In this document: in pieces, positions 1 to 58,574 of the stretch
How the letters are laid out: each line of letters opens with the position of its first letter
Position numbering within the stretch: position 1 is the first letter of the stretch
Assembly: GCA_964394855.1 (NCBI GenBank)
Contig: CAYMZD010000002.1
Span: 1 to 58,574 of the forward strand
Reading direction: 5' to 3'
DNA length: 58,574 nt
Source of the DNA: an uncultured Gammaproteobacteria bacterium
GTDB taxonomy: Bacteria; Patescibacteriota; Microgenomatia; Daviesbacterales; UBA10151
The notes under the pieces: model-generated
What the model was told of the DNA's origin: nothing
What the model saw: only the letters and a program-made list of their open reading frames with translations
Databases searched by the model: none
Position numbers and translations under genes: made by a program

Positions 1-62
1 TTGTCTTTTAGTGGGGGTTAGTTTACAGATTATTCGAACCTAAAGAAAAGCTTGATATTACG

Positions 63-94
63 GGACAAACTGAGCATTTATACGCTCAGCGTCC
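63..94 (-). terminator. Hairpin just downstream of tRNA-Asn (terminator or processing stem)
   Basis: GGAC/GTCC outer pairing and CTGAGC/GCTCAG inner stem; no clear U-tract, so function uncertain. Confidence 0.35.
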
Positions 95-98
95 TATC

Positions 99-173
99 TG
101 GCTCCCCCGGCAGGATTCGAACCTGCAACCTTCAAGTTAACAGCTTGCCGCGCTACCATTGCGCCACAGGGGA
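99..173 (-). tRNA. tRNA-Asn(GTT)
   Basis: Reverse complement folds as a cloverleaf: TCCCCTG acceptor, anticodon loop CT-GTT-AA, GGTTCGAATCC T-loop, encoded CCA. Confidence 0.96.
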
Positions 174-205
174 ATGTGTTGCAATTTTACCACAAAAAGG
201 TCTGT

Positions 206-1294
206 TTATTCCAAATAATCCCTTAACTTTTTAGCTCTGGTGGGGTGTTTAAGTTTCCTAATAGCTTTAGCCTCAATTTGTCTAATTCGCTCCCTGGTCA
301 CTCCAAATTCTCTTCCCACCTCCTCCAAAGTCCGCTGTTTACCATCATCCAGGCCAAAGCGAAGCTGCAACACTCTTTTCTCCCGAGGAGATAAGGTGTC
401 TAGAACTTCATCCAAATGGGCTTTTAAAAGCTCCCTGGTGGCTTGCTCATCAGGCAAAAGCCCCTGGGCTTGAATAAAATCCCCCAAGCGAGAATCATCT
501 TCATCCCCCACTGGTGTTTCCAAGGAGGTGGGCTCTTGGGAAACTTTAATAATTTCTCTGGCTTTTTGGGGCTCAATCCCCATCACCATAGCCACTTCTT
601 CTGGGGTAGGCTCTCTTCCCAACTCCTGCATTAGTTGTCGCTGAATGCGGTTGAAGCGATTAATGGTCTCCACCATGTGAACTGGAATGCGAATAGTCCT
701 GGCTTGATCTGCGATGGCTCGGGTAATGGCTTGGCGAATCCACCAGGTGGCATAGGTGGAGAATTTATATCCCCTTCTCCAGTCATATTTATCAACTGCT
801 CTCATCAAACCAATATTACCCTCTTCTATTAAATCCAAAAGGGACATTCCTCTCCCCACATATTTTTTGGCAATAGAAACTACCAACCTTAAATTAGCAC
901 TGGTTAATTTATCACGGGCCCGCTGGTCTCCTTTTTCAGCCCGTTTGGCCAAATCGATCTCCTCTTGGGCTGTTAAAAGCGCCACCCTACCAATGTCTCG
1001 AAGATATTGGCGAACCGGATCAGTCACAGAACCCCCTTCCAGGGTGGATAAAACTTCTAACTCCTTTTCCAGCTCTGAAACCGCCTTATCCTCATCTTCC
1101 AATTCTTCAGCAGTGGTTTCAAAGACATCCACATTTTCCTCCATCAAGCGGGTATAAAATATATCCAGGTCGGTAATGTTTTCTTCTGGCTTGGGAAAAA
1201 CTTGCAAAATCTCTTCTTGGGTCACAAAACCCCGATCTTTACCAAGTTTTAATAGTTTTTTGACATCCAAAATCGGCTGTTTGGTTCTTTTCAT
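206..1294 (-). CDS. rpoD: RNA polymerase primary sigma factor
   Basis: DPVRQYL (region 1.2), [46 protein letters not shown] (region 2), [21 protein letters not shown] (region 4). Confidence 0.98.
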
Positions 1295-1302
1295 TTTGCT
1301 TT

Positions 1303-3096
1303 TTAAAGATTTTTTAATTTTACAGAAAGATCTCTAAATCGTCTATTGAGTATCTCCACCATTTCTATTTTACCAAAGCTCTCGGCATTTTTAATCTCCA
1401 GGGATAACCGCTCCAATGAAGCTTTAATTAAGGCTTTTTTCAGCTCTGCCACCACTCCATCCACTTCTTTTTGCCAAACTCTTCTTTCCACTAGTTTCTC
1501 ATCAAGTTGAGTTAAATACAACCTATCCAGCTCCTCCACCAACTCTTTGGATATCTCTTTGGCAAATTCATTAATATTAAAAGCCCTACCCTTAAATGAA
1601 ATTGAATCTAAATACAGCACCAAAAGCACAAAAATTTGCCGCAGTGGCTCGGCCATCAATAGAGTTTCCGGAAAACCAGGTACAAATAGGTGATCTTTGG
1701 GAATATGCAGTAAAAGAGTAATTAAATATTCCTCCAAAAGCTGCCTGCGGGAACGAGGGTTAATTATTTCATCGTCACTTTGACCAGAGTGAAAAACTTG
1801 ACTATAGTTGGTTGGTCTTTTAAGAGTTTGTCTTTGTTTTTCCACCAACTTTCTTAAAATTGCTTCATCAGTTCGCACCAAGGCTGCCAACTTTTGAATA
1901 TAGTGATCTCTAACTAAATCATCGCTGATTTTGACCCAAATAGGCATCAGTTCTTGGCTAATTTTGCGCAGGGCGGCTGGATCTTGACTGTCATATCTTT
2001 GTGATACTGAATTTAGATAGTAGTCATAAATAGGAGTGGCTTCTGAAATGGCGCTTTGCCATTGTTGTGGGTCTTTTAAAACCACTTCTGCTGCATCTTT
2101 ACCATTTTTAATTTGAACAACTTTAATATTCAATCCTGCCATATCGGCAATCTCTATACCTCTTCTGGCAGCCCAATCTCCTGCCAAGTCTGTATCAAAA
2201 CAAAGACTTAAGTTTTCCGTGTATTTTTTAAGTAGTTCTATTTGCCCTTGGGTTAAGGCTGAACCTTTCACTGCCACCACATGCTTCACTCCTGCTTGAT
2301 ATGATAAAATCACATCCATCTCCCCTTCTAGCAAAATGGCTTCATTGTGACTGCGAATTTCTCCTTTGGTCTGGTGAATTCCAAAAAGAAAGCTGCTTTT
2401 GTCAAAAATGGTAGTTTGGGGAGTGTTGATATATTTAGCTCCTGCTCCCTGATCCTCTCCCAACACTCGCCCAGAAAAACCCAAAATTCTATCCCTGGTA
2501 TCAATTAAGGGAAAGGTCACTCTTCCTCGAAAACGGTCATAACAACCAGACTTTGAAGCTACTCCCAAACCAGATGTGATTAGTTCCTGGGCGCTAAAAC
2601 CTCGTTTAAGTAAAAATTTGCTTAAAGATTCCCAAGAATTGGGAGCATATCCCAAGCCAAAATCCTGTATTGACTGATCACTCACCCCCCTTTTTTTTAA
2701 ATATTCCTTGGCTGTCTGACCGAGCTGATGTTTGGTTAAAAGATAATGGAAAAATTCTTGAGCTTTTAAATTGACCTCAAAAAGTCTTTCTCTGAAATCT
2801 TTTTTCTGACCTGCTTTTCTTTTTAAAACCACTCCTGCTTTTTTGGCTAAAACTTCCAAGGCCTCTTTAAACTCCATTCCTTCTTTCTCCATTAAAAATT
2901 TGAAGTGGTCACCACCACGAGAACAACCAAAACAATGCCAGATTTGCCGCTCGGGAGATACCATAAAAGAAGGAGTTTTTTCGCTATGAAATGGGCAAAG
3001 AGCCTTAAAATTAACACCAGATTTTTTAAGAGGTAAATATTCTTGTATTAAATCAACAATATTAATCCGTTGCTTAATCAGCTCTAAATCATCCAT
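1303..3096 (-). CDS. dnaG: DNA primase (start moved to [10 protein letters not shown]; the longer ORF runs through a tRNA)
   Basis: CHC2 zinc finger [30 protein letters not shown] motifs EGEMD and DTDLAG. Confidence 0.97.
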
Positions 3097-3186
3097 ATTT
3101 TTATCCGATCGCCCGCTCAAAGCGTAGCCACCAGACTTAGGTTGCTTCGGATTATACCCCAAAATTTTCCCAAAAACAAGAGGGGG

Positions 3187-3273
3187 CGGTGGGAGTGGGA
3201 TTCGAACCCACGGTCGCCTTGCGGCGACACGATCTTTCCAGGATCGCCAGTTAAACCACTCCTGCATCCCACC
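3187..3273 (-). tRNA. tRNA-Ser(GGA)
   Basis: GGTGGGA acceptor, CGATC-CT GGA AA-GATCG anticodon arm, long variable arm, GGTTCGAATCC. Confidence 0.95.
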
Positions 3274-3315
3274 TTAAAACATTCAAATTATACTAGCTCA
3301 TGTTATACTTTAAAA

Positions 3316-3549
3316 GTGATTGATCAAAATAAAATTTTACTGATTATTATTGCTCTGTGGGAGCTGGTGTGGAAAGGAATTGCCCTGTGGAAGGCAGCTC
3401 AAAATAAACATTTAATCTGGTTTTTAGTTATTTTCATCATCAACAGTCTTGGCGTTTTGCCAATTTTATATCTTTTATATTTAAGGTTTCAAGATAGACT
3501 TCGCTTTTTGCAAAAGTTCCTGATCCCCTTTAAATTCAAGCTTTTTTAA
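3316..3549 (+). CDS. Small membrane protein, DUF5652-like (GTG start chosen; longer ORF overlaps the tRNA)
   Basis: LWELVWKGIALWKAAQNKHLIWF..INSLGVLPILY pattern; TGnTATACT 6 nt before GTG. Confidence 0.7.
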   Translation: MIDQNKILLIIIALWELVWKGIALWKAAQNKHLIWFLVIFIINSLGVLPILYLLYLRFQDRLRFLQKFLIPFKFKLF

Positions 3550-3885
3550 AGCTTCATCCAGCTCATACCAACCTGCTTCTTCCATTTCCCAATCATGGTC
3601 TTTCGGGTCTCCGGAAATATACTCCATTAAAAAATAAGTCACTACTTTAAATATTTTCTCGTTATTAAATGTATAAATATATTTTGAATAACCCACTTTA
3701 CCTAAAATTTTAGCTTCCACTCCCCCTTCTTCCTTGACTTCCCGCAGGGCTGTTTCCTCACTTTTGTGGCCCTCTTCAATTAAGCCCTTGGGAAAACCCC
3801 AGTGATGGTTGGTAGAGTGCTTAGTCAAAAGCACTTGGCCTTTTTTATTAAATACAATTCCACCTGCAGAAAATTCTCTTTTCAT
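3481..3885 (-). CDS. NUDIX hydrolase (Ap4A hydrolase-like)
   Basis: Nudix box GFPKGLIEEGHKSEETALREVKEEGG. Confidence 0.93.
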   Translation of the reverse strand: MKREFSAGGIVFNKKGQVLLTKHSTNHHWGFPKGLIEEGHKSEETALREVKEEGGVEAKILGKVGYSKYIYTFNNEKIFKVVTYFLMEYISGDPKDHDWEMEEAGWYELDEALKKLEFKGDQELLQKAKSILKP

Positions 3886-3920
3886 AACAGATACTTATTA
3901 TACCTTACACCATTAACCCA

Positions 3921-3950
3921 TTGACATTTATATTATTGTTGCTTTAAAAT
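3921..3950 (+). promoter_or_regulatory. Sigma70 promoter
   Basis: TTGACA, 18 nt, TAAAAT upstream of ATG 3971. Confidence 0.6.
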
Positions 3951-3970
3951 CCGATCATTGCCTTGATTTA

Positions 3971-4702
3971 ATGATCCAAGAAAAAATTATCACAGAAGAA
4001 GACCTTATTGATCCTCAAGATATAATAACTAGAGCTTTGGAGTTAAACGGATTGTCGGTCGGTCAAGTCAATTCTGATACTACCACGTTTTCTCAACCTA
4101 TTACCAGATATAGTATAGATTCAAACTTAAGAAGCTTTCTGGAAGAACGTGAATTTAGATTCAGACCATCAGATCACGGTCTTCATCTAATCAACACCCA
4201 AGCTCATGGAGATATTGGGTGGCGCTTTGATCCCAACGCACGGGAACTATTTTTATCTCCTATTGTCAGAATACAGATTATGCAACAAGAACGCGGAGTT
4301 ATGGTTTATCCAGACATAGGAGGATCTTTAAAAGCATCTTGTATGCATGAATATTCTAACTATAGATTATTCCTTGCTTTAACTGAATATGATCAACAAT
4401 CATCCGACTTATCAAGGAGAGTGGTGGTAAATGAGGGTCGATTATTAATTCCGTGGCAAGAATTAGGTCTTGCCGGCATTAGAACTGTTCAGGAACTTTT
4501 CAATGAATTGTTTAGAAATAGAGAGTTAGTTGAAAGTTTGGCAAGAATTTATCATCTTTCTCCATTCCGTCCCCATATATACTCACCTGATCAGTTTGAA
4601 CATCCAGAGCGTAAATTTATAGAGGAAGCTTTACAGGGAACATTACTTCGTCAGTGGAGAACCCAACTGGAAAAATTTAAGCAAGGGTTATCAGTAAATT
4701 AA
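3971..4702 (+). CDS. Hypothetical protein
   Basis: 243-codon ORF with its own promoter; no family recognised. Confidence 0.75.
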   Translation: MIQEKIITEEDLIDPQDIITRALELNGLSVGQVNSDTTTFSQPITRYSIDSNLRSFLEEREFRFRPSDHGLHLINTQAHGDIGWRFDPNARELFLSPIVRIQIMQQERGVMVYPDIGGSLKASCMHEYSNYRLFLALTEYDQQSSDLSRRVVVNEGRLLIPWQELGLAGIRTVQELFNELFRNRELVESLARIYHLSPFRPHIYSPDQFEHPERKFIEEALQGTLLRQWRTQLEKFKQGLSVN

Positions 4703-4736
4703 TTTAAATTCTCTTTTCATCATTCTTACAGCTTTG

Positions 4737-5513
4737 TTAAGGTTTAGTTGCCAAAATGGCGGAGTGAAGAACCCCATTATTAAATAAATGGTCGGGGTAA
4801 AAAATGTCTGCCGCTTTACCATCAAGTTTGGTCATTACCCCCCCCGCCTCTTCCATAATCACTTTGACCGCAGCCCAATCCCATGGTTTACCACCTCTGT
4901 ACAAACCAGCATCAAATCTACCTGCTGCAATATAACAGATTTCCAATAAGGAACAGTTTAAAATTGAGGCTGCCAAAATTCTACCGCTTAAACTATTCAA
5001 CCAAGCAGTATTTTTGCCGGCAGCTTCGGGAGAATAAAAATAATTAGTCACCAAAAAAGCCTGATCCAATGTGGACTTTTGACTAACATGGATTGGTTGT
5101 CCGTTTAAAGTGGCTCCCTGACCTTTTTGGGCCAAGAAAAATTCATTAAGCCTTGGGCAAAAAATAGCCCCAATTTGACCCTCCCCTTGATCGTAAAAAG
5201 CCACAGACACCACCCAAAGCGGTATGCCAAAAGTAAAATTCCGCGTTCCATCCAAAGGATCAATAATCCAGCAGGGTTTTTGTAGGCTAACCTCTTTTAT
5301 CCCCTCCTCTTCCGTTAAAATCTGATGGTCGGGAAAACGTCTCTTAACAGCAGTAACCAGATAATTTTCAGAGGCCAAATCAGCCTGGGTGGTATAATCT
5401 CCAGAACCCCTATCAGCAACTTTGACAATACTACCTTGATGCTTAAGCAATATCCTCCCGGCTTTTCTGGTAATTTGTTCTATAAATTTTACTGTTGGTT
5501 GTAACTCTTTCAT
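4737..5513 (-). CDS. suhB: Inositol monophosphatase family protein (SuhB-like)
   Basis: TQADLASE, ILTEE, WIIDPLDGTRNF, KPWDWAA motifs; start set at MKELQ. Confidence 0.9.
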   Translation of the reverse strand: MKELQPTVKFIEQITRKAGRILLKHQGSIVKVADRGSGDYTTQADLASENYLVTAVKRRFPDHQILTEEEGIKEVSLQKPCWIIDPLDGTRNFTFGIPLWVVSVAFYDQGEGQIGAIFCPRLNEFFLAQKGQGATLNGQPIHVSQKSTLDQAFLVTNYFYSPEAAGKNTAWLNSLSGRILAASILNCSLLEICYIAAGRFDAGLYRGGKPWDWAAVKVIMEEAGGVMTKLDGKAADIFYPDHLFNNGVLHSAILATKP

Positions 5514-6007
5514 TTTCCCTCCCACCATTGAAGTGTTAATTTGTGGTATTCCTCAATATCATAAGCCACAAAACCTGGCGTTTGAAACAGGATCATTTCT
5601 TTTAAGCTCAATCCTCTTGCTGATAACTCCTGCCACATAAACCCACTGCAATCCCTGCAAGATAAATCATCGGAAACACACATACCACCATTTTCTACTT
5701 TTAGGTGTAAGACTGAAGCTTGTCTGATATCATGCCCTTTAAAAATAGCATCCTGAATTGCATCTCTTTCTGCATGAATGGTAAATAGGTTGCACACTTT
5801 CTCGCACACTGCTGGTCGACAAAACCTTCCCTGGGGTGGTCTATTATAACCTCTACCTAACAAATCAACCGCAGCCAGTCCTGGGTTGATGTTAAAAACA
5901 ACTGCTCCTCTTCGGGATTTCCAACAGGAAGATAAAAGCGCAGACTCCTGGGCAGCTTGGATTACTCTTGTCATCAGGGTTATTTCTCTGGCTTCTAAAA
6001 TTCTCAT
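5510..6007 (-). CDS. Zinc-dependent cytidine/dCMP deaminase family protein
   Basis: SSC..GAVV, GRGYNRPP, HAE and SCRDC motifs; start set at MRILEAR because the upstream extension is repeat sequence. Confidence 0.8.
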   Translation of the reverse strand: MRILEAREITLMTRVIQAAQESALLSSCWKSRRGAVVFNINPGLAAVDLLGRGYNRPPQGRFCRPAVCEKVCNLFTIHAERDAIQDAIFKGHDIRQASVLHLKVENGGMCVSDDLSCRDCSGFMWQELSARGLSLKEMILFQTPGFVAYDIEEYHKLTLQWWEGK

Positions 6008-6022
6008 ATTATTTTGGTGCTG

Positions 6023-6072
6023 TGGCGAAACGTAATAATTCGCCTTTGGCGGATTAAACGTTTCAGCAACGT
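6023..6072. repeat. 50-bp palindromic direct repeat, copy 1
   Basis: TGGCGAAACGTAATAATTCGCCTTTGGCGGATTAAACGTTTCAGCAACGT, identical to 6457-6506. Confidence 0.95.
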
Positions 6073-6100
6073 TTAAATTGTAGGGCAATTTATTACGCTG

Positions 6101-6188
6101 CGGAGGCGGTAGGATTCGAACCTACGTGAGCCTTTCGACTCCCAGGGTTTTCGAAACCCGGCTGATAAACCACTCCAAGCACGCCTCC
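6101..6188 (-). tRNA. tRNA-Ser(CGA)
   Basis: GGAGGCG acceptor, loop TT-CGA-AA, long variable arm, GGTTCGAATCC. Confidence 0.92.
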
Positions 6189-6191
6189 AAA

Positions 6192-6440
6192 TTACAAAGA
6201 TCTTTTTAATAGTTTTTTAATACTTCTAAATCCCCATCCACTTTTTAGATAAATCTCTCTCTGTTTTGCGTCAATTCTATTTGTAAAAGCTTCATAGAAA
6301 ATTAGTCTGTATGGTCTTTTATATTTTGTTGATATTGATAAACCATCATTGTGTTCCTTAAAGCGTTTTTTCAGATCAGCAGTATAACCTATATACAAAC
6401 TATCATCTTTTTGACTCTTTAGAATATATACATAATACAT
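6192..6440 (-). CDS. Stand-alone GIY-YIG nuclease (YhbQ-like)
   Basis: MYYVYIL..LYIGYT.DLKKRFKEHN..LIFYEAF..A.QRE..LK; start set at MYYVY. Confidence 0.92.
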   Translation of the reverse strand: MYYVYILKSQKDDSLYIGYTADLKKRFKEHNDGLSISTKYKRPYRLIFYEAFTNRIDAKQREIYLKSGWGFRSIKKLLKRSL

Positions 6441-6456
6441 TATTAAGTAATTTAAT

Positions 6457-6506
6457 TGGCGAAACGTAATAATTCGCCTTTGGCGGATTAAACGTTTCAG
6501 CAACGT
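6457..6506. repeat. 50-bp palindromic direct repeat, copy 2
   Basis: Identical to 6023-6072; followed by a further AACGT-rich imperfect hairpin at 6501-6549. Confidence 0.95.
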
Positions 6507-6549
6507 AAAAACGTAAAATTTGTTTTGCAAATTAACGTTTTGTACGTTG

Positions 6550-6622
6550 CGCGCCCGGCGGGAATTGAACCCACAACCGCCAGATCCGCAATCTGGTGTT
6601 CTGTCCGTTGAACTACGGGCGC
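6550..6622 (-). tRNA. tRNA-Arg(GCG)
   Basis: GCGCCCG acceptor, CCAGA-TT GCG GA-TCTGG anticodon arm, GGTTCAATTCC. Confidence 0.93.
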
Positions 6623-6644
6623 AACAGGGGTATTTTACAACTTT

Positions 6645-7229
6645 TTAGTGATGGATGTTTTCCAGGGGAAAATGTTTCGCCAGACCTTCTGCCCAGCGAT
6701 CTAAAAGTGTTGTTCTGGGAATTTCATGAAATGGTAAAAACCTGGCCACTTCTTTTTTGACCTCTTCAGTGTCCTGTCCGCCAGCTGGCAGACCCAAAAC
6801 TAACATTAACTGACCGGGAAAGCGGAGCAAAGTTTGAATATACAACACCCTAAAGCCCTCTTTTTCTTTAAACCAAAACGAATCCAGTTCATGCCAAAAA
6901 TAAAAATGATCTCCAATAGTGACCCCTTGGGTGGAGATTTTATAAGTGACATCTTCTGGAGGGATAAAAGCCAAAACATAACTGACAAAAGTTAAAGCCA
7001 AAAGCACTCCAATCAACAAAAACTCCCTGGCTAAAAGAGCAATCAGGATTAACAGAATAACCAAAATAGCAATAGTAGTATAATAGGAACGCTCCTTTTT
7101 CCTAAAGGGCCTGGCTGGAGCTTGCCAAGAAAGTAAAGTTTTGACCTCCCCTGCTTCTCCCACTTTGGGATAAAATTCATCTTCACTTTCTTGTTTGGTT
7201 TCAATTGGTTTAGAAAAAAACTTAGGCAT
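6645..7229 (-). CDS. Conserved membrane protein (two TM helices plus PH-like C-terminal region)
   Basis: W.AP motif, hydrophobic pair of helices, YKISTQGV.I..FY.W pattern; carries an 18-bp palindrome in frame. Confidence 0.75.
   Translation of the reverse strand: MPKFFSKPIETKQESEDEFYPKVGEAGEVKTLLSWQAPARPFRKKERSYYTTIAILVILLILIALLAREFLLIGVLLALTFVSYVLAFIPPEDVTYKISTQGVTIGDHFYFWHELDSFWFKEKEGFRVLYIQTLLRFPGQLMLVLGLPAGGQDTEEVKKEVARFLPFHEIPRTTLLDRWAEGLAKHFPLENIHH
6776..6793. repeat. Intragenic short palindrome (CCAGCTGG family)
   Basis: GTCCGCCAGCTGGCAGAC, encodes LPAGGQ on the minus strand. Confidence 0.7.
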
Positions 7230-7274
7230 TATATTAATTGTAAATTATCAATCGGCAATTGTAAATTGATTGTG

Positions 7275-7361
7275 CGGTGGGGGTGGGATTCGAACCCACG
7301 AGAAGCTTCCGCCCCTAGCGGTTTTCAAGACCGCCGCACTAGGCCACTATGCGACCCCACC
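7275..7361 (-). tRNA. tRNA-Ser(TGA)
   Basis: GCGGT-CT TGA AA-ACCGC anticodon arm, long variable arm. Confidence 0.95.
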
Positions 7362-7369
7362 ATGATAAG

Positions 7370-7456
7370 CGGAGAGGGTGGGATTCGAACCCACGATACC
7401 CTTACGGGTATAGCTCGTTAGCACCGAGCGGCACTCGACCACTATGCGACCTCTCC
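7370..7456 (-). tRNA. tRNA-Ser(GCT)
   Basis: GCTCG-GT GCT AA-CGAGC anticodon arm, long variable arm, GGAGAGG acceptor. Confidence 0.93.
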
Positions 7457-7489
7457 TTACGCACCTAATTTTACCAGAAATAGGAATAT

Positions 7490-8194
7490 TTATCTAGCCA
7501 AAGTTATTGCCCAGACTTTTTTAGCGCCGGCGCGTTTTAGCACATAGCAACATTCTCTCAATGTTGACCCGGTAGTCCAGACATCATCTATTAGCAGAGT
7601 ATGGGGTTTGGGGTATCGGGTATAGCTAGGGGTAATCTCAAAAGCATTTTTGATATTTTGTCTTCTCTCCCTTTCAGAAAGCTTTGTTTGGGAACGGGTA
7701 TAACGAGTACGTTTTAAGGCCTCACAGTAATTTAAACCTAACTTTTTGGATAAAAATTGTCCCAGTAGTGCTGACTGATTAAAACCCCGATCATTGTGCC
7801 TCCACCAAAAAAGAGGCACTGGTACCACTACCCATCCTTTCCCTTTATCTTTCTTTATTTCATCCAGTAAAAAAGGTTGGTATTTAGCCCAATATTCCAG
7901 TAAAATATCCACCAAAACCGGGGCAAAATCCCTCACTAATTTGGGTTTATATTTTAATTTTTGAATGGCAGCTCTTAAGGGATCTTGATAAACCCCTAAA
8001 CTCCATAAGCCATCTAAACCATACTTCCTTCTGCAAACAGGGTGAGTCGCTCCTCCAATGGCCAATCTTTCACATCTGGGGCAAACTAGATCTCCTTGTT
8101 TAATATCATTCACACAATCAGCACAAAAATATGTCCCCTCTTTTCCGCAACCCACACATTTTTTGGGAAATAAAAAATCCAAGACAAAGCTCAT
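7490..8194 (-). CDS. comF: ComF family competence protein (zinc finger plus PRTase domain)
   Basis: C..C..C..C..C..C N-terminus, RGFNQS, LLIDDVWTTGSTL. Confidence 0.92.
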   Translation of the reverse strand: MSFVLDFLFPKKCVGCGKEGTYFCADCVNDIKQGDLVCPRCERLAIGGATHPVCRRKYGLDGLWSLGVYQDPLRAAIQKLKYKPKLVRDFAPVLVDILLEYWAKYQPFLLDEIKKDKGKGWVVVPVPLFWWRHNDRGFNQSALLGQFLSKKLGLNYCEALKRTRYTRSQTKLSERERRQNIKNAFEITPSYTRYPKPHTLLIDDVWTTGSTLRECCYVLKRAGAKKVWAITLAR

Positions 8195-8237
8195 GCCACT
8201 TGATTTTAGGCCTTGAGTGTGGTATATTACAACTTAC

Positions 8238-8595
8238 GGGGATGTCAAGTTTCGACAGGATGGCACTTTAAAAACTGCAAGCCGTTAAACCAATCTGTAA
8301 CGTAAAATTGTGTTGGGAAAGACAAACGCCAATTTATTTGGTCGTTCCAATAGAGTAAGCGGAGCTTACGCCTAAAGGTGTTTTAAGGTAGCTTCAAGAC
8401 GTATCCTTAAAGCAAGTACCCAGCCTTGATGCAGTTCCGATGATTTAATCCATCAATCGGAATCAAGCAATTTGGATTAAGTATTAACCTTCCTGCTAGT
8501 AGGTTACAAGTTAATACTCTCATATATACTAGCTAAGCTTGTAGAAGTTTTTAAAAGGTTTATCTTGGACGGGGGTGCAAAACCCCCCATCTCCA
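8238..8595 (+). ncRNA. ssrA: tmRNA
   Basis: 5' GGGGATG..TTCGAC, 3' CATCTCCA with G3:U70 pair, internal tag ORF 8316-8375 ending AYA-stop, smpB nearby. Confidence 0.93.
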
Positions 8596-8658
8596 CCCAT
8601 CATTCTTTGCCTGTTAATTCCTGTTCTGCGGGTAGCGACTTTTTTGTTTTCTCTATGT

Positions 8659-9075
8659 TTAAGCTAGCTCAAAACCGGCTTTAGTAAAATGGGCATCAAA
8701 GGCGGCCGCTTTTTTCAAACCTAATCTTTTCATTAAGGCAAATGATACACAATCGGTAAAGGAGAGTTTACTCCAATCTTTTAAAAACCAGTCCCAGGCC
8801 CCAGCTTCATCGGCCACTGACACCCGGACAATTTTTAAAATCGCCGAGATGGTGGTCAGATATTTTCTCAATTCGTTGACTATTTCTAAACCACATTTTA
8901 TCCTGATCAGAGTAAAGCTTTCGTCAAGAACGTAGTTAGAAGTAATTAAACTAATTTGTTGCTGATTTACTTTTTGTTCAATTTTCTTGGCCTGTTGATG
9001 AAATTTGTCTTTGGGGTCAATAATTGCCTTAAAAAAGCTAGTATCTACAAAAGCCATGCCTTGATCATTCTTCAT
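8659..9075 (-). CDS. vapC: PIN-domain (VapC-like) toxin
   Basis: FVDTSFF, TSNYVLDE, LSFTDCVSFALM, AFDAHF motifs. Confidence 0.92.
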   Translation of the reverse strand: MKNDQGMAFVDTSFFKAIIDPKDKFHQQAKKIEQKVNQQQISLITSNYVLDESFTLIRIKCGLEIVNELRKYLTTISAILKIVRVSVADEAGAWDWFLKDWSKLSFTDCVSFALMKRLGLKKAAAFDAHFTKAGFELA

Positions 9076-9316
9076 AAATGATTTTATCTATTTCAGATAA
9101 CTCTCCCATAGGCTTTGGTTTTACCTTTTTGCTTATTTCAGATAATTTCAAAGTAGGAACTTTTTCAGGAAAGGTTAACTCTAATTTGGTAGACAAATCT
9201 CTTATCAAATAGTTAATATACTCATTTGCACTCATACCTAGCTCTGCAGCAGTAGTTTTGACTTGAAGCCAGTCTATCTCGTCTATTCGCAAATTGGTAA
9301 CAATCTTTTTGGCCAT
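9065..9316 (-). CDS. Putative antitoxin (ribbon-helix-helix-like)
   Basis: Small gene overlapping vapC; TNLRID..A.ELGMSANEYI pattern. Confidence 0.75.
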   Translation of the reverse strand: MAKKIVTNLRIDEIDWLQVKTTAAELGMSANEYINYLIRDLSTKLELTFPEKVPTLKLSEISKKVKPKPMGELSEIDKIIYEE

Positions 9317-9318
9317 TT

Positions 9319-9354
9319 CATACTAAATATACTATATTATGTTTAGTATGTCAA
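9319..9354 (-). promoter_or_regulatory. TA promoter with inverted-repeat operator
   Basis: TTGACA, 17 nt, TATATT on the minus strand; CATACTAAA-N14-TTTAGTATG inverted repeat overlapping it. Confidence 0.75.
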
Positions 9355-9368
9355 GCGCCTACTGGGTC

Positions 9369-9809
9369 TTAAGTTTTTCCCCTTAGTTCCTGTTCTATAC
9401 GGCGGGCATGGTCGCGTTCTTTTAAAACTCTCCTTTTGTCAAATTCTTTTTTACTCTTGCCCAAACCAATATCTACTTTGAATCTGTTATTTTTTTCATA
9501 TAGGGAAACAGGTACCAAAGTCACTCCTTTACCTGAAGTTTTACCGATTAAACTCATAATTTGCGCTTTATGAAGTAACAGTTTTCTTAAGCGAGTTGGG
9601 TCATAAGCTTTTTGAGAACTTTCCGCATATCTGGGGATATTGACATTAATAAGATAAGCTTCTCCATTTAAAACCCGCACATAAGACTCCCCTAAATCTA
9701 TCCTGCCAGCTCTTATTGATTTAACTTCGCTACCGGATAAAACAATTCCCGATTCTAAATGTTCCAGGATATGGTAATTGTGTAGGGCTTTTTTGTTTAA
9801 AATTTTCAC
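9369..9809 (-). CDS. smpB: SsrA-binding protein
   Basis: NKKA.HNY.I, GIVL.G.EVKSIR, R.RKLLLHK, G.GK..FDKR. Confidence 0.97.
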   Translation of the reverse strand: MKILNKKALHNYHILEHLESGIVLSGSEVKSIRAGRIDLGESYVRVLNGEAYLINVNIPRYAESSQKAYDPTRLRKLLLHKAQIMSLIGKTSGKGVTLVPVSLYEKNNRFKVDIGLGKSKKEFDKRRVLKERDHARRIEQELRGKT

Positions 9810-11590
9810 TTCAAATCCATTGTAAATATTTTGTTCCCATCCAGCAAATATACTTTTTTAATCTTCTCATCTACCACCAGATCCAAGACTGTAGCAAATT
9901 TATCACCCAGATACTGCTGTTTATAAGCTCCCACTTTAGTTAAAACCAAAAGGCGAGAGTTGCCTGAATCTAAAACATAGAGGTTATCTACCTCTGATGA
10001 GGTGAAAAAGCCCTTAGGGTCTTTGATACCCTTATCCAAACCGCCAATAGAGAAAAAGTCCGCCGTCCCTTTGGTAAAACGCAAGATTTCTCCTCCTATC
10101 TTTAATACATAAATTGAGGACTCAATCTGCATTCTTTTGGCCCCTGCCAAGTTGGCCTTAACCTCTTTTTGTAAGTATTCTCTTTTATCAGAATAGCCAC
10201 CAGTTATTGGTAGGTACTTCCAAATCTGATTGCCTTTAGCATCCAACAAATAGATATTACCGGCAAAGCCATATAAATCAACTACCTCGCCCCAATCTTT
10301 ATCTAGTTTGGCAGCAGCAGAGGCTGTTTTACTGTCAACATTAACGACTAATACCCCCTTGTCAACTGAATAAATAAAGGCTAAATTACCATTTAAAGTG
10401 GCAAATTTGGCCTCACCTAATTTTTCCTTACCCGCCAAAATTTGGTGGTTTTTTTTATCTTTATCAATTAACACCAAAGTCTGATCGTTGGAATTCAAGA
10501 GTAACAGCTTTCCTGCTGATAAGCTGACATAATCAGCCTTAAAACCGTTCTTTATTAAGTTCAAATCCAAATATAAGTCAAATTTGGTATTTTCATATTT
10601 TTGAGAGACACTACCTTGACTGCCTTCGATTTGAGCTTGCAAGGCATTGGCTTTTTGATCATTTGGTTTTAAAGACAGGGCCTTTTTTAAGTTTTCCTTG
10701 GCGCTTCCAAGTTTTTGGCCAGCATCAGCAGGATTAACATCTGCCAAACCTTGGGCAGCAGCGAAATCATCACTGGCTCGTTGCATAGCCTCATTAAATT
10801 GGCGGTTAACCTCCTCATTTTTGCTGCTTTGATATTTTAGACCAGTACCCGCTGCTAAAATGGCTATTAGGACCAAAGCCACTATCAGTTTAGCTCTACT
10901 GCTTTTGGGGAAAAATCTTTTTATCAGGAGGCTTAAATCTGAAAGTGACAAAGTTAACCTTGGTAAAACTTTTTTCTCTTCAGCTTCTTCTGCTGTGTGC
11001 GGAATGAGTATTTGCTCTTCCCCCTCAACATCTAAGACGATGGCGGCCAGCTCCTCTGGTGAACCCAAGTTAATTTTATTGGCCACCTCTTCTTCCCACT
11101 GCAGTATGGGTAGTTCTAAAGAATTTTTTAATTCTTCTCCTAAAAATAAAGTAAAGCTTTGAGTTGATAAAAGTATTCTATCTCCTTCTTGTAAAAATCC
11201 CGAGACCAGCTGGCCGCTGCTGTGCTGAAAAAGCAAAGATAAATGATCAATTCTGCGCAGATAAGCTACTATTTCACCTTGACCAATAAGGTACAAGACT
11301 TTACCCACTACAGCTCCCAAAAGCAGGGAAAAATTAGTGGTATCTTGCAGTTTTTGCTGACCTTCTTGAAAAACACCAGTTAACCTCTCACCCACCCCGT
11401 TTCCATTTGGCTCAAAATATAAATCAGATAGCTCTGACAAAAGTTGTCTGCCCCTGGTAAAAGCATCATCCGAGGTTAGCTTTAAAACGGCCAAAAAGAT
11501 ATTTTCTCCGTCTGGAGGAGAAGCTAAAACCAGGGCAGCTTGCTGATCTGAATTTAATCCTAAAGCCTTAGCTATTTTAAAAACCATCAC
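9806..11590 (-). CDS. Membrane-anchored protein: PP2C-like N-terminus, TM helix, beta-propeller (NHL-like) C-terminus
   Basis: GDRILLST segment, central TM, repeated NLYVLD/NIYLLD blades. Confidence 0.65.
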   Translation of the reverse strand: MMVFKIAKALGLNSDQQAALVLASPPDGENIFLAVLKLTSDDAFTRGRQLLSELSDLYFEPNGNGVGERLTGVFQEGQQKLQDTTNFSLLLGAVVGKVLYLIGQGEIVAYLRRIDHLSLLFQHSSGQLVSGFLQEGDRILLSTQSFTLFLGEELKNSLELPILQWEEEVANKINLGSPEELAAIVLDVEGEEQILIPHTAEEAEEKKVLPRLTLSLSDLSLLIKRFFPKSSRAKLIVALVLIAILAAGTGLKYQSSKNEEVNRQFNEAMQRASDDFAAAQGLADVNPADAGQKLGSAKENLKKALSLKPNDQKANALQAQIEGSQGSVSQKYENTKFDLYLDLNLIKNGFKADYVSLSAGKLLLLNSNDQTLVLIDKDKKNHQILAGKEKLGEAKFATLNGNLAFIYSVDKGVLVVNVDSKTASAAAKLDKDWGEVVDLYGFAGNIYLLDAKGNQIWKYLPITGGYSDKREYLQKEVKANLAGAKRMQIESSIYVLKIGGEILRFTKGTADFFSIGGLDKGIKDPKGFFTSSEVDNLYVLDSGNSRLLVLTKVGAYKQQYLGDKFATVLDLVVDEKIKKVYLLDGNKIFTMDLK

Positions 11591-11817
11591 AAAATCCCAT
11601 ACACCAAAAAGATAAAGCCAATGGCAAAGCCGGCATGAATAATGGCCACAGCCTTAAAAATAGGCGATATGTTGGTGATTAAAACTTGACTCATTAAACT
11701 GACTTGACGGATAATCAATAAGGCAAATATAGCGTAAAACGCTAAAATTAGCAAAATAGCTAATTTGACAATTTCCAAAGACATGATAATTTCCAGTAGA
11801 TTGTTGGTAACCGGCAT
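11587..11817 (-). CDS. Small membrane protein, DUF5657-like
   Basis: FYAIFALLIIRQV.LM...H pattern with two TM segments. Confidence 0.65.
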   Translation of the reverse strand: MPVTNNLLEIIMSLEIVKLAILLILAFYAIFALLIIRQVSLMSQVLITNISPIFKAVAIIHAGFAIGFIFLVYGIL

Positions 11818-11822
11818 AATTT

Positions 11823-12374
11823 TTAGCTTCCTCCTTGAGCTTTATGAGCTTCATCCATAATAATATCAGCTACTCTATTGGGGTTGGGGACCCGGGGAAA
11901 ATCTATCTCCACCCTGGCCCCGGCAGTTTGCACCATCACATCGCCGAAATGGAAAATTACCCCCATTAACCCGGCTACCTTAGGATTGGCTTCTTGAACC
12001 GACGCCAGTAAGGTGATATCCATACCGCTAAAAAGAAGCGAGTGAAAATCAATATCAACCAGCTTTTTGTTAGTTAAGATATTAACATTAAAATACCAGC
12101 CCAAAAATCCCTCAAAAACAATCACCAAAACCAAAAGATAATTAATAATCAAAAAACTGCTCAAAAAAGTATCTGGCAAAGAAGTAAAAAGATTAAAACC
12201 TAAATACAGAGCCAGCTGGGGCAGAAAAAATGGTAGTAAAAAAACCAAAACTGCAGGAATGATCCAGGATAAATTAGTAATGGGATGAGCTCGAAGTAGC
12301 AAAATAATAACCTCATCACTGTCTTGACCTTGAAAACGGCAGTTTCGAGGGTTTTCCAGGTAGGATGGAAACAT
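11823..12374 (-). CDS. Membrane protein with bacterial PH domain
   Basis: LLLRAHP, two TM helices, ILTNKKLVDID, FHFGDV.VQTAG. Confidence 0.8.
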   Translation of the reverse strand: MFPSYLENPRNCRFQGQDSDEVIILLLRAHPITNLSWIIPAVLVFLLPFFLPQLALYLGFNLFTSLPDTFLSSFLIINYLLVLVIVFEGFLGWYFNVNILTNKKLVDIDFHSLLFSGMDITLLASVQEANPKVAGLMGVIFHFGDVMVQTAGARVEIDFPRVPNPNRVADIIMDEAHKAQGGS

Positions 12375-12386
12375 GAAGCTAGTATA

Positions 12387-14114
12387 CTACTTACGTTCCA
12401 TATTATAAAGTGGTCCCACTATTTGAATATTGGCCGGAGCGCGCAAATTAAAAAAGTTTTTAAACTCCGTGCCATTAAAGCTTATGTTACCTCCATCTCC
12501 CGAAACATTAATACTGGAAACCATACCAGAGGAAAAATCTGCTGAAATTGACATATCGGAAATACTACTAAAGGGTGTTCCTCCGCGGGAGCGAAGCTCT
12601 GATTTAACTTTTTCCCCGTCCCAAGTATCAGTACCGGCCGGATTGGGCTTATCTACCTGATATAAATGTTCTTTGGTTCCTCCGTCGGCTCTGGTGAGGA
12701 GGATTACATTAACTATATCGGCCAACTCCGAGGATTTGAGCCAAGCAGATTTACCATATTCGTTTCTATATCCTTGAGCCGCGTAAAAACAAGGCGAATC
12801 CTTATCATAGGCTTTAGATGACAGATCAGCAAAACTACCCACCTCCCCGCTGGTATCTTTGGTTCTTTTGGTCCAAGGACGAGAGCTCCAACCCACATCA
12901 GAGGAGCTATAAGTATATCCCCCGTCGGTTGATGAATACCAAGCAGTAATGGCTTGTCCCCCTGAAATCATAGTTTTGCCTTCGGTGGCTTTCACTGCCT
13001 GCTCCCAATTGCCTCCCTTGTTGCCTCCTTTATAAACTTGACAAGATTGAGAGGTACAAATTTCTTTAGATCCGCTGTCCGTATATGAAAGAGCATAAGA
13101 GCGGGCGGCAATGGCTTGGGCTTTTAAAGCTTCCATCGGGAAAGAATCCGGCATTTCATAAATTCCCAGAAGATAAGTTTCCAGGGGCATTCCCCCATAT
13201 CCTTGTACGGAAATATTAATATTTGATTTTGTTTCAAAAGAAAAATTATCAAAATAGGCCCGCAAAATATCTTCATGCGATTGTCCTATCTTTGCCCTGC
13301 CATATGCTCCATATTGATTCATACCCACCCGATGGGGAATGCCAAAGGTAAAAAAGGCAAAAGCTGGAGAAAACCCGGGATTTAAATTTCGATCATCTGT
13401 GCAAAACAGTGGCCCTGCACCCAAAGAAGTGGGCAAATTTAAAGACCCCAGTTTCTGGGCGATAATTTGTTGCTGCTTGGCAGACAGTTGGGCAATCTTA
13501 GAAGAAAGTTCAGCCTGATAGGCTTTAGCTTTGCTGACCTCGCCACCTAAAAAGGTGGCGTTCTTGTCGACTTGCGACTGCAGCAAAGCCAAGCTCTGCT
13601 TATCTTTTTCCAACTTTTCTTTTTGGGTTAATAAATCTTTAATTTCTTCAGTGATAGAGATGATAAATTGACGGTCTTTGATACTTTCATTTTGGCGAAA
13701 AGCAAGCTCCCTAAATAAATCCCCAGGATGAGCAGAGGATAAAATCACCAAAAAGGGGGAGGCCAAAAACGAGCGGATGTAATAGGATCTAACTCTAACC
13801 TCCAACAACGCCTGCTGTCTAACTACCCTTTCTTCACGAAGCTCCAGCGCTTTTTCTTTTTGAGAAATTTTGGCAGATAAATTATCCAGTTGGGATTGAA
13901 TTTGAGCCAATTGGCGCTTGAGGGAGGACAACTGGCCCTCTAGCGGTTTAGTGGCCTTAACAGATAACTCTCGCGCCTTGGCCAGTTCATCAATCTGCTT
14001 TTGTAAATCTTCTATCTCGTCCGCATTAATGGGAAGAGATAAAAATACCAAGCTTAAAACTAGCACCAAAAAAACCATTCCCAGTTTGGAGATCATACCT
14101 TGAAATTGTACCAT
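12387..14114 (-). CDS. Coiled-coil plus SpoIID/LytB domain cell-wall hydrolase
   Basis: Signal peptide, long coiled coil, HRVGMNQYGA, YEMP.SFPMEALKAQAIAARSY, CQVY. Confidence 0.88.
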   Translation of the reverse strand: MVQFQGMISKLGMVFLVLVLSLVFLSLPINADEIEDLQKQIDELAKARELSVKATKPLEGQLSSLKRQLAQIQSQLDNLSAKISQKEKALELREERVVRQQALLEVRVRSYYIRSFLASPFLVILSSAHPGDLFRELAFRQNESIKDRQFIISITEEIKDLLTQKEKLEKDKQSLALLQSQVDKNATFLGGEVSKAKAYQAELSSKIAQLSAKQQQIIAQKLGSLNLPTSLGAGPLFCTDDRNLNPGFSPAFAFFTFGIPHRVGMNQYGAYGRAKIGQSHEDILRAYFDNFSFETKSNINISVQGYGGMPLETYLLGIYEMPDSFPMEALKAQAIAARSYALSYTDSGSKEICTSQSCQVYKGGNKGGNWEQAVKATEGKTMISGGQAITAWYSSTDGGYTYSSSDVGWSSRPWTKRTKDTSGEVGSFADLSSKAYDKDSPCFYAAQGYRNEYGKSAWLKSSELADIVNVILLTRADGGTKEHLYQVDKPNPAGTDTWDGEKVKSELRSRGGTPFSSISDMSISADFSSGMVSSINVSGDGGNISFNGTEFKNFFNLRAPANIQIVGPLYNMERK

Positions 14115-14136
14115 AGCATGGTATAAGCTAGAAATA

Positions 14137-14964
14137 ATGCTTACTGCCTTAAAAAGACTTACCCTGTTGGTATTTTTTTTGATAATCGCTTGCTTTGCTC
14201 TAGCAGAGGGAAATATTGTTTTAGGCAGAACCGAACTGGAGATAAGTGGGGATTTTGATCAACCATTCCCTCCCTACAGAATCCAAATTGGTAAAACCAT
14301 CACTCTTTCTGTCACTGATAGCTCGTGTAATCAACCAGCTACTTTAAGCTATGTGGCACTGCCCACGTCTCAACAAATCACCCTGCAGTCTCAAAGTTTA
14401 AATGTACCAGCAGAGGGATTATTAAAGTTCATCCCTGTAATTGGTGCTATTCCCAACCTGTTTAAAATATTCAACGTTTCGGGAACTAGCGCAGATATGA
14501 CGCCTACCGAACCCGGAGGTTATTATCTCTATGCTCAATGCGGCAGCTCTGGTAAAGCTGATAAAATAGATATCAAGTTTGTCAGTGTATATGATCCCAA
14601 CCCTCTACTGCCGCCTTCCCCGGTCAGTTCTTCACCGCCTGTTTCAGGGGGCGGCTTTTGCAATGCTGGTGGGGGAGTAGACAACGGCATTGATACTGCC
14701 ATAGGTTGTGTGCCAACCGATCTAACAGGCCTGATTCATGCTTTTTTGAGGTTAGCCACTGGCATAGCAGGCGGAATCGCCTTTATACTAATGGTCGCCG
14801 GTGCCTTCCAAATGATTACCTCAAGCGGTGACCCAGATACCCTTAAAAAGGGTCAGGATATGTTTAAATCTGCTGTTATTGGACTTTTGTTTATTATCTT
14901 TGCCGTACTATTGCTGCAAATTATTGGAGTTGATATACTGCAAATACCAGGATTTCAACGATGA
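14137..14964 (+). CDS. VirB2/TrbC-like pilin with large N-terminal extension
   Basis: C-terminal AG..MITS.GDP...KKG...SAVIGLL pilin motif, preceded by an exported beta-rich region. Confidence 0.75.
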   Translation: MLTALKRLTLLVFFLIIACFALAEGNIVLGRTELEISGDFDQPFPPYRIQIGKTITLSVTDSSCNQPATLSYVALPTSQQITLQSQSLNVPAEGLLKFIPVIGAIPNLFKIFNVSGTSADMTPTEPGGYYLYAQCGSSGKADKIDIKFVSVYDPNPLLPPSPVSSSPPVSGGGFCNAGGGVDNGIDTAIGCVPTDLTGLIHAFLRLATGIAGGIAFILMVAGAFQMITSSGDPDTLKKGQDMFKSAVIGLLFIIFAVLLLQIIGVDILQIPGFQR

Positions 14965-15275
14965 AAACTTTAAGCTTACAACTACCTGGTGGTCAAACTA
15001 TCACAAGCCCTCAAACAAAATTTAGCGATTTAGGTAGTTTTATTTCCGGCCTTTATGAAATCGTCTTTTATTTAGCTATATTCTTGGCTTTCTTCTGGCT
15101 GGTATGGGGAGCGTTTCAATATATCGTAGCCGGCGGCAACAAAGAAAACTTGGCCAAAGCTAGCGCCAGAATAACCTGGGCTATTGTGGGTTTACTGCTA
15201 GTGGCTGTTGCTTTTTTAATAGCTCAATTCGTGGGACAAGTATTACAGCCAAAAATATCAACACCAATCATATGA
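14961..15275 (+). CDS. VirB2/TrbC-like pilin
   Basis: WGAFQYI.AGGNKE...A.ARITWAIVGL. Confidence 0.8.
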   Translation: MKTLSLQLPGGQTITSPQTKFSDLGSFISGLYEIVFYLAIFLAFFWLVWGAFQYIVAGGNKENLAKASARITWAIVGLLLVAVAFLIAQFVGQVLQPKISTPII

Positions 15276-15583
15276 GAAAATTAACCATAACGTTGGCAGC
15301 GGTAGATATTGGACAAAGTTATGCTTTTGGTGATGTCTTGACTTTGGGTGAGGGCGTTCAAAGACTGGTGGCTCCCACCTTTTCCATCGCGGCAGCGGTG
15401 GTGGTGATATATTTTTTAATCGGGGCTTTTAAATATTTAACTTCTGGGGGGGATAAAGAGGCTATTGGTGGAGCTTACAGGATGATAACTCATGCCGTCA
15501 TTGGTTTTGTGATTTTAATATTTGCCTTTTTAATTTTACAGTTTATTCCACAAGCCTTTGGTATTAGATTTTCCATATTTTAA
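15272..15583 (+). CDS. VirB2/TrbC-like pilin
   Basis: GAFKYLTSGGDKE..A..MIT.AVIGF. Confidence 0.8.
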   Translation: MRKLTITLAAVDIGQSYAFGDVLTLGEGVQRLVAPTFSIAAAVVVIYFLIGAFKYLTSGGDKEAIGGAYRMITHAVIGFVILIFAFLILQFIPQAFGIRFSIF

Positions 15584-15585
15584 AT

Positions 15586-16062
15586 ATGAAAAAATTGCTT
15601 TTGACACTTACTTTAATTTTAATCTTAACCCCTGGTTTGAGTTTGGCTGCTTCGTATGGTGATCAGTGCACTAAACCCAGTGACTGCCCTAGTGATTCTG
15701 TTTGTCAACCATCTAAAGCAGATGCTAATATCTTTCTGTGTAGTCCATCCCTGCCCACCCCGGTGAGTGTTTTTGGGAAAATTATCCCCCCTCAAGCAGT
15801 AGAGGATTTAGGTATTGGGGGGACTGGCATCAGTCAATTTTTAAGTAATCTGGTAAAACTGATCTACATTGTTGCCACTATTGTATTTATCTTGATGATT
15901 GTGTGGGGAGCTTTTGAATGGCTAGTTTCCGGCGGAGATAAAGATAAGGTAGCCTCTGCTCAAAGAAGGCTCACCAACGCCTTTATAGGAATAGTTCTTT
16001 TTGCGGTGGCTTTTGCTATTTTGAAAGTGGTGGGGACATTTACTGGCTTTAACTTCTTTTAA
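15586..16062 (+). CDS. VirB2/TrbC-like pilin with Cys-rich N-terminal module
   Basis: C.KPSDCPSDSVC..C, then WGAFEWLVSGGDKD..AQ.RLTNAFIG. Confidence 0.8.
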   Translation: MKKLLLTLTLILILTPGLSLAASYGDQCTKPSDCPSDSVCQPSKADANIFLCSPSLPTPVSVFGKIIPPQAVEDLGIGGTGISQFLSNLVKLIYIVATIVFILMIVWGAFEWLVSGGDKDKVASAQRRLTNAFIGIVLFAVAFAILKVVGTFTGFNFF

Positions 16063-16072
16063 ATTATGCCAC

Positions 16073-16110
16073 TTGACAAGCTGCAGGGAATTTTCCTATG
16101 ATGAAAGGAG
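16073..16110 (+). promoter_or_regulatory. Internal sigma70 promoter and SD in the pilin array
   Basis: TTGACA, 18 nt, TATGAT, then AGGAG before ATG 16114. Confidence 0.6.
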
Positions 16111-16113
16111 AAT

Positions 16114-16428
16114 ATGAATCCCAGCAACATCACCATCACTCCTCCTCCACAAGGGTACAAGGATTTTGGCAACTTTCTTTCTAATCTCTTGACTCTGGCT
16201 TTTATCTTGGCCATTATTATTGTGCTTTTTATGTTAGTTTGGGGAGCAATTCAATGGATTTTATCTGGTGGTGATAAGGATGCAGTCAAATCAGCCCGCG
16301 AGCGAATTATCCATGCCTTGGTTGGTTTTGCTATTTTGGCAGTGGCTTTTGCTATAGCCAAGTTGGCTGGTACTTTTCTTGGTTTCCAAGATATCTTTAA
16401 TTTCACTATTCCCTCTCCTTCTCCATAA
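16114..16428 (+). CDS. VirB2/TrbC-like pilin
   Basis: WGAIQWILSGGDKD..A.ERIIHALVGF. Confidence 0.8.
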   Translation: MNPSNITITPPPQGYKDFGNFLSNLLTLAFILAIIIVLFMLVWGAIQWILSGGDKDAVKSARERIIHALVGFAILAVAFAIAKLAGTFLGFQDIFNFTIPSPSP

Positions 16429-16442
16429 GCTACTTATAAGAT

Positions 16443-16733
16443 ATGTCTCCAGACCCCGCCGGTTTAACTCAAATTGAAAAGATATTTGAAAATATCATCT
16501 CTTCCTCTGTAGCTTTAGCATTTATCGCTTTAGTGGTCATACTGGTATGGGCTGGAATGAAATTTTTAACTTCTGGGGGGGAGGCTAAAGCCATTCAATC
16601 TGCTCAACAAACTGTGACTTGGGCCATTTTGGGGATGGTTTTTTTGGTGGTGGCTTGGCTTATTTTACTGCTAATTAAAGCTTTTACTGGTATAGACGTG
16701 ACCCAATTTTGTATTAGTCTTGACGGCTGTTAA
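16443..16733 (+). CDS. VirB2/TrbC-like pilin
   Basis: WAGMKFLTSGGEAK..AQQTVTWAILG. Confidence 0.8.
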   Translation: MSPDPAGLTQIEKIFENIISSSVALAFIALVVILVWAGMKFLTSGGEAKAIQSAQQTVTWAILGMVFLVVAWLILLLIKAFTGIDVTQFCISLDGC

Positions 16734-16782
16734 GCAGACACAATGTTGCAAAAGGTAGTTGATTTGATTTAAGCTTAAAGTT

Positions 16783-18441
16783 ATGCCGTCTGCCAAGACA
16801 ATTTTTTCCGCTTTGGGTGTGGGGTTGTTTCTTTTATTAACACCTGCTCCTGCGCTGGCGCAAAGTTTAAACCCCGTCGCTACACCGGCAGGGGCACTGA
16901 CCACTGATACACTGACAGTCAACTTAGCTCATACTCTAAGCTGTTTAACAGAAGGGAAGGCTATTGATAGAAAACCCTGCTTTGAGAATTTAGATAACCC
17001 ATTGGGGGCTACTACTAATATACCTTCAGTCGGCGCTATTGGTATTTCCCAATACTTGACTATGGAGCTTTTTGCCAATCCACCCATTAGTACTGTTCAT
17101 TATTTAGCCAACATTCAGCAAACCCTAGGCATTATTAATCCGGCTTTTGCCCAAGTCAGCGGTACAGGCGGGCAGGTAGTGGCACCGGTATTAAATCTAT
17201 GGGTACTACTGCGGAATTTGGCTTATGTGGTGATGATTATTCTTTTTGTGGTCATTGGTTTTATGATTATGTTAAGAAAACACATCAATCCCCAAACCGT
17301 GATTAGTGTCCAAAATGCCCTGCCAGGGTTGGTGGTGGGACTGATACTCATTACTTTTAGTTATTTTTTTGCTGCTTTAATCATCGATGGCTCTTTTGTG
17401 GTCACTAATGTGGTGGGGAAAATACTGGAGGCATCTGATCCATCTGGCCGCAGCTCAATACTTCCACCTGGTACTACCACCAGAGTTTTAGAAAACGAAA
17501 ATGTCTTAACTATTTTTAATTCATTCCTGGGCTATCAAGGGGCAGAGCCTAGTATTAGTGCTGTTTCTAAAACTCTTAATTTTATCAACCAGGGCTTAGT
17601 CCAGCAAATCGTTGATGGTGTTTTGGTGGCAGTGGGTTGCGGCTGGGGTTATACTGTGGGTAGAGCAGTGGTGCCTGATAATGTTATAATATTGGGTCAT
17701 AGCTTGGGTACTCTGACAAGTATCATTGCCGGAGGTATTGGTTGTGCAGCTTCTGCCATCACCCTGGTGGCTAGCAAAGGTATTATCTTGGGGCTCATTC
17801 TATATGTGGTTTTAATTATTGCCTTACTGATAGCAATGTTTAAACTACTTTTTAGTTTGATCGGGGCCTATATTTCAGTGATAGTCTTAACTATCACCGC
17901 CCCTTTGTACTTTCTGATAGGTTCTTTTCCAGGTAAGGGTAACTTGGTGGGTGAGTGGATCAAATCCATGGTAGCTAATGTGTTGATATTTCCGGCAGTT
18001 TTTTTGGTGTTCTTATTTGCCGCCTATATGGGCTCTACCCCCGGCAATGACATGGCTGATGTTTTTAGGGGAGTAAATGGTGCTGGCACGTTTAATGCTA
18101 ACTTCACCTTGCCTTTATTTGGTGGGTTTCCGGTTGATTTAGTCAGGTTGTTACTGGCTTATGGCATATTATTGGCCCTGCCAGCAGTACCTGATGCAGT
18201 CAGAAAAATGTTTAATGTCCAAGGTTTGGGCGCTTTTGCTGAAACAGCCATGGGAACATTCAGTGGTGGGGCGGCGGGTGGAGCTGATCTGGCTAAAGGT
18301 GGTAAAGGGCTAACTCAATGGGCCTACAACCAACCAGGGTTCAACGCCAGGATAAATACGGCTAGGGGTTTCACCAGAGATTTATTTGGAAGAATCAGAG
18401 GAATAAGACCATTGGGCTGGCTACCAAAGCCAAAACCATAA
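16783..18441 (+). CDS. VirB6-like polytopic membrane protein
   Basis: Multiple TM segments, W..LRNLAYV, ILITFSYF, AP.YF..GSFPG; position in the T4SS cluster. Confidence 0.7.
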   Translation: MPSAKTIFSALGVGLFLLLTPAPALAQSLNPVATPAGALTTDTLTVNLAHTLSCLTEGKAIDRKPCFENLDNPLGATTNIPSVGAIGISQYLTMELFANPPISTVHYLANIQQTLGIINPAFAQVSGTGGQVVAPVLNLWVLLRNLAYVVMIILFVVIGFMIMLRKHINPQTVISVQNALPGLVVGLILITFSYFFAALIIDGSFVVTNVVGKILEASDPSGRSSILPPGTTTRVLENENVLTIFNSFLGYQGAEPSISAVSKTLNFINQGLVQQIVDGVLVAVGCGWGYTVGRAVVPDNVIILGHSLGTLTSIIAGGIGCAASAITLVASKGIILGLILYVVLIIALLIAMFKLLFSLIGAYISVIVLTITAPLYFLIGSFPGKGNLVGEWIKSMVANVLIFPAVFLVFLFAAYMGSTPGNDMADVFRGVNGAGTFNANFTLPLFGGFPVDLVRLLLAYGILLALPAVPDAVRKMFNVQGLGAFAETAMGTFSGGAAGGADLAKGGKGLTQWAYNQPGFNARINTARGFTRDLFGRIRGIRPLGWLPKPKP

Positions 18442-18444
18442 CCA

Positions 18445-19461
18445 CTATTTTTTTAAACCAAATATCCTGGTAAGGAGTCCTGTAGCTCCTTCTGTGGTTG
18501 CTTTTTTACCTTCATCTGCTGCCTTTGAAGGCATAATCCTCTCGCTTCCCACCAAAGCTTTTCCACCATATAGCTCTGACTCTAAACTAACTTGCATTAA
18601 CCTTTCGGCTAAGGTTAAAGCGATCTGAGCTTCCGTTGGGCTTAAGCCTTGATTTTGTAAATGGGTTTTAATTTCTTCATCCCTACTGATGCCAGTAGTG
18701 GCCGAATACGCCTCTTTCACTCCTTTACTAAAATAACCACCTCTTTCAGTCCTGTGGGTAGCGGGGTTTTGTATTGTTGTGGGGGTTTGTTTGATCATCT
18801 CTATGGCTACCCCAATGCCAGATAGACCAGCCTGCGGACCAAGGGTTAAAGGAAACATCCCCTGGCCTGCTATTAAGTGACCAGTTCTTAGGTTGTCCAT
18901 ACCAGCCAGGGCTTTTGTTTTCTCTTTCACAAAATCGTCTTTTAATCTTAAGAATTTTGGTTTGTCTTCCTCGGACCAAAAAGATTTAAACCATGACCGA
19001 TACAGTGAATCCAAGCCTATCCTGGCCGCGCCATACTCCCCTAAAGTTTTATTCTCTGCAGGACTACCTAGCGTGGCTCGATTGATCATCATGGCCAGTT
19101 CTTGTTGCGCTATATCATCAATACCACCCATTGTATTTTCACCCAACCATAAATCTGCACTTAATTTTTGGATCTTATCTGCCATTGGTAAGGCTGGATT
19201 TATCTCATCGGCAGGCTCGAAACGTTGATAAAATTCAGGCGGAGAACTGGAAAAGGGATCCCACCTAACGCGAATTTCTGGACGTTGAGGATCTTTTAAA
19301 TAAAAGGTTGATCTACCACCCTTTTTTTCTTCCTCAAATAATAAATTACCCACCCGACCAGTTTCTCTGGCTTTTTTTAAGGCCCTGGCGGTTTGGTCCT
19401 CAATCCCTAAATCCTTTGGTGTTAAACCTAATTCTGCTGGGTCTGGCCCATCTTCAGCCAT
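18445..19461 (-). CDS. Hypothetical protein, antiparallel within the T4SS cluster
   Basis: 338-codon ORF with TGcTATAAT 6 nt before ATG. Confidence 0.75.
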   Translation of the reverse strand: MAEDGPDPAELGLTPKDLGIEDQTARALKKARETGRVGNLLFEEEKKGGRSTFYLKDPQRPEIRVRWDPFSSSPPEFYQRFEPADEINPALPMADKIQKLSADLWLGENTMGGIDDIAQQELAMMINRATLGSPAENKTLGEYGAARIGLDSLYRSWFKSFWSEEDKPKFLRLKDDFVKEKTKALAGMDNLRTGHLIAGQGMFPLTLGPQAGLSGIGVAIEMIKQTPTTIQNPATHRTERGGYFSKGVKEAYSATTGISRDEEIKTHLQNQGLSPTEAQIALTLAERLMQVSLESELYGGKALVGSERIMPSKAADEGKKATTEGATGLLTRIFGLKK

Positions 19462-19557
19462 GATAACATTATAGCATAAGTGCAGGAGAAAGTCCTAAAA
19501 TGACCTATTGTTAGCCCCTAGACAATACTTTTTTCACGAGGTATATATTGTATACTT

Positions 19558-20577
19558 ATGGAAGCGCATCCCATTCCCCAAAATGTTACTTCTTTTCAGT
19601 TTAAGCTGGTGGGAGATATGACCTTAAAACAGTTTATTTACCTTTCATCAGGCATGGGAATAGCTTATTTAACTTTTGTGCTTCTGGCTGCCCCGGCTCC
19701 GCTTTTAGCCTGGCCTTTAATTTTTTTATTCGCCTTTTTGGGAATTGCTTTAGCCTTTATCCCCATTACAGACAGGCCCCTGGATCATTGGCTTAAGGCT
19801 TTTTTAAGAGCTGTTTATTTACCCACCAAAAGAGTTTGGCAAAAACAGGGGCGAGCTTTTCCCCAAAATCCTCTTTTCCTGAATAGGCTGAATGTTTATC
19901 TATCCACCCAAGGGGAGATTAAAAACCCCATACCCATACCCCTGGCCACCCCAGCTTTATCCATTCCCCTGCCCAAAACCGTTATTTCGACCGGGCCAAG
20001 TCTGCCTACTCCAGAAGAGCTCACCAAAACAGTCAAATTAGCCCAACAGGCTCAAAGCTTGCAGGTAAAAATTATTGAGGGAGAAAGGGAGCTTAAACAA
20101 ATCAAACAATCTATGGACGCAGAAAAGTTTAATGTTGTTTTTGCTAATTTGCAAAATTTGGTCCAAGATGCCCAACAAATTAGGCAACAACTGGCTCAAG
20201 TCACCAAGGAGGAGCCACTAAAGGAAGCACCTAAACTCAAAGTGGAGGTGGTACCTGCTCCCAAACCCAAACAAACCAAGTTAGTGCTAACTACCGCACC
20301 TAATGTGATCAATGGCATTGTGGTAGATGCTGAAAATAATTATTTGGAAGGGGTGGTGGTGGTTATCCATGACAAAGAAGGCTTACCTGTCAGGGCCTTA
20401 AAAACGAACAAGCTGGGTCAGTTTACAGGTTCAACCCCTCTGGCAAATGGTAGTTATACTATTGAACTGGAAAAAGACAACCTTATTTTTGATTTATTAA
20501 AAATTGAGCTAGATGGCAAAATTTTACCACCCTTAACAATTGCTGCCAAAAGAGTCTATGGAAACAACCCAAACTAA
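19558..20577 (+). CDS. PrgI/VirB3-like membrane protein with coiled coil and C-terminal carboxypeptidase-regulatory-like domain
   Basis: HPIPQNVTSFQFKLVGDMTLKQF, two TM helices, TNKLGQF...GSYTI. Confidence 0.8.
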   Translation: MEAHPIPQNVTSFQFKLVGDMTLKQFIYLSSGMGIAYLTFVLLAAPAPLLAWPLIFLFAFLGIALAFIPITDRPLDHWLKAFLRAVYLPTKRVWQKQGRAFPQNPLFLNRLNVYLSTQGEIKNPIPIPLATPALSIPLPKTVISTGPSLPTPEELTKTVKLAQQAQSLQVKIIEGERELKQIKQSMDAEKFNVVFANLQNLVQDAQQIRQQLAQVTKEEPLKEAPKLKVEVVPAPKPKQTKLVLTTAPNVINGIVVDAENNYLEGVVVVIHDKEGLPVRALKTNKLGQFTGSTPLANGSYTIELEKDNLIFDLLKIELDGKILPPLTIAAKRVYGNNPN

Positions 20578-21295
20578 TCTGACCATAGTAGATATTAGAG
20601 AGGATATTGTCCTGCTAAAAGATGGGGGGGCAGCTCTAGTCTTGCAAACAACAGCTGTCAATTTTGGGCTTTTGTCCGAGATTGAACAAATGTCCATTAT
20701 TACCGCCTTTGGTCAGATGTTAAACTCACTATCTTATTCCATCCAAATAATTATTCGCTCCAAAAGACTTGATATCAGCTCTTATTTGGGTTTATTGGAT
20801 AGGGCCTTAAAATTGCAAACTAGCCCCCTATTTTCACAACTGATGGCCAGATATAGACAATTTGTCCAATCTTTAATCAAAGAAAAAGAGGTGTTGGATA
20901 AAAATTTTTATGTAGTCATTCCTCTTTCCCGTTTTGAGCTGGGGATTCGAATCACTAGCGCTGATAGATTAAAAAAAAGCGTGGCTATGTTACAGCCTAG
21001 AAAAGATCAGATAGCCAAACAGTTGAGTAGGGTAGGTTTAAAAGCTACTCAACTGGGCAATAAAGCTCTATTACAACTTTTTTACGACATCTATAATCCT
21101 CCAGATAACAATCAGCTCTTTTTACCAACTACCAACTTAGCTACTCCTGGCTTATCACTCAATATTCCCCAAACAGCCCCCCCACCACCCCCACCACCAA
21201 TAGCTAAACCTTTACCAGACCAACCCCCTCCCATCATCAGCCAATCATCAAAAACCCACCCCTTTGTGGTGGAAGAGTTAGCAGATACCTTATGA
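20558..21295 (+). CDS. VirB4-associated (TraC N-terminal-like) protein
   Basis: DIREDIVLLKDG..VNFGLLSE.EQ..LNSL pattern directly upstream of the ATPase; Pro-rich tail. Confidence 0.65.
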   Translation: METTQTNLTIVDIREDIVLLKDGGAALVLQTTAVNFGLLSEIEQMSIITAFGQMLNSLSYSIQIIIRSKRLDISSYLGLLDRALKLQTSPLFSQLMARYRQFVQSLIKEKEVLDKNFYVVIPLSRFELGIRITSADRLKKSVAMLQPRKDQIAKQLSRVGLKATQLGNKALLQLFYDIYNPPDNNQLFLPTTNLATPGLSLNIPQTAPPPPPPPIAKPLPDQPPPIISQSSKTHPFVVEELADTL

Positions 21296-23082
21296 AATTA
21301 AACATCTTTGCCAAGTCCCAAATCAGCCAAGAAAGCCCCACTCCTCAACTAACCGTCAAGGATGTATTGGCACCTCCAGAGATAGAGATAGATTTCAATC
21401 ATCTAAGAATTGGTGATAACTTCTACAGAACTTATTTCATGTCAGGATACCCACGTTTTGCAGAACCAAATTGGCTAGAACCATTAATTTCTTTTGACCA
21501 CCCCTTAACCGTTTCTATGTTTATCTATCCCACCCAGTCTAAGGGGGTGTTAGATGATTTAAAAAGAAAAGTTGCCGAAATGGAAGCCACCATTCAAACC
21601 GACATTGAAAGAGGCAGGGTGGTTGATCCGGCAGTACAAGTGGCCTTGGATGATGCCCAATCCCTACAAGAACAACTGGTAAAAGGGGCAGAAAGGTTTT
21701 TTGACTTTGCACTTTATGTGACCATACCAGCTCAAAGCAAGGAACAACTCAACAATGTCTCTAAATTAATTGAAAGTACTTTAAGCTCTTTGTCAATTAC
21801 ACCAAAACCTACCACTCTTCAAATGGAAGATGGTTTTATCACCACCTTACCTATTGGACAAGATCAACTGACTTTAACCCATAACATGGATACTACCTCC
21901 CTAGCCACCACTTTTCCTTTTACTTCATCAGAGCTAACAGCCAATGAAGGAATTATGTATGGTATTAACGAGCACAACGGCTCCTTAATACTATTTGATC
22001 GCTTTACCCTGGAAAATTCCAATGAGGTAGTTTTTGCTAAAGCTGGCGCTGGTAAAAGTTATTTAGTGAAGTTAGAGGTGCTTCGCTCCCTCATGTTTGG
22101 CACGGAAATTTTGGTTATTGATCCGGAGGCAGAATATTTACCCCTTTGCCAGGCAGTGGGAGGACAATATGTTAACTTCTCCACCTCCTCTCCTGTCAAA
22201 ATTAACCCTTTTGATATGTCGGGAATTTTAGTTCCGGGAGAGAACGAGTTAGGTAGAAAGATCCTTTCTCTCACCTCTTTTTTGAAATTGGTTTTGGGAA
22301 ACTTAAATCCCACCGAAAGTGCTGTTTTAGACAGAGCCTTAAAACAAACTTATCACCTAAAAGGCATCACTGACGACCCCAAAACTCAAATAAGCTCACC
22401 AGCTGGCTCGCCTCGCGAAGCTGGCGAAGCGGGCGGACCGCCCTTAATGGAAGATTTGTATAAAGTTTTAATCGGCATGGAGGAAAAAGTGGCGCTAGAT
22501 TTGGCAGAGCGACTAGAGAGATTTGTTAAAGGGTCTCTCTCTGGTATCTTTTCTTCTCCCTCGAATATTACCTTAACCAACTCTTTTACTGTTTTTTCTA
22601 TTCGGGATGTGGTAGAGGAACTGCGACCTTTAGCCATGTATATGATTTTGGAGTTTGTCTGGACAAAAATTCGCTCCAAGCTTAAAAAAAGAATTTTAGT
22701 GGTGGATGAAGCCTGGTATTTAATGAGAACTGAAGATTCTGCCAATTTTTTAATAGACATTGCTAAAAGAGCCCGCAAATATTACTTGGGGCTGATAACT
22801 ATTACTCAAGACGTGGAAGATTTCTTAAGTAGTGATCGGGGCAAAGAAATCATTTCCAACTCCTCAATTCAAGTGCTGTTAAAACAATCACCTGCCTCAA
22901 TTGACAGAATAGGAGAAGTTTTTTATCTCTCTGAAGGAGAAAAAAGATTGCTTCTTTCGGCTGGTGTGGGACAGGGACTTTTCTTTGCCGGACCAACACA
23001 TGTAGCCATGTCTGTGGTGGCATCCCCTGAAGAACACCAGCTGGTTACCTCTAATCCGGCAGACATACTGGCCCGTCAGTAA
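21292..23082 (+). CDS. virB4: VirB4-like ATPase
   Basis: Walker A AKAGAGKS, VIDPEAEY, INPFD, Walker B ILVVDEAW, KRARKY, ITQDVEDF. Confidence 0.92.
   Translation: MKLNIFAKSQISQESPTPQLTVKDVLAPPEIEIDFNHLRIGDNFYRTYFMSGYPRFAEPNWLEPLISFDHPLTVSMFIYPTQSKGVLDDLKRKVAEMEATIQTDIERGRVVDPAVQVALDDAQSLQEQLVKGAERFFDFALYVTIPAQSKEQLNNVSKLIESTLSSLSITPKPTTLQMEDGFITTLPIGQDQLTLTHNMDTTSLATTFPFTSSELTANEGIMYGINEHNGSLILFDRFTLENSNEVVFAKAGAGKSYLVKLEVLRSLMFGTEILVIDPEAEYLPLCQAVGGQYVNFSTSSPVKINPFDMSGILVPGENELGRKILSLTSFLKLVLGNLNPTESAVLDRALKQTYHLKGITDDPKTQISSPAGSPREAGEAGGPPLMEDLYKVLIGMEEKVALDLAERLERFVKGSLSGIFSSPSNITLTNSFTVFSIRDVVEELRPLAMYMILEFVWTKIRSKLKKRILVVDEAWYLMRTEDSANFLIDIAKRARKYYLGLITITQDVEDFLSSDRGKEIISNSSIQVLLKQSPASIDRIGEVFYLSEGEKRLLLSAGVGQGLFFAGPTHVAMSVVASPEEHQLVTSNPADILARQ
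22395..22437. repeat. Intragenic palindromic element in virB4
   Basis: GC-rich in-frame segment (SPAGSPREAGEAGG); its reverse complement matches the rnhA insert at 29 of 31 nt. Confidence 0.85.
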
Positions 23083-23107
23083 ATATAGTGATATTATAAA
23101 AAAGATT

Positions 23108-24796
23108 ATGGCTGCCCTTAACACCAGGTTCTACAAAGATACTTTAGAGCTTTTAAGACTTTATAACACTAATCCTAGTTTTAAAACCTCTTTTTTAAGG
23201 CTGTTAAATAGGTTCAAGGTGGTTTATAAAGGCCGTCCCTTAAAACTTTACATTCGTTTACTAGCCAGCATTGACTCTCAATATAAAAAATATACCTCTT
23301 TGCCAGTTAACAGCGAAGTGGTGGGCGAGCTATTGGAAAAGTTTTATTTAAACCGCTTTAGTTTTAGAAGGCTGGAAGATGGTGTCAAACAAAACCTTGA
23401 GTTGTGGCCGCCAACAGAAGCCCAAGAAATGACCAGGGTTGACTCTTTGCCAGATGGTGAAGAAAAAATTAAGTTATTTGAGGAGATGGAAGAGAGTCCA
23501 CCATCCAAGACCACACTCCCGCCTCCTACTCAACCACCCATAACTCTTCCCCCCACACCCTCAACCCAACTTCCCCCAAGATCAGATTTGGCCACCGGGC
23601 TGATTAATACTGGTTCAACTTTTACTCATGCTACCACCAAGCTGTTGAATAGTTTTAGTAAGGCTAGCCCTTTAAAATTCTTTCAAAGTAAAATGAAACT
23701 AATTATTATCAGCATCTTAGTTAGTATGGCTCTGCTGATTGTTTTAACGTATCAGCTATCTAGCTTCCAAGGGACATATACCCCAGCCTCGAGTAGTGTT
23801 ACCCTACCAGGACCAATAACCGGCAGCAGCACCATTGGCCCGGGGGCTGTGGTTAGTTTAGACTATACCCTACCCCTAAGAAATAACTCCGTAGTACCAC
23901 AAGATATCAGATCAACCATTTTACAAAGCTGGCCCAATGCTCAAATTAATAACTGGCAAATAATTATTGACCAAGCCGTAGCCAATAATTGGAATCCAGC
24001 CCTGGTTTTGGCTTTATGGATAGAAGAGTCAGGAGCCCAGGGTGTCAGTCAATACGCTGATCCACTGGGCTGTGCTCCTGGCCAACCCACCGACGATATC
24101 AATACCAGCTTGCAGTGCCTATTTAATAACTTTGAAAGGTATGACGATGGTCAATTTGCAGAATTTATGGCTACTTATTCTGGGGGGGGCGTTAATAACC
24201 CTTTTGCCAATAACCCTAATTTTCCCGTCAATCTTAAATATTGGTACTCTCTGCTGGTCCCTTCTGGAGATGGTTCTTTGCAAGAAGTGTCGCCCACAGC
24301 AGGTTTAGCAGCTTCATGTCTGGTACCTGGAGGAAGAATAATTACCCACTCCTATCAGGCAGATCCTATTTATGGACATTGTGGCACTTATTATGGCTTT
24401 AGTTGTAACTGCGGCAGTGGGGGGAGAAGAGCAAAGGCTATTGATGTAGCCACTGCTGGCCAAAATGTAGTTTTACCAACAATTGAGGGTCAACAGGTGA
24501 TGTGGAAGTTAATTATCAGGGGATACCCTGTGGATTCTGGTGAGGGTGGGGGTGTGGGACATATATTTGAAGCGGAGCTAGGTGGCGATCGGTGGTATTT
24601 AGATATGTTACACTTACAACAAACCTCCTTAAGCTTGGGGGGCAGCTATCCTTCTGGTACTGTGGTTGGTCTGGTGGTGAGCGAACATGTCCATACCACT
24701 ATTGGTAAAAACATCGCTTATCCCAATGGTCCGGGTAGCTCATTAACTGACTGTGACAATGGGTGGTTACCGTCTGATTTTATGTGTAGCCAATGA
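23108..24796 (+). CDS. Membrane-anchored putative peptidoglycan hydrolase (lysozyme-like plus M23-like domains)
   Basis: Pro/Thr linker, TM helix, NPALVLALWIEESG, AIDVA..MLHL..HVH. Confidence 0.6.
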   Translation: MAALNTRFYKDTLELLRLYNTNPSFKTSFLRLLNRFKVVYKGRPLKLYIRLLASIDSQYKKYTSLPVNSEVVGELLEKFYLNRFSFRRLEDGVKQNLELWPPTEAQEMTRVDSLPDGEEKIKLFEEMEESPPSKTTLPPPTQPPITLPPTPSTQLPPRSDLATGLINTGSTFTHATTKLLNSFSKASPLKFFQSKMKLIIISILVSMALLIVLTYQLSSFQGTYTPASSSVTLPGPITGSSTIGPGAVVSLDYTLPLRNNSVVPQDIRSTILQSWPNAQINNWQIIIDQAVANNWNPALVLALWIEESGAQGVSQYADPLGCAPGQPTDDINTSLQCLFNNFERYDDGQFAEFMATYSGGGVNNPFANNPNFPVNLKYWYSLLVPSGDGSLQEVSPTAGLAASCLVPGGRIITHSYQADPIYGHCGTYYGFSCNCGSGGRRAKAIDVATAGQNVVLPTIEGQQVMWKLIIRGYPVDSGEGGGVGHIFEAELGGDRWYLDMLHLQQTSLSLGGSYPSGTVVGLVVSEHVHTTIGKNIAYPNGPGSSLTDCDNGWLPSDFMCSQ

Positions 24797-25221
24797 AAAA
24801 TAATCTAAAAATTATCATATTTATAATAATACTTGCGCTAGTTGGTTTTGCCTTCAAACAAAAACAGCCAGCAGTTGTGCCCACCCCACAGGATGAATTA
24901 GAGATTATCTCCACCACTCCCCACCCCCTTGAGGAGGCCACTATTTTACCAACTCAAAGCATTGAAGTTACTTTTAACAAGCCCTTGTTCGTGAGTGAAT
25001 TCAAACATAAATTTGACCCCGAAATAGAACACCAGGTAGAAGCGATAAATAGTCAGTCTACCAACTTTGGTCAAACACTTAGAATAGTCTTTACCAAACC
25101 CCTACAACTGGGCAGCGGCTATACCCTGTTTATTCTGCCTAACACCCACAGTGAAGATGGTCTAAAATTGGGGCGGGATGTTATCTACCACTTCAAAACC
25201 ATTGACTATCGTGGGGTTTAA
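24793..25221 (+). CDS. Exported Ig-like (Big_5/SbsA-type) domain protein
   Basis: N-terminal TM, IISTTP, IEVTFNKP, L..GSGYTL...FKT. Confidence 0.7.
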   Translation: MKNNLKIIIFIIILALVGFAFKQKQPAVVPTPQDELEIISTTPHPLEEATILPTQSIEVTFNKPLFVSEFKHKFDPEIEHQVEAINSQSTNFGQTLRIVFTKPLQLGSGYTLFILPNTHSEDGLKLGRDVIYHFKTIDYRGV

Positions 25222-26342
25222 GATTGCCTCACCGGCATAATAATGTACTCCAATCCTTCTACACCCACAGGTTTTAACAAGGTGGGGCTCAACTCACCTG
25301 AAAACTCCAAAATCACTTTTTGGCAAGAAGGAGCAGAGACAGCATCAATTAAAAATTTGGTGTTAAAAGCCACAACTAGCTCTTTTCCCTCTACATCTGC
25401 CTCAATCTCGTTTTCTTGACTGCCTAACTCTTTGGCTTCTGATGAGAGGACTAAACCATGACCATGAACCTTTAAACTAACCATATTAGCTTCTGGCCTG
25501 GCAAAAACAGAGGCTAATTTTAAAGCTTGCAAAAGTTCGCTTCTGCTGACAATTACTCTGGCCACTACTTCAGAGGGGATAATTTTTTCCCAGGCAGGAA
25601 AACTTCCCTCAATAAGCCTTGACGAAACAATTGTCTGGCCAATTTTAAAAATGGCCTGGTTTTGGTTAGGGGCGGTTGAGATCTCCACCGCCTCCATGTT
25701 ATCTGTTTTACCGGTAGGTAAGTCTTCACCTAAAATCCGGATGACTTCCTCAAAAGTTCTTTTGGGAATTAAGCTTTTAAAGTTTGTTTTGGGGTCGTTT
25801 AACTTAACTTGGCGGTGGGCCAACCTGAAACCGTCTGTGGCCACAAAATCTAAAATACCACCCTTGGCTTCTGTTAAAATACCCGTCAAAATGGGCCTGC
25901 CTTCGTCTGCTGCTGCAGCAAAAAGAATGGTGGAGGTGGATGATAGTGCTTCTTTGGGAAAACTGACCCCCTTTTCTGGCGATAAGGGGATCACGGGAAA
26001 TTCACTAGCAGAAATACCACTAATCTTAGCCCTAAACCTACCTGTTGAAACACTCATTAGCTGCTCCACCACTTCTATGGTTATTTTGGCGCCACCCAAG
26101 CCAGCAACAATATCCACCAGTGTCTTTGCTGGAACTGTTATTTCTCCTTCTGTTAACACTTCAGCGGAAACGAGTTTAATCACCCCAATTTCTAAATTAG
26201 TGGCAGCTATTTTAACTCTTGCTCCGTCACTAGCCAAATAAAGGTTGCTCAATACTGGTAGAGTGGGGTGAACACCAACAGAGCGCGCTACAGCCTGAAG
26301 TGTGGGCAAGAAGTCTTGTTGGAGTATGGAAAATTTCATCAC
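25218..26342 (-). CDS. dnaN: DNA polymerase III beta clamp
   Basis: ATNLEIG, GRPILTG, VATDGFRLA, SRLIEGSFP, FNTKFLIDA, YIIMPVR. Confidence 0.97.
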   Translation of the reverse strand: MMKFSILQQDFLPTLQAVARSVGVHPTLPVLSNLYLASDGARVKIAATNLEIGVIKLVSAEVLTEGEITVPAKTLVDIVAGLGGAKITIEVVEQLMSVSTGRFRAKISGISASEFPVIPLSPEKGVSFPKEALSSTSTILFAAAADEGRPILTGILTEAKGGILDFVATDGFRLAHRQVKLNDPKTNFKSLIPKRTFEEVIRILGEDLPTGKTDNMEAVEISTAPNQNQAIFKIGQTIVSSRLIEGSFPAWEKIIPSEVVARVIVSRSELLQALKLASVFARPEANMVSLKVHGHGLVLSSEAKELGSQENEIEADVEGKELVVAFNTKFLIDAVSAPSCQKVILEFSGELSPTLLKPVGVEGLEYIIMPVRQS

Positions 26343-26797
26343 TGTTCCCTTTGGTGGGCATCAATAAAGCTTTGTATCTCTTCTTCTGTCACTTTAATCA
26401 ACCTAAAATTGACTCTGCCAGCAATAATTAGGTTTTTAATGTGTTTTTCTTCATCTGTCAAGACATGGCTTTCTCCTGATTTTACCTCAATAAAATCAAT
26501 CTTGCTGTTGTTTTTAATACCAATAAAGTCAATTGGCCAACCCAGTGGAATAATTCTATCATAATCATACCGTAGCTCGGCATAGGTTAAAAGCTCCGCC
26601 ATTTTACCTTTTTGTGGGTTAATCGAGCCCTGAATCACTTGTAAAACTTTACCAGGCAATTCCTGCACCCCTTGATACAAGGCTATTAAATCCGTGGGTA
26701 TATTGTCTTTTGGTTTTCCGTGAAGGCGTCCAAAAAGATAAGCAATAATAATTGCGGCAGTTATAACAATAAGTAAAGTCCAGTTTAAATCAATCAT
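26339..26797 (-). CDS. Membrane-anchored Holliday junction resolvase-like endonuclease (PD-(D/E)XK)
   Basis: N-terminal TM; GK.AE, LG.PIDFIG, FIEVKSG motifs; start set at the ATG of MIDLNW. Confidence 0.75.
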   Translation of the reverse strand: MIDLNWTLLIVITAAIIIAYLFGRLHGKPKDNIPTDLIALYQGVQELPGKVLQVIQGSINPQKGKMAELLTYAELRYDYDRIIPLGWPIDFIGIKNNSKIDFIEVKSGESHVLTDEEKHIKNLIIAGRVNFRLIKVTEEEIQSFIDAHQREQ

Positions 26798-26809
26798 ATT
26801 TATCAACAA

Positions 26810-26956
26810 TTCATTCGATTATACACTATTTTTTAAAACAGTAGTATTATTTATATAGTCGGTGGATATGTGGAAAACTATTAATTTCTTATTTAGAATT
26901 CGCCTTAATTTTGTGTTGAAATGATGTTTAAAAAAGGTGGATAATTTGTGGATAAG
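26810..26956. other. Putative oriC, downstream of dnaA
   Basis: AT-rich gap with TGTGGATAA (26947-26955), GGTGGATAA (26936-26944), TGTGGAAAA (26869-26877), GGTGGATAT (26861-26869). Confidence 0.8.
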
Positions 26957-28312
26957 TTAGGATTTTAGTGAATAACTTTGTATTTTTTGTTTAACCTCAA
27001 TTAAAGTTCTCTGGACTTCCCTATCAGTGATGGCTAGTTTTTTAATCCGATCCCTACCATGCATAACCGTGGTGTGGTCTCTTCCCCCCACGATTTGTCC
27101 GATTTTTTCCACAGTTAAGTTTAACTCCTCTGATAGAATGTACATTACTATATGCCTTGGTAAAACTAACTCTTTGTTTCTTTTGGGTCCAGTTAAATCC
27201 CTCGAGTTCAAGTTAAAGTAGTCGCATACAGCCTGCATGATTTTTTTGTGATCTGTTTTTAGGGTTGTTTTGGTGGGTTGATTTAAAAAAAGTAAAATAT
27301 TATCTGTGGTGGGAGCCAGATTTTGTGTTTTTAAGACCTGTAGGATTTGAGCCAACCTTCCCTCCAACTCTCTAATATTGGAATCTACAGACGAGGCAAT
27401 CAACCTTAATGCTTCTTCTGAAAGAGTTTCTCCTTTTTCCCTGCATTTGGCCTGTAAAATGGCTACACGGGTGTCAAAATCAGGTGGTTGGATATCCACC
27501 ATTAGGCCTCCAGCAAAGCGACTTTTTAACCTATCCTCCAACTTGCCAATTTCTTGAGGGGGTCTATCTGAAGTTAACACTATTTGGGCGTTTTTAGTTT
27601 GCAGTTCATTAAAGGTGTGGAAAAATTCTTCTTGTGTACCTTCTCTGCCGGAAAAAAATTGGATATCGTCAATCAATAAAACATTAGCCAGGCGATACCT
27701 TGTTCTTAACTCGCCCATTTTATGGTTTTGAATAGCTTCTACATAATCATTCATGAATTTTTCTGAAGAGCAGTAAATTACCTGTGGATGGGTGTTTTTT
27801 TGCACCAAGGCGTTGCCAATTCCCAACATCAAATGGGTTTTGCCAACACCAGTTCCGCCATAGATAAAAAGAGGGTTGTAAGATAGGCCTGGGTTTTGTA
27901 CCACAGCCTGGGCTGCGGCGAAAGCGACGTTATTGGAAAACCCCACCATGAAATTTCCCATGGTGTATTTGGGGTTAAGATTACTTGATGTCCGCCAGTT
28001 AGTGGGTGGTGGTTGGCTAAAATCAAACAAATTTTCCTCTAAAGTGGGTGCTTTCTCGGAAAGTTTGGAGGAGTCAACCTTAAACTCAAGCTGTGGGTTT
28101 TTGCCAGTAATCTTTAAAAAGGCATCTTGGATTAAGTCAAAATACCTAGCCTTTAACTGCTCGGCAAAAAAAGCAGTGGGAACACAAATAAGAGCTTTTT
28201 TATCTGTGAGCTTATCTAAAGAGGCTTTTAAAAACCAACCCCGATAATTAATAGGGGAAATTTGAGGTTTAATTATTGCTAGAATTTCTTGCCAAATTTT
28301 TTGTGTATCCAT
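26957..28312 (-). CDS. dnaA: Chromosomal replication initiator
   Basis: YNPLFIYGGTGVGKTHL, LLIDDIQF, QEEFFHTFN, SDRPP, NIRELEG, GGRDHTTVMH. Confidence 0.99.
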   Translation of the reverse strand: MDTQKIWQEILAIIKPQISPINYRGWFLKASLDKLTDKKALICVPTAFFAEQLKARYFDLIQDAFLKITGKNPQLEFKVDSSKLSEKAPTLEENLFDFSQPPPTNWRTSSNLNPKYTMGNFMVGFSNNVAFAAAQAVVQNPGLSYNPLFIYGGTGVGKTHLMLGIGNALVQKNTHPQVIYCSSEKFMNDYVEAIQNHKMGELRTRYRLANVLLIDDIQFFSGREGTQEEFFHTFNELQTKNAQIVLTSDRPPQEIGKLEDRLKSRFAGGLMVDIQPPDFDTRVAILQAKCREKGETLSEEALRLIASSVDSNIRELEGRLAQILQVLKTQNLAPTTDNILLFLNQPTKTTLKTDHKKIMQAVCDYFNLNSRDLTGPKRNKELVLPRHIVMYILSEELNLTVEKIGQIVGGRDHTTVMHGRDRIKKLAITDREVQRTLIEVKQKIQSYSLKS

Positions 28313-28330
28313 GTGGATAACTTATACACA
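28312..28330. promoter_or_regulatory. DnaA boxes upstream of dnaA
   Basis: TGTGGATAA (28312-28320) and TTATACACA (28322-28330) back to back. Confidence 0.8.
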
Positions 28331-28398
28331 ATAGAATACAAAGTGACAAGATGGAGAAACTGTTTAAAAGTGTATCAACTTATGGTATACTTTCTCAC

Positions 28399-28536
28399 AT
28401 GCCCAAAAGAACATATCAACCCAAGAAGATAAAAAGACTTCGAAAACACGGCTTTTTGGCCAGAGTCGCCACTCTTGGTGGTAGAAAGGTTATTAAAAGA
28501 AGAATGCTTAAGGGTCGCCAAAAAATAACTGTTTAA
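28399..28536 (+). CDS. rpmH: 50S ribosomal protein L34
   Basis: MPKRTYQP...R.HGFLAR.AT.GGR.VIKRR..KGR; next to dnaA and rnpA. Confidence 0.96.
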
Positions 28537-28881
28537 ATGCTGGCCAAAGAAAAAAGATTAAATTTAAAAAAAGATTTTAAGTGGGTAGTTAGTGGTAAGA
28601 GGCTGGAGACAAAATACACCAGGCTTTATGTTAGAATGGGTGATAACCCCCATCCCAGAGTTAGTGTAGCTCCTGCGTCAAAAAATTTTAAAAAAGCTAC
28701 TGATAGAAATAGAGCCAAAAGGATTATTTGGGCGGCCTTTAAAGCTCTTTATCCGGCACTTTTGCCAAACCTTAATATAGTAGCTCTTCCCAAACTGCCT
28801 GTACTTGGTGTAAAATCAGGGGATATGCTGCTAGATTTAGAAGAAGTTTTAATGAGGGAAAGGATGTTAAATAAAAAGTAA
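28537..28881 (+). CDS. rnpA: Ribonuclease P protein component
   Basis: RL..KKDF..V, KKATDRNRAKR motif; synteny. Confidence 0.9.
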   Translation: MLAKEKRLNLKKDFKWVVSGKRLETKYTRLYVRMGDNPHPRVSVAPASKNFKKATDRNRAKRIIWAAFKALYPALLPNLNIVALPKLPVLGVKSGDMLLDLEEVLMRERMLNKK

Positions 28882-28883
28882 AA

Positions 28884-29096
28884 ATGAAAAAAGTGGTGCT
28901 GGTGTTGATTGAATTTTATCAAGCTTATCTATCGTTTGACCAAGGGCTTCTTCGCCTATTAGCTCCGGGTGGGGCTTGCAAGTATGAAGTTTCATGTTCG
29001 GAGTTTACCAAACAAGCTATAGAAAAATACGGAGTTTTAAAAGGAGGATGGTTAGGATTTAAGAGAATCCTTTCTTGTAACCCCTGGGTAGGATAA
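28884..29096 (+). CDS. yidD: Membrane protein insertion efficiency factor
   Basis: CKY..SCSEF...AI.KYG.LKG.WLG.KRILSCNPW. Confidence 0.93.
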   Translation: MKKVVLVLIEFYQAYLSFDQGLLRLLAPGGACKYEVSCSEFTKQAIEKYGVLKGGWLGFKRILSCNPWVG

Positions 29097-29099
29097 TTT

Positions 29100-29966
29100 A
29101 TGGAATTAATAGGAGCTATCTTTAACACCTTCTTTTTTGCCCCAATTGTGAATTTATTAATCCTGATTTTTAAACTGCTTCATTTGGTGGGTGTACCAGG
29201 AGCTTTGGGTTTTGCCATTATTGTTTTAACTGTGGGAATAAGGTTTTTAATCTGGCCGTTTACTGCTGCCCAAATCAAATCAGCCCAAAAAATGGTCAGC
29301 TTAAAACCTCACCTTGATGAATTAAAGAAAAAACACCAAGATGACAAAAAAGCTTTTGCCGAGGCACAAATGGCTCTTTATAAAGAGCATGGTGTTAATC
29401 CCACTAGCGGCTGTTTACCCACCCTTATCCAATTACCGGTTTTTATTGCCTTGTATCAGGCCATCATCAATGTTTTTCCCCAAACAGACGGTTCTTTGGC
29501 AGCTGATGGATTAGACAGGATAAACACTGTTTTATATAATTCTTGGTTAAGCTTAGCTAGCGCCCCTGATCCTAATTTTTTTGGTTTTAATCTGGCCACC
29601 AAGCCAGCTGAATTCGCCCATTTTGGAACTTGGTTGTTACTGGTACCCATTCTAACAGGGCTACTAACCTTTGTTCAGTCAAAAATGATGACTCCTTCCC
29701 CACCCAAGATTTATCCTTCAGATTCACCCAAAGAGAAAAAAGAAAAGGTAAAAACAGAAGACATGATGGTGGGGATACAAAATCAAATGACCTATCTGAT
29801 GCCAGTGATGATTGGCTATTTTGCCTTTCAGTTTCCAGTGGGGCTGGCAATTTATTGGAATACCTTCACCACAATGGGAATTATCCAACAATATAGGATT
29901 TCTGGCTGGGGAGGCCTGGCTGGTTTGGTGGGTAGTTTAATCCACCAAAAGGGCAGCCAAAGATAA
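29100..29966 (+). CDS. yidC: YidC/Oxa1 membrane insertase (short form)
   Basis: G.AII.LT..IR.LI.P, LYKEHGVNP.SGCLP.LIQLPV, GLAIYW. Confidence 0.95.
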   Translation: MELIGAIFNTFFFAPIVNLLILIFKLLHLVGVPGALGFAIIVLTVGIRFLIWPFTAAQIKSAQKMVSLKPHLDELKKKHQDDKKAFAEAQMALYKEHGVNPTSGCLPTLIQLPVFIALYQAIINVFPQTDGSLAADGLDRINTVLYNSWLSLASAPDPNFFGFNLATKPAEFAHFGTWLLLVPILTGLLTFVQSKMMTPSPPKIYPSDSPKEKKEKVKTEDMMVGIQNQMTYLMPVMIGYFAFQFPVGLAIYWNTFTTMGIIQQYRISGWGGLAGLVGSLIHQKGSQR

Positions 29967-29972
29967 ATTCTT

Positions 29973-30446
29973 ATGGAAAATGCCACAACACAAAATCAAT
30001 TAAGTGAGATACTTGATAATATCTTGGGTTTACTCCTACTGGAGGGTTCATATGAAATTCAAGAAGATGACAGCGGGGTTCGTGTTGCCATAGAAACCAG
30101 TGACGCCGGCAGGTTGATAGGTTTTAAAGGGGAATCTTTAAACTCCCTGCAACTTTTGATAAGTCAACTACTTTTTAAAAAAACTGGCCAATATCAAAGA
30201 GTAATTATTGATGTATCGGGTTGGAGACAAAACAAAGAAAAAGAGCTTTCGGATCAAGCTAAAACTTGGGCTGGCGAGGTTTTAGAAAGTGGAAAACCGC
30301 TGGAGCTTGAACCAATGGTTCCTTGGCAACGGCGGATAGTCCATATGGCTGTAGCTGAGGTGACAGGGGTTGAATCAGTCAGTGTGGGAGAAGGTCGGGA
30401 CAGGCACTTGATAATTCGTCCCTTCACTTCACTTAAAGTAAAATAA
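29973..30446 (+). CDS. jag: Jag/KhpB-like KH and R3H RNA-binding protein
   Basis: LIGFKGESLNSLQ KH motif, M.PWQRRIVH, GEGRDR. Confidence 0.9.
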   Translation: MENATTQNQLSEILDNILGLLLLEGSYEIQEDDSGVRVAIETSDAGRLIGFKGESLNSLQLLISQLLFKKTGQYQRVIIDVSGWRQNKEKELSDQAKTWAGEVLESGKPLELEPMVPWQRRIVHMAVAEVTGVESVSVGEGRDRHLIIRPFTSLKVK

Positions 30447-30450
30447 AACA

Positions 30451-31662
30451 GTGCAAAAATTAGTTAAAATATTTCAGCAGACTTTTTGGCAACTGCTGGG
30501 AAAATTAGTCACCACTACCTCCACTTTTATTATATTGGGACTGGTGGCCAGAAATTATGGACCAGAGGGTACGGGAATTTTTACTTTGGCCCTAACCTAT
30601 TTGGCCATTTTTTATCTATTATCGGATTTTGGTTTTAATGCCCATATTTTAAGGGTAGGCAAGCAAGATCTTGAGTGGAGAAAGCTATTAGGGACCAGAC
30701 TTTTGTGGGCTACTTGTTTGGTAGTAGTCTCCATCCTCATACTCCCCTTTTTACCGTTTGCCAACTCCACTTTTTCCCAAGCAATATTTTACGGTAGCTG
30801 GGCCATTATGGCTTCAGCCACCTTTGTAACTTGTAATTTGCTTTTTCAAAAATACTTACGTTTCGATCTGGCTAATTTAGCCTTGAGTTTGGGTACCATG
30901 GTAGCGTTGGCGACCATTAGCTGGTTTGTAAAATCCCACCAACCTATTCCAGTTTTAGTTTTTGGACATTTTGTGGGTTGGACAATAGTAGCTCTTGCGG
31001 CGCTTTTTTTAGTCAAAAAATTTGTGATAGATTTACGGCCCATCTTTAATAAAGACTACATCATTTCCCTATTTAACTCTTCTTGGCCCATTGCGGCCAC
31101 ACTAGCTTTAAATACGGTTTATTTCAGGGTTGATGCCTTTATTCTTTCATCAGTTCGAACTGTTAGTGAGGTGGGTATTTACAATGTGGCTTATCAAGTT
31201 TTCCAGTCCCTTTTGGTGCTGCCCACTTTTGCGATGAACTCTTTTTACCCCATGATGCTGCAAACCTTAAAATTTAAGATGGAAAAATTTAAAAACCAGA
31301 TCAAACTGGCTGCAGCCTTACTAACCATTCTTTCCTTGGGCATATCAATCTTTACTTTTTACTTATCACCTGTTGTTATTCAGCTAATTACTGGCTCTGG
31401 TTTTGCTGGATCTGTTACTTCCTTGCAAATTCTTATCCTTGGCCTCCCTGCTTATTTTTTATCAGCCCTCTTCATGTGGGTGATGGTGGCTAAAAAAATG
31501 TATAAAGAAATGCTTTTTGTTTATGCTTTAGGGTTGGTATTTAATGTTTTGGCCAACTATATCTTTATCCCCCAGTATTCATATCTAGCTGCTGCCTGGA
31601 TAACAGGAGCATCTGAATACTTGATTTTAATAATGCAAGCAATCATACTCTTAAGAAGATGA
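30451..31662 (+). CDS. Polysaccharide flippase (Wzx/MATE-like)
   Basis: Polytopic; DFGFNA, YFRVD.FIL, VGIYNVAY. Confidence 0.85.
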   Translation: MQKLVKIFQQTFWQLLGKLVTTTSTFIILGLVARNYGPEGTGIFTLALTYLAIFYLLSDFGFNAHILRVGKQDLEWRKLLGTRLLWATCLVVVSILILPFLPFANSTFSQAIFYGSWAIMASATFVTCNLLFQKYLRFDLANLALSLGTMVALATISWFVKSHQPIPVLVFGHFVGWTIVALAALFLVKKFVIDLRPIFNKDYIISLFNSSWPIAATLALNTVYFRVDAFILSSVRTVSEVGIYNVAYQVFQSLLVLPTFAMNSFYPMMLQTLKFKMEKFKNQIKLAAALLTILSLGISIFTFYLSPVVIQLITGSGFAGSVTSLQILILGLPAYFLSALFMWVMVAKKMYKEMLFVYALGLVFNVLANYIFIPQYSYLAAAWITGASEYLILIMQAIILLRR

Positions 31663-32105
31663 AACTGATTATTTATACAGACGGAGCTTGTCGTGGTAAT
31701 CCTGGTCCCGCCTCATATGGTTTTACCATTAGCAGTGAAGAGGGTAAGTTGCTTCATGAGGAAGGTAAGTTTATCGGGGTGACCACCAATAATGTGGCCG
31801 AGTATACAGCTGTTCTGGAGGCTCTCAAGCATGCCCAACAGGAGTATGCTCCGCCTGCTTCGCCCGCTTCGCGAGGCGAGCGAGGTGAGCCTGCTGGCGG
31901 ATTGGAGATTGAACTTTACGCTGATTCCAAGTTGGTGGCAGAACAGTTATCAGGCAGGTATAAAATAAAAAACCCCAGGCTAAAAGCTATTTTTGAACAG
32001 ATTAAGATACTGGAACTGAACATAGGTAGGGTATTTTATAATCATATTCCCCGTTTTAAAAATACCCTGGCTGACAAACTGGCCAATCAGGCTCTAGATA
32101 AGTAA
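31659..32105 (+). CDS. rnhA: Ribonuclease HI family protein
   Basis: YTDGACRGNPG, TNNVAEY.A, DSKLV.EQ, HIPR..N..AD.LAN. Confidence 0.95.
   Translation: MKLIIYTDGACRGNPGPASYGFTISSEEGKLLHEEGKFIGVTTNNVAEYTAVLEALKHAQQEYAPPASPASRGERGEPAGGLEIELYADSKLVAEQLSGRYKIKNPRLKAIFEQIKILELNIGRVFYNHIPRFKNTLADKLANQALDK
31850..31901. repeat. Intragenic palindromic element in rnhA
   Basis: TCCGCC...GGCGGA termini with a nested hairpin; encodes PPASPASRGERGEPAGG. Confidence 0.88.
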
Positions 32106-32169
32106 ATAGCTACACTACGATATCTTTTAGCTATCTTGAAATCCCCAGAACTTCTGTTACTATTTACGC

Positions 32170-34956
32170 GTGGAGGAAATTGGCAAAGATAGCATTGAAA
32201 AATCGCCCATTCTAGTTTCGCGAAACTCTCCTGTGGCTTTAGTCGTGGGAGTAGCCGGCTTTGTTGGTTCACACCTTGGCGAGGAACTGCTAGCTCACCA
32301 CATCCAAGTTGTGGGCGTTGATAATTTCTCAACAGGGAATAAAAAAAACTTACAAGAGTGTATTAAGGACAAACGATTTCATTTCCTGGATAGCTCTGCT
32401 GAAGACTTAAGGCTTTCTTTACCAAGGCTAGATTATATATTTTTAGTGGCAGAAGGAGGATGGAGTGTGGCGGCAGTGTTGGATCTGGCGAAGCAGTTTA
32501 AGTCAAAAATAGTTTTTGTTTCCACCATCGAGTTGTATGAGCGAAAAATCAACCATCGACTTGAGTGGTTTAAAAAGGCGGAGGCAGAAATAGCCAGGTT
32601 TGCCCAGGAGAATAAGCTTAATGCTAGGGTGGTTAGGTTAGCTGGTCTATATGGACCAAGAATGCACTTTAGGGTTGATGATCCGTGTATCCGCTTAATC
32701 CAGGCTGCCTTGTTGGAAGAGCTACAAAAAGAAGTGGCATTGGATTTTTCCTCTCGGGCTTTGTTTATAGACGATGCAGTTAGCTTAATAGTTAAAAGTA
32801 TGCTTTCTGGAGCCACTGCTTCAAAGATTTTTGATGGGGTATTTTATCCTCCCATCAAAGTGGCGGAGATAAAACAGGTGCTTTTGGACCCCATTTGGCA
32901 TGAGAATAGAGGATTTAAACCAGTGGATCTCCCCCCTTGGTCCACCCCTAATTTGGAAAAAACCATCAAGCAGTTGGCTTGGCATCCCCAGACAAATTTA
33001 GTAATAGGGTTAAAAAAGACTTTGAGTTATTTTAAAGATAATGAGGTTAAGATACCAGAGTTGGAGCAAAAAGAAGAAAAGGTAGAAGATAGAAAAATAG
33101 ATTGGGAGGAGGAGAAAAAAAGAAGATTATCTGTTGAGGAAGATCAGGGGGTGGCAAAAACAAAACAGAATAAAAAATGGTCCCAGCGCTTGCCCAAAAT
33201 ATCCACCGGACAAGCGTTAGTTTTAGTAGGGGGTATCATGATAGTTTATGCTCTTTTCTTGCCAATTTTATCTTTATCTTGGGCAACTTTAACATATAGA
33301 CATAATTTGACTCTGGCTATGGAGAGTCTGCCCAAAGGAGAATTTAACAAGGGACTGACCTTTTTAGATAAGGCCAGTGAAGGCTTGGAGCAGGCAAATT
33401 CTTTAGTTTTATCCATGGAGATCGTTCCTCAAATGGGTTTATTGAGGTATCAGTTTGAAAAGATACAAAAATTGGTAGGAGTTTCTGCCGGGGTAATTAA
33501 GGCTGCCAAACATACCACTCTGGGAACACAATTTTTATATGAGGCTGTCAAGACTATTTCTGGTGAGAACACTGCCTCCACCAAGCAGTATTTAGATAAA
33601 GCCTTATTTGAGCTGACAACAGCTGAAGCTGATTTTGCCAGGTTATCTCTTGATCTTGATGACAACGAGCTACTTCCTGGCTTGCCCAATTTCATCGCCT
33701 TTAGGGTGAATAGTTTAAAAGAGAGGGTTAAAGATTATAGTGAGCTGACTAAAAAAATGAGAATGGTGGCTATTTTTTTACCAGAGGTAGTGGGTACTAC
33801 TGGCCCCAAAAGCTATTTGGTGGTATTGCAAAACAATACAGAACTTCGTCCCAGTGGTGGTTTAATTACCGCCATATCCAGAATTGATTTTTTAGATGGT
33901 AAATTAAAAAAAATTGACAATCAAAAAGTAAGTGAACTAGATGAAAAACTCAAACTTAATATTGAGCCGCCAAAAGAGCTCAAGCAAGATTTAGGATTGA
34001 CTTCTTGGAGTTTACAAGACGCTGGTTGGGAGGGTGATTTTCCCACCGCTGCCAGACAAGTGGCCTATATTTATACTAAAGCCACTGGTGAAAAGATAGA
34101 TGGGGTAGTGGCCATAGATTTGGTGGCCCTGGAGGAGCTTTTAAATATCACAGGTTTATCTGTAGAGGATTTGGCAGATAACGCGCTGACCAGTAAAGAT
34201 CAAAACTATTTTGTCAAACTAGAGGAGGGTTTGTTAAATAAACTCTTTTTTGTCCCCAATATCAATTGGTTGGGAATAGTTAATAGTTTAGGTCAGTCAT
34301 TTGAGAAAAAGCACACCATGGTTTATTTTGCTGATACTAAATTATTCTCTTTTTTAATTTCTCAAAATCTGGCCGGAGCTTTTCCCAGGCCAGCAGTTAA
34401 AGATAAAAAAATGGCTGATTTCTTGGCTATTTTGGAAGCCAATGTGGGAGGTAATAGAGTTAATTTTTATGTGGCCAGAAAGTATAGTTTGGAAACATCA
34501 ATCGGAAGTGAAGGACAAATTAGCCACCGCCTTAAGCTAACTTATATAAACAGCAGTAAAACTGCTGTTTGGCCAGCAGGAACATACAAGAACAGAGTGA
34601 GATTTTATGCGCCCTTTGGCAGTCAGCTTTTAAGGGTTTTGTGGGGAAGTCAAGATATAACCAAAGAAGTTAGTAGTTTTGCAGACTATGGTAGGAGTGG
34701 ATACTCTTTTGTTTTACTTTTGGCACCAACAGAGGAAAAAGCTTTGGTGTTAGATTGGCAGTTACCAGATAAAATACAATTTATAGAAGGTGAAGCTACA
34801 TACCGCTTAGATGTCGTCAAGCAAGCAGGAACAAATGATGATCCTCTCGAGTGGAAACTAAATATCCCTGTTTCTTTCAAGACATCATTACCTGGACAAG
34901 TTATTTCCACTGACTTATCTAGGGATCGCCGCTTTGAAGTGAAGTTGACAAAATAA
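32170..34956 (+). CDS. Fusion: NAD-dependent epimerase/dehydratase-like domain, TM helix, DUF4012-like domain
   Basis: GVAGFVG and VDNFSTG N-terminus; central TM; YLVVLQNNTELRPSGG, EANVGGN..N, YKNRVRFY.P. Confidence 0.8.
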   Translation: MEEIGKDSIEKSPILVSRNSPVALVVGVAGFVGSHLGEELLAHHIQVVGVDNFSTGNKKNLQECIKDKRFHFLDSSAEDLRLSLPRLDYIFLVAEGGWSVAAVLDLAKQFKSKIVFVSTIELYERKINHRLEWFKKAEAEIARFAQENKLNARVVRLAGLYGPRMHFRVDDPCIRLIQAALLEELQKEVALDFSSRALFIDDAVSLIVKSMLSGATASKIFDGVFYPPIKVAEIKQVLLDPIWHENRGFKPVDLPPWSTPNLEKTIKQLAWHPQTNLVIGLKKTLSYFKDNEVKIPELEQKEEKVEDRKIDWEEEKKRRLSVEEDQGVAKTKQNKKWSQRLPKISTGQALVLVGGIMIVYALFLPILSLSWATLTYRHNLTLAMESLPKGEFNKGLTFLDKASEGLEQANSLVLSMEIVPQMGLLRYQFEKIQKLVGVSAGVIKAAKHTTLGTQFLYEAVKTISGENTASTKQYLDKALFELTTAEADFARLSLDLDDNELLPGLPNFIAFRVNSLKERVKDYSELTKKMRMVAIFLPEVVGTTGPKSYLVVLQNNTELRPSGGLITAISRIDFLDGKLKKIDNQKVSELDEKLKLNIEPPKELKQDLGLTSWSLQDAGWEGDFPTAARQVAYIYTKATGEKIDGVVAIDLVALEELLNITGLSVEDLADNALTSKDQNYFVKLEEGLLNKLFFVPNINWLGIVNSLGQSFEKKHTMVYFADTKLFSFLISQNLAGAFPRPAVKDKKMADFLAILEANVGGNRVNFYVARKYSLETSIGSEGQISHRLKLTYINSSKTAVWPAGTYKNRVRFYAPFGSQLLRVLWGSQDITKEVSSFADYGRSGYSFVLLLAPTEEKALVLDWQLPDKIQFIEGEATYRLDVVKQAGTNDDPLEWKLNIPVSFKTSLPGQVISTDLSRDRRFEVKLTK

Positions 34957-35051
34957 GTTCACGTGTTTTTTTATGGGACGAAGTTTGGACTCTCACAGGG
35001 GTTTATTCGACAACTTGATAAGTTGGCTCTTCTGTGATAAATTAGAAAGCT

Positions 35052-35822
35052 ATGGACAGAATTAGTTTGAGTGCCGAGGAAAGAAAAACTCTTGGTAAAA
35101 AAGTTAAAAATTTAAGGAAAGCAGGGAAACTTCCTGGTCATGTTTATGGTAAAGGGTTGGAAACTGAACATGTATCAGTGGATGGCAAAGTCTTTTTAAA
35201 AACTTTTCAAGAAGCAGGGGAAACAGGCTTAATTGATTTAAAAATCGGAGCAGAGAAGATTAGGCCTGTACTGGTTCGTGGGGTACAATATGATCCTGTT
35301 TCGGGTTTACCCCTTCATATTGATTTTTATCAGGTTAATCTGCAGGAGAAAGTTAAGGTGCCAGTCCCCATAGAGTTGATTGGAGAGGAGCCGGAAAAAG
35401 TCCATTTGGGAGAGGCCATTGTCCTCCAAACCCTAAATGAAGTGGAAGTGGAAGCGCTGCCTGGTGATTTGATAGAAAAAATAGAAGTTGACCAATCGGC
35501 TTTGAAAGAAATTGACGATGCCATTACAGTAGGGCAGCTTGAATTTGATAGAGAAAAGTTAACAATTTCAGCTGATCCGGAAGAAATTGTGGTGAAACTG
35601 GCTCCGGCCGTGACAGCTGAAATGGAGAAACTTTTGGAAGAGCAGGCTGCAGAAGCAGCAGAAGCTCAAACAGAAGCTGTGGCTGAAGGAGAGGAAGCTC
35701 CCACCGAAGGTGAGACTCCTGCAGGGGGTGAGGAGTCTCTTATTGAAGCTGGGGGAGAGGGAGATCAGGCACAAGCAAGAGGCACTAAGGGTGGAGAAGA
35801 ACCTCAAAAAGAGCAGTCCTAA
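35052..35822 (+). CDS. rplY: 50S ribosomal protein L25 (CTC form, acidic tail)
   Basis: LRK.GKLPG.VYG, VQYDPV...LHIDFY, VEVEALP. Confidence 0.95.
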   Translation: MDRISLSAEERKTLGKKVKNLRKAGKLPGHVYGKGLETEHVSVDGKVFLKTFQEAGETGLIDLKIGAEKIRPVLVRGVQYDPVSGLPLHIDFYQVNLQEKVKVPVPIELIGEEPEKVHLGEAIVLQTLNEVEVEALPGDLIEKIEVDQSALKEIDDAITVGQLEFDREKLTISADPEEIVVKLAPAVTAEMEKLLEEQAAEAAEAQTEAVAEGEEAPTEGETPAGGEESLIEAGGEGDQAQARGTKGGEEPQKEQS

Positions 35823-35965
35823 GCGTTTAATTTGCGCTGATTTTGCGGGAATTTTAAGCACAAACTAGTTTGGCCGTTGGACTACCATAATAGATTTACC
35901 CTCGTGAGGAAGTTTTTGCCACAGCTCTTCTGTAAGCGTCGCTTCGCTCCTGGGTAACCTCGGAA

Positions 35966-38098
35966 TTATTTTGTGCTTACAGGCCACTGTGTTACCATAA
36001 TGCTTTTGCCGGTATGTGGAAGACGTTGCCATAATTCCTCGGTTATAAAAGGCATAAAGGGATGAAGCAACTCTAGGCAGGTTCGAAAAACATATTCCAG
36101 GGTTGGTTGAGCTTCGCTTCGTCGCTCTTTTGATTTTTCAATATAAATATCGGCAAATTTATGCCAGATAAATTCATATAGAGTCTCCGCAGCTAAATGC
36201 AATTTAAATTCTTCCAGATTTTTGGTAACTGACTTTATGGTTTTATTAAGTTCATCCATGATCCACTGGTCATCGGAATGTTTCATTATTGACACGGCCG
36301 TGTCAATATTGTTATGTTCAATGATAAACTTGGCAATGTTCCAGAGTTTGGTAGTAAAATTTCTAAAATTTTTAGCCCTTTCGTCCATGGTTTCCCTGGA
36401 AGCTCTGCCATCCCGTCCGGGAATGGCATAAGTATATAAAGCCATTCGTGTAGCATCTGTACCCCATTGGGCTCGTAGCTCATTAGGATCAATACCGTTT
36501 CCCAAAGATTTGGAAAACTTGCGTCCCTGCAAATCCCGCAGCATGCCATGGAAAAACATATTTTTAAAGGGAACTTCATCTTTAAACCAAACTCCCAACA
36601 TGATCATTCTGGCAATCCATAGATATTTAATTTCCGGGGCAGTAATTTCAAAATCCCAGGGATAATATTTTTTAAGCTCGGCGGTATCGCTGGGCCAACC
36701 CAAGGTCGAGAGCGGCCAAAGACCAGATGAAAACCAGGTATCTAAAACTTGGCTCTCTTGGACCCAATGTTTTTGAGAGCAAGTCTGGCAATTTTTACCC
36801 GGTTCATCCAAAGAAATTACCATGTCCTTGTCTTTGCCAACCAGATGATTGGGGTTGCACTTTCCACAATACCAGACAGGGATGCGGTGGCCCCACCAAA
36901 GAGAACGGGAGATTGACCAATTGTGGACTTCTTTAATCCAGTTGGATAAAATCTTCAAATAGTTTTTGGGGGCAAAATTTATTTTGCCGATATTTTTAAG
37001 GGCTTTATCTGCCAAGGGTTTCATTTTGACAAACCACTCCTCGGAAATTAGAGGTTCGATAGTGGTTTTACAGCGCTCACAAACAGGTACGGAATGAGTG
37101 TATTTTTCTGTTTTTTCAATTTTATCTTTCAAAACTTGAACTGCTTTTTCCCGAGCCTCCATAATTTTTAAGCCGGTAAGATTTGGATCTAAGTCAGTAA
37201 TTCGTCCATCTTTGCCAACAACATGTAAAATAGGTAAGTTGTGGTCTTTACCAATTTCGAAGTCTAATAAATCATGGCCCGGGGTAATCTTCAGCGCTCC
37301 TGTCCCAAAACCTTTTTCTACTCTTTTGTCTTCAATAACGGGAATTTCAGTATTAGTAAAAGGATTTTTTGCCTTTTTACCTAAAAATTTGGCATATTGG
37401 GGATGGCGGGGGTAAATGGCAATAGCAACATCAGCAGCAATGGTTTCCGGTCTGGCAGTGGCTATACTAATATATTCATCTGTTCCGACTATTTTATATT
37501 TAATAAAATACAATTTTTCTTTTCGCTCGTCATATTCCATTTCCACATCTTCAATTGCTGTGTTGCATTTGGGGCACCACTGGACAATATAGGCCCCCTT
37601 GTATAGCAGATCTTGATCCCAAAAGGTTTTAAATTCTTCCAAGACCGCCTTTTGTACCTTTTCTTCCAACGTAAAAACTTCCCTGTCCCAGTCGGCCGAT
37701 AATCCAAAAACTGTCCAGGTGCGATGAAATGATTGATAAACCTTATCTTTAAATTTCCACGCTCGTGCTAACCATTTATCTCTACCAAGTTTTTGTTTAT
37801 ATAATCCTTCTTTGGAAAGAATTTTATCTAGTGTGCTTTCAAAAGCAATCCCAGCATGGTCAACTCCAGGGAGGAGCAGAACGTCATATCCTTGCATTCT
37901 TTTAAAGCGGGCAATGGCGTCCATAATGGAATGTTGCATGGCATGGCCTAGATGCAAATCACCAGTTAAGTTAGGCGGGGGAACTAATAATCCATAGGGA
38001 GGGCTTAAGGAGTCAGGATTTGCTTTAAAAAAACCTTGATCTTCCCAAAATTGGTACCACTTTTCCTCAACTTGACTGTGACTGTATTGTTTATCCAT
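35966..38098 (-). CDS. valS: Valine--tRNA ligase
   Basis: PPPNLTG.LHLGHA, DHAGIA, ISRSLWWGHRIPVW, DTWFSS, KFSKSLGN. Confidence 0.96.
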   Translation of the reverse strand: MDKQYSHSQVEEKWYQFWEDQGFFKANPDSLSPPYGLLVPPPNLTGDLHLGHAMQHSIMDAIARFKRMQGYDVLLLPGVDHAGIAFESTLDKILSKEGLYKQKLGRDKWLARAWKFKDKVYQSFHRTWTVFGLSADWDREVFTLEEKVQKAVLEEFKTFWDQDLLYKGAYIVQWCPKCNTAIEDVEMEYDERKEKLYFIKYKIVGTDEYISIATARPETIAADVAIAIYPRHPQYAKFLGKKAKNPFTNTEIPVIEDKRVEKGFGTGALKITPGHDLLDFEIGKDHNLPILHVVGKDGRITDLDPNLTGLKIMEAREKAVQVLKDKIEKTEKYTHSVPVCERCKTTIEPLISEEWFVKMKPLADKALKNIGKINFAPKNYLKILSNWIKEVHNWSISRSLWWGHRIPVWYCGKCNPNHLVGKDKDMVISLDEPGKNCQTCSQKHWVQESQVLDTWFSSGLWPLSTLGWPSDTAELKKYYPWDFEITAPEIKYLWIARMIMLGVWFKDEVPFKNMFFHGMLRDLQGRKFSKSLGNGIDPNELRAQWGTDATRMALYTYAIPGRDGRASRETMDERAKNFRNFTTKLWNIAKFIIEHNNIDTAVSIMKHSDDQWIMDELNKTIKSVTKNLEEFKLHLAAETLYEFIWHKFADIYIEKSKERRSEAQPTLEYVFRTCLELLHPFMPFITEELWQRLPHTGKSIMVTQWPVSTK

Positions 38099-38125
38099 AC
38101 GAGGTTAAGTATATTGCTAGAGAGA

Positions 38126-38467
38126 TTAAGATTCAACCTCAGTAATGAGTATACGGATATTTGGGAATTCATGTCGAGAACAGATATGGTTTATTTCGTT
38201 GTTGGGGTTTACAAATATCACCAAGACTTTTTCATTTTCAAAATCAATAATAATAGCTCTCAAATTTTGATCATACATCAATCGATAATTATTTCTATCA
38301 ATAGCAATTGCTGATAAATAATGAGTAGGTGTGTTTAAAATTACTCGGAAACGATCAGATCCTTCGGGGGATGGTCTTTGCCACAACTCCTCTGGAGAAA
38401 GCGGTTTAAAGTTATCTGGCCTCTTGTACATATCGCGTATTTCTGCTGCCGATAAAATGTGTTCCAT
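38126..38467 (-). CDS. Hypothetical protein
   Basis: 113-codon ORF between tsaD and valS in the same orientation; no family recognised. Confidence 0.55.
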   Translation of the reverse strand: MEHILSAAEIRDMYKRPDNFKPLSPEELWQRPSPEGSDRFRVILNTPTHYLSAIAIDRNNYRLMYDQNLRAIIIDFENEKVLVIFVNPNNEINHICSRHEFPNIRILITEVES

Positions 38468-38530
38468 AAAATAAAACAGCCCATATGGGCTATTTAGAGT
38501 AATTTTATAAGTAAAATTTTAATGTGTCAA

Positions 38531-38550
38531 CCCTTCAACTTCGCTCAGGG
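38531..38550. repeat. Short palindrome (CCTGAGC..CGAAGG family) abutting the tsaD stop
   Basis: CCCTTCAACTTCGCTCAGGG; related to 43634-43652 and 50667-50685. Confidence 0.7.
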
Positions 38551-39594
38551 CTAGTATGCCAGGGATAAGTTGGGATTGGCTTGTAATTTTAAAGGATCCT
38601 TAAGTGGTTTCCCCCAAAAAGCCGCTGCAGCTATCATGGCCGCATTATCGGTACATAAATAAGGGGGTGGAACATGTAGTTTAACCCTTAATTCTAAATT
38701 CTTAATTCTTAATTCTAAATCAGAAACTAGTTTCTGATTTGCAGCTACTCCTCCTGCCACCATAATTTGTTCAACATGATAAGTCTGGGTTGCTCGAATA
38801 GTTTTTTCCACCAGCACATCCACTATGGCCTGTTCAATAGAGGTAGCTAAGTTGCATTTCACCTTTGAGGTGTAGCTGCTTTTTTTCGCCTCGAATGTGT
38901 GTATTAGATTAGCCACGGCTGTTTTTAATCCGGAAAAAGAAAAATCCCAGCCAAAGGCTGGTCGTCCTTTGGACGAAATCATGGGTCGGGGAAGGTCAAA
39001 GGCCCCAGGATCCCCATTTTGGGCTAGTTTAGAAATCTCTGGACCACCAGGATAGGGTAATCCCAAAAGCCTGGCGCATTTATCAAAACACTCACCAGCT
39101 GCATCATCTCTGGTTCCCCCAAGGTATTTATATTTGCCATGATCCTGAAATAAGACCAAATCAGTATGGCCCCCGGAAACCAAAAGGCCAATGCAGGGAA
39201 ATTGTGGTGTTACACTTTGAGCGATCCAATTAGCATAAAAATGTCCAATTAAATGATTTACAGGGATTAATGGTTTCTGCCATACCAATCTTAAAGTTTT
39301 GGCAGTTTCCACTCCCACCAGGAGTGATCCAATCAGCCCTGGGCCATAGGCTACTGCAATAGCATCCAGTCCGGTAGGACTGCACTGAGCCTGTTGAAGT
39401 GTTTCCTCAATCACTGGAATAATAGATTTAATCTGTTCCCGGGCTGCTTGCTCGGGAATAACCCCACCATATTTAGCTTGTAGGGAAGCACTTGAAGCCA
39501 CCACATTGGATAAAATTTGTATTCGGCCGTTTTTCTGTTGTAAAACAGCCGCCCCGGTTTCATCACATGTGGTTTCAATACCCAGAATTATCAT
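38551..39594 (-). CDS. tsaD: tRNA threonylcarbamoyladenosine transferase subunit
   Basis: GIETTCDETG, GPGL.GSL, VNHLIGH, VSGGHT, DDAAGE.FDK, FSFSGLKT, CTDNAAMIA. Confidence 0.97.
   Translation of the reverse strand: MIILGIETTCDETGAAVLQQKNGRIQILSNVVASSASLQAKYGGVIPEQAAREQIKSIIPVIEETLQQAQCSPTGLDAIAVAYGPGLIGSLLVGVETAKTLRLVWQKPLIPVNHLIGHFYANWIAQSVTPQFPCIGLLVSGGHTDLVLFQDHGKYKYLGGTRDDAAGECFDKCARLLGLPYPGGPEISKLAQNGDPGAFDLPRPMISSKGRPAFGWDFSFSGLKTAVANLIHTFEAKKSSYTSKVKCNLATSIEQAIVDVLVEKTIRATQTYHVEQIMVAGGVAANQKLVSDLELRIKNLELRVKLHVPPPYLCTDNAAMIAAAAFWGKPLKDPLKLQANPNLSLAY
38682..38721. repeat. Heptamer tandem repeat inside tsaD
   Basis: (T/A)AATTCT units in tandem, encoding LELRIKNLELRV. Confidence 0.8.
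38947..38976. repeat. Intragenic twin-hairpin element in tsaD
   Basis: CCAGCC-AAA-GGCTGG followed by TCGTCC-TTT-GGACGA; 30 bp, in frame. Confidence 0.85.
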
Positions 39595-39634
39595 ATAACT
39601 GGAATTTTAGCACAGGAAATTATAAAATGCGCAT

Positions 39635-40138
39635 ATGAATTGTGAAATTTGTACCAATGAAATTGGTGATAAAATAGTACTCCTTCAACAAAGCCAACCT
39701 GATGGTAGGTTCGAAATCCTTGTTTGTATCTCCTGTGCAGAAAAAAGTGAATTTTATTGCCTGACTCATCAAAGGCCTCATTTGGGCTTTCCCGACAGTA
39801 CCAGTGCTTGCATGATATGTATAGATGAGGCAGTGGAGCAAGACGGTGAGAGACTGGCGGGAATTTTTGGGGTGGTGATTGATAGATCTTCCAGAGCACA
39901 AGAGATTCAAGAGGCAATACAGGGGTGGCAGAGACAAATTGAATCTATGTTTCCCCATGTAAGCCTAGCAGATCTCCCCCTGGCTATTCAATGGAAAGGA
40001 ACCCCTTTTAGTCTAAATGTTATCAGAACAGTGGTAACAAGGGCGAAGAGAATGAGGGTTACTCCTGAAGAGGTGATTAACTTGGTGGCCCAAGAGGGTC
40101 CGGAGGTAATTTTGCCACCCCTGGACCTTGATGAATAA
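39635..40138 (+). CDS. Hypothetical Cys-rich protein
   Basis: CEIC, CISC, C..H, C.IC motifs; divergent from tsaD. Confidence 0.65.
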   Translation: MNCEICTNEIGDKIVLLQQSQPDGRFEILVCISCAEKSEFYCLTHQRPHLGFPDSTSACMICIDEAVEQDGERLAGIFGVVIDRSSRAQEIQEAIQGWQRQIESMFPHVSLADLPLAIQWKGTPFSLNVIRTVVTRAKRMRVTPEEVINLVAQEGPEVILPPLDLDE

Positions 40139-40146
40139 TTGCCATC

Positions 40147-40176
40147 TTGACACCCGACCATATAGTCTAGTATATT
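40147..40176 (+). promoter_or_regulatory. Promoter of the LexA-like gene with a near-palindrome in the spacer
   Basis: TTGACA, 18 nt, TATATT, 6 nt before ATG; GACCATATAGTC lies between the hexamers. Confidence 0.6.
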
Positions 40177-40182
40177 AAATTC

Positions 40183-40824
40183 ATGGGTAAATCCACTATT
40201 TCGGAAAGGCAAAAACAGCTTCTAGGGGTGATATATAAATATATTAAAGATACAGGCTACCCCCCTTCTTTTGAAGACATGAAAGACAACCTGGGTGTAG
40301 TTTCCAACCAGTCAATACTCGATCTTTTGATTAAATTGGAAGGTCAAAAACTTATAAAGCGTAACGAATCCCAAGCCAGGGGGATAGCTATTTTACCCAT
40401 AGGTTACAAGGCGCTTGGTAAACCCCCTCTTGTCCCTTTTTTGGGCATTACCCATGCTGGCTCCCCAATTTCTGCCATAGAGATTAGCGGGCAGTGGCAA
40501 ACGATTTCACCGGATGTTGCTCGTCTGCAAGATGAAGTATTTGTGCTAAAGATTTCAGGGGATTCAATGGTAAATGCCGGAATTGAAGATGGCGATGTAG
40601 TTCTGGTTAAAAGTGCCAAAGAATTTTCATCCGGAGATATAGTCTTGGCAGATGTAGACGGCGAGACAACTGTTAAAAGATTTATTTCCGAAGATAAACC
40701 ACCTTATTTATATTTAAAACCGGAAAATCCAGAGCATAATATTATCTACTTTACTGAAAGAGTAACTTTGAGGGGTAAGATAATCTCAATTCTTAAGAAA
40801 GGACAGTGGGTTTCTGCTGCCTAA
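40183..40824 (+). CDS. lexA: LexA-like repressor (winged HTH plus S24 peptidase)
   Basis: GYPPSF..M, ARGI, HAG cleavage site, GDSM catalytic Ser, TVKR catalytic Lys. Confidence 0.9.
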   Translation: MGKSTISERQKQLLGVIYKYIKDTGYPPSFEDMKDNLGVVSNQSILDLLIKLEGQKLIKRNESQARGIAILPIGYKALGKPPLVPFLGITHAGSPISAIEISGQWQTISPDVARLQDEVFVLKISGDSMVNAGIEDGDVVLVKSAKEFSSGDIVLADVDGETTVKRFISEDKPPYLYLKPENPEHNIIYFTERVTLRGKIISILKKGQWVSAA

Positions 40825-40833
40825 ATCTTATAT

Positions 40834-42786
40834 ATGCCTACGATAAAGCCTAATAAATCAGAAGAAATAATTGGTGAAATCTTTAAGGATCAGGAGACAG
40901 TGTATGGTCTTAAAGAGTTTGAAGGCATAGATATTTATGACGTTTTGCATATCAGTGAGCAAGAACCGCACCGTTTTTACATTAAGGATCTAAAAACAGG
41001 CAACCAAAGATTTGTCTACGATGAGCAAAAAAAGACCGGCAAACCTGAGGAAATAGTCCGCCAGCTTTGGCTTTATAAATTGCATCACCAGTATCTTTAT
41101 CCCCTTGACCGCATTGATCTTGAAAAAAGCATACATTTTGGACGTGAAGTTCATACAAAAGCCGCGGATATCGTGGTTTATAAAAAAGACAAGATTACGC
41201 CTTACATCATTGTCGAAGTGAAAAATCCCAATGAGAAAAAAGCAATAGATCAATTAAAGAGTTACTTAAATTCAGAAGGGTGCGAAATAGGAGTTTGGTC
41301 AAACGGAGTAGAGAAAGTTGTTTTATATCGCCCATATCCTAAAGAATTTGAAGATTCCCTGGTTGATATCCCAAGAGAAAATCAGACTATAGATGATCTT
41401 TTTGAAATCAAAAGGAAATGGTCTCAGCTTAATCCCAAATTTGATTTTGTGGAAATTGTTAAACATATAGAGGAATTGGCTCTTGCAGGTTCTGGAGCTA
41501 ATGTTTTTGAAGAAATCTTTAAGATACTTTATGCAAAGCTCTATGATGAAAAACTTGCGAGGGAAAGAAGGGAAGGTGAAGAGGTACTTTTTAGAAAATA
41601 CAAAGACCCTGAAAAGACATATGAAATAATTAACGACCTGTTTAAAAACGCGATAAGAGAGTGGCCCGATACTTTTGAATTATCGGATAGAATTAGGCTA
41701 TCTCCTGTTAGACTTAATGTCTGTGTGCCATTCTTGGAAAATGTCAGACTTTTCGAAGTTGGCCAAGGTGAACTTGAAATCATAGACAGCGCATTTGAGT
41801 ATCTTATAACGGAAGTTTCTAAAGGAAAGAAGGGTCAATATTTCACGCCACGCCATGTTATTAAGATGTGCGTCCGCATACTTAACCCAAAGGATAATGA
41901 ATATGTAATTGATCCTGCCTGCGGGTCTGGAGGGTTTCTACTCCACACCATGTACCATGTTTGGGAAAATCTCCACACAGAAGCAGCCAAAAGAGAATAT
42001 GCTGGCCGCTACCTTTTTGGAGTGGACTTTGACGATAATATGCGTCGTATTTCTCAAGCCCTTATGCTTATTGCGGGTGACGGCAGACACCATATTTTTA
42101 AAAGGGATTCTTTGGATGCTAGAGACTGGCAGGGAGTGGAAAGCGAAGATGCGAGAGTTGCCCTAAGAACGCTTACACACAGATTTGAAAACTCATCAGA
42201 AGAAAAAGAAAATCAAATTTCTTACCGGTTTTTAGATTTTGATGTTTTGCTGACCAATCCTCCATTTGCGGGAGAAAACCCAGAATCCGGTCTACTTCGC
42301 CAGTATGAACTTGCTAAAAAAGACGGGAAGTTGCGAAACAATGTAGAGCGCCACATTCTTTTTATTGAACGATCACTAGATGCGATTAAACCGGGCGGAA
42401 GATTAGCGATAGTTCTACCACAGGGGGTTTTAAACAATACCAATATGGAATATATCAGAAATTGGCTGTTTGAAAAAGCCAGGATTTTGGCGGTAGTTGG
42501 TTTGCACGGGAATACATTCAAACCTCACACCGGCACAAAGACCTCCGTGTTATTTTTGCAAAAATGGGACGAGAAAGAAGAGCCTCTAAAAGATTATCCC
42601 ATTTTTATGGCGGTTTCCAAAAAAGGCGGCAAAGATAATTCCGGGGAATACATTTACAAGAAAGACGATAAAGGAAATTATGTACATGATAGTAAAGGTA
42701 GAAAAGTTTTAGATCATGATTTAGATGAAATAGCGGATAGGTTTATCGAATTTGCCAAAAAAGAAGGATTTAGTTTTTGGAGGTAA
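40834..42786 (+). CDS. Fused restriction endonuclease and N6-adenine methyltransferase (type IIG/IIB-like)
   Basis: N-terminal PEEIVRQ..ADIVV..IVEVK nuclease domain; GQYFTPR, DPACGSGGFL, NPPF motifs. Confidence 0.92.
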   Translation: MPTIKPNKSEEIIGEIFKDQETVYGLKEFEGIDIYDVLHISEQEPHRFYIKDLKTGNQRFVYDEQKKTGKPEEIVRQLWLYKLHHQYLYPLDRIDLEKSIHFGREVHTKAADIVVYKKDKITPYIIVEVKNPNEKKAIDQLKSYLNSEGCEIGVWSNGVEKVVLYRPYPKEFEDSLVDIPRENQTIDDLFEIKRKWSQLNPKFDFVEIVKHIEELALAGSGANVFEEIFKILYAKLYDEKLARERREGEEVLFRKYKDPEKTYEIINDLFKNAIREWPDTFELSDRIRLSPVRLNVCVPFLENVRLFEVGQGELEIIDSAFEYLITEVSKGKKGQYFTPRHVIKMCVRILNPKDNEYVIDPACGSGGFLLHTMYHVWENLHTEAAKREYAGRYLFGVDFDDNMRRISQALMLIAGDGRHHIFKRDSLDARDWQGVESEDARVALRTLTHRFENSSEEKENQISYRFLDFDVLLTNPPFAGENPESGLLRQYELAKKDGKLRNNVERHILFIERSLDAIKPGGRLAIVLPQGVLNNTNMEYIRNWLFEKARILAVVGLHGNTFKPHTGTKTSVLFLQKWDEKEEPLKDYPIFMAVSKKGGKDNSGEYIYKKDDKGNYVHDSKGRKVLDHDLDEIADRFIEFAKKEGFSFWR

Positions 42787-42788
42787 GA

Positions 42789-43595
42789 ATGCTAGAACGT
42801 ACATTTATTCAAAAATGGAGAACTTTTTTAAGTATTATATTTTCTCCAGGTTCCATTATCCCATTTATTTTATCAGCCTTATGTTTGTTTTTAGCAATAT
42901 CTGTTTTTACAGGTGCTCTATCTAGTCTGCTATCAATATTTGCTTCTATTTTAACCGCTATAGCAGGATTTTTTGTAAAAGAGGATTGGGATAGAGTACA
43001 AGGTAATACAATGCTAGAGAAAAAGGGACGATCTGCAATCAGGAATCTTGGATCAATTGAGCAACAAATTATTCAGATAAGAAATTGGATTAAGAATTTT
43101 CTAGGAAGTAAGAATATAACTGAGAGGGAATTAAAAGAAATTGATCGTCACCTTACTACTACTCAAATGAATATTAAATCTGGGTTAGAAGACTGGATAG
43201 ACATAGTGCCTGAATTGAAGAAAAAAGAAGAATTCGCAAAAAAATATCAAGAAACATTAGAGGCTAATATGGAAGAGCTTTTAAAAAAAGAAGCTGAACT
43301 ATTAAAAATTGGGGAAACAAATAAGGAGCTAAAAGTACAACTAGAAAAGAGGATAAAAGAATTAGAGAAACGAGTACAAGAGTTGAAAAGCGAACAATCA
43401 AATGTGTTTGGTGGACTTATGCCTTCAACCTCCCCATATTCATTCGTAACTATCTCACCATCAGGTTCTGGTACGCTATCTAATTTACTTCCCAAGACTT
43501 GTTCAATTTGTGGAAAGGTTTACAAGGATGACAATAGTCCAACTATTTCCCTAAATGATGTGTGCCCAGAATGCAAAAGACGGGGTAGAGATTAG
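42789..43595 (+). CDS. Hypothetical protein: two TM helices, coiled coil, C-terminal zinc ribbon
   Basis: GGAGGT SD, hydrophobic N-terminus, heptad-rich region, CSIC..CPEC. Confidence 0.8.
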   Translation: MLERTFIQKWRTFLSIIFSPGSIIPFILSALCLFLAISVFTGALSSLLSIFASILTAIAGFFVKEDWDRVQGNTMLEKKGRSAIRNLGSIEQQIIQIRNWIKNFLGSKNITERELKEIDRHLTTTQMNIKSGLEDWIDIVPELKKKEEFAKKYQETLEANMEELLKKEAELLKIGETNKELKVQLEKRIKELEKRVQELKSEQSNVFGGLMPSTSPYSFVTISPSGSGTLSNLLPKTCSICGKVYKDDNSPTISLNDVCPECKRRGRD

Positions 43596-43670
43596 ATGAT
43601 CAACTTTTCCATAATCCAAAAATCTCAACTTGATGGTTCGACAGGCTCACCACAAGAGGAGCACATATGA
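43596..43670 (+). pseudogene. Vestigial specificity-subunit N-terminus
   Basis: MINFSIIQKSQLDG resembles MITYSIIKRSELEG of the downstream S gene; diverges at a palindrome. Confidence 0.65.
43634..43652. repeat. Short palindrome (TGAGCCTG.CGAA family)
   Basis: TGGTTCGACAGGCTCACCA. Confidence 0.75.
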
Positions 43671-45025
43671 TTACTTATTCGATAATCAAAAGGAGTGAGT
43701 TAGAGGGGGTTTTGCGGCTGGATGCGGAATATTACCAGCCGGAATATTTTATTGATTTCAGCAAAGGCAATTGGTTGCCAATTAGGGAAACTTTAGAAGT
43801 TTGCCAGTATGGAATATCTAAGGACATGAATGAAAATGGGATAGGGTTTCCTATTTTTAGAATGAACGACATTAAAAATGCTTTCCTTGCTGAAGATGAA
43901 TTAAAATATGCAGATATACCTGATGACCTTTTAGCAGAATATAAACTTGAGAGAGATGACATACTATTTAATAGGGTAAACGCAGAAGAATTTGTTGGCA
44001 GGACAGGAATAGTTAAACTAATTGATCATTTTGTTTTTGCTTCCTATCTAATTAGATTACGTACAAAAAAGAATGGAATTATAAAGCCTGATTATCTAAA
44101 TATTTTCTTAAATTCAAGTTATGGTATTAAACAAATAAGAAAATTTAGAAGACGTGCAGTAAATCAAGCTAATGTAAATGCTGAAGAACTAAAACAAATA
44201 AGAATCCCTGTTTTATCGCTAAACATTCAGGAAGAAATCAGTAAATTATCAAATGAATCATGGAATCAAACAGAACAGTCGAAATCTTATTACCAACAGG
44301 CCGAGAACTTCCTTTTGGAGGAGTTGGGATTTAAGGACTTTCGGGTTGAAGATGATTTAAGTTTTGTTGTTAATCTTTCAGACGTAAAATCTGCAAAACG
44401 GGTTGATGCGGATTATTTCCAGCCAAAGTATCAAAAGTTAGTTGAACAGATTGAAAAACATAATGCAAAACTACTTGGTAATTTAGTTTCGATGAAGAAA
44501 GGTTTTGAGCCGGGAAGTGAGGCATATCAAGAAGAAGGTAAACTTTTCATTAGAGTTAGCAGTCTCTCTAAATTTGGCATTGAGGATAAAGATCAAAAAT
44601 ATTTAAGTGATGATTTATACGGAAAACTTAAGGTAAACTTTGAACCAAAAATAGGCGAAATTTTATTAACAAAGGATGCAACTCCTGGTATAGCCTATGT
44701 TTTAAAAGAAGCAGTAGAAGGAATAATATCTGGGGGAATGATGAGATTAAAGGTAAATAATGATATTGACCCAGAATATCTAGCTTTATGTATAAGTTCT
44801 TTAACTGGTCAAATGCAAGCAGGAAGAGATGCAGGAGGATCAATAATAGCTCATTGGAAACCAGAACAAATCAAGAATTTATTAATTCCAGTTCTACCAA
44901 AACCCACCCAACAAAAAATTGCAGAGTTGGTCAGGAAATCCCATGAAGCAAGGAAGAAATCAAAGCAGCTTTTAGAAGAGGCAAAAAGAAAAGTTGAAGA
45001 AATGATAGAGGAGAAATCAAATTAA
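43667..45025 (+). CDS. hsdS: Restriction-modification specificity subunit with two TRDs
   Basis: RLDAEYY and RVDADYF repeats, FASYLIRLR, YLNIFLNS, L.IP.L..QQKIA. Confidence 0.9.
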   Translation: MITYSIIKRSELEGVLRLDAEYYQPEYFIDFSKGNWLPIRETLEVCQYGISKDMNENGIGFPIFRMNDIKNAFLAEDELKYADIPDDLLAEYKLERDDILFNRVNAEEFVGRTGIVKLIDHFVFASYLIRLRTKKNGIIKPDYLNIFLNSSYGIKQIRKFRRRAVNQANVNAEELKQIRIPVLSLNIQEEISKLSNESWNQTEQSKSYYQQAENFLLEELGFKDFRVEDDLSFVVNLSDVKSAKRVDADYFQPKYQKLVEQIEKHNAKLLGNLVSMKKGFEPGSEAYQEEGKLFIRVSSLSKFGIEDKDQKYLSDDLYGKLKVNFEPKIGEILLTKDATPGIAYVLKEAVEGIISGGMMRLKVNNDIDPEYLALCISSLTGQMQAGRDAGGSIIAHWKPEQIKNLLIPVLPKPTQQKIAELVRKSHEARKKSKQLLEEAKRKVEEMIEEKSN

Positions 45026-45103
45026 ATGACCAATAAACAAGCTGGGGATTTGGGGGAGAAAGATGGTATATTTAAAGCAGGGAAATTTTCAAAAAGGAGG
45101 TGA
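45026..45103 (+). pseudogene. Possible YraN-like N-terminal remnant
   Basis: MTNKQAGDLGEK resembles the GxxGE start of YraN proteins; stops after 25 aa. Confidence 0.35.
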
Positions 45104-45109
45104 GGATAA

Positions 45110-45358
45110 ATGGCAATATTTTTAGGGGTACACAAATTTGAACCAGGGATGAGCGAAGATGATATCAGGAGTGGCTATGAGAAATACAAAGAAAGTGCCA
45201 TTGAGGCAGGATTAAAACCACTTGGGGCTATGGTAAGCTTGGAAAAAGGATTTGCCTATTGTCAGACTGAAGCCCAGTCGCCAGAGCAAGTCAGAGAAGC
45301 TCATCAAAAAGTAGAAATCCCCCTGGAAGATGTAGTAGAGGTCAGACTTTTAAGTTAA
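45110..45358 (+). CDS. DUF4242-like small protein
   Basis: GGAGG SD; VHK..AYC..EA.SPE.VREAH pattern. Confidence 0.7.
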   Translation: MAIFLGVHKFEPGMSEDDIRSGYEKYKESAIEAGLKPLGAMVSLEKGFAYCQTEAQSPEQVREAHQKVEIPLEDVVEVRLLS

Positions 45359-45395
45359 ACACAAAACCATGGATGGGGATTTTGGGGAAATATAG

Positions 45396-45791
45396 TTAAT
45401 GTAGATGGATGAAACCAGGCAGACGATGCTGCAGAGCCATCCTTTTAAGGTCTGTGGTATTCCGCTGACTAAGGCCGTAAACATTAGCCAATTGGTCAAT
45501 AGTATGGTTTAAGAAAGCAGATAGCCAATCACCCCTTTCACCCAGGCGATCCCGCATGGCGGTTATTTTTCCATGAAGTGTGGTAACAACATCCAGTGCA
45601 GTCAGATGTAGACCATGTGCTTGTTCAAATTTAGCAACAAGTAGAGCTTCTGTGTCGGCTGCAGTCATTTGAGAGCCGGCATATTCGACATTGATACCAA
45701 GCTCTTCTGCCTGTTGTGTAGTCCTGGCTGCATGCCAGCTGCCGGCAGCAAGAGCTAAGGTTTCAGGTAGATCAATTTGCCATTGGGACAT
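45396..45791 (-). CDS. Hypothetical protein
   Basis: 131-codon helical ORF; no family recognised. Confidence 0.6.
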   Translation of the reverse strand: MSQWQIDLPETLALAAGSWHAARTTQQAEELGINVEYAGSQMTAADTEALLVAKFEQAHGLHLTALDVVTTLHGKITAMRDRLGERGDWLSAFLNHTIDQLANVYGLSQRNTTDLKRMALQHRLPGFIHLH

Positions 45792-45803
45792 AGTTATTCT
45801 TTT

Positions 45804-45932
45804 TTATTCCTCCGGATAATTTGTAGGGGTTGCACGACTGCGGTGCAATCTAGTTCTCCCTGTTCGTAGATTGATGGCAAGCTCTGTATCAAACTGTGGT
45901 AGTGGCGGTTGAGAACCGCTTTCTTTACCCAT
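45804..45932 (-). CDS. Small ORF (42 aa), below the ORF-track cutoff
   Basis: MGKESGSQPPLPQFDTELAINLRTGRTRLHRSRATPTNYPEE; TATAAT 7 nt before ATG. Confidence 0.4.
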   Translation of the reverse strand: MGKESGSQPPLPQFDTELAINLRTGRTRLHRSRATPTNYPEE

Positions 45933-46035
45933 GATCTTAATTATACAACTTTCTTAAAATTTTAGACAGAGTTAAGGAATGTAACTTAACTGTTAAGCAC
46001 CGCAAACTTGCTTCTTTGTGTATAATTAAATTAAC

Positions 46036-46287
46036 ATGGCTGTTGAATCTGATCAAGAAGAGCTTGAAGTATATGGGATAATTACAGAGATTGAATCAAG
46101 AGTATGTAGAGGAGTACTTTCTATGGATGTCTATAATCCCAAAGACCCTTTAATCATGAAGTTTGCAGAATTAAGAGAAGCAGTTAAGGACTTGGCTAGA
46201 CAAGGGGGTGATTTAAGGGGTAGTAATAATCACCACCAAGGTAACTCCAGCTTATTGGCAAGATTTATGTTATTCTGGAGAAGATGA
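46036..46287 (+). CDS. Hypothetical protein
   Basis: 83-codon ORF with TATAAT 9 nt upstream. Confidence 0.55.
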   Translation: MAVESDQEELEVYGIITEIESRVCRGVLSMDVYNPKDPLIMKFAELREAVKDLARQGGDLRGSNNHHQGNSSLLARFMLFWRR

Positions 46288-46526
46288 CTAAAAAAGCCTT
46301 TGTGGTTATTTTAATTTTAAGTGTGGTGGTAACTATAGGTATACCTTTTATTGGATTTATCACGACAAATTATCAAGTTATGTCAGGATGGCCGCTTAGA
46401 TTTACTGGCTTTTCATTTTTGGGGAGTACTACAAACTATACAACACTTCTTCTTGATATAGCTTTTTGGTTTGTAATAATTTGGGGAATTTGGAAAGTTT
46501 TACAAAAAGTTACTGCGAAGAGATAA
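46284..46526 (+). CDS. Small two-TM membrane protein
   Basis: Two hydrophobic segments with GWPL..F loop; ATGA overlap with the upstream gene. Confidence 0.7.
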   Translation: MTKKAFVVILILSVVVTIGIPFIGFITTNYQVMSGWPLRFTGFSFLGSTTNYTTLLLDIAFWFVIIWGIWKVLQKVTAKR

Positions 46527-46799
46527 TTATTTCTTCTTTCCTTGATCGTGTGGAACAATAACTTCTTGGGTAACTAACGAAGTATTTCCTGCAAGGTCAG
46601 TAGCCAATATCTTTATTATATATTTTCTCCCATCTTTATCATCTTCTCTTCTTGAAGCTGGCAGCTTAATTATTTGGTTGATTTCTGTCTGATTTTGGAT
46701 GGTTATTGAAGGTTCTATCAAATAATATTCATCATATACAAATACCGTTGTTTTATCTTTTTTCTCATTCCAGTGTGCTTTTAGCTTTTTTATCCACAC
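46527..46799 (-). pseudogene. Orphan C-terminal fragment of a secreted Ig-repeat protein
   Basis: KKDKTTV and ATDLAGNT resemble KKDKSTI and TDEAGNT of the 910-aa neighbour; ends VIVPHDQGKKK; no signal peptide. Confidence 0.45.
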
Positions 46800-46882
46800 C
46801 GTTTATTCATACGGGGTATGTTTAATGTGTAATTTTTATATTTAAAGCTACTTATTTCCTTACGCCATTAATAATGACTCTT

Positions 46883-47173
46883 TTATAGCTGTTGAGAAAC
46901 TATGCCTGCAGATAAGACAAAAATATTTAATAAAAAGACCCACAAAAGATAATAGATAATAAAGGTAAGAACTATTGTAATAATGTAATTTTTAGTTTTA
47001 AATGGTTTATTTACGATAAATTTCCTGGAAACTGCATAAATAATTAGAAAAATGATCATAAGAGCAATTATGCAATAGGTTAATAAGTTTCCAGTGCTAA
47101 ACATCCAGATAACATCAGGGCGTATGGTTTGAGTAAATGCCCCCCAAGAAAACCAATCAAATAAGCCAAACAT
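46883..47173 (-). CDS. Small membrane protein
   Basis: Two hydrophobic helices; directly follows the lipase-like gene. Confidence 0.65.
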   Translation of the reverse strand: MFGLFDWFSWGAFTQTIRPDVIWMFSTGNLLTYCIIALMIIFLIIYAVSRKFIVNKPFKTKNYIITIVLTFIIYYLLWVFLLNIFVLSAGIVSQQL

Positions 47174-49905
47174 TAATAAGTAGCCTCCAGATTGCCATAA
47201 TTTGTATTAAGCTGTAGGATTACTAACCCATCTTTAACTTCTTTAACTTTTTCTTCTTTTGGCTCTTTCATAATTATGGTACTTTTGTCCTTTTTTACAT
47301 CATAGCGAATCCTGATTTTAATTTCACCTTTTTGTTCAAAACTTTGTTCTTTAACATTTATTTTACTTTTTTTGCCTTGGTATGTAACATTAAAATGGTT
47401 GTTTTCCAAAACTTGTACAGGGTTATTGTTATATTGGAGAGAATAAATTCTGAAGCGGTCTTGTTTAATTTTATCTCTTTCCCTGACATCAATCTTTAAG
47501 GTATTGCCTGCTTCATCGGTAATTACGAAGAACGCATCATCTTTTCTCTTTGTTGCGATATTATCTGTACGCTGGACAGTGGTTGGATTTTGGTCAATTC
47601 CCCGGGCTTCCAAATCATTTTTGTCAGAATTTACGGAAATTTTTGCTTCAGGGGCTGTTTTATCGATTTTAATCTCCGTTTGTTTGGTTTGTTCCAGATT
47701 CCCTACCAAATCCGATGAACGGTAATAAACTGTAGTTATTCCTTCGTTGTTGATTACAAAAGGTGCAGTATATTTCTGCCAAGTGGAATTATCAAAACTG
47801 TATTTAATTTCTTTCAGGCCAGCTCCGCCTTCATTATCAACTGCCAATAAAGAAAGGTTTACATCTGATAAAAACCAGCCATTATTACCAGTTGTTCCCT
47901 GAAGTTGGGTTGTGGTAGATGGGGGAATATTATCAACGGGCCGCAATTGTAGGGGTTGGGGAGTTTGGGGATTGAAATTTAAATTATAGTCAAGATTTAC
48001 TCCCAAACTAGCTGTTCCCTGATTGATAACACTTTCGGTTTTGGTGGAAGTATAATAATCAACGCCAACATGATAATCTCCGCTGCCGGTTCCGGTTAAG
48101 GCAATTTTATAATCACCAGATGGATTTTCCACAAACACCCATTTCATTGCGCCTGTTGGATCAATCAAGGATTCTCCCACAGGATTTCCCTGACTATCTT
48201 TCACAGATAGAGTTACCGGCGATGCTACCCAAGCTACCATTACTTCATCGGGTGCGCCGGCTAAATTAGAGGGGGTATATGTGGCACCCAGTTTATCAAA
48301 AATTAATGAGGCGGCTGCGTTAGGCAGATTGGCGTGTTTGTCTGCCAAAGTTAATCCCGTGGTATTGGCAAGATTACTGCTTGAAACCAGGACGGTATTA
48401 TCTCCATCGGCAGTAGCGGCGCTGCCAAGCGGTTTGCCGTCCTCCCAAAGATATGGGTGAGTATAGTTTTCTATTTGCAGCTTTTCCCAGGTATTTTGGC
48501 CTGTGCCAATAATGTTAAATAACTCCACGCCTTTTTGAGCAAAGATATTGGCCGTATTTTGAGGATTAGAAGTATTTTTAAGAAAGTTATTAATCTCCTG
48601 CATATCTGTCCAGCTGAAAGGATTACCATTATTAATCAGATAATCGTAGCCGATTGGCAGTAAATCCTTGATTCCCTTCATGCGGTTATGAATCATTTGA
48701 TATGGTTCCTCATTGAAATTAAAAGATAATAATTTAATCATTACACTCAAGCCTGCTTTACTCACAGGATCCCAATTAGGAGGAACTTCTGCCCCTTCCC
48801 AGGTGTAATATGCAAAAAGGGAACCGGCATTAGGAGAACCTACCAGAAAAGCTTTACTAATATCATTACGGTAATTTGGCGACTCAATATAACTTCTGAC
48901 GACCAGCCCTCCCAGACTATGTGCCACTACATTAACTTTGTTAATTCCAGGATTAGCTGTTTTAGCTTTATCAATAGTTTCTGCCAGATATTTTTTTGCA
49001 GGAAGAGCAGCTCCCGGATCCGAATCAGTCCAGTCATTGGTTTTTCTCCAGTCATAAAAGGCAATAAAATAATCTTTGTCTTTTTGGTAGCCAGCTTTTT
49101 CCAAAGAGTCGATAAACTGTCTCCATCCACCTTCAGCAGCATACATCCAAGTCCAACCAGAGTCACCCCTGTCAGCGAGCACCCCTAAATTTGATGATGC
49201 TGCAATTCCCGGGATTAAAATTAAGGGAATTTTAGTGGGGAGGGCTTGCACCCTAATGTAGTCCACATTAAATCTGGTCCAGTTGCCCGCAGGAACTTGG
49301 ACATAATTTCCCATCCAGATATATTGCACTTTATTTGTGGTTTCTCCTGATGTAAAAACCAAGTCCCCGTCTAAATAAACAAAATACCTAGTTCCTTTTC
49401 TTTCCACCCTAAAAATATGGGTATCTAAATTAATGGAAGTGGTAAAAACAATTTGGCCATAGTATTCAAGGCGCATATTGGATAAAAACAAGTCTTGCCA
49501 AACATCAATTCTAATTAGCTCTGGAGCTTGGGGGTTTTGGATGGGATCTTTATCAGTTAAGGCAATACCTGTGCCATATCCTGTGACTTGGGTATATTGA
49601 AATTTGATTTCTGTAGTGAAATCACCCTCCGGGAAAATTTGATTTTTGCTAATAACAAAAGGAAATTTATCAGAATTTACCTGATTTAAATTTAAGTTAC
49701 CTAAATTTTCTTGAATAGTAGTGATACCAGGTGGGTTGTTAGGATAAACATTCCATTTATCAGGATCCAGGGTATTGGCAGGGCGGATTAAATTAAACTC
49801 TTCCTGAAAAAGATATTCCTGGGCTAAAACCGGAGAAGAAAAGAAAAGGATTGGAATAAAAAGAAGGGATATTCGCAGTAAAGCTGATAGTAATAATTTA
49901 CACAC
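47173..49905 (-). CDS. Large secreted alpha/beta-hydrolase (LCAT/PGAP1-like lipase) with lectin-like and Ig-like domains
   Basis: Signal peptide ending VLA; LIPGIAAS, FYDWR, AHSLGG nucleophile elbow, DGDNTV, H; C-terminal TDxAGN Ig-like repeats. Confidence 0.82.
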   Translation of the reverse strand: MCKLLLSALLRISLLFIPILFFSSPVLAQEYLFQEEFNLIRPANTLDPDKWNVYPNNPPGITTIQENLGNLNLNQVNSDKFPFVISKNQIFPEGDFTTEIKFQYTQVTGYGTGIALTDKDPIQNPQAPELIRIDVWQDLFLSNMRLEYYGQIVFTTSINLDTHIFRVERKGTRYFVYLDGDLVFTSGETTNKVQYIWMGNYVQVPAGNWTRFNVDYIRVQALPTKIPLILIPGIAASSNLGVLADRGDSGWTWMYAAEGGWRQFIDSLEKAGYQKDKDYFIAFYDWRKTNDWTDSDPGAALPAKKYLAETIDKAKTANPGINKVNVVAHSLGGLVVRSYIESPNYRNDISKAFLVGSPNAGSLFAYYTWEGAEVPPNWDPVSKAGLSVMIKLLSFNFNEEPYQMIHNRMKGIKDLLPIGYDYLINNGNPFSWTDMQEINNFLKNTSNPQNTANIFAQKGVELFNIIGTGQNTWEKLQIENYTHPYLWEDGKPLGSAATADGDNTVLVSSSNLANTTGLTLADKHANLPNAAASLIFDKLGATYTPSNLAGAPDEVMVAWVASPVTLSVKDSQGNPVGESLIDPTGAMKWVFVENPSGDYKIALTGTGSGDYHVGVDYYTSTKTESVINQGTASLGVNLDYNLNFNPQTPQPLQLRPVDNIPPSTTTQLQGTTGNNGWFLSDVNLSLLAVDNEGGAGLKEIKYSFDNSTWQKYTAPFVINNEGITTVYYRSSDLVGNLEQTKQTEIKIDKTAPEAKISVNSDKNDLEARGIDQNPTTVQRTDNIATKRKDDAFFVITDEAGNTLKIDVRERDKIKQDRFRIYSLQYNNNPVQVLENNHFNVTYQGKKSKINVKEQSFEQKGEIKIRIRYDVKKDKSTIIMKEPKEEKVKEVKDGLVILQLNTNYGNLEATY

Positions 49906-49935
49906 TATTTCATTATTAAATCAATAAAAGATATA

Positions 49936-50787
49936 ATGCAAGAGATGATTGCCAAACAGGAGAAAAAATTTGTGAAAAATGCCCTTTTTTTATCCCACAC
50001 CTCGATGCATGATTTTTTAAATTGTCCCCGAGCATATTACCTAAAAAACATTTATCGTGATAAAAAAACCGGCTATAAATTGCAAATTGCCTCGCCACAT
50101 CTTTCACTGGGATCAGTTGTTCATGATGTGATTAAATGGTTGTTGGAAATGCAAAGGCAAGTTAGTAAAAAACAACTCTTGGATAGATTTGATAATTTTT
50201 GGCTAAAATACAGCGGTAAAAGAGGGGGATTTATTTCCAAGGAAGAAGAGGAAAGTTTTAAGGCTCGGGGCAGAAAAATGATGGAGAGCTTTTATGAAAG
50301 CAGTAAAATCCTAGGGAAAATGATTCCCCCCATGAACTTTCCCAAATACTTTTTAGATGAGGATTTAGTTTTGACGGGTAATTTGGACTATGTGGAGGAG
50401 CTACCTGATGGCAGTTTGCATGTCATTGATTTTAAAACCGGCACTAAAGATGAGCAGTCAAATTTACAACTTTATTTATACGCTATTCTGGCTGAATCTA
50501 ATTTAGGAAAACCTGTTAAAAAGTTAAGCTTTTGGTATCTTGATAGGAGTTCAACTCCTGATGAAGTGGTGTTGGATTCCCTGGAAGAAAAGCTGGAGTA
50601 TTTAAAACAAAAAGGTCGGGAAATTAAAAAAGCCATTGAAACGGGTGAGTGGGTTTGCTCGAAGAGCCCTGAGCCTGCCGAAGGATGTTTTGACTGTCAA
50701 GCTTATCAGGCCATAATAGAGGGTAAAGGAGAGTTTCAATTCGAGGATGACAGATACAAAAAAGTAGTATATTTTTTACCTAAATGA
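49936..50787 (+). CDS. PD-(D/E)XK nuclease family protein (RecB-like)
   Basis: LSHTS..FLNCPR, GSVVHD, G.LD, VIDFKTG, QLYLY. Confidence 0.88.
   Translation: MQEMIAKQEKKFVKNALFLSHTSMHDFLNCPRAYYLKNIYRDKKTGYKLQIASPHLSLGSVVHDVIKWLLEMQRQVSKKQLLDRFDNFWLKYSGKRGGFISKEEEESFKARGRKMMESFYESSKILGKMIPPMNFPKYFLDEDLVLTGNLDYVEELPDGSLHVIDFKTGTKDEQSNLQLYLYAILAESNLGKPVKKLSFWYLDRSSTPDEVVLDSLEEKLEYLKQKGREIKKAIETGEWVCSKSPEPAEGCFDCQAYQAIIEGKGEFQFEDDRYKKVVYFLPK
50667..50685. repeat. Intragenic palindrome (CCTGAGCCTGCCGAAGG)
   Basis: Encodes PEPAEG between C-terminal cysteines; same core as 43634-43652 and 38531-38550. Confidence 0.75.
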
Positions 50788-51595
50788 CTCGTTGGGCTAT
50801 TTCTTCTGTATAATCTCCCGTTATGAGTTTTTGTCTGGTTGAAATTCTCCCGTTGTATCCTGGATAATCCTTGGTTAACATAACAAATAGATAAGGGTCG
50901 CCATAACAAGTTGTAACATATCCTGCCCTGTTAAAATAAGTGCCGCCCCCAGTAGGATATTGGCCATCTTTGTATAAAATTGTATTGGGTTGTGATTCTT
51001 GATTTAATATAGTTCTCTTTTTCATCCACGATAAAAGTAATCTTTGGTGTTCGCGCCAAATTAAATGTCCGCGTTTTAAATCTAACAAAAATTTAGCTAC
51101 GTCAGCAGCGGTGGTGATAACTGGTCCATTCATTTCCGGATCATAGACTATGGTATCTTTCATGCCCCAACTGTCAATAACACGCTGCAATTTAGGTCGC
51201 CATAATGCATCAGCCACCACTATGGTAGCCAAATTATCAGAATCTTCAACGCTTCTTCTAAGGAGCAAGTGAAGCGGTTGGGGAGGAATTAGTTGCTTTC
51301 TAAATTCGGAGTTAGCTCTATGGGCTAAGCGCATTAATATGGCCCGGGGTGTCGAGCGGAGTCTTCCGGTACCATAGTTTCCCTCCCTAAATTGTCTCCA
51401 GTCAAGACTCAACGGCTTTGCTAAATCTGCTTCTCCCTTTTCTACTAAATGAAAAGCTGCGGCGGCAATCCATAATTCCTCCAAAGAAGCAGCAACAAAA
51501 AATTCAGTGGATTGATAGCTGTCAGGTAAGCCAGAGTTAATTTTTTGGAATACAGTAGCAGTTCTAAACGTACCAGTTTCTATCCCTGTTATCAT
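50780..51595 (-). CDS. Class A beta-lactamase-like serine hydrolase fold, degenerate
   Basis: F.AAS, SDN, TTAADV..L; SxxK reads SLEE and KTG reads KDG. Confidence 0.65.
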   Translation of the reverse strand: MITGIETGTFRTATVFQKINSGLPDSYQSTEFFVAASLEELWIAAAAFHLVEKGEADLAKPLSLDWRQFREGNYGTGRLRSTPRAILMRLAHRANSEFRKQLIPPQPLHLLLRRSVEDSDNLATIVVADALWRPKLQRVIDSWGMKDTIVYDPEMNGPVITTAADVAKFLLDLKRGHLIWREHQRLLLSWMKKRTILNQESQPNTILYKDGQYPTGGGTYFNRAGYVTTCYGDPYLFVMLTKDYPGYNGRISTRQKLITGDYTEEIAQRVI

Positions 51596-51608
51596 AAGTG
51601 AGATATTA

Positions 51609-52175
51609 TCACAAACCTAATTTAATTTCAGCAAGGGTATTATGGGTATGAAAACCGTGTTCGGGGAGACTGGCAAACAGTTTAATGGAGGAAATGGCAA
51701 TGGGGTCAAATGGGATTTGCATTAACCTTTCCAGCTCCACCTCCTGGGGAGGTTTAAGTTTGAAGCCTTTTGCAGTCTTGGCAATGGCAATATGGGGGAT
51801 GTAGCGGCGTTCATCTGTGGGAATACCCAATCTTGCCAGTCCATCCTTGACCCTTTCTCTGATGATAAAAAGCTTATCAATATCACCCTTGACCCCCACC
51901 CAAAAAGTATGTGAGTGATGAAGGTTGGGAAAACCATCAATATAAGCCGGGGTAACCTCAAAAGGCGCAATTTCCCAGGTAGCTTTTTGGATCACAGCAA
52001 CCAGATCTGGTTGTAGATTATCATTTTGTTCCCCCACAAAAGCCACTGTTAAATGAACTTTTTCCGGATCTGTTAAGCGAAGCTGGGGAATAACCTGTTT
52101 TAGTTTTTGTTGAACTTCTTCCAGCTGGGCGCGGCTTTGATCGGGAATTTCTAAGGCAATGAAAAAACGGATCAT
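51609..52175 (-). CDS. thpR: RNA 2',3'-cyclic phosphodiesterase (2H family)
   Basis: R.FIAL, HLT.AF.G, PHI motifs. Confidence 0.9.
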   Translation of the reverse strand: MIRFFIALEIPDQSRAQLEEVQQKLKQVIPQLRLTDPEKVHLTVAFVGEQNDNLQPDLVAVIQKATWEIAPFEVTPAYIDGFPNLHHSHTFWVGVKGDIDKLFIIRERVKDGLARLGIPTDERRYIPHIAIAKTAKGFKLKPPQEVELERLMQIPFDPIAISSIKLFASLPEHGFHTHNTLAEIKLGL

Positions 52176-52196
52176 TTATTATATAATACCAGATGT

Positions 52197-52844
52197 ATGG
52201 AAGCTAAAGAGCTTTTTGACCAAGCTCAAGTCAAAAGAAATAATAATCAAACAGATGAGGCAGTGTCGGATTATTTAAAGGTCAGGGAACAGGTTTTGGC
52301 TGAAGGCAATAAGTGGCTCGGGGCAGAGTGTTTGCATATGATTGGGGTGGCTTATTATCAAGTAGAAAGATGGGAAGAATCTGATAAATTTTTGAAAGAG
52401 GCTGAGGAAGAATTTAGAAAGCTCGATGATCAGATGTTACTTGGAGCTACCTTGCGAGATAGAAGCTCGCTGGCCAGGGGTCAGAAAAGATTTGATGAGG
52501 CCATGGACTTAATTGATCAAAGTATTAATTATATTGCTGGCCATTTGGGAATCTCCCAAGTTAAAAAAGGGATGGTGCTATCTGATCAAGGTGAGCTAGC
52601 AGGAGCAGAGAAGTTAATTTTACAAGGGATAGCCAATATGGAAGGCAGTCCTGATAAATTCTTTCTATCAACAGGTTATTTTAATTTGGCAGAAGTGCAG
52701 TATAAAATGGGAAGGCAGGAAGAAGCTGGAATTTCCTTGGAAAAAGCTAGGGAAATTTTGCATGAGATTGCTAAACCCGACGAACATTTACCCAGAAGAA
52801 AACAAATGGATGAGTTAGCCCGAAAGTTGACAAATGAGCTTTGA
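52197..52844 (+). CDS. Tetratricopeptide repeat protein
   Basis: Repeated A..L..G..Y helical pairs. Confidence 0.75.
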   Translation: MEAKELFDQAQVKRNNNQTDEAVSDYLKVREQVLAEGNKWLGAECLHMIGVAYYQVERWEESDKFLKEAEEEFRKLDDQMLLGATLRDRSSLARGQKRFDEAMDLIDQSINYIAGHLGISQVKKGMVLSDQGELAGAEKLILQGIANMEGSPDKFFLSTGYFNLAEVQYKMGRQEEAGISLEKAREILHEIAKPDEHLPRRKQMDELARKLTNEL

Positions 52845-52910
52845 GGAAATTACCAAAAGATATAAAAAAATAATTCAGAATTTAGCGTTGAATTAAAAGA
52901 AGAATAAAGT

Positions 52911-53327
52911 TTGATGCTAGAAGATATGAAAAACAAAGAAGCACAAGTTGGGCTAGATGATTTAAAAGCTGCGGCTCGGGCAGAGCAGTGGGATGTTGTG
53001 GATGAAAATTTACCAGCTCTTGCGAAAGAGAAAATGGTAGCAGATTGGGCTGTGGGGGAAGGAGTAAACGAGGAGGATAGCAATATACGAGATTTAGCTG
53101 TTTCTATAACAGAAAAATCTAGGCAACCACTTACAGAAGAACAAGAAGAAAAATTAAGAAGTTTAATGTCTGGTGACCCAAATCAGTTTGTGCAATTTAG
53201 GGCAGCTTTTGCATTATTTAATAGGGGTGATAGATCAGAAGAGGTAATTGCTAAAATCCAAGAAGCAGCAAGAGATGAAGATGTAGAGGAAACTGCTGAA
53301 GATTATTTATTACAACTTGACAAATAA
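52911..53327 (+). CDS. HEAT-repeat-like acidic protein
   Basis: D.NIRDLA and DPNQFVQFRAA.AL repeats. Confidence 0.65.
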   Translation: MMLEDMKNKEAQVGLDDLKAAARAEQWDVVDENLPALAKEKMVADWAVGEGVNEEDSNIRDLAVSITEKSRQPLTEEQEEKLRSLMSGDPNQFVQFRAAFALFNRGDRSEEVIAKIQEAARDEDVEETAEDYLLQLDK

Positions 53328-53357
53328 CTATTCTTTTGTTCCCAAGTTCCCATCAGA

Positions 53358-53774
53358 TTAATTATTATCGCTAAAAGTATATTCATCGGGATGTAATCTA
53401 AGGCACCCTTCCATTCTATCGGGTGAAGGTATTGTATCTTCATCATCTTCAGGAATTTCTACAACTCCTAATAAAAGCGTTGGTAAATTTTCCATGCTAA
53501 AATTAGCCCTTAAACTCGGAAATTCCTTCTCTCCTTGGCTTGTTTGAACTGTCCTGTTATTAAAGTTGTTTATTCGATGAACCCTGGCAGCTAGTTGTAA
53601 CATTCTTAATGCTCCCTCATCTTTTGGTTCAATGAAAAACCTCTCACCACCGGGCTGACGTTCCATTCCTAACTTCCAATCCATTACTATCTTAAAATGA
53701 GGCGTCTCTCTTAAAATACCACCAGGAGTAAATGCAGGTAATTCTAGGCGTTGAGTTATTTCATCGTTCACCAT
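53358..53774 (-). CDS. Hypothetical protein
   Basis: 138-codon ORF; no family recognised. Confidence 0.6.
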   Translation of the reverse strand: MVNDEITQRLELPAFTPGGILRETPHFKIVMDWKLGMERQPGGERFFIEPKDEGALRMLQLAARVHRINNFNNRTVQTSQGEKEFPSLRANFSMENLPTLLLGVVEIPEDDEDTIPSPDRMEGCLRLHPDEYTFSDNN

Positions 53775-53879
53775 AATTATTATCTAGTTTTTCTTGCTTT
53801 AATGATTCAATTTTAATAACATTAATAATCTAATTTATGTACCTCATTTAAGCCTTCTTCATCAAACTCTAATACTTTT

Positions 53880-54830
53880 TCATGGATTAACCACATGTTG
53901 TGGCTTTCCTTTTAAAAAAGCTTTCATGTTGCCGATGAATATTTCCTGTTTTGCAATTCTTGCTTCATCAGAAATATAGCCAATGGGTGGATAAAGTATG
54001 CAATTCTCATATTTAGATAACCTTTTACCATTTTTTGGACTTAACTCATCAGCGTGGTCTGTGATAAAAGTTATATCTCCTTTTTTGAGTCTATCTTCCA
54101 AAGCATCTAAATCTGTTATCTCATTGGGGACCGTGCTTATAATCAAACCTCCTGGCCGGATACTATTTATTCTCTTTTTATTTAGGAAATGTTTCGTCTC
54201 CGGAGTCTCTGCCAAATTAAGGGAGATAATATTTGCCTGTGCTATTAACTTATCCGCATCTTGATATTTTATACCAGATTTTTCTAAATCTTTCTTTCTA
54301 TTCTTTGACCAATATCTGACATCAGCTCCAAACCCTTTGGCAATTTCAGCCACCCTTTTTCCAATCCTTCCCAACCCCAAAACTGCAAATACTTTATCTT
54401 TTATTTCCATAGCTTTAATCCCTGCTTCGGAATAGTTCCCCTTGCTTCCTCTTTCTTTAGCTTCAACGATGCCTCTTATCCTTTCCAGAATAACTGCAAA
54501 AACAAGTTCGGCGACCGATTCTGTGGCATAACCTGGAACATTAGAAACTATTATCCCTTTTTTCTTGGCATAATCTGTATCAACTTCCCCATAAGCCGTG
54601 GCTAAAACACCAACATATTTTAAATTTGGTGCAGCATTTATTTCTTTTTTGCCAACATCAATTTGAAATCCTCTTAATATACAATCCGTATCAGTCAACT
54701 CTTTTTGAATTTGAGGGCTGTCTTTTGGTAAAGATACTCTTTTTTCCGTTAACTCATCTAGCTTTTTCCAGTAAATTGGATCCAGTTTATCTTCGCTGAT
54801 ATTTATTATTAAAGTTTTTTTGAATTTCAT
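53880..54830 (-). CDS. D-isomer-specific 2-hydroxyacid dehydrogenase family protein
   Basis: VSNVPGY.TESVAE, GLGRIG Rossmann motif, IISLNL..T.ET. Confidence 0.88.
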   Translation of the reverse strand: MKFKKTLIINISEDKLDPIYWKKLDELTEKRVSLPKDSPQIQKELTDTDCILRGFQIDVGKKEINAAPNLKYVGVLATAYGEVDTDYAKKKGIIVSNVPGYATESVAELVFAVILERIRGIVEAKERGSKGNYSEAGIKAMEIKDKVFAVLGLGRIGKRVAEIAKGFGADVRYWSKNRKKDLEKSGIKYQDADKLIAQANIISLNLAETPETKHFLNKKRINSIRPGGLIISTVPNEITDLDALEDRLKKGDITFITDHADELSPKNGKRLSKYENCILYPPIGYISDEARIAKQEIFIGNMKAFLKGKPQHVVNP

Positions 54831-54872
54831 TTAATATCCCTTCCTCATCCGAATTATACTCTAAACCGTTTA

Positions 54873-56618
54873 TTATTCCTTAGTTCCCACTAGATAAACT
54901 GCTTGCCAGGGTTTAAAGTTTGAATTCCAGGTTTCGGAAATGATAGTTTCGCCGGCTCTGGTAACTGTTCTTTTAAAACTGACATTTGCTCCCCAGGCCG
55001 GGAAGTCTACCTGTTTAACTTCGCCTTTGGCCAGGGTGGGATCATCTTGGCGAAGTTCAGGGGGTGGGGGTATTTGATTGGTCACCACCGGGGTGGTCAG
55101 CTTGGAAATTCTGCCATCAGATGTGCCATATAAATCTACAAAAAGAGAATTACCCGAAGTATAAGCCTGGATTAAAATATGAGCCGAGGTGTCGTTTTTA
55201 AACTTAAAATCAACTGATGGGGCAAAAACAGTGGCATCCAGACCCGGAGGAAACCCCTGCTCATAATAACCCACTCTGTAAGCATGAGCTACTCGTTGTA
55301 CTACTGGCAATCCAGCATTTAACACCGCCCTAAACAGAGTAGTTGAATCCTGGCAAACTCCACCTCCATCGTCCAGTACGGTTCTGCCACTCTTGATCAC
55401 ATAAGCTTGTTTATAACCGGACTCTGCTGAAATATCACCCACGCGATCATTAAAAGAAAAAATCTCCCCTGGTGGGATTAAAATACCATTAATTCTGGAT
55501 GCAGCCAGTTGAATATTATACACTCTATTGGGGATGGAGCCCCTGAAGTGAGAAATCCCTCTGCCGATTAACTCTTTAATACCCAAGTTATTGACCTCTG
55601 CTGTTTTAACTTTCGGCTCTATAATCTCCACAGGTAAAGTGATAATTTTAGCTCTCTGGTTAGTAAGAGCTAAAATTATCAAATCTGCCGCCCTATCAAC
55701 TTGTAAGTTTCTACCCTCTTGAGCTGGTTTAAAAACAGTCACCCTGTTGGTTGAGGGGTTAAAATTAAACTGTGCCTCTACTACTTCTTGGTTAATTTCG
55801 GCTGTTAAATCCTGCAAAAATACCGCCACCATTTTTTTATTAATTAAATTTTCATCTTGATAGTCTAAAAGAGTAATTAAAGTTTTAGCATCCAAACTCC
55901 AGCTTAAATTTTGAAAGGTCAGTTTAATTGGGTTTTTACTTAGCTCTTCCAGATAAGCTTTGGCTTTTTGGGCTTTGGCTGTGGTGATTGGTGGTTTAAG
56001 CACTTTGGTGGGCACCTCACTGGGAATTTTTCCAAAGATAAGATAATTTTTTAAATCACCAGTTAAACTTTCCCTATCAAGCTCTTGACCTAACTCTGCC
56101 GGTGAAACTTGAATTTGAGCAGCAGTGGTGGAATCCAAATCGTTGATTAATAAAGTGGCATTGGTGGAAGATTTATGTAAACTTTTGGCTATTTTGTCCA
56201 CCTGGGAATCAATGGCCAAGTCAACTTGGGGGATGATGACTTTGGTAAAAAGTAAAGTGTTTAATTGATCTAATAATCTTTGTTGCCAAGGCCCGTCATG
56301 ACCGGTGATAAAAGCTTGCTCTATAGAGTGAGCCAGATCTAATTTGGCAGAGGCAGTTGATAAATCAATTCCCAAAATGGGTTGACTGACTCTTTGCTGG
56401 AATTTAGAGTTTATCAACTGGTTGGCAGCACCTTTATCTAAAAAGAAAAGATGTGTGTCTCCAATATATACTCTGGGAAAAAATTTATCCTGAAAAATTA
56501 TTTCCAAAGTGAAAGTTAATAGGGTTAATAAAATGGTGAATGTTATAAAAGGGATAAAAAATTTCTGCAACCTGTGATACTTGACAGTTAACAAGTGCCC
56601 CTTTTTCTTCATGGTCAT
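54873..56618 (-). CDS. VanW family protein with peptidoglycan-binding repeats
   Basis: NR.YNI.LAA..ING..I.PGE.FSFN, GGGVCQ.STT, GLDATV, DFKFKND. Confidence 0.92.
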   Translation of the reverse strand: MTMKKKGHLLTVKYHRLQKFFIPFITFTILLTLLTFTLEIIFQDKFFPRVYIGDTHLFFLDKGAANQLINSKFQQRVSQPILGIDLSTASAKLDLAHSIEQAFITGHDGPWQQRLLDQLNTLLFTKVIIPQVDLAIDSQVDKIAKSLHKSSTNATLLINDLDSTTAAQIQVSPAELGQELDRESLTGDLKNYLIFGKIPSEVPTKVLKPPITTAKAQKAKAYLEELSKNPIKLTFQNLSWSLDAKTLITLLDYQDENLINKKMVAVFLQDLTAEINQEVVEAQFNFNPSTNRVTVFKPAQEGRNLQVDRAADLIILALTNQRAKIITLPVEIIEPKVKTAEVNNLGIKELIGRGISHFRGSIPNRVYNIQLAASRINGILIPPGEIFSFNDRVGDISAESGYKQAYVIKSGRTVLDDGGGVCQDSTTLFRAVLNAGLPVVQRVAHAYRVGYYEQGFPPGLDATVFAPSVDFKFKNDTSAHILIQAYTSGNSLFVDLYGTSDGRISKLTTPVVTNQIPPPPELRQDDPTLAKGEVKQVDFPAWGANVSFKRTVTRAGETIISETWNSNFKPWQAVYLVGTKE

Positions 56619-56649
56619 ATTTTACTTAACTTAGGCTATAATTAAAAGG

Positions 56650-57882
56650 ATGAAGAAACTGGTAGTGGTAGCTCTTTCTTTGGTTATTATCCTGGGATTT
56701 TTGTTTTGGAAATTTGGTCCATCTTTCCAACAAACACCACCTACAGGCCCTGTCAGTTTAACCTATTGGGGGTTAAAAGATGAGAATATTATTAAGCCTC
56801 AAGTGGTGGAGTTTGAAAGTCAAAATCCCAATATTAAGATAAATTATGTTCACCAAAGCACCATTAATTATAGAACTAGGGTACAGACTCAAATCCGTTC
56901 TGGTGTCGGGCCTGACATTTTTCAATTTCACAATTCTTGGCTAGCCATGTTTGAAAGTGACTTGGCTCCAGCTCCCAAGGATATATGGACCATGGAAGAG
57001 TATAAAAAAGACTTCTTGCCGATAGCAGCGGACAGTTTTAGTAAAAATGACAATATTTTTGCCGCCCCCGATCAAATTGATGGTTTGGCTCTTTTTATCA
57101 ACGAGGATATCTTGCAGGCAGTGGGAGAAAAAGTGCCTAAAAATTGGCGGGAGTTTATTGAAAGTGCTGTTAAAGTGACAGTACAGGACGAGACAGGGAA
57201 AATTCAAACTGCCGGGGCAGCCCTGGGGACAACTTCCAATGTGGATTACTGGAGTGATATTTTAGGGCTTTTGCTCATGCAGCAGCCAGGAGTAAATTTA
57301 GCATCACCCCAATCACCAGCAGTAGCAGAGGTGTTACGCTTTTATATCAGTTTTGTGATAGATCCTAGAAGAAAAACATGGGATGTTAATATGCCTTCAT
57401 CCAGTGAGACTTTTGCCCAAGGGAGATTAGCTTTTTACTTTGGTCCTGCCTGGAGAACAGGCCAATTTAAGCAAAACCCCAACTTAAAATTTAAAGTGGT
57501 GCCAGTGCCACAACTTTCAGAAAGGCAAGTAGCTTGGGCTTCATTTTGGGGAGAAGCTGTTTCCGGCACCAGTAAATATCAAAAACAGGCTTGGCAGTTT
57601 ATTAAATTTTTAACTGCCAAGGAGATAGAAATAAGAAAACAAATGGCAGCGGATAGCTTACTTAATGCCTATATCAGTCAAGGATCTTACTATAAATTTT
57701 GGTATTTATCTTCCAACACTTTTGATAATGGGATAAATGATGAAATGATTACAGTTTGGAAAGAAGGAGTTGATGAAATTTTGCAAACCAATAATCCAGA
57801 TAAAGCTTTACAAAATATAGCAGTTGGCGTAAGGAAGGTGCTGGATAAATATACCAAACCCGTTCCTGCTCCAACAAGATAA
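56650..57882 (+). CDS. ABC-type extracellular solute-binding protein (sugar-binding family 1)
   Basis: N-terminal anchor, GPDIFQ.H..W, DGLALF.N, F.QGRLAFYF. Confidence 0.88.
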   Translation: MKKLVVVALSLVIILGFLFWKFGPSFQQTPPTGPVSLTYWGLKDENIIKPQVVEFESQNPNIKINYVHQSTINYRTRVQTQIRSGVGPDIFQFHNSWLAMFESDLAPAPKDIWTMEEYKKDFLPIAADSFSKNDNIFAAPDQIDGLALFINEDILQAVGEKVPKNWREFIESAVKVTVQDETGKIQTAGAALGTTSNVDYWSDILGLLLMQQPGVNLASPQSPAVAEVLRFYISFVIDPRRKTWDVNMPSSSETFAQGRLAFYFGPAWRTGQFKQNPNLKFKVVPVPQLSERQVAWASFWGEAVSGTSKYQKQAWQFIKFLTAKEIEIRKQMAADSLLNAYISQGSYYKFWYLSSNTFDNGINDEMITVWKEGVDEILQTNNPDKALQNIAVGVRKVLDKYTKPVPAPTR

Positions 57883-57887
57883 AAAAT

Positions 57888-58217
57888 ATGCTAATTTTAA
57901 TTAAAACCAAAGCTGATGAGGATACCTTAAAAAAGGTAGCAGAAGATTTAGCTGGTTATATTAAAGTGGTGGTGGATTTGGAAAATGAAATTTTAACAGC
58001 CGGAGGATTGCGTCATTTTGAAGGGGAGGAGCTTCTTTTGAAAGAAGGAAGTATTCAGAAAAATTTATGGGGAGGTGGTTTGGATCTGGAGACAGGAGAA
58101 GTGGATTTTGATTCGATGATAAATTTGCGGCCCAATCAAGGGAATCCCAGCAGGGAAGTTTTATCAGGGGAAATTAGAAAGAAAGTGGAAAATATTATCA
58201 GAAAATTATTAAAATAA
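57888..58217 (+). CDS. DUF5674-like protein
   Basis: IKVVVD...AGG..H..E.LL..GS.Q..LWGG, SMIN.RP.Q. Confidence 0.75.
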   Translation: MLILIKTKADEDTLKKVAEDLAGYIKVVVDLENEILTAGGLRHFEGEELLLKEGSIQKNLWGGGLDLETGEVDFDSMINLRPNQGNPSREVLSGEIRKKVENIIRKLLK

Positions 58218-58221
58218 TACT

Positions 58222-58506
58222 ATGAATACCCAGGATCTAACTTTAAATATTGCTGTTAATCTGGGAAGAATTTCCCGTTTTGCCATGGAGGGGAAAAAAG
58301 AACGCGTTGGACAATTTTTACAGGAAACAGAGGGATATTTAAAACAGTTAGAAAATTCCTCCAAAAGCGAGCGGTTTAAATCTACTCTGGAACATTTTAA
58401 AAATAAATTTTATCAGCTCAAAAATAATGTTCGCTTAAATAGTGAATGGGCTGAAGATATGCTGACTTGGGCTAATATCTTACAACATAGGGCTAAGTTA
58501 GCCTAA
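58222..58506 (+). CDS. Hypothetical helical protein
   Basis: 94-codon ORF 4 nt after the DUF5674-like gene. Confidence 0.65.
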   Translation: MNTQDLTLNIAVNLGRISRFAMEGKKERVGQFLQETEGYLKQLENSSKSERFKSTLEHFKNKFYQLKNNVRLNSEWAEDMLTWANILQHRAKLA

Positions 58507-58574
58507 ATTAAAATGAGCTATTCGATAAAATATAAAACTAAGGTCTGAAAAATTCTGAATACCAAAAATAGGAT

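Follow-up and report, generated by a model that had tools for sequence, protein, structure and literature searches.

The 50-bp repeat that occurs twice around a small GIY-YIG nuclease gene in the window (the whole 58,574-nt stretch analyzed here) is, on balance, probably the second hairpin, with its conserved flanks, of a module inserted at the 3' ends of tRNA and tmRNA genes. Together with the gene for an 82-aa GIY-YIG protein, this module would form a cassette moving among CPR tRNA genes; the identity of the two copies in the window would result from gene conversion, and the nuclease would act on the hairpin DNA. Such a cassette, which follows tRNA and tmRNA genes immediately in many CPR bacteria, is apparently undescribed so far, and our literature search found no report that connects palindromes or tRNA trailers with small GIY-YIG genes. 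Judging from sequence comparisons, a clade of Slx1/UPF0213-like genes, each for an 82-aa GIY-YIG protein, has the module as its constant 5' companion, and module and ORF make up a cassette of ~0.35 to 0.45 kb that has changed places between different tRNA genes of the CPR (Microgenomates/Patescibacteria). In the window, the module behind tRNA-Arg(GCG) contains the ORF; the one that follows tRNA-Ser(CGA) is older and solo. The gene thus seems bracketed by repeats because two adjacent tRNAs each bear a module.

Two identical 50-mers around the GIY-YIG gene and a tRNA had been reported in the first-pass annotation, and exact copies of the sequence (TGGCGAAACGTAATAATTCGCCTTTGGCGGATTAAACGTTTCAGCAACGT) are indeed present on the minus strand at positions 6023-6072 (copy 1) and 6457-6506 (copy 2), with a spacing of 434 nt. 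The number of matches (2) exceeded that expected from 100 shuffles (0), and the 50-mer is the sole sizeable direct repeat across the entire 58-kb window. Read on the gene strand, it comprises the last 5 nt of a first hairpin, hairpin A (ACGTT), a GCTG linker, hairpin B, and CGCCA. These parts lie at 6506-6502, 6501-6498, 6497-6462, and 6461-6457 in copy 2; in copy 1, ACGTT is followed by the linker (6067-6064), hairpin B (6063-6028), and CGCCA (6027-6023). The copies diverge at their edges (TTAAA vs AAAAA on one side, tgctg vs ttaat on the other), and the sequences 3' of hairpin B are CGCCACAGCACC and CGCCAATTAAAT. Either strand of each copy forms an imperfect hairpin (RNA z-scores of -4.4 and -4.0), and the copies folded as DNA with the adjacent hairpin gave z-scores of -5.4 to -6.6. 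An alternative, attenuator-like pairing between the 3' side of hairpin A and the 5' side of hairpin B was strong in copy 1 only (9 bp) and weak in copy 2. The proposed match of the triloop stem to an insert in tsaD (38551-39594, minus strand) did not hold up: the palindrome in that gene (AAATCAGAAACTAGTTTCTGATTT, at 38717-38740) is unrelated, and the CGCC-TTT-GGCG stem has no further copy anywhere in the window.

The repeat is not an assembly artifact, a doubt raised in the first reading of this DNA, since it is shorter than a sequencing read, its copies are split by unique sequence, and the order module, GIY-YIG gene, tRNA-Ser(CGA), module was found again in an independent metagenome contig (L053). 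Intrinsic terminators, or palindromes that arose by chance and were doubled by local tandem duplication or misassembly, are an extremely improbable reading of these hairpins. They do lie downstream of tRNA genes, where terminators are common, but no T-run follows them and a scan of positions 5800 to 7600 returned 0 terminator-like sites. The identity ends at 50 nt with unrelated flanks, and the architecture is kept, with covariation, in dozens of independent contigs. An Rfam scan of positions 1 to 12000 gave no non-tRNA match at an E value of ≤1 over either copy.

All features of the locus lie on the minus strand. The occupied cassette is bounded on the left by the 3' end of tRNA-Arg(GCG) (6549-6622; ARAGORN; Rfam tRNA, 67.7 bits). 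Hairpin A of module 2 (6502-6548; AACGTAC[AAAACGTTAATTTGCAAAACAAATTTTACGTTTT]TACGTT), a hairpin nested in a hairpin, starts right at this end; it matches our covariance model R1 on the opposite strand and is therefore an inverted B-type unit. Copy 2 of the 50-mer, which scores 51 bits with R1 (E = 4.5e-10), is followed 16 nt downstream by the ATG of the GIY-YIG ORF (6192-6440, start at 6440; Pfam PF01541), which encodes a stand-alone nuclease of the UPF0213/Slx1-like type. Three nucleotides past its stop codon comes tRNA-Ser(CGA) (6100-6188; ARAGORN), the right boundary of the occupied cassette and the only tRNA-Ser(CGA) gene that ARAGORN found in the window; the same succession of ORF and tRNA was seen in L035, L053, and L054. 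Behind it lies module 1, a solo module without nuclease ORF. Its hairpin A' (6068-6099; AGCGTAATAAATTGCCCTACAATTTAAACGTT) folds, matches R1 on the opposite strand (6067-6102), and is nearly the same as the hairpin A that follows tRNA-Ser(CGA) in L053. Copy 1 follows, and 15 nt downstream of it is the ATG of an ordinary gene, a 165-aa cytidine/dCMP-deaminase-like ORF (5510-6007) with a weak match to Pfam PF00383. Only two homologs of this ORF were found, both distant and in unrelated contexts, and neither adjoins a tRNA. In both modules, hairpins A and B thus form a doublet of inverted asymmetric hairpins starting at the tRNA 3' end. The position of the 50-mers downstream of tRNAs agrees with the initial description, which had put it at 30 to 45 nt; the measured distances are 27 nt from the end of tRNA-Ser(CGA) and 42 nt from that of tRNA-Arg(GCG).

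The same organization, hairpin A, GCTG, hairpin B, and CGC(C), with A as an inverted B-type unit, was recovered well beyond the window. A two-hairpin layout is common to the tRNA-to-ATG spacers of all close relatives, and every close relative of the nuclease (at least ~62% identity) with enough upstream DNA carries this hairpin architecture upstream, which bears out the suspected tie between palindrome and GIY-YIG gene. The usual order is tRNA, hairpin doublet, ORF: same-strand tRNA ends were located within 200 nt upstream in 29 of the 37 assessable close relatives, and the upstream gene was one of ten tRNA species or tmRNA (L083 and L102). A loose regular expression for the hairpins was too permissive (634 matches, equal on both strands), and a stricter pattern, which gave 46 of 48 matches on the gene strand, and a covariance model were used instead. 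For the B units (28 distinct sequences, 13 pairs), pairing was present in 99.7% of the cells, against 36 to 49% in controls in which the alignment was slid. Seven of the B pairs showed double changes, with 67 compensated cells vs 17.9 in shuffles (0 of 500 shuffles reached 67). Moreover, the covariance model of the B units recognized 32 distinct A units on the opposite strand. Across all loci, modules were located at tRNA or tmRNA ends or adjoining the ORF. Hairpins behind tRNAs that lack the nuclease, which the first-pass annotation took as telling against a link with the enzyme, do exist: solo modules follow 8 tRNAs. Most loci were gathered via the GIY-YIG gene, so that the share of modules with an ORF (29 of 37) is biased. 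A scan of a genome collection with the inner stem gave 31 matches, 30 of them a generic GC stem only and one (L030) homologous; a metagenome scan with a 20-base half-site gave no matches.

That the module is inserted DNA, and not a host tRNA trailer, follows from empty orthologous sites. Empty-site alleles, which the earlier reading had proposed to look for, were found in two syntenic Daviesbacteria genomes (L126 and L127), where tRNA-Arg(GCG) is separated from tRNA-Ser(CGA) by 4 to 5 nt and both module and nuclease gene are absent; the orthologous site is occupied in the window and in the sister species L035. In L067, the cassette is shifted one tRNA along the same cluster. The ORFs of L047 and L048 encode proteins with 94% identity and have homologous leaders; the tRNAs in front of them are unrelated (54/74 identity), and so are the upstream flanks. 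Duplications of a tRNA 3' end were confined to L062, where the ORF sits between direct repeats of 104 nt that include 22 nt of the tRNA-Glu 3' end, and L041, where 18 nt of the tRNA 3' end are repeated; none was seen in the window. Truncated ORFs were found in L051, L086, L100, L113, and L126. The hairpins also behave like copied DNA, as had been supposed: in addition to being missing from these empty sites, they are nested within each other, and modules are identical within the genome in L052 and in L062. In L053 the A units match and the B units differ, the reverse of the window. No genes for tyrosine or serine recombinases were found among the neighboring genes.

Exact direct repeats of 50 bp could support deletion, and the L062 ORF placed between its repeats would fit a unit that loops out. 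Nevertheless, a 434-bp excisable unit of hairpin B, GIY-YIG gene, and tRNA-Ser(CGA), as once suggested, is very improbable. The tRNA belongs to an ancestral Arg(GCG)-Ser(CGA)-Arg(CCG) cluster seen in L126 and L127 and is the sole gene of its kind in the window, the solo module behind it is old and common to L053, and L035 keeps the order tRNA-Arg, GIY-YIG, tRNA-Ser without the second repeat copy, which argues against a conserved excisable unit of nuclease and tRNA-Ser.

A function in RNA is a more serious alternative to an inserted cassette, if still an unlikely one. Here, the doublet in the transcript would part the tRNA from the mRNA (through RNase Z, III, or E) or protect the 5' end of a short-leader mRNA, and the GIY-YIG ORF would be a frequent passenger of well-expressed safe sites. 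The module is always on the transcribed strand, spans from the discriminator or CCA to 0 to 30 nt before the ATG, and comes without a Shine-Dalgarno sequence; our scan found no promoter-like or terminator-like site between tRNA and GIY-YIG ORF, and solo modules precede the start codons of ordinary genes (such as NUDIX, VIT1-like, and the deaminase-like ORF) by 0 to 55 nt, all of which would suit such a role. GIY-YIG genes within non-intron insertions of CPR rRNA genes, as described in PMC11270868, point the same way. However, L126 and L127 manage without a module at the orthologous junctions between tRNA and NUDIX gene. The earlier suggestion of a processing or termination hairpin keeps the tRNA-trailer position and loses both the terminator, for which the scan gave no site, and, in related genomes, the need for a hairpin at tRNA-mRNA junctions. 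Among 1,010 pair cells, 999 were Watson-Crick, 3 were G·T, and 4 were A·C; an RNA structure would be enriched in wobble pairs, and this excess is absent. Nor does an RNA role require hairpin A to be an inverted B unit, while homogenization, nesting, and duplicated tRNA 3' ends indicate copying of DNA. If the module did act in RNA, it would show how reduced genomes punctuate tRNA-mRNA co-transcripts.

The 82-aa protein belongs to the GIY-YIG superfamily (PF01541, 59.9 bits against a cutoff of 22.6; E = 3.1e-16), with the Pfam domain filling residues 1 to 67. The catalytic residues Y5, Y16, G18, Y19, R26, H30, and E62 are invariant across 20 relatives with 71 to 95% identity. Its closest kin in sequence and fold are the UPF0213 proteins and the Slx1 nuclease domain: a phmmer search of the PDB returned 1zg2 (UPF0213; E = 1.6e-7), 1ywl (E = 8e-6), and then SLX1, and Foldseek with the AlphaFold2 model (pLDDT of 90) ranked 1zg2 first and gave a TMq of 0.63 to 0.68 for Slx1 and 0.52 for I-TevI. 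The model is a single beta-beta-alpha-beta-alpha-alpha domain, and neither it nor Pfam reveals a DNA-binding domain fused to the nuclease in the ORF that could select tRNA flanks, a point against the cassette model. Pfam found only GIY-YIG and T5orf172 domains, and no HUH-Y1 (IS200-like) transposase. A phage origin received no support from PHROG families (no match) or IMG/VR (no relatives), matches to defense systems in PADLOC were marginal (E = 1e-3 or weaker), and a look-up of the 103-aa start variant (P0005) gave no record. The dN/dS ratio was ~0.04 against L035, and dN was 0.02 to 0.25 with dS saturated, indicating very strong purifying selection, which would suit a host function and is not what one usually sees in a homing gene that is purely selfish. 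The dS of the ORF against L035 (0.48) is only 2 to 3 times below that of the flanking genes (1.06 and 1.59) over 82 codons, so that it gives at most a faint hint of recent transfer.

Small stand-alone GIY-YIG proteins of the UPF0213/YhbQ type are among the commonest "nuclease family protein" annotations. To our knowledge they have no assigned role, and we know of no function or repeat association reported for bacterial UPF0213 proteins. The analysis suggests a concrete partnership for them, with a DNA or RNA hairpin module having invariant CGT/ACG and GCTG/CGCC elements and a fixed genomic position. The CPR protein shares with UPF0213, YhbQ, YazA, and Slx1 (PDB 1zg2, 1ywl, and 4xlg) the GIY-YIG catalytic residues as well as the best sequence and fold matches; it differs from Slx1 in lacking a PHD/RING finger and an Slx4 partner. 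Slx1 cuts branched and stem-loop DNA (PMC7017083), which by analogy would fit a hairpin substrate for the CPR nuclease.

We propose that the nuclease recognizes the DNA hairpin or cruciform form of the module by two features, the conserved stem base (CGT/ACG) and the flanks (GCTG/CGCC), and that nicking or cutting there would stimulate recombination. This would homogenize the modules of each genome, copy the ORF to solo modules or to further tRNA flanks, and now and then leave a duplicated tRNA 3' end. The exact 50-nt identity in the window, with a shared derived C·A mismatch, probably reflects recent short-tract gene conversion between neighboring modules, and the tRNA-flank position would provide read-through expression without an own promoter. 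A mechanism at the DNA level is preferred because of the few wobble pairs, the inverted-unit symmetry, and the homogenization. Going further, it is conceivable, and we put it forward tentatively from sequence data, that a bare GIY-YIG nuclease of the Slx1-like kind, together with the cognate hairpin doublet that co-evolves with it, constitutes a new class of minimal mobile elements that colonize tRNA and tmRNA 3' ends by structure-specific cleavage and recombination. Solo doublets would be its non-autonomous members, and the class would be a tRNA-flank-specific counterpart of RAYT/REPIN, widespread in CPR. If the nuclease does act on the module, this would be the first mobile system that is guided by hairpins and has a GIY-YIG core as its driver. 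In that case it would also account for some of the tRNA-cluster shuffling in CPR genomes and make a structure-specific nuclease of very small size available for study. Either way, hairpins, solo modules, and decayed ORFs can serve as markers for the annotation of CPR genomes.

A genome with REP repeats has tens to hundreds of them, dispersed outside genes. A true system of this kind, in which a single-copy nuclease flanked by palindromes disperses them genome-wide, was the parallel drawn in the first-pass annotation. The nuclease-hairpin link that it implied stands; there is no HUH transposase, the window shows no dispersal, and bracketing is less common than the one-sided layout. The cassette resembles RAYT and REP/REPIN systems (PMC3116915 and PMC3337134) in its conserved low-copy nuclease gene, under strong conservation as RAYTs are, and in imperfect palindromes that form inverted doublets and are homogenized per genome; the ORF is flanked by modules on both sides at ~8 of 39 distinct loci. 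Yet the enzyme is a GIY-YIG and not an HUH-Y1 protein, and modules seem few, with one orientation and only in tRNA/tmRNA 3' flanks: over the 58.6 kb of the window (62 kb when L001 is added) there are 2, each at a tRNA 3' end, with none intergenic elsewhere. Furthermore, A and B are not mutually complementary, so that the arms of the doublet stay unpaired with each other and a long REPIN hairpin is impossible. We thus regard a genuine RAYT/REP-like system as improbable.

The cassette also recalls IS200/IS605 and other hairpin-guided single-strand transposition, in which subterminal imperfect hairpins and conserved flanking tetranucleotides define the element, but it has no TnpA/TnpB, carries both hairpins on one side of the ORF, and targets a tRNA end instead of a tetranucleotide. 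With integrative elements whose att site lies in a tRNA 3' end it shares the insertion point and, in L041 and L062, a direct repeat of the tRNA 3' segment; it differs by its size (~0.4 kb), by having no integrase, and by the lack of tRNA-end duplication in most copies, including those of the window. According to the portion of Tsurumaki et al. 2024 (PMC11270868) available to us, GIY-YIG genes occur in insertions of CPR rRNA genes without intron features, which are likewise small ORFs embedded in stable-RNA genes or operons of the same superphylum. Those insertions lie inside the rRNA genes, unlike the cassette, and that portion describes neither a hairpin doublet nor a link to tRNAs. Free-standing GIY-YIG homing endonuclease genes are known from phage tRNA clusters, as T4 SegB (PMC2330249). 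In common with this type, the CPR gene lies between tRNA genes, shows presence/absence polymorphism and co-inheritance with flanking tRNA DNA, and has decayed copies, expected of the life cycle of homing genes. SegB-type enzymes have a C-terminal DNA-binding domain, whereas the CPR protein is a bare 82-aa catalytic core; the CPR element is cellular, not phage, and has an obligatory covarying hairpin doublet, insertion exactly at tRNA 3' ends, and an unusually conserved protein.

The sequence TGGCGAAACGTAATAATTCGCCTTTGGCGGATTAAACGTTTCAGCAACGT occurs in the window as two exact copies, at 6023-6072 (copy 1) and 6457-6506 (copy 2), which surround a GIY-YIG open reading frame (ORF) and a tRNA-Ser(CGA) gene, as the first-pass annotation had described. 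No exact 50-mer pair is expected by chance, and we found no further direct repeat of similar length in these 58.6 kb of a CPR genome. Every gene of the region is on the minus strand, in the order tRNA-Arg(GCG) (6622-6549), a 47-nt hairpin, copy 2, the GIY-YIG ORF of 82 aa (6440-6192), tRNA-Ser(CGA) (6188-6100), a 32-nt hairpin, copy 1, and a deaminase-like ORF that begins at 6007. In gene-strand orientation, the 50-mer reads ACGTT-GCTG-[AAACGT T TAATCCGCC AAA GGCGAATTA TT ACGTTT]-CGCCA, beginning with the final 5 nt of one hairpin (hairpin A, which lies upstream) and continuing with GCTG as a linker, another hairpin (hairpin B), and CGCCA. The resemblance to a "tsaD insert" proposed earlier did not hold up. 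The tsaD coding region (38551-39594, minus strand) carries at 38680-38745 a perfect 10-bp palindrome, AAATCAGAAA-CTAG-TTTCTGATTT, preceded within the coding region by TTAATTCT-type short repeats and unrelated to the 50-mer. The tRNA-Ser(CGA) gene (6102-6188, minus strand) matched the Rfam tRNA-Sec model with 43.2 bits, short of the gathering score (47) and above the score of the general tRNA model; since its anticodon is CGA, this probably reflects just the long variable arm. Elsewhere in the window, a T4SS-pilin-like small gene cluster and a PrgI-family gene (14137-16428 and 19558-20577), with ComF-like, SmpB, and tmRNA genes nearby, are content typical of CPR bacteria, with no bearing on the repeats.

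Relatives of the nuclease formed 795 protein clusters (E = 1e-8 or better), with source names including Daviesbacteria, Levybacteria, Microgenomates, Pacebacteria, Uhrbacteria, and Giovannonibacteria, and their DNA loci were obtained by exact-protein look-up (10 loci) and from metagenomes (80 loci). All relatives with at least ~62% identity showed one constant layout from the upstream gene to the ATG: tRNA 3' end, 0 to 3 nt, hairpin A, GCTG, hairpin B, CGC(C), a spacer of 0 to 30 nt, and the start codon. We call the hairpin doublet with its linkers the module, and the module plus ORF the cassette. A same-strand tRNA identified by ARAGORN ended at most 200 nt upstream in 29 of 37 assessable loci, and a tmRNA was the upstream gene at 2 additional loci. 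The tRNAs used belong to 10 different species. The tRNA-like 3' end of tmRNA is followed by hairpins and a GIY-YIG ORF in L083 (2449-2886), L102 (2453-2884), and L126 (2103-2517), the ORF of the last being reduced to a C-terminal remnant (2592-2711). More distant clades (51 to 61% identity; L087, L089, L090, L103, and L115) have another leader with the same logic, in which G+C-rich hairpins of 6 to 8 bp with 5-nt loops lie directly behind the tRNA, with GGC[AT]G[CT]C between them and GGCGCC at the close. Nuclease clade and hairpin type seem to go together, and GCTG/CGCC-like linkers seem to be kept across clades. A third group of distant ORFs (L088, L091, L093, L096, L097, L099, L110, L122, and L123) has no upstream tRNA and carries a CCCCGTTAGA / CCCGGCAGTAGAAA-like motif 10 to 25 nt ahead of the ATG, which may represent another insertion context.

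The stems of the hairpins covary. Among 28 distinct B units, 99.7% of the 360 pair cells were standard pairs, both sides changed in 7 of 13 pairs, and 67 cells were compensated, compared with 17.9 in shuffles (0 of 500 reached 67); sliding the partners lowered pairing to 36 to 49%. The CGT/ACG stem base and the GCTG/CGC flanks were invariant. Since the covariance model of B also matches hairpin A on the opposite strand (32 distinct units), the module is a doublet of a single asymmetric hairpin type in inverted orientation. The A units, including that of the window, are often nested, hairpin inside hairpin. Over 80 distinct units, 999 of 1,010 pair cells were Watson-Crick, 3 were G.T, and 4 were A.C, in a model-fitted alignment that is biased towards structure and draws on units gathered with pairing-favoring tools. 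A structure selected only as RNA is expected to tolerate G.U and not A.C. The symmetric G.T and A.C exceptions and the inverted-unit arrangement indicate that pairing is important in both strands of the DNA, and the hairpins are selected structures, probably at the DNA level. As single-stranded DNA, both window modules folded into a pair of hairpins whichever strand was taken (z-scores between -5.4 and -6.6). They showed no T-run or terminator-like site, and no promoter-like site was found between the tRNA and the GIY-YIG ORF of the window. The main rival explanation gives the module a role in RNA punctuation or stabilization and makes the ORF a passenger; the strict orientation of modules and the near-leaderless ATGs fit such a role, but the scarcity of wobble pairs and the inverted-unit design are at odds with it.

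Orthologous junctions empty of the module do not fit an RNA role either. A TlyA/FtsJ methyltransferase gene adjoining L030, the one locus selected by its hairpins, served as a nuclease-independent anchor and yielded syntenic Daviesbacteria loci. In L126 and L127, tRNA-Arg(GCG) and tRNA-Ser(CGA) are 4 to 5 nt apart (with tRNA-Arg(CCG) 4 nt further on in L127), a NUDIX gene follows the tRNA cluster, none of the 13 tRNAs has a module, and no nuclease ORF was found at the cluster. Relative to the window, these are empty sites, alleles of the kind that the first-pass annotation had proposed to look for. In L035 (nuclease 95% identical), the cassette lies between tRNA-Arg(GCG) and tRNA-Ser(CGA), with no module behind the latter; in L067, these tRNAs are 8 nt apart, the cassette lies behind tRNA-Ser(CGA), and a solo module lies behind tRNA-Arg(CCG). 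The module represents inserted DNA, and its cassette relocates between tRNA genes: L047 and L048, with proteins 94% identical and homologous leaders, follow tRNA-Arg(TCT) and tRNA-Arg(TCG), which agree at only 54 of 74 positions and whose upstream flanks are unrelated, and ORF pairs ~85% identical are split between Trp and Ser(GGA) tRNAs in one case and Glu and Trp tRNAs in another.

Over non-redundant loci, 37 of 108 tRNA/tmRNA genes had a module, 29 with the ORF next to it and 8 solo, among them copy 1 of the window. The latter is old: its layout (module, ORF, tRNA-Ser(CGA), module) recurs in L053, whose nuclease is 78% identical, with a hairpin A behind tRNA-Ser(CGA) nearly identical to its counterpart in the window. 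Modules within a genome are homogenized in patches: L052 and L062 each have fully identical modules, L053 has matching A units and differing B units, and the window shows the reverse. Given this patchiness, the unrelated flanks, and a C.A mismatch common to both window copies and absent from the L030 orthologue, the 50-nt identity is best explained by recent conversion of a short tract between neighboring paralogous modules. It is no marker of element ends; the bracket reported earlier holds in that modules lie on both sides of the ORF in the window, an arrangement found in ~8 of 39 distinct loci. Ordinary genes without a Shine-Dalgarno sequence (deaminase-like ORF, NUDIX) start 0 to 15 nt behind solo hairpin B in the window (6007), L053 (1210), and L067 (899), with CGC|ATG and CAC|ATG junctions, which suggests that translation in these genomes can start without a leader or close to a hairpin.

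The ORF product, at 82 aa, amounts to no more than a GIY-YIG core, and all of its catalytic residues are invariant. Its nearest sequences are the UPF0213 proteins 1zg2 and 1ywl. In its predicted fold (pLDDT 90), it most resembles 1zg2 and the nuclease domain of Slx1 (TMq 0.63-0.68), and I-TevI less so. The family to which YhbQ and YazA belong has Slx1 as its founding member (PMC7017083). Purifying selection is strong (dN = 0.02 and dS = 0.48 against L035; dN ~0.1-0.25 with saturated dS against other relatives), and the ORF (91.5% nucleotide identity) diverges far more slowly than its own leader (59%). We found no phage relatives in PHROG or IMG/VR and no convincing defense-system match with PADLOC. 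The strong conservation of the protein speaks against a purely selfish role and for a lasting one that may be domesticated, as has been suggested for RAYTs.

The closest known analogues of the cassette are SegB-type GIY-YIG genes within phage tRNA clusters (PMC2330249), RAYT/REPIN systems (PMC3116915), and the GIY-YIG genes that CPR bacteria carry in non-intron insertions of their rRNA genes (PMC11270868). It is set apart from all three by a nuclease that lacks any additional domain, by a covarying hairpin doublet that is obligatory, and by strict placement at the tRNA/tmRNA 3' flank. Our literature search, which cannot prove absence, found no account of such a cassette. We rate it as a variant of homing-type nuclease cassettes or nuclease-plus-palindrome systems, with a reasonable chance of it forming an element class of its own. 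In the most likely scheme, the nuclease would recognize the module in its hairpin form, extruded or single-stranded, through the invariant stem base and flanks, the covarying stems providing structure only. Breaks at a module would be repaired from another module, which could spread the ORF, homogenize modules, and occasionally duplicate tRNA ends; the conserved T-arm may supply microhomology for hops between tRNA genes, and the ORF may be expressed by tRNA read-through.

Two loci bear scars. In L062, the ORF is flanked by two 104-nt repeats, each consisting of the final 22 nt of tRNA-Glu, hairpins A and B, and CGCAAAATT, and in L041, 18 nt of the tRNA-Arg(TCT) 3' end are repeated behind the stop codon. 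The ORF is truncated or frameshifted in L051, L086, L100, and L113, besides the remnant behind the tmRNA of L126. The apparent frameshift of L051, in an A-run, could be a sequencing error or mark a pseudogene; this locus has at least five ACGT-type hairpin units (630-1420), of which some precede tRNA-Arg(GCG) and one, large and nested, lies behind tRNA-Ser(CGA). In L068 (1626-1760) and L079 (333-490), a second hairpin doublet right behind the GIY-YIG stop codon is followed by what looks like the C terminus of an HTH protein of the XRE type (...IAKALGVSIEDLIK*), an arrangement that would result if the cassette had interrupted or pushed aside its gene.

Follow-up and report, generated by a model that had tools for sequence, protein, structure and literature searches.

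Can palindromes of a few dozen nucleotides or less become part of conserved bacterial proteins and, if so, do they spread as DNA or arise anew at each site? The question is raised by a stretch of 58,574 nt (the window) from Candidatus Daviesbacteria, which belongs to the candidate phyla radiation (CPR). CPR genomes are regarded as streamlined and repeat-poor, and their proteins often contain unexplained lineage-specific insertions. An initial annotation of the window described three families (A, B and C) of GC-rich palindromes, inserted in frame into conserved genes and between genes in an AT-rich background. All palindromes quoted in it were present where it had placed them and the five coding copies all keep the reading frame; with a GC content of 39.8%, the background is only moderately AT-rich. 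The picture of hairpin repeats in a few families, all very short and GC-rich and located in frame in conserved genes, was partly confirmed. Two composite elements, one copy of the palindrome pal-1 and three copies of the B motif were located in 68.5 kb, made up of the window plus 10 kb more from its contig; this extra stretch contained no additional copies. This corresponds to six to seven copies per 68.5 kb, of which four to five (at least half) are intragenic. Element lengths are 16 nt for pal-1, about 20 nt for B and 42–52 nt for the composites (16–53 nt overall), and each insertion adds 3–15 amino acids in a loop that are missing in relatives. All data were taken from metagenome-assembled genomes (MAGs) or metagenome contigs.

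The two longest GC islands of the window, both 53 nt in length with 72–75% GC, are the sites of the composite elements c1 (island 22394–22446) and c2. Element c1 (22396–22437) is located inside a VirB4/TraC-like ATPase gene (21292–23082, plus strand) and c2 (31850–31901), inverted with respect to c1, inside the RNase HI gene (31659–32105, plus strand). In both, a further palindrome, pal-2, interrupts the 16-nt palindrome pal-1 (TCCGCCAGCTGGCGGA) close to the middle, each time after CCAGC(T/A). The parts of c1 are the left portion of pal-1 (TCACCAGCTGGC, 22396–22407), a pal-2-type sequence (TCGCCTCGCGAAGCTGGCGAAGCGGGC, 22408–22434) and the right end of pal-1 (GGA, 22435–22437), together translated as S369–G382 of SSPAGSPREAGEAGGPPL. 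In c2, a pal-2-type core of 9-nt units (31859–31891) is enclosed by TCCGCCTGC (31850–31858) and TGCTGGCGGA (31892–31901), with P65–G81 of APPASPASRGERGEPAGG as translation. As inverted copies, 22400–22437 and 31850–31887 are 89% identical over 38 nt, with an inner match of 32 nt at 94% identity (E=1e-8) and unrelated flanks. A blastn-short search with c1 and c2 returned no more copies in the window, the remaining matches being chance 8–11-mers. The sites assigned to family A are indeed related, but not by the core that defined it: the element is a nested composite, in which the halves of TCCGCCAGCTGGCGGA are apart in rnhA and split in virB4. A search of the window with the proposed core, which hit only the site at 6777 and a three-mismatch end of c2, fails to define the family.

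Both composites are insertions relative to orthologues. The 13 extra amino acids of VirB4 are missing in all 119 best orthologues, and the 13–15 extra amino acids of RNase HI in 118 of 119, the one exception having a different, B-type insert in the same loop. The RNase HI structure was predicted with confidence (mean pLDDT 91.7), with the insert as a loop of low pLDDT (61–77) between H44–63 and E82–88; it is situated between helix A and strand 4, and corresponds to a 13-aa gap in PDB 3U3G. In the VirB4 model, pLDDT was below 50 at residues 369–380, a strictly local statement for a weak model (mean pLDDT 60.9), and the loop placement is for that reason only suggestive.

In the window, contiguous pal-1 is found only at 6777–6792 (TCCGCCAGCTGGCAGA, one mismatch from a perfect palindrome), inside the gene of a conserved membrane protein (6645–7229, minus strand). 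Its translation, LPAGG, is part of G-LPAG-G-Q, a segment that in most orthologues reads G-x-Q; the four extra amino acids occur sporadically among orthologues. With the long copies this site has only 9-mers in common (E about 9). The evidence for pal-1 comes from relatives: 188 kb of Daviesbacteria DNA contained exact or near-exact copies at four loci that are not orthologous, namely at the C-terminus of TsaD in L132 (AAT CCG CCA GCT GGC GGA CC), in the VirB4 loop of L007 (AAT CCG CCA GCC GGC GGA CC), in KhpB of L132 as the compensated variant TCCGTCAGCTGACGGA, and in the membrane-protein loop of the window, L133 and L135. Among the codons of these copies are CCG and GGC, both of them rare (12% of Pro and 22% of Gly). 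Against viral contigs, the pal-1 20-mer gave one chance match only, on a contig of 63% GC.

Element pal-2 is related to the perfect palindrome GCTCGCTTCGCGAAGCGAGC and was found translated in four frames (SPREAGEAG, PASPASRGE, LRPLRPLRE and LASRSEQSG). Its 22-nt core had one match, by chance, among the GTDB species representatives (evidently without the source genome), on a Propionibacteriaceae contig of 71% GC. The matches listed for the 19-nt core in metagenomes were mostly high-GC chance matches, and among them only those in L040, L093 and L084, at low GC, were informative. There was no match of the pal-2 20-mer in viral contigs.

The B motif is a small stem-loop, GTCC-TTCGACAAGCTCA-GGAC. 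A first copy (38532–38551, plus strand, CCTTCAACTTCGCTCAGGGC) is intergenic, 3' of the minus-strand tsaD gene, and adjoins the tsaD stop codon with an overlap of 1 nt; it is identical in 20 of 23 nt to an insert in RNase HI P0042 and in 17 of 20 nt to the TsaD insert of L130 (0.00 expected). The second (43637–43653, plus strand, TTCGACAGGCTCACCAC), also intergenic and 14 nt upstream of a type I restriction-modification S-subunit gene (43667–45025), is the weakest member with three mismatches in 17 nt. A third copy (50666–50685, minus strand, TCCTTCGGCAGGCTCAGGGC) lies inside a PD-(D/E)XK nuclease gene (49936–50787, plus strand), is translated as SPEPAEG and makes a Cys-Cys spacer three amino acids longer than in 26 relatives. 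Within the window alone these sites have a common 9-mer or 12 of 13 nt, but all three match the motif of other genomes, which upholds family B. B too is read in four frames (PSTSSGQ, LRQAQD, FDSAQD and PEPAEG). Eight B-motif loci gave no credible match to Rfam 15 at E≤0.1. Contigs with an identical B stem-loop include some classified as viral.

For an estimate of chance recurrence, patterns taken from other Daviesbacteria loci were searched in the window, with 100 shuffles each. They matched only at sites already named in the initial annotation: 6775–6794 and 31884–31903, 22406–22425 and 31862–31881, 38532–38551, and 50666–50685, all with 0.00 matches expected (five patterns), and for one 17-mer 43637–43653, with 0.05 expected. 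From the window alone only the c1/c2 pair exceeds chance; the other sites are backed by outside genomes. The recurrence that had been claimed is far above chance, with motifs in other genes, genomes and reading frames, and distant orthologues with the same peptides but lacking palindromic DNA were not encountered. Several of 28 lineage-unique inserts at syntenic loci were GC-rich hairpins (p≤0.01 against same-gene controls), and the single-stranded DNA fold z-scores of the elements range from −1.6 to −2.7. At gathering score, the Rfam 15 covariance models found only tRNAs and tmRNA in the window. Perfect palindromes at 36287–36308, 34548–34570 and 51998–52013 were set aside, as they are not insertions.

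Sequence comparison shows the repeats to be homologous at the DNA level, in several frames and both orientations, with B also intergenic, and they are insertions relative to orthologues, located in loops. We consider them probably to be dispersed, non-autonomous GC-rich hairpin repeats, spread as DNA between sites and genomes of Daviesbacteria or Microgenomates. Intragenic copies would survive because GC-rich sequence seldom has stop codons; only copies with a length that is a multiple of three would last in genes, only those in permissive surface loops would be tolerated, and these would be translated as short Pro/Ala/Gly/Ser/Arg/Glu loop extensions. Element pal-2 may lengthen by 9-nt slippage of CTCNCCTCG and CGAAGCNGG units, and c1 and c2 would each be a pal-1 with a pal-2 element inserted near the centre. 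The same loops were entered independently by different families in different genomes: the RNase HI loop holds the composite or B, the membrane-protein loop pal-1 or B. After insertion the palindrome can evidently decay while the peptide stays, as in the VirB4 loop of L008, where PPAGG is kept. The inserted peptides are presumably neutral passengers and non-functional.

As to how copies may move, our favoured guess would be a single-strand hairpin ‘peel-and-paste’ by a trans-acting HUH/Y1 enzyme (RAYT or IS200/IS605-like); recombination-based copying into existing hairpin tips may be an alternative route. Neither a transposase or RAYT gene nor any other candidate for mobilisation was found in the window and the further 10 kb, no target-site duplication was discernible at the element junctions, and in no single population were both filled and empty alleles seen. 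Since these 68.5 kb contain no mobilising enzyme, and the tsaD hairpins and pal-1 are possibly of local origin, active mobility is something that we infer: of the mobile family proposed earlier, it is the DNA-level recurrence that was found.

The most serious rival is a local origin, in which template switching (giving quasi-palindromes) and slipped-strand duplication create each insert de novo, the likeness stems from the complementary codons of Pro (CCN), Gly (GGN) and Ala (GCN), and nothing moves. One argument for it comes from tsaD (38551–39594, minus strand), which contains two adjacent 6-bp hairpins at 38947–38976 (CCAGCC-AAA-GGCTGG and TCGTCC-TTT-GGACGA). At this pair, TsaD has a 5-aa insert (ISSKGRPAFGW, compared with IDSD-D and KGIK-G), and the fold of the pair (z=−3.5) has a minimum free energy below all 200 control segments of the same gene. 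The insert, CCAGCCTTTGG, matches the neighbouring CCAAAGGCTGG in reverse complement; the hairpins may stem from a local inverted duplication of CCAAAGGCTGG rather than belong to a family. Family C had joined them to a 55-nt direct repeat (6023–6077 and 6457–6511, 96% identical), of which the left copy contains the hairpin AATTCGCC-TTT-GGCGGATT. The tsaD hairpins and the 5-aa insert are real, but the tie with the direct repeat is a CC-TTT-GG hairpin tip only, so family C is no demonstrated family; kinship of the direct repeat with the other families, through 8-nt arms in common with pal-1, is doubtful.

Other observations point in the same direction. The VirB4 codons GGC GGA adjoin native Pro-Pro codons CCG CCC (junction GGCGGA|CCGCCC), which makes GGGCGGACCGCCC; pal-2 contains tandem 9-nt units; and pal-1 was read in the PPAGG frame only, possibly because it originated in the complementarity of Pro and Gly codons. 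Local inverted duplication is conceivable for pal-1 as well. Across the window, perfect GC hairpins of short length show no enrichment (7, with 4.2±2.0 in shuffles). In favour of dispersed repeats, perfect hairpins are enriched in the relatives L132 (10 against 2.1±1.4) and L009 (7 against 1.0±0.8). A local origin does not account for the same 20-mer, including its non-palindromic AAT...CC flanks, in unrelated genes of different genomes, for the 32 nt at 94% identity in c1 and c2 despite unrelated flanks, or for pal-2 and B in four frames each and B in intergenic DNA. Nor does it account for the B 19-mer, which was identical at 67 loci of the viral collection IMG/VR with GC contents of 32–71%, against none for the reversed control. 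As a general account, we regard it as rather unlikely.

Copying could also proceed without a dedicated enzyme, by ectopic gene conversion or templated break repair between GC palindromes with microhomology, such as the PAGG-coding CCAGCTGGCGGA, with hairpins that grow from their tips and homogenise. This would fit the position of pal-2, which is the same within pal-1 in both long copies, and the lack of a transposase nearby. It is also consistent with the VirB4 orthologues, which have pal-1 (NPPAGG) at the c1 loop, so that the inner element there entered a pre-existing palindrome. The orthologues of RNase HI, in contrast, have no pal-1 at the c2 site, and the composite or pal-1 must have arrived there de novo; the identity of the B motif across phyla is not explained either. 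We judge this route unlikely.

If selection acted on the peptides and favoured flexible Pro/Ala/Gly-rich linkers, DNA likeness and GC richness would be by-products. This explanation could draw on the loop location of the inserts, on their content of P, A, G, S, R and E (with GC-rich codons) and on the PPAGG of the L008 VirB4 that outlasted its palindrome. The same DNA is translated in four frames into unrelated peptides, identical strings of rare codons recur, and the copies at 38532 and 43637 are intergenic; the multi-frame and intergenic copies argue for spread as DNA and largely refute this explanation, which is very improbable. An assembly or sequencing artefact, conceivable for a MAG, is scarcely credible: the NCBI MAG and three Logan assemblies, made independently from different runs, all encode the same RNase HI of 148 aa, the reading frame continues through the inserts, and related copies occur in many unrelated assemblies.

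Returning to spread as DNA, a bolder version can be put forward tentatively. GC-rich hairpins of 16–25 nt, such as B, could constitute an unrecognised class of mobile DNA that crosses genes, genomes and phyla, prefers existing hairpin tips (giving nested pal-1::pal-2), is a major source of lineage-specific loop insertions in CPR housekeeping proteins and owes its mobility to an enzyme still to be connected with it.

Several known systems resemble these repeats. Elements of 16–53 nt, GC-rich in a 40% GC genome, differ from the Rickettsia palindromic elements (RPE) of roughly 100–150 bp, and the likeness to RPE pointed out in the initial annotation is on that account an analogy by features, not membership. 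The analogy holds for the in-frame position, the gap in orthologues and the loop. In the account of Ogata et al. (2002) given in PMC3733652, RPE are dispersed palindromes found in frame in conserved genes and in intergenic DNA; to the extent of that account, several sequence families, peptides added in fold-compatible loops and a small-genome, host-dependent bacterial host are further likenesses. The nested architecture and presumed 9-nt unit slippage are differences, as is the CPR host, which is not one of the Rickettsiales.

REP elements are imperfect GC-rich palindromes of 20–40 nt in both orientations, without target-site duplication, and some wholly inside ORFs have been reported for several species (Di Nocera et al. 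2013, PMC3733652). The elements described here likewise include imperfect palindromes of 20–40 nt that are GC-rich relative to the genome. Palindrome loops are known insertion targets of some IS elements. They differ in that no GTAG/CTAC or CGTC/GACG tag was found in the c1, c2, pal-1 and B copies, in their low copy number rather than hundreds and in their intragenic share, REPs being mostly extragenic; furthermore, no RAYT gene was seen within the 68.5 kb, and pal-1 is a perfect palindrome without a loop. Yeast mitochondrial GC clusters are GC-rich hairpins of about 30–50 nt in an AT-richer genome, strain-optional and in frame in var1, and are thought to spread by gene-conversion-like events. 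The byps of Magnusiomyces reportedly disrupt the reading frame and are bypassed by translating ribosomes; every coding copy described here leaves the frame intact. Both systems have an organellar eukaryotic host, and homology is not expected. In mitochondrial genes of Nematomorpha, inverted repeats lie in conserved coding genes with both arms translated (PMC6649704); these are perfect repeats with lengths of up to 284 bp that formed locally, not short families dispersed across genes and genomes. MITEs, with terminal inverted repeats, target-site duplication and 70–300+ bp, were rejected, as the elements are too short and have no junction duplication. By these comparisons, the repeats would be of the kind of RPE, intragenic REPs or mitochondrial GC clusters, in a variant form not found described for the Daviesbacteria group; a literature search yielded no description of such repeats in CPR/Patescibacteria.

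The recurrent 16–50-nt GC-rich hairpins thus offer a concrete DNA-level source for some lineage-specific insertions of the CPR, in frame in essential genes. RNase HI, TsaD, the VirB4-like ATPase, KhpB and the PD-(D/E)XK nuclease are affected, and different families enter the same loops repeatedly in different species. To our knowledge, protein-coding palindromes were once called unique to Rickettsia. If the repeats are mobile, such palindromes would reach beyond Rickettsia, with far smaller units, into a radiation that is much larger and very different, and one could test how small a transposable or copyable unit can be. Annotators could then also spot repeat-derived segments (PPAGG, PSTSSGQ, LRQAQDK, FDxAQD) in metagenomic proteins. 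Further motifs named beside pal-1, pal-2 and B are the CACCTCCGAGGTG-pair and CCCCGATTAAATCGGGG.

The proteins of the window find their best matches among Candidatus Daviesbacteria/Microgenomates proteins, and its GC content is 39.8%. An identical RNase HI protein is also encoded on the 283-kb contig JACQIZ010000003.1 of NCBI MAG GCA_016198205.1 and in three independent Logan assemblies. From its gene content, the window holds a replication-origin neighbourhood (dnaN, dnaA, rpmH-rnpA-yidC; about 25200-28500), a type-IV-secretion-like cluster, a type I restriction-modification system and several tRNAs together with tmRNA/SmpB. Upstream of the PrgI/TraC/VirB4-like cluster, six tandem paralogous genes (14137-16733) encode a T4SS_pilin domain (PF18895). 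Neither the window nor the 10 kb past its left end yielded a transposase or integrase domain.

All palindromic strings quoted in the initial annotation were present at their positions, with the reading frame kept in all five coding copies. The two longest islands in a GC-island scan of the window cover 22394-22446 (virB4) and 31848-31900 (rnhA), each of 53 nt with 72-75% GC, the third longest being 34 nt. The same sites form the top-ranked inverted pair in a repeat finder (38 nt at 89%) and match over 32 nt at 94% by blastn-short (E=1e-8). The remaining similarities within the window, between the site at 6776 and these long copies and among the sites of B, a small stem-loop motif, are 8-13-mers at chance level, and short perfect GC-rich hairpins (7 versus 4.2 +/- 2.0 in shuffles) show no excess. 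Judged on the window alone, the virB4/rnhA pair is therefore the only demonstrably non-random similarity. The finding is real; its interest is greater for the lineage than for the window, in which the copy number of the elements is low.

The virB4 and rnhA copies had been assigned to a Family A with the core TCCGCCAGCTGGCGGA. Related sequences are indeed shared, but this core is contiguous only at 6777-6792, with one mismatch; codon-level comparison revealed a nested composite. The composite in the VirB4/TraC-like ATPase gene (22396-22437) consists of TCACCAGCTGGC, the inner insert TCGCCTCGCGAAGCTGGCGAAGCGGGC and GGA, and that in the RNase HI gene rnhA (31850-31901), read on the minus strand, of AATCCGCCAGCA, the inner insert GGCTCACCTCGCTCGCCTCGCGAAGCGGGCGAAGCA and GGCGGA. 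On the outside is pal-1, a palindrome of 16 nt. Inside it, pal-2 forms an imperfect palindrome of 9-nt units, (CTCNCCTCG)1-2 then (CGAAGCNGG)2, inserted at an identical point in both composites, after CCAGC(T/A). As many VirB4 orthologues already have NPPAGG at the insert loop (codons AAT CCG CCA GCC GGC GGA CC in locus L007), pal-2 entered a pre-existing pal-1 in VirB4. RNase HI orthologues contain neither pal-1 nor pal-2 at the site.

The insert peptides are gaps in relatives of VirB4, RNase HI, the membrane protein, TsaD and the PD-(D/E)XK nuclease. In the VirB4-like ATPase, 13 residues are absent from 119 of the 119 best orthologues (73-80% identical), which have 2-6 residues at this loop. 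The helix A-strand 4 segment of RNase HI counts 45 residues in the window, compared with 29-35 for 118 of the 119 orthologues (111 of which have 30-32), and alignment with PDB 3U3G leaves a 13-residue gap at the insert. The AlphaFold model of this protein (mean pLDDT 91.7) has its sole weak stretch at residues 61-80 (block means 61-77), the loop between H44-63 and E82-88. The membrane protein (6645-7229) reads G-LPAG-G-Q where most of 120 orthologues read G-x-Q, a scattered minority GPPAGGQ and others GPSTSSGQ(G). TsaD carries 5 residues that two syntenic orthologues lack, and the nuclease has 3 additional residues between two conserved cysteines compared with 26 relatives. The syntenic genes were scanned systematically for lineage-unique inserts with a minimum length of 3 aa, and 28 were identified, several of which, the VirB4 and TsaD inserts of the window among them, were significantly GC-rich and/or hairpin-forming against controls of 200 same-gene segments.

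Six syntenic Daviesbacteria loci were fetched for comparison, and the same motifs were present in other genes. TsaD of locus L132 (17695-18603, GCA_016176405.1) contains the perfect palindrome TCCGCCAGCTGGCGGA as an NPPAGG insert near its C-terminus, with AAT...CC flanks identical to those in L007 VirB4. KhpB of L132 contains, as lineage-unique inserts, TCCGTCAGCTGACGGA, which is a compensated variant, and TGCTCGCTTCGCGAAGCGAGCA, a perfect palindrome of 22 nt that represents pal-2 in perfect form. The elements recur at the same permissive loops across species, nest, and grow in 9-nt steps. The membrane-protein loop reads GGT CCG CCA GCT GGC GGA CAA in L135 and GGT CCT TCG ACA AGC TCA GGA CAA GGG in L134, and the B-type insert of L130 TsaD is TCC TTC GAC TCC GCT CAG GAC (SFDSAQD). 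In the RNase HI orthologue P0042, the very loop that the composite occupies in the window holds a B-type insert, its first 23 nt being identical to window 38527-38550 at 20 of 23 positions. Probes from other genomes, run on the window as independent patterns against 100 shuffles each, matched only the sites of the initial annotation (expected 0.00 per 20-mer, 0.05 for one 17-mer). With at most two mismatches, pal-1 occurs six times at four non-orthologous loci in 188 kb of Daviesbacteria DNA. In a metagenome scan dominated by high-GC chance matches, three low-GC contigs with pal-2-type units were among the matches listed, the units being in frame (GPREAGEA; LRPLRPLRE) or in several copies per contig.

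Perfect hairpins are clearly enriched in L132 and L009, which hold additional families, CACCTCCGAGGTG pairs and CCCCGATTAAATCGGGG. Alongside its NPPAGG insert, L132 TsaD contains an element of roughly 50 nt, CACCTCCGAGGTG-N23-CACCTCGGAGGTG, twice, each time in a different frame; the element pair is also found at L009 7428-7479. A palindrome family, CCCCGATT(A/G)AATCGGGG, is common to two Daviesbacteria genomes (L008 5227-5243; L009 2703-2719 and 7273-7289).

The B motif is far wider spread than the other families. Its 19-mer CCTTCGACAAGCTCAGGAC was found in 67 virus-classified IMG/VR loci (L137-L203), against 0 for the reversed control, on contigs with 32-71% GC. Its consensus extends to GTCCTTCGACAAGCTCAGGACGAACGG and frequently forms the tip of a longer stem-loop with a closing CCGTTC...GAACGG stem. 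On low-GC contigs it lies in frame at protein N-termini, e.g. ILRQAQDK and NPSTSSGQD. No Rfam family matched the motif.

The elements are dispersed DNA repeats, present as insertions located in loops. Local template switching plausibly created some of the hairpins, the tsaD insert being the reverse complement of neighbouring sequence, and new families may be born by this route; pal-1 was seen in the PPAGG frame only, which is compatible with such an origin or with a strong selective filter. Peptide selection as the source of the similarity is ruled out, since pal-2 is read in four frames, B likewise in four, and some copies of B are intergenic (38532, 43637). Copies of pal-1 at unrelated loci use the same rare codons, namely CCG, which makes up 12% of Pro codons, and GGC, with 22% of Gly codons. 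The L008 VirB4 loop retains PPAGG with DNA that is no longer a good palindrome (CCA CCG GCA GGC GGT), as expected if an inserted palindrome degenerates over time and its peptide is tolerated.

We infer that these dispersed repeats are actively mobile; their hairpin shape, small size, occurrence in both orientations and absence of target duplications at the element junctions would fit single-strand mobilisation by an HUH/Y1 enzyme (RAYT or IS200/IS605-like) or, alternatively, recombination into hairpin tips. No HUH/Y1 gene of either type was found in the 68.5 kb examined. Folding as ssDNA was best for the minus strand of the virB4 composite and the plus strand of the rnhA composite, the equivalently oriented strands (z about -2.7). 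The cumulative GC-skew minimum lies at 26-28 kb, near dnaA, with the composites (22.4 and 31.9 kb) on either side. Mutually inverted and on opposite replichores, they are oriented alike with respect to fork movement; from just two copies this is a lead rather than a result.

Mitochondrial GC clusters and byp elements are among the functionally closest systems. Rickettsia RPEs and intragenic REPs (PMC3733652) also belong here. The suggested resemblance to RPEs is an analogy; as members of the RPE, REP-RAYT or MITE classes the elements fail on defining features, namely length, GTAG/CGTC tag, copy number and target duplication. The literature searched contained no account of elements of this kind from CPR/Patescibacteria, which is absence of evidence only.

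A 55-nt direct repeat (96% identical; 6023-6077 and 6457-6511) lies directly 3' (minus strand) of tRNA-Ser(CGA) and tRNA-Arg(GCG), its copies bracketing tRNA-Ser and a small GIY-YIG nuclease ORF (features 6100-6188, 6192-6530 and 6549-6622). One possibility is a terminator or processing hairpin that serves behind more than one tRNA, another that a GIY-YIG/tRNA cassette left the two copies as scars. Its central hairpin arms, AATTCGCC/GGCGGATT, resemble those of pal-1.

A LeuRS-like class I aminoacyl-tRNA synthetase (35966-38098) has a window-specific, zinc-ribbon-like insert of 37 aa (aa 408-444, CxxC...CxxC), absent from two syntenic orthologues; being neither GC-rich nor palindromic, it represents another type of insertion. 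In the same gene, the perfect 22-nt palindrome TATTGACACGGCCGTGTCAATA (36287-36308) was rejected as an insertion, as it adds no residues itself; around it the window synthetase is shorter than both orthologues and the local alignment is gappy. A nuclease relative (P0361, 61% identical to window 49936-50787) has a 7-aa GLPAGRQ-type insert at another protein position, apparently similar to the pal-1 peptide. In the type I system, a 272-aa ORF (42777-43595) with no Pfam match lies between the genes for the methylase and specificity subunits, just upstream of the B copy at 43637; its product combines a membrane segment at the N-terminus with a coiled-coil-like region and, at the C-terminus, CxxC..CxxC.

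What the first reader, a model, noticed from the sequence alone, without database searches (positions are those of the whole stretch)
14137..25221. T4SS-like locus abutting dnaN and oriC, with no coupling protein or relaxase in view
Six pilins, VirB6-, PrgI-, TraC-N-, VirB4-, hydrolase- and Ig-like genes run up to dnaN, and the last stop codon overlaps the dnaN stop (TTAA at 25218-25221). No integrase, relaxase or att site is seen, so this looks like a domesticated chromosomal machine. Monoderm-type T4SS loci are known in Patescibacteria; a role in host attachment, effector delivery or DNA uptake (comF is nearby) is inference.
Basis: partly seen in the sequence, partly recalled or inferred. 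Interest (0 to 1): 0.62.

Follow-up and report, generated by a model that had tools for sequence, protein, structure and literature searches.

The report
Known Patescibacteria type IV secretion locus
This is a real copy of the pilus-encoding, relaxase-free type IV secretion system that ultra-small Patescibacteria (here a Daviesbacteria-like genome) keep fixed beside their replication origin; the system matters for their biology, but papers from 2023-2025 already describe it.

Summary
Window 14137-25221 encodes six VirB2-like pilins (all above Pfam's cut-off), a polytopic VirB6-like protein, a long PrgI/VirB3, a TrsD-like VirB4 N-domain, a monoderm-type VirB4 ATPase, a lysozyme+M23 wall hydrolase and a small anchored Ig-like protein. 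It ends in a TTAA stop overlap with dnaN, next to dnaA. One opposite-strand gene (18445-19461) interrupts the run.

It is not a mobile element:
- Both flanks are housekeeping genes, and no att-like repeat brackets the locus.
- Four relaxase families give no match in the 99%-complete genome.
- PrgI-TrsD-VirB4 followed by dnaN/dnaA recurs in 52 of 56 informative Microgenomatia species.
- VirB4 is better conserved than DnaA.

One correction: the genome does encode a VirD4-like coupling ATPase, on another contig. It is present in 107 of 107 high-quality genomes of the class.

All main points are already published: Wang 2023 (PMC10633639), Quiñonero-Coronel 2025 (PMC12102498) and a 2025 review (PMC12857230). 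These cover the MPF-FATA ancestry, pilin arrays, TrsD, missing relaxase, dnaA/dnaN proximity and distant T4CP genes. The cargo remains unknown. New local details are minor: a hypervariable antisense gene slot, a class-wide long PrgI, and a 13-residue insert in VirB4.

The parts
12387..14114 (-). Coiled-coil SpoIID-domain wall hydrolase, divergent from the pilin array; an associated neighbour, not a core part
   Evidence: PF08486 SpoIID 1.7e-19. The same divergent SpoIID-pilin arrangement occurs in the distant locus L096.
14137..14964 (+). Pilin 1 (275 aa): signal peptide, ~150-aa ectodomain, Pro/Ser linker, C-terminal VirB2-like pilin domain
   Evidence: PF18895 32.4 bits against a cut-off of 26.6, residues 196-263; sequence and TM segments.
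14961..15275 (+). Pilin 2 (104 aa)
   Evidence: PF18895 34.1 bits.
15272..15583 (+). Pilin 3 (103 aa)
   Evidence: PF18895 31.4 bits.
15586..16062 (+). Pilin 4 (158 aa): signal peptide, short Cys-rich segment, then the pilin domain
   Evidence: PF18895 44.6 bits; weak TrbC/VirB2 PF04956 match at 2.7e-4; sequence.
16114..16428 (+). Pilin 5 (104 aa)
   Evidence: PF18895 36.1 bits; 51% identical to pilin 4.
16443..16733 (+). Pilin 6 (96 aa)
   Evidence: PF18895 30.3 bits.
16783..18441 (+). Polytopic membrane protein (552 aa), candidate VirB6-type channel subunit
   Evidence: Signal peptide plus at least 6 hydrophobic helices. Conserved after the pilin array in 25 loci. One of 18 homologues hits Pfam TrbL/VirB6 at 0.0015. 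AF2 TM core has pLDDT 80-93, and the top Foldseek hits are TrwI/VirB6 chains and DotA, but with E 0.4-1.4.
18445..19461 (-). Opposite-strand soluble charged protein (338 aa) in a hypervariable slot between the VirB6-like gene and PrgI
   Evidence: No Pfam or NCBIfam hit. Only 5 remote relatives among 1.8 billion representatives. One of them (36% identity) sits in the same slot and orientation in L096. Daviesbacteria relatives carry unrelated 1188-1337-aa soluble proteins there.
19558..20577 (+). Long PrgI/VirB3-like protein (339 aa): two TM helices, coiled-coil-like middle, C-terminal beta-sandwich (CarboxypepD_reg-like)
   Evidence: PF12666 5.5e-10; PF13620 3e-5, below its cut-off. The long form with the C-terminal domain occurs in 66 of 73 relatives, median 364 aa.
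20540..21295 (+). TrsD-like protein, i.e. a free-standing VirB4 N-terminal domain (251 aa; the true start may be the ATG at 20558)
   Evidence: NF041427 TrsD 6e-8; matches model positions 27-173 of CD1110 VirB4 and 113-282 of the mycoplasma-ICE-type (Mbov_0397 family) VirB4. Found upstream of virB4 in 75 of 80 loci.
21292..23082 (+). VirB4 ATPase (596 aa), monoderm (CD1110/MPF-FATA) type, with a lineage-specific 13-aa insert at DNA 22395-22437
   Evidence: NF045971 364 bits, above the 325 cut-off, model positions 181-733 of 752. PF19044 1.9e-28. PDB 4ag5 1.6e-47. Walker A (AKAGAGKS) and Walker B (ILVVDE) are present. Insert shown.
23108..24796 (+). Membrane-anchored bifunctional wall hydrolase (562 aa) in the VirB1/PrgK-like position: lysozyme-like domain plus M23/LytM-like domain
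   Evidence: One TM helix at residues 196-214. AF2 pLDDT 84. Foldseek: phi29 gp13 4.7e-6, lysostaphin 3.3e-4, PrgK LytM domain 5.3e-4. Invariant W-IEE-G, D, H, H in 38 homologues. The gene downstream of virB4 in relatives often carries M23, CHAP, C39 or NAGPA domains.
24793..25221 (+). Small TM-anchored Ig-like protein (142 aa), the last gene before dnaN
   Evidence: Big_5 22.2 bits against a cut-off of 23.6. Conserved directly before dnaN in 5 Daviesbacteria-level relatives (L007, L009, L010, L011, L013), with weak matches (E about 1e-3 to 8e-3) in L067 and L018. Stop overlap shown.
25218..26342 (-). dnaN (context; convergent with the locus)
   Evidence: All three beta-clamp Pfam domains.
26957..28312 (-). 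dnaA (context; origin region)
   Evidence: Bac_DnaA 2.2e-62; GC-skew minimum near 27 kb; rnpA, yidC and jag follow.

Best explanation
[quoted passage not shown] This copy is in a Daviesbacteria-like member of the class Microgenomatia.

Shown here:
- The motor is a split VirB4: a TrsD-like N-domain plus a 596-aa ATPase with intact Walker motifs.
- It is preceded by a long two-TM PrgI/VirB3.
- A six-gene array of divergent VirB2-like pilins and a polytopic VirB6-like protein lie upstream.
- A membrane-anchored lysozyme+M23 hydrolase lies downstream.
- The block sits against dnaN/dnaA in nearly all relatives.
- The genome has no match to four relaxase families. Its only two tyrosine recombinases lie on other contigs (C1, C4), none near this locus.
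- A VirD4-like ATPase is encoded elsewhere and is universal in the class.

Inferred:
- The hydrolase opens the cell wall.
- VirB4, PrgI and VirB6 form the membrane translocon.
- The pilins assemble into an extracellular filament or conduit that contacts a host bacterium.
- The machine moves proteins or other host-interaction cargo rather than conjugative DNA.
- The homologous Saccharibacteria system is essential for epibiotic growth, so the same role is likely here.
- The fast-evolving parts (pilin ectodomains, hydrolase modules, the antisense soluble protein) are the likely host-specific parts.
For: The genome is 764 kb and 99.3% complete.

Vertical inheritance and fixation:
- 590 relatives of the VirB4 were found; the best 80 species loci carry CPR/Microgenomates names (Daviesbacteria, Curtissbacteria, Woesebacteria and others) or generic or evidently mislabelled MAG titles, and they share the Microgenomatia-type synteny, at 56-75% identity.
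- PrgI-TrsD-VirB4 order holds in 72-75 of 80 loci.
- dnaN/dnaA lie within 10 kb in 52 of 56 loci with enough downstream sequence.
- VirB4 identity (56-75%) exceeds DnaA identity (35-61%) and correlates with it (Spearman 0.43, p=9e-4).

Not mobile:
- PF03432, PF01076, PF08751 and PF02486 give no match, and the positive controls did match.
- The genome has only two tyrosine recombinases, neither near the locus.
- Flanks are housekeeping genes.
- No flanking direct repeats.

T4CP elsewhere:
- C4:18378-20723 scores TraG-D_C 22.3 against a cut-off of 22, SXT_TraD 1.6e-12 and CD1115 VirD4-like 2.2e-7, with best PDB hits TrwB and DotL.
- It is present in 107 of 107 high-quality class genomes.

Literature:
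- PMC12102498 describes the same gene set, the TrsD and pilin arrays (2-11 genes, mean 25% identity), the lack of relaxases, the dnaA/dnaN proximity in Microgenomatia, and T4CP genes far from virB4.
- PMC10633639 shows that the Southlakia T4SS and its pilins are essential for epibiotic growth.
- PMC12857230 reviews the system.
Against: - What the machine transports, and whether a pilus is made at all, has not been shown for any Patescibacterium.
- No Microgenomatia member is cultured, so essentiality is extrapolated from Saccharibacteria.
- The VirB6 assignment is weak: Foldseek E 0.4-1.4, and one of 18 homologues hits TrbL.
- No VirB8-like protein was identified.
- Only four relaxase Pfam families were searched. 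MOBH, MOBC, MOBB, MOBM and MOBL profiles, and unknown relaxases, were not.
- The universal T4CP-like ATPase keeps DNA or nucleoprotein transfer formally possible.
- No VirB4 tree with outgroups was built here, so clade membership is taken from the paper and from nearest relatives.
Confidence: 0.88

Rival explanations
1. It is a DNA-import machine, like the H. pylori ComB system or the archaeal Ced system. The T4SS with its pilus would take up host or environmental DNA as a nucleotide source or for recombination, possibly with the distant VirD4-like ATPase as the DNA motor.
For: - The locus has no relaxase, so it does not export DNA in the conjugative way.
- VirB4 and the T4CP-like protein both show weak similarity to the CedB DNA-import ATPase (2.5e-17 and 3.7e-7).
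- A comF-like gene lies 6 kb upstream at 7490-8194.
- The organism cannot be expected to make nucleotides de novo (general CPR knowledge, PMC10633639).
Against: - The CedB hits reflect the shared VirB4/HerA ATPase fold and lie far below that model's cut-off of 700 bits.
- The genome has its own canonical uptake route: ComEC on C5, T4P PilB/PilT on C1 and ComF.
- In Southlakia, competence depends on ComEC and type IV pili. The comEC mutant is viable while the T4SS is essential, so the T4SS role there is not ComEC-linked DNA uptake (PMC10633639, PMC12857230).
- tRNA genes, tmRNA and smpB separate the comF-like gene from the locus.
Confidence: 0.07
2. It is a decayed integrative conjugative element, or the transfer region of a mobile element recently inserted beside dnaN, which has lost its relaxase, coupling protein and integrase.
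For: - VirB4 belongs to a family typical of Firmicutes ICEs (CD1110 of CTn2).
- The hydrolase and PrgI have counterparts in pCF10.
- GC content of the block (0.41-0.44) is slightly above the contig mean of 0.39.
Against: - The same block lies in the same place, against dnaN/dnaA, in 52 of 56 species-level relatives across many Microgenomatia families.
- VirB4 is more conserved than DnaA and tracks it.
- No integrase, transposase, att repeats or pseudogenes are present.
- All core ORFs are intact with translationally coupled overlaps.
- Any acquisition therefore predates the class, as the literature proposes.
Confidence: 0.03
3. It is only a pilus-assembly (adhesion) organelle. The VirB4/VirB6/PrgI core would exist solely to polymerise the six pilins into an attachment fibre, and no substrate crosses it.
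For: - The pilin array is the most expanded part of the locus, and two pilins carry extra ectodomains.
- No coupling protein is encoded in the locus.
- VirB4 is the ATPase that drives pilin extraction in known systems (established T4SS knowledge; PMC12857230).
Against: - The genome already has a type IV pilus system for adhesion.
- The class-wide T4CP-like ATPase would be unexplained if it works with this machine.
- Nothing in sequence data separates 'pilus only' from 'pilus plus transport'.
Confidence: 0.1

Closest known systems
Patescibacteria-clade T4SS as surveyed by Quiñonero-Coronel et al. 2025 (PMC12102498), including the Microgenomatia arrangement
   Same: - VirB4 is related to MPF-FATA, with a separate TrsD-like protein and a PrgI/VirB3.
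- VirB2-like pilins form a tandem array of low mutual identity.
- A wall hydrolase is present.
- There is no relaxase.
- The T4CP homologue lies far from virB4.
- The locus lies beside dnaN/dnaA, rnpA and the rest of the origin region.
   Different: Nothing essential differs. Local details not highlighted there:
- a polytopic VirB6 candidate, although VirB6 is reported as scarce in Microgenomatia;
- a long PrgI with a C-terminal beta domain in 66 of 73 relatives;
- a hypervariable opposite-strand gene slot between the VirB6-like gene and PrgI;
- a 13-aa insert in VirB4.
T4SS of Ca. Southlakia epibionticum ML1, SEML1_0006-0019 (Wang et al. 2023, PMC10633639)
   Same: - It is a chromosomal cluster with low locus-tag numbers.
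- It has six divergent pilins and a Gram-positive-type core.
- A lysozyme and a peptidase lie downstream of virB4.
- No relaxase or coupling protein is encoded in the cluster.
   Different: - Southlakia belongs to a different class (Saccharimonadia) and has an experimentally known host.
- Its system was shown essential by Tn-seq; nothing has been tested for this Microgenomatia genome.
Monoderm conjugative T4SSs of the MPF-FATA class (pCF10 Prg/Pcf, pGO1 Trs, C. difficile CTn2)
   Same: - VirB4 matches the CD1110 family above its cut-off.
- PrgI and TrsD are present.
- The hydrolase contains a LytM domain, like PrgK.
- There are no outer-membrane core components.
   Different: - Those systems have a relaxase, an adjacent coupling protein and an oriT, sit on mobile elements, and lack VirB2 pilins.
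- This locus has pilins, no relaxase, and is fixed beside the replication origin.
phi29 gp13 tail-associated wall-degrading enzyme (PDB 3csq)
   Same: It has the same two-domain plan as the locus hydrolase, a lysozyme-like domain followed by an M23 metallopeptidase domain, and is the best structural match (E 4.7e-6).
   Different: - gp13 is a phage tail protein, with only 11% sequence identity.
- The locus protein has an N-terminal cytoplasmic region and a TM anchor.
- Its first zinc-ligand motif reads A-K-A-I-D instead of H-x-x-x-D.

Membership tests
Patescibacteria-clade T4SS (MPF-FATA-derived) | VirB4 ATPase of the monoderm type with intact Walker motifs | tested here: met
   NF045971 364 bits against a cut-off of 325; PDB 4ag5 1.6e-47; Walker A AKAGAGKS and Walker B ILVVDE.
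Patescibacteria-clade T4SS (MPF-FATA-derived) | VirB4 falls inside the monophyletic Patescibacteria clade in a tree with reference MPF classes | tested here: inconclusive
   The 80 best relatives are CPR/Microgenomates by name or by shared synteny (some record titles are generic or mislabelled), at 56-75% identity. No tree with outgroup VirB4 sequences was built.
Patescibacteria-clade T4SS (MPF-FATA-derived) | Separate TrsD-like protein next to virB4 | tested here: met
   NF041427 6e-8, and matches to N-terminal positions of VirB4 models. Conserved in 75 of 80 loci.
Patescibacteria-clade T4SS (MPF-FATA-derived) | PrgI/VirB3 homologue near virB4 | tested here: met
   PF12666 40.1 bits against a cut-off of 27.
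Patescibacteria-clade T4SS (MPF-FATA-derived) | Array of divergent VirB2-like pilins near virB4 | tested here: met
   Six PF18895 hits above the cut-off. Mean identity 30%, maximum 51%, within the published range.
Patescibacteria-clade T4SS (MPF-FATA-derived) | VirB6-type polytopic channel protein | tested here: inconclusive
   Topology and position fit. One of 18 homologues hits TrbL at 0.0015. The top Foldseek hits are TrwI/VirB6 but with E 0.4-1.4, from a model of pLDDT 59.
Patescibacteria-clade T4SS (MPF-FATA-derived) | Wall hydrolase (lysozyme/peptidase) downstream of virB4 | tested here: met
   AF2 pLDDT 84. Foldseek hits to gp13, LytM, lysostaphin and PrgK-LytM at E 5e-6 to 5e-4.
Patescibacteria-clade T4SS (MPF-FATA-derived) | No relaxase in the cluster or genome | tested here: met
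   PF03432, PF01076, PF08751 and PF02486 give no match in the 99.3%-complete genome, and the controls did match. MOBH, MOBC, MOBB, MOBM and MOBL profiles were not searched.
Patescibacteria-clade T4SS (MPF-FATA-derived) | Conserved chromosomal position near dnaA/dnaN (Microgenomatia, Paceibacteria) | tested here: met
   52 of 56 informative loci; median gap from virB4 to dnaN 3 kb.
Patescibacteria-clade T4SS (MPF-FATA-derived) | Required for epibiotic growth | not testable with these tools
   Shown only for Southlakia (PMC10633639).
Conjugative element (ICE/plasmid) T4SS | Relaxase and oriT | tested here: not met
   No relaxase match; oriT was not searched.
Conjugative element (ICE/plasmid) T4SS | Integrase and att boundaries, with variable presence among relatives | tested here: not met
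   The genome has only two tyrosine recombinases, on C1 and C4. No flanking repeats. The locus is syntenic across the class.
Conjugative element (ICE/plasmid) T4SS | Coupling protein encoded with the transfer genes | tested here: not met
   None in the window. The only candidate is on contig C4 among housekeeping genes.
VirD4/TraD-type coupling protein (for C4:18378-20723) | N-terminal TM anchor, Walker A/B NTPase, TraG-D_C/TrwB-like domain | tested here: met
   TM helix at the N-terminus; GRTGIGKS and YLYVDE motifs. TraG-D_C 22.3 bits against a cut-off of 22; SXT_TraD 1.6e-12; best PDB hits TrwB 2.9e-5 and DotL 1.5e-4. The match is marginal, and a ~300-aa extra domain precedes the NTPase.

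The most novel reading that the evidence does not exclude
The fast-evolving genes inside an otherwise highly conserved locus may form a host-specificity cassette. These are the opposite-strand soluble protein between the VirB6-like gene and PrgI (338 aa here; unrelated 1.2-1.3-kaa proteins in sister genomes), the shuffled hydrolase modules, and the pilin ectodomains. The antisense protein would be a lineage-specific secreted substrate (effector) of the T4SS. The class-wide orphan VirD4-like ATPase on another contig would be its recruiting receptor. If so, this would be a true effector-translocating T4SS acting between bacteria.
Probability: 0.12. Interest if true: 0.6.

Novelty: already known. 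Interest (0 to 1): 0.2.

Why it matters
The Patescibacteria T4SS is one of the few machines tied experimentally to the epibiotic lifestyle of a huge, mostly uncultured bacterial radiation, and its cargo is still unknown. This locus adds no new kind of system.

It does give a clean, complete Microgenomatia example:
- a 99%-complete genome, with the orphan coupling-protein homologue located;
- a structural call for the bifunctional hydrolase;
- a candidate VirB6, in a class where VirB6 was reported as scarce;
- a mapped hypervariable slot that could guide a search for substrates.

Tried and rejected
- Six-frame family searches of the whole genome for VirD4 (PF02534, PF12696) found nothing. The divergent T4CP surfaced only through weak TrwB/FtsK P-loop hits, then direct protein scans.
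- The FtsK family gave only the chromosomal FtsK.
- T2SSE gave only the adjacent PilB/PilT pair of the type IV pilus, so there is no VirB11.
- The 552-aa and 562-aa proteins, the antisense 338-aa protein and the Ig-like protein gave no NCBIfam hit above cut-off: the first three returned nothing and the Ig-like protein only a 12.9-bit match. A PDB sequence search of the hydrolase was empty.
- The antisense protein has no relative in the 80 species loci by blastp or by a family HMM, and is unrelated to the giant proteins that fill its slot in sister genomes. A word-indexed search of 5.8 billion proteins found only the protein itself.
- Promoter-like and terminator-like matches in the locus are not above shuffled expectation.
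- No att-like direct repeats bracket the locus.
- My first guess at the DNA of the VirB4 insert was wrong and matched nothing. The real sequence was then read and searched.
- The ICE-remnant and DNA-uptake readings were considered and ranked low, for the reasons given under the rival explanations.

Full report
**Setting.** The window is the first 58.6 kb of contig C2 of a 764-kb, 12-contig genome estimated 99.3% complete. The closest relatives of its VirB4 are Candidatus Daviesbacteria MAGs, at 71-75% identity. The best 80 species-level hits carry CPR/Microgenomates names or generic or mislabelled MAG titles, and they share the same locus layout. The organism is therefore a Daviesbacteria-like member of the class Microgenomatia (Patescibacteria/CPR).

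**Checking the observation.** The ORF map and family scans confirm the gene list.

- Six consecutive ORFs between 14137 and 16733 each exceed Pfam's cut-off for PF18895 T4SS_pilin.
  - They share the two-helix hairpin with an SGGD-type loop.
  - Pairwise identity averages only 30% and peaks at 51%.
  - Pilin 1 (275 aa) and pilin 4 (158 aa) carry a signal peptide and an extra N-terminal ectodomain.
- 16783-18441 encodes a 552-aa polytopic membrane protein.
- 19558-20577 encodes a PrgI/VirB3-family protein, unusually long at 339 aa.
- 20540-21295 encodes a TrsD-like protein that matches the N-terminal ~170 positions of VirB4 models.
- 21292-23082 encodes VirB4.
  - It scores above the NCBIfam cut-off for the CD1110 family, starting at model position 181. 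The ATPase is therefore split in the way described for TrsD-containing systems.
  - Its best solved relative is the Thermoanaerobacter VirB4 C-terminal domain.
- 23108-24796 has no family hit. A model of its last 338 residues, built on 38 homologues (pLDDT 84), matches:
  - the lysozyme+M23 enzyme gp13 of phage phi29;
  - LytM and lysostaphin;
  - the LytM domain of PrgK, the pCF10 T4SS hydrolase.
- 24793-25221 is a TM-anchored protein with a sub-threshold Big_5 match.
- Its TAA stop and the dnaN stop form TTAA at 25218-25221.
- dnaN, a small nuclease-like gene, dnaA, rnpA, yidC and jag follow, and cumulative GC skew turns near 27 kb.
- The finding left out a 338-aa gene on the opposite strand at 18445-19461.

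**Is it mobile?** No.

- The left flank carries rpoD, dnaG, tRNAs, a comF-like gene, tmRNA, smpB and a SpoIID hydrolase. The right flank is the origin region.
- No direct repeats bracket the block.
- Genome-wide six-frame searches found no MOBP/Q, MOBV, MOBF or MOBT relaxase domains, and the control genomes did match.
- The genome has only two tyrosine recombinases, both on other contigs.
- The only T2SSE-family ATPases are the adjacent PilB/PilT of a type IV pilus, so there is no VirB11.

- In 80 species-representative loci, PrgI-TrsD-VirB4 keep their order in 72-75.
- dnaN or dnaA lies within 10 kb in 52 of the 56 loci that have at least 9 kb downstream. It is mostly convergent, as here, with a variable gap of 36-6435 bp.
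- VirB4 (56-75% identity) is better conserved than DnaA (35-61%), and the two track each other (Spearman 0.43, p=9e-4).

This is the signature of an old, vertically inherited core locus under strong purifying selection.

**The coupling protein.** None is in the window, but the claim does not hold for the genome.

- Weak P-loop hits led to C4:18378-20723, a 781-aa protein with an N-terminal TM anchor and Walker A and B motifs.
- Its scores are TraG-D_C at Pfam's cut-off, SXT_TraD 1.6e-12 and CD1115 VirD4-like 2.2e-7.
- Its best solved relatives are TrwB and DotL.
- It sits among housekeeping genes, next to a Xer-like recombinase.
- It is found full-length at 53-78% identity in 118 of 121 sampled genomes of the class, and in 107 of 107 high-quality ones, often with a second paralogue.
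- Whether it works with this T4SS is unknown. In Southlakia the t4cp homologue was not essential while T4SS genes were (PMC12102498).

**Comparison with the literature.**

- Wang et al. 2023 (PMC10633639) described an essential T4SS cluster in Southlakia. It has a Gram-positive-like composition, an essential pilin series, and no recognisable coupling or relaxase proteins.
- Quiñonero-Coronel et al. 2025 (PMC12102498) surveyed 3,035 genomes. Their findings match this locus point by point:
  - a Patescibacteria VirB4 clade nested in MPF-FATA;
  - TrsD as the most frequent partner;
  - PrgI, VirB6 and VirB1-like hydrolases with M23 domains;
  - VirB2 arrays of 2-11 genes with about 25% identity;
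  - almost no relaxases;
  - T4CP homologues mostly far from virB4;
  - enrichment of dnaN, dnaA and rnpA near virB4 in Microgenomatia and Paceibacteria.
- A 2025 review repeats these points (PMC12857230).

Every element of the finding is therefore published. Earlier follow-ups in this scan on sister genomes reached the same verdict. I reached mine from my own searches first.

**How it most likely works.**

- Shown: the parts list, its conservation, its chromosomal fixation and the absence of conjugative DNA-processing genes.
- Inferred from established T4SS biology:
  - the anchored lysozyme+M23 enzyme opens the wall;
  - PrgI tethers the split VirB4 hexamer to the membrane beside the VirB6-like channel;
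  - VirB4 extracts pilins from the membrane to build an extracellular filament or conduit towards a host cell.
- The cargo is unknown. A canonical uptake route exists separately: ComEC on C5, the type IV pilus and ComF. The Southlakia comEC mutant is viable. A DNA-uptake role is therefore less likely than protein or other host-interaction traffic.

**Local details beyond the published description (all minor).**

1. The 552-aa protein is a candidate VirB6 in a class where VirB6 was reported as scarce. It is conserved after the pilin array in 25 loci. Its best fold matches are TrwI/VirB6 chains, but not significantly so.
2. The long PrgI form with a C-terminal beta domain is class-wide, in 66 of 73 relatives.
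3. The slot between the VirB6-like gene and PrgI holds an opposite-strand, soluble, charged, hypervariable gene.
   - Here it is a 338-aa protein with only five remote relatives among 1.8 billion representatives.
   - One of those relatives lies in the same slot beside SpoIID, pilins and a VirB6-like gene.
   - Sister Daviesbacteria genomes carry mutually divergent 1188-1337-aa proteins there.
4. The hydrolase is modular. Neighbouring genomes swap M23, CHAP, C39-like and NAGPA modules at this position.
5. VirB4 carries a unique 13-residue in-frame insert, encoded by a GC-rich motif that recurs elsewhere in the genome.

**Verdict.** The one correction is that a VirD4-like gene exists elsewhere in the genome. 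The system is already known, so interest is low as a discovery, although the system itself remains functionally unsolved.

Noticed in passing
window 22395-22437 (inside virB4); also window 31850-31881, C2:196455-196495, C1:20587-20617: VirB4 has a 13-aa in-frame insert (SPAGSPREAGEAGG) absent from 79 aligned relatives. A 32-nt stretch of its GC-rich DNA recurs reverse-complemented, with 2 mismatches, inside the RNase H gene. Partial copies occur elsewhere. This looks like a small repeat that inserts in frame into coding genes.
   Followed up: partly
window 18445-19461 (-); L096:409-1581; L009:3746-7759, L010:1282-4980, L011:4182-7826, L013:2512-6078: A conserved opposite-strand slot between the VirB6-like gene and PrgI holds hypervariable soluble charged proteins. 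Here it is a rare 338-aa family (5 remote relatives among 1.8 billion representatives). Sister genomes carry unrelated proteins of about 1200-1300 aa. These are possible lineage-specific substrates or regulators.
   Followed up: partly
genome contig C4:18378-20723 (+) and C4:21097-21960 (-): An orphan VirD4/TraD-like ATPase has an extra ~300-aa domain before the P-loop. It is universal in Microgenomatia (107 of 107 high-quality genomes), often with a second ~36%-identical paralogue. It is convergent with a Xer-like tyrosine recombinase, and that adjacency is kept in 4 of 5 closest relatives checked (all four same-family ones).
   Followed up: partly
window 26339-26809 (-): A TM-anchored Holliday-junction-resolvase-like nuclease (PF10107, 9e-9) sits between dnaA and dnaN, overlapping the dnaN start. 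It is conserved at 57-74% identity in the same position in 7 relatives, mostly Daviesbacteria-level.
   Followed up: partly
window 19558-20577 (+): The PrgI/VirB3 homologue is about three times the usual length. It has a coiled-coil-like middle and a C-terminal CarboxypepD_reg-like beta domain. The long form is present in 66 of 73 Microgenomatia relatives (median 364 aa).
   Followed up: partly
window 12387-14114 (-) and L096:7199-8860: A coiled-coil SpoIID-domain hydrolase lies divergently, 22 bp from the first pilin gene. The same divergent SpoIID-pilin pairing occurs in a distant metagenomic locus, so it may belong functionally to the T4SS neighbourhood.
   Followed up: partly
window 16073-16102 (+): A near-consensus sigma-70-like promoter match (11 of 12; TTGACA-18-TATGAT) lies between pilins 4 and 5. 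Overall promoter-like matches in the locus are not above the shuffled expectation.
   Followed up: no
L010:6480-7826 (-), L013:6313-7713 (-): Sister Daviesbacteria loci carry a further opposite-strand 448-466-aa protein with a C-terminal Cys-rich zinc-ribbon-like tail before PrgI. This window has no counterpart, and its Rfam scan found no riboswitch.
   Followed up: no

Follow-up and report, generated by a model that had tools for sequence, protein, structure and literature searches.

A small GC-rich palindromic repeat, apparently copied as DNA, within unrelated genes of Microgenomates (CPR) bacteria

Introduction

CPR genomes are tiny, streamlined and thought to be poor in repetitive or mobile DNA. 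In the 58.6-kb stretch of DNA analysed here (the whole stretch is referred to as the window), which comes from an uncultured bacterium of groundwater, a gene for a VirB4/TraC-like type IV secretion system (T4SS) ATPase and the RNase HI gene rnhA nevertheless contain nearly the same short GC-rich segment, in opposite orientations and 9.4 kb apart. How did the same sequence come to lie within two unrelated genes, are these segments additions to their host proteins, and are there further copies in other genomes? These questions are addressed below by comparing the segments with each other, with orthologues of the two host genes, and with genomic and metagenomic sequences.

Results

A near-identical segment in virB4 and rnhA

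Within the VirB4/TraC-like gene, the minus strand of positions 22406–22437 reads TCCGCCCGCTTCGCCAGCTTCGCGAGGCGAGC, and within rnhA, the plus strand of positions 31850–31881 reads TCCGCCTGCTTCGCCCGCTTCGCGAGGCGAGC. The two agree at 30 of 32 bases, in opposite orientations. The original prediction had claimed that the reverse complement of a virB4 segment matches an rnhA segment with two mismatches, and this was reproduced, except that the exact 32-mer begins at 22406 and not at 22395. When up to 3 mismatches were allowed, these two were the sole matches in the window, and none was obtained in dinucleotide-preserving shuffles (0/100). A repeat search independently returned the pair, as 22400–22437 and 31850–31887, as the longest inverted repeat of the window (38 nt, 89% complementary). 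The window has a GC content of 39.8%, and its only 36-nt stretches of at least 70% GC are one tRNA and the two element copies. The pair is therefore confirmed as a real observation.

The gene names proposed originally agree with the Pfam matches, which are P-loop_TraG, AAA_10 and DUF87 for the VirB4/TraC-like T4SS ATPase (21292–23082, plus strand, 596 aa) and RNase_H/RVT_3 for RNase HI (31659–32105, plus strand, 148 aa). The former belongs to a T4SS-like cluster that also includes pilins, PrgI and a TraC-like gene. The two translations were likewise found as written: the 596-aa ORF contains ...ISSPAGSPREAGEAGGPP..., and the 148-aa ORF contains ...APPASPASRGERGEPAGG.... Because the two genes read opposite strands of the segment, and hence encode different peptides, the comparison supports DNA-level copying as the only reasonable source of the 30/32 identity.

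The sequence derives from a metagenome-assembled genome and both segments stand out in composition, as might be the case if an assembly or chimeric-read artefact had arisen or a GC-rich contaminant had been joined into the contig. However, the rnhA copy has the same sequence in three independent Logan assemblies (L007–L009) from other runs, both copies are in frame, have lengths divisible by three and coincide exactly with variable loops of otherwise intact genes, and a related copy is present in an unrelated JGI metagenome (see below). An artefact is considered extremely improbable. The VirB4 copy was seen in the source assembly only, apart from one possible similar place.

Both segments are extra relative to orthologues

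Both segments had been described as inserts, and alignment with VirB4 and RNase HI orthologues bears this out. In VirB4, the site is flanked by the conserved motifs DDPKTQ and PPLMEDLY, which enclose 18 residues in the window protein as compared to 5–9 residues in all 119 other homologues listed; the loop is 8–13 residues shorter in 119 of these 119. The nearest homologue is 80% identical, and in a neighbor-joining (NJ) tree built without the insert region, the clade-mates of the window protein all have the 'empty' state KTQxL(P/T)PP. Walker A (GAGKS) and DEAW are invariant columns in the alignment. The structural model has a mean pLDDT of 54.9 and places the insert (residues 368–382) in a coil between two helices with pLDDT below 50; given this low confidence, the model was used only to describe the insert as predicted coil. 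Overall, the comparison with orthologues shows an insertion of approximately 13 residues in a loop of VirB4.

Similarly, the RNase HI segment lies in the loop between helix A (residues 44–63) and strand 4 (residues 82–88), and approximately 115 of 119 homologues are without it. In the alignment with the best solved RNase H, 3u3g, a gap of 13 residues falls at the insert. The AlphaFold model (mean pLDDT 90.8) is confident except at residues of about 61–80, and the stretch 64–81, between the helix and the strand, is a low-confidence coil. Catalytic positions D8, E48, D89, and D139 do not vary across the alignment. This segment is thus a loop insertion of approximately 13 residues as well, with the catalytic motifs intact. 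The nearest RNase HI homologues are 66–69% identical, and the closest homologues of the host proteins are named Daviesbacteria or Microgenomates.

The original prediction had named two results that would speak against copying, namely an absence of further copies and equally long loops in orthologues. Instead, orthologue loops are shorter, and copies occur in a second organism (see below). A target duplication was also sought at the insert breakpoints. None is present: neither copy has a direct repeat of host sequence at its junctions.

Anatomy of the element

The element is an imperfect palindrome of approximately 40–52 bp and 74–75% GC, with a core that is conserved (TTCGCC-N-GCTTCGCGAGGCGAG) and an interior that repeats every 9 nt, in which the unit GCTTCGCCN occurs twice and is followed by its approximate complement GGCGAGC once or twice. 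Copy 1, in VirB4 (22396–22437, minus strand; 42 nt, 14 codons, approximately 74% GC), reads TCCGCCCGCTTCGCCAGCTTCGCGAGGCGAGCCAGCTGGTGA, and its VirB4-frame translation is SPAGSPREAGEAGG. Copy 2, in rnhA (31850–31901, plus strand; 52 nt, 17 codons), has the layout TCCGCC TGCTTCGCC CGCTTCGCG AGGCGAGCG AGGTGAGCC TGCTGGCGG A, in which two GCTTCGCSN 9-nt units precede two units approximately complementary to them. The VirB4 copy has the same left end and core, one 9-nt unit fewer (the additional unit in rnhA being GAGGTGAGC), and a degenerate right end; only the rnhA copy has the complete inverted ends TCCGCC...GGCGGA (6–9 bp). Copying had been called recent, and this holds in a relative sense only, as a 9-nt (or 3-nt) indel and diverged ends separate the copies.

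As single-stranded DNA, the copies are predicted to fold at −15 to −17 kcal/mol, with z values of −1.8 to −2.8 relative to shuffles. The base pairs of the core hairpin are invariant across copies, and a covariation test therefore gives no information. On reading of the sequence, no GTAG/CTAC or CGTC/GACG tag is present within or adjoining either copy. The GACG closest to the VirB4 copy falls in host codons approximately 20 nt upstream of it.

Both orientations had been described as free of stops, and five of the six frames are in fact open. The frames in use read PPASPASRGERGEPAGG (RNase HI) and (P)PAGSPR..EAGEAGG (VirB4), and the four unused frames read SACFARFARRAR*, RLLRPLREASEVSLLAD, RQQAHLARLAKRAKQAE, and ASRLTSLASRSGRSRRS. 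Only the two used frames avoid hydrophobic, cysteine or highly basic peptides. The lengths of both copies are reported as multiples of three (14 and 17 codons), the frames are open and the host genes are intact; for these reasons, the copies are probably translated.

Further copies in a second organism

The 23-mer core TTCGCCNGCTTCGCGAGGCGAGC was used as the query for exact scans. Three matches were obtained in 185,579 representative genomes, and these were taken as chance, because all are in genomes of 60–65% GC and their flanks are without similarity. The JGI metagenomes also gave three matches, one of which is relevant: a contig of 42% GC (L013), in which the exact 23-mer is in frame in a LytR_C protein and reads ISPASRGEQSGP, immediately N-terminal of the domain. 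A second copy on this contig, the variant CCCGCTTCGCCGAATCGAGGCGAGG, is located 4.7 kb from the first and is oppositely oriented; it falls in frame within the N-terminal part of Rho, where it reads STSPRFGEAGRDV just before the RNA-binding domain. Both L013 copies keep the core and are without the TCCGCC/GGCGGA ends. All four long copies are intragenic, in the same frame class, and in linkers or loops of unrelated genes. They therefore appear to represent an element family with a low copy number, distributed over at least two organisms and four unrelated genes, although with only four long copies known the term 'family' rests on few members.

Searches of other sequences returned no additional members. 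The 10-kb flanks of the window (JACQIZ010000003.1, GCA_016198205.1) have no third copy. A sequence-only model built from the four long copies (R1), which scores those copies at 24–40 bits, found nothing beyond them in 173 kb plus 49 kb of Microgenomates DNA, and there are no long copies in approximately 90 kb from seven other Microgenomates loci. The density of long copies is 2 in the approximately 78 kb of the source genome and 2 in 7 kb of L013. At the protein level, a six-frame composite peptide query against 5.8 billion proteins was passed only by the RNase HI of the window itself (25 bits, E = 8). Identity over 18 residues is at the limit of detection, and the peptide search therefore says nothing on other copies. 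A 16-mer search of viral contigs gave 16 matches, all in GC-rich contigs and judged to be chance, and phage BLAST with the element gave nothing credible.

One explanation for identical cores across organisms, and one in which the inserts need not be mobile, is that a conserved gene or structural RNA of high GC content, at another place in these genomes, served as a master copy, and that pieces of it were pasted into breaks by templated repair. The pattern of conservation is compatible with this: the core is kept rather than the ends, 23 nt are identical between the two organisms, and the ends are ragged. However, no third copy is present in the window, its flanks or the other loci examined, and no donor or master copy was found among the sequences compared; the same holds for a same-species empty-site allele. 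Additionally, the segment has no credible Rfam family. The best candidate, D12-methyl, scored 23.9 bits, below its gathering score of 57, and was rejected, and the segment has no rRNA, RNase P, tmRNA or SRP matches in Rfam. The element is also absent from the tmRNA and tRNAs of the window. Fragments of a master copy are accordingly regarded as quite unlikely.

Short GC palindromes at the same loops

Relatives of both host proteins have shorter additions at the same sites. In approximately 40% of VirB4 homologues the loop is 3–4 residues longer, of the type NPPAGGPP, NPPSGPP or SGAAGPP, and at the insert site of RNase HI, NPPAGG, LPVGG or LPAGG is found in three homologues. For instance, the RNase HI gene of L001 contains the perfect GC palindrome CCGCCGGCCGGCGG (codons AAT CCG CCG GCC GGC GGG), and the VirB4 gene of L002 contains the perfect GC palindrome TCCGCCAGCCGGCGGA (codons AAT CCG CCA GCC GGC GGA). 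The 16-mer TCCGCCAGCCGGCGGA is also present, identically, in the RadA gene of L013, in a loop 2 residues longer than that of S. pneumoniae RadA. The short palindrome, the degenerate form of which is TCCGCCNGCNGGCGGA, reads PPAGG in the VirB4 and RNase HI copies and, in another frame, SASRR in the RadA copy. Either strand of it encodes PPAGG, and its two halves correspond to the ends of the long element in rnhA. Because relatives hold short GC palindromes there, the VirB4 and RNase HI loops appear to be recurrent sites for GC-rich hairpins. As a class, GC-rich 6-bp hairpins showed no general enrichment in the Microgenomates loci examined.

The distribution of short palindromes in the VirB4 tree is patchy, and one pair of VirB4 sequences is informative in this regard. 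L033 and L034 share 98% protein identity and have AAC CGA CAG versus the palindrome TCC GGC GCA GCC GGA at the site, with substitutions clustered around it. The cluster may be an imported recombination tract, and the patchiness as a whole could be the result of allelic recombination rather than repeated insertion.

The short palindromes also bear on whether the resemblance of the two long copies is convergent, each having expanded independently from a PPAGG-type palindrome via slippage and hairpin template switching. Relatives bear short palindromes at exactly these two loops, and the long copies show a 9-nt periodicity, with a single 9-nt unit separating the two, which such a process could produce. 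In contrast, an identity of 30/32 that includes non-palindromic and non-periodic positions cannot arise twice, the same 23-mer is found in another organism, and the nearest VirB4 relatives of the window have an empty site and not a short palindrome. Convergence is highly improbable: it is effectively refuted by the level of identity and survives only for the origin of the first long copy.

Position relative to the probable origin

The two copies are on opposite sides of a probable oriC region (26800–28330), in which DnaA-box clusters at 26800–26955 and 28312–28330 flank dnaA (26957–28312, minus strand). The cumulative GC skew has its minimum at 26.5–27.5 kb. Relative to the first cluster, one copy is located 4.5 kb to the left and the other 5.0 kb to the right. 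Their inversion on the chromosome gives the copies a common orientation with respect to fork movement, and at both, the lagging-strand template is the strand TCCGCC..GCTTCGCGAGGCGAGC. A shared fork orientation has a chance expectation of 50% when there are only two copies, and it is therefore a lead only.

This arrangement would be expected of a Y1 enzyme. The copies could thus represent a non-autonomous REP- or MITE-like transposon moved in trans, for instance by an IS200/IS605-type Y1 enzyme (RAYT) acting on the hairpin in single-stranded fork DNA, although the caveat about chance applies here as well. Inverted ends and a stable hairpin in the rnhA copy, together with the occurrence of copies in either orientation in unrelated genes of two organisms, are in keeping with a transposon, and intragenic REPs are documented (PMC3733652). 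However, it is the core and not the ends that is conserved, with the VirB4 copy lacking the right end and the L013 copies lacking TCCGCC/GGCGGA. There is also neither a target-site duplication nor a GTAG or CGTC tag, and the copy number is very low. No transposase domain, including Y1_Tnp/RAYT, was found in the scanned ORFs of the window or by Pfam in its 10-kb flanks, which together cover approximately 78 kb of a genome whose source contig alone measures 283 kb. Movement as a transposon is considered rather unlikely.

Discussion

How the copies may have arisen

Taken together, the observations are best accounted for by one small intragenic palindromic repeat of Microgenomates (CPR) that was copied as DNA, with templated copying free of a transposase as the favoured route. 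This reading is held with somewhat better than even confidence. The element would have moved between loci as DNA, in either orientation, and a copy would persist only if its length is a multiple of three, if it falls in the one frame per strand that reads Pro/Ala/Ser/Gly/Arg/Glu, and if it lands in a surface loop or in a linker between domains. A surviving copy would then be translated as a disordered, harmless loop, and the element would need no function of its own. Copying itself would occur by replication- or repair-associated template switching, or by short-patch conversion, at hairpin-prone GC palindromes.

Templated synthesis without a transposase is inferred as the mechanism, and is favoured over transposase cut-and-paste, on several grounds: conservation is of the core and not of the ends, a target duplication is absent, the length steps are 3 or 9 nt, the copy number is low, no transposase domain was found in approximately 78 kb, and in relatives the same two loops bear short GC palindromes. 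A CTCAC stretch may represent junction microhomology with the empty-site allele of L011, but this is ambiguous, and either of the two window copies may have been the donor. Two observations are contrary to templated copying, or to templated copying alone. The copies are 9.4 kb apart, beyond the usual range of a template switch, and the identical core in a second organism is left unexplained. These keep the transposon and master-copy models alive.

A more specific form of transposase-free copying can be envisaged, in which short palindromes (TCCGCC-NGCN-GGCGGA) act as landing or priming sites for the longer 9-nt periodic palindrome during replication, possibly between sister forks. Sister-fork copying would explain the inverted, near-symmetric placement (4.5 and 5.0 kb) about oriC. 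Such hairpin-seeded copying is speculative and considered very unlikely; if true, it would represent a new way for peptide-coding DNA to spread from gene to gene.

Comparison with known palindromic repeats and mobile elements

RPEs of Rickettsia are approximately 100–150 bp in length and are present in tens to hundreds of copies. Palindromic repeats that lie in frame in functional genes have been described as RPEs in Rickettsia (Ogata et al. 2000) and as intragenic REPs in several phyla (PMC3733652). The element resembles RPEs in being a palindromic repeat, with no coding capacity of its own, in frame in unrelated functional genes of a small-genome bacterium, and in adding a peptide (here probably translated) at tolerated surface sites while the functional residues of the host protein are kept. 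RPEs have a CGTC tag at one end (PMC3733652). In contrast, the element has no such tag, is 42–52 bp long with four copies known, belongs to an unrelated phylum and is much more GC-rich than its genome; it is set apart from the RPE consensus families by its length.

Like REPs (20–40 bp), the element is a G+C-rich imperfect stem-loop, although at 42–52 nt it is slightly longer than typical. REPs occasionally lie within ORFs, and then often in replication and repair genes (PMC3733652), and the genes that host the element similarly include those for RNase HI, RadA, Rho, and the T4SS ATPase. RAYT transposases are associated with REPs (PMC2817692), whereas no RAYT was found in the approximately 78 kb scanned here. 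The element also differs from REPs in the absence of a GTAG/CGTC tag, in its low copy number as compared to more than 100 per genome, and in that all four known copies are intragenic, whereas REPs are mostly downstream of genes.

Bacterial MITEs that add peptides to ORFs include the QMITEs of Coxiella (PMC5896051) and the RU elements of enterobacteria (PMC2759123). The element is likewise a small non-coding repeat with inverted ends inside genes, to which it adds residues. However, MITEs are 70–300 bp in length and have terminal inverted repeats of 15–30 bp, target duplications and a parent IS (PMC3733652), whereas the element is shorter than 70 bp, has inverted ends of 6–9 bp in the rnhA copy only, and is without a duplication.

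Quasipalindromic or short-range template switches make or perfect inverted repeats, produce inverted copies of short sequences and may add residues to proteins, and the known events copy from within tens to hundreds of bases (PMC7202029, PMC8604942, PMC7954356). The perfect short palindromes at the same loops and the ragged ends of the copies are compatible with such events. An inverted copy does lie on the same replicon, but the copies are 9.4 kb apart, across oriC, and a related core is present in another organism.

Overall, the element appears to work like RPEs and intragenic REPs, and differs from them in tag, length, copy number and extragenic bias. 'Selfish DNA inside genes' is already known from Rickettsia, and what is new here is the very small size and low copy number. 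No reports of such elements in CPR/Patescibacteria were found in a literature search of limited coverage.

Implications for CPR genomes

The presence of the element in essential genes, those for RNase HI, Rho and a secretion ATPase, and its tolerance as a disordered loop suggest that the Rickettsia type of 'selfish DNA inside genes' also exists in the CPR radiation, in a form far smaller than in Rickettsia and apparently without a transposase. It may provide a concrete source for unexplained low-complexity inserts in many CPR proteins. Such inserts would be worth masking in annotation and phylogenetics, and the element would mark loops that tolerate insertions.

Insert loops in homologous genes

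The loop between helix A and strand 4, at which the RNase HI of the window carries its insert, is also occupied in a homologue. RNase HI homologue P0042 (L010:932-973) has a different, GC-richer insert, CCCTCGACTTCGCTCGGAACAGGGAGTCAAGAGTCAAGAGGG, exactly at this position, which is translated as PSTSLGTGSQESRG and lies on a contig of 35.5% GC. This different insert has inverted ends (CCCTCgACT / AGTCaaGAGGG), and its presence suggests that hairpin inserts of at least two families use the RNase HI loop. Additionally, the gene calls of several RNase HI homologues (P0005, P0037, P0069, and P0116) begin with N-terminal extensions such as MTSLRGLAVGEDEAIS, which resemble translations of GC-rich repeat DNA lying upstream and do not look like genuine protein.

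For VirB4, the proteins of two of the compared loci, L033 and L034, are 98% identical and differ at the insert loop, where AAC CGA CAG in one stands against the perfect palindrome TCCGGCGCAGCCGGA in the other (L033:2929-2943 versus L034:11105-11113). Nucleotide substitutions between the two genes are concentrated within approximately 80 nt around the palindrome site, a pattern that resembles the import of a short tract by recombination.

In the second organism (contig L013), the RadA gene contains a 16-mer palindrome, TCCGCCAGCCGGCGGA, at 5947-5962 that is translated as SASRR, and a second GC island at 6633-6677, in the linker C-terminal to the zinc finger, that includes GGGCTTCGCGGACC and is translated as PPKGGLRGPRAE.

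Other features of the window and the origin region

Two copies of a 55 nt direct repeat (6023-6077 and 6457-6511; 96% identical) each lie just before the coordinates of a minus-strand tRNA gene (6101-6188 and 6550-6622, respectively), and may represent a duplicated tRNA flank or a terminator/leader module. The window also encodes a tmRNA (8238-8598; 103 bits) and a type I/IIG-like restriction-modification cluster (40834-45025), in which an ORF with HSDR_N_2, N6_Mtase and Eco57I domains is accompanied by a specificity subunit (Methylase_S).

Two DnaA-box clusters (26800-26955 and 28312-28330) lie on either side of dnaA, where cumulative GC skew reaches its minimum, which suggests a bipartite oriC. 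The origin is directly adjoined by a T4SS-like gene cluster (pilins, PrgI, TraC-like, and VirB4), an arrangement that is syntenic across several Microgenomates loci (L002, L034, and L035).
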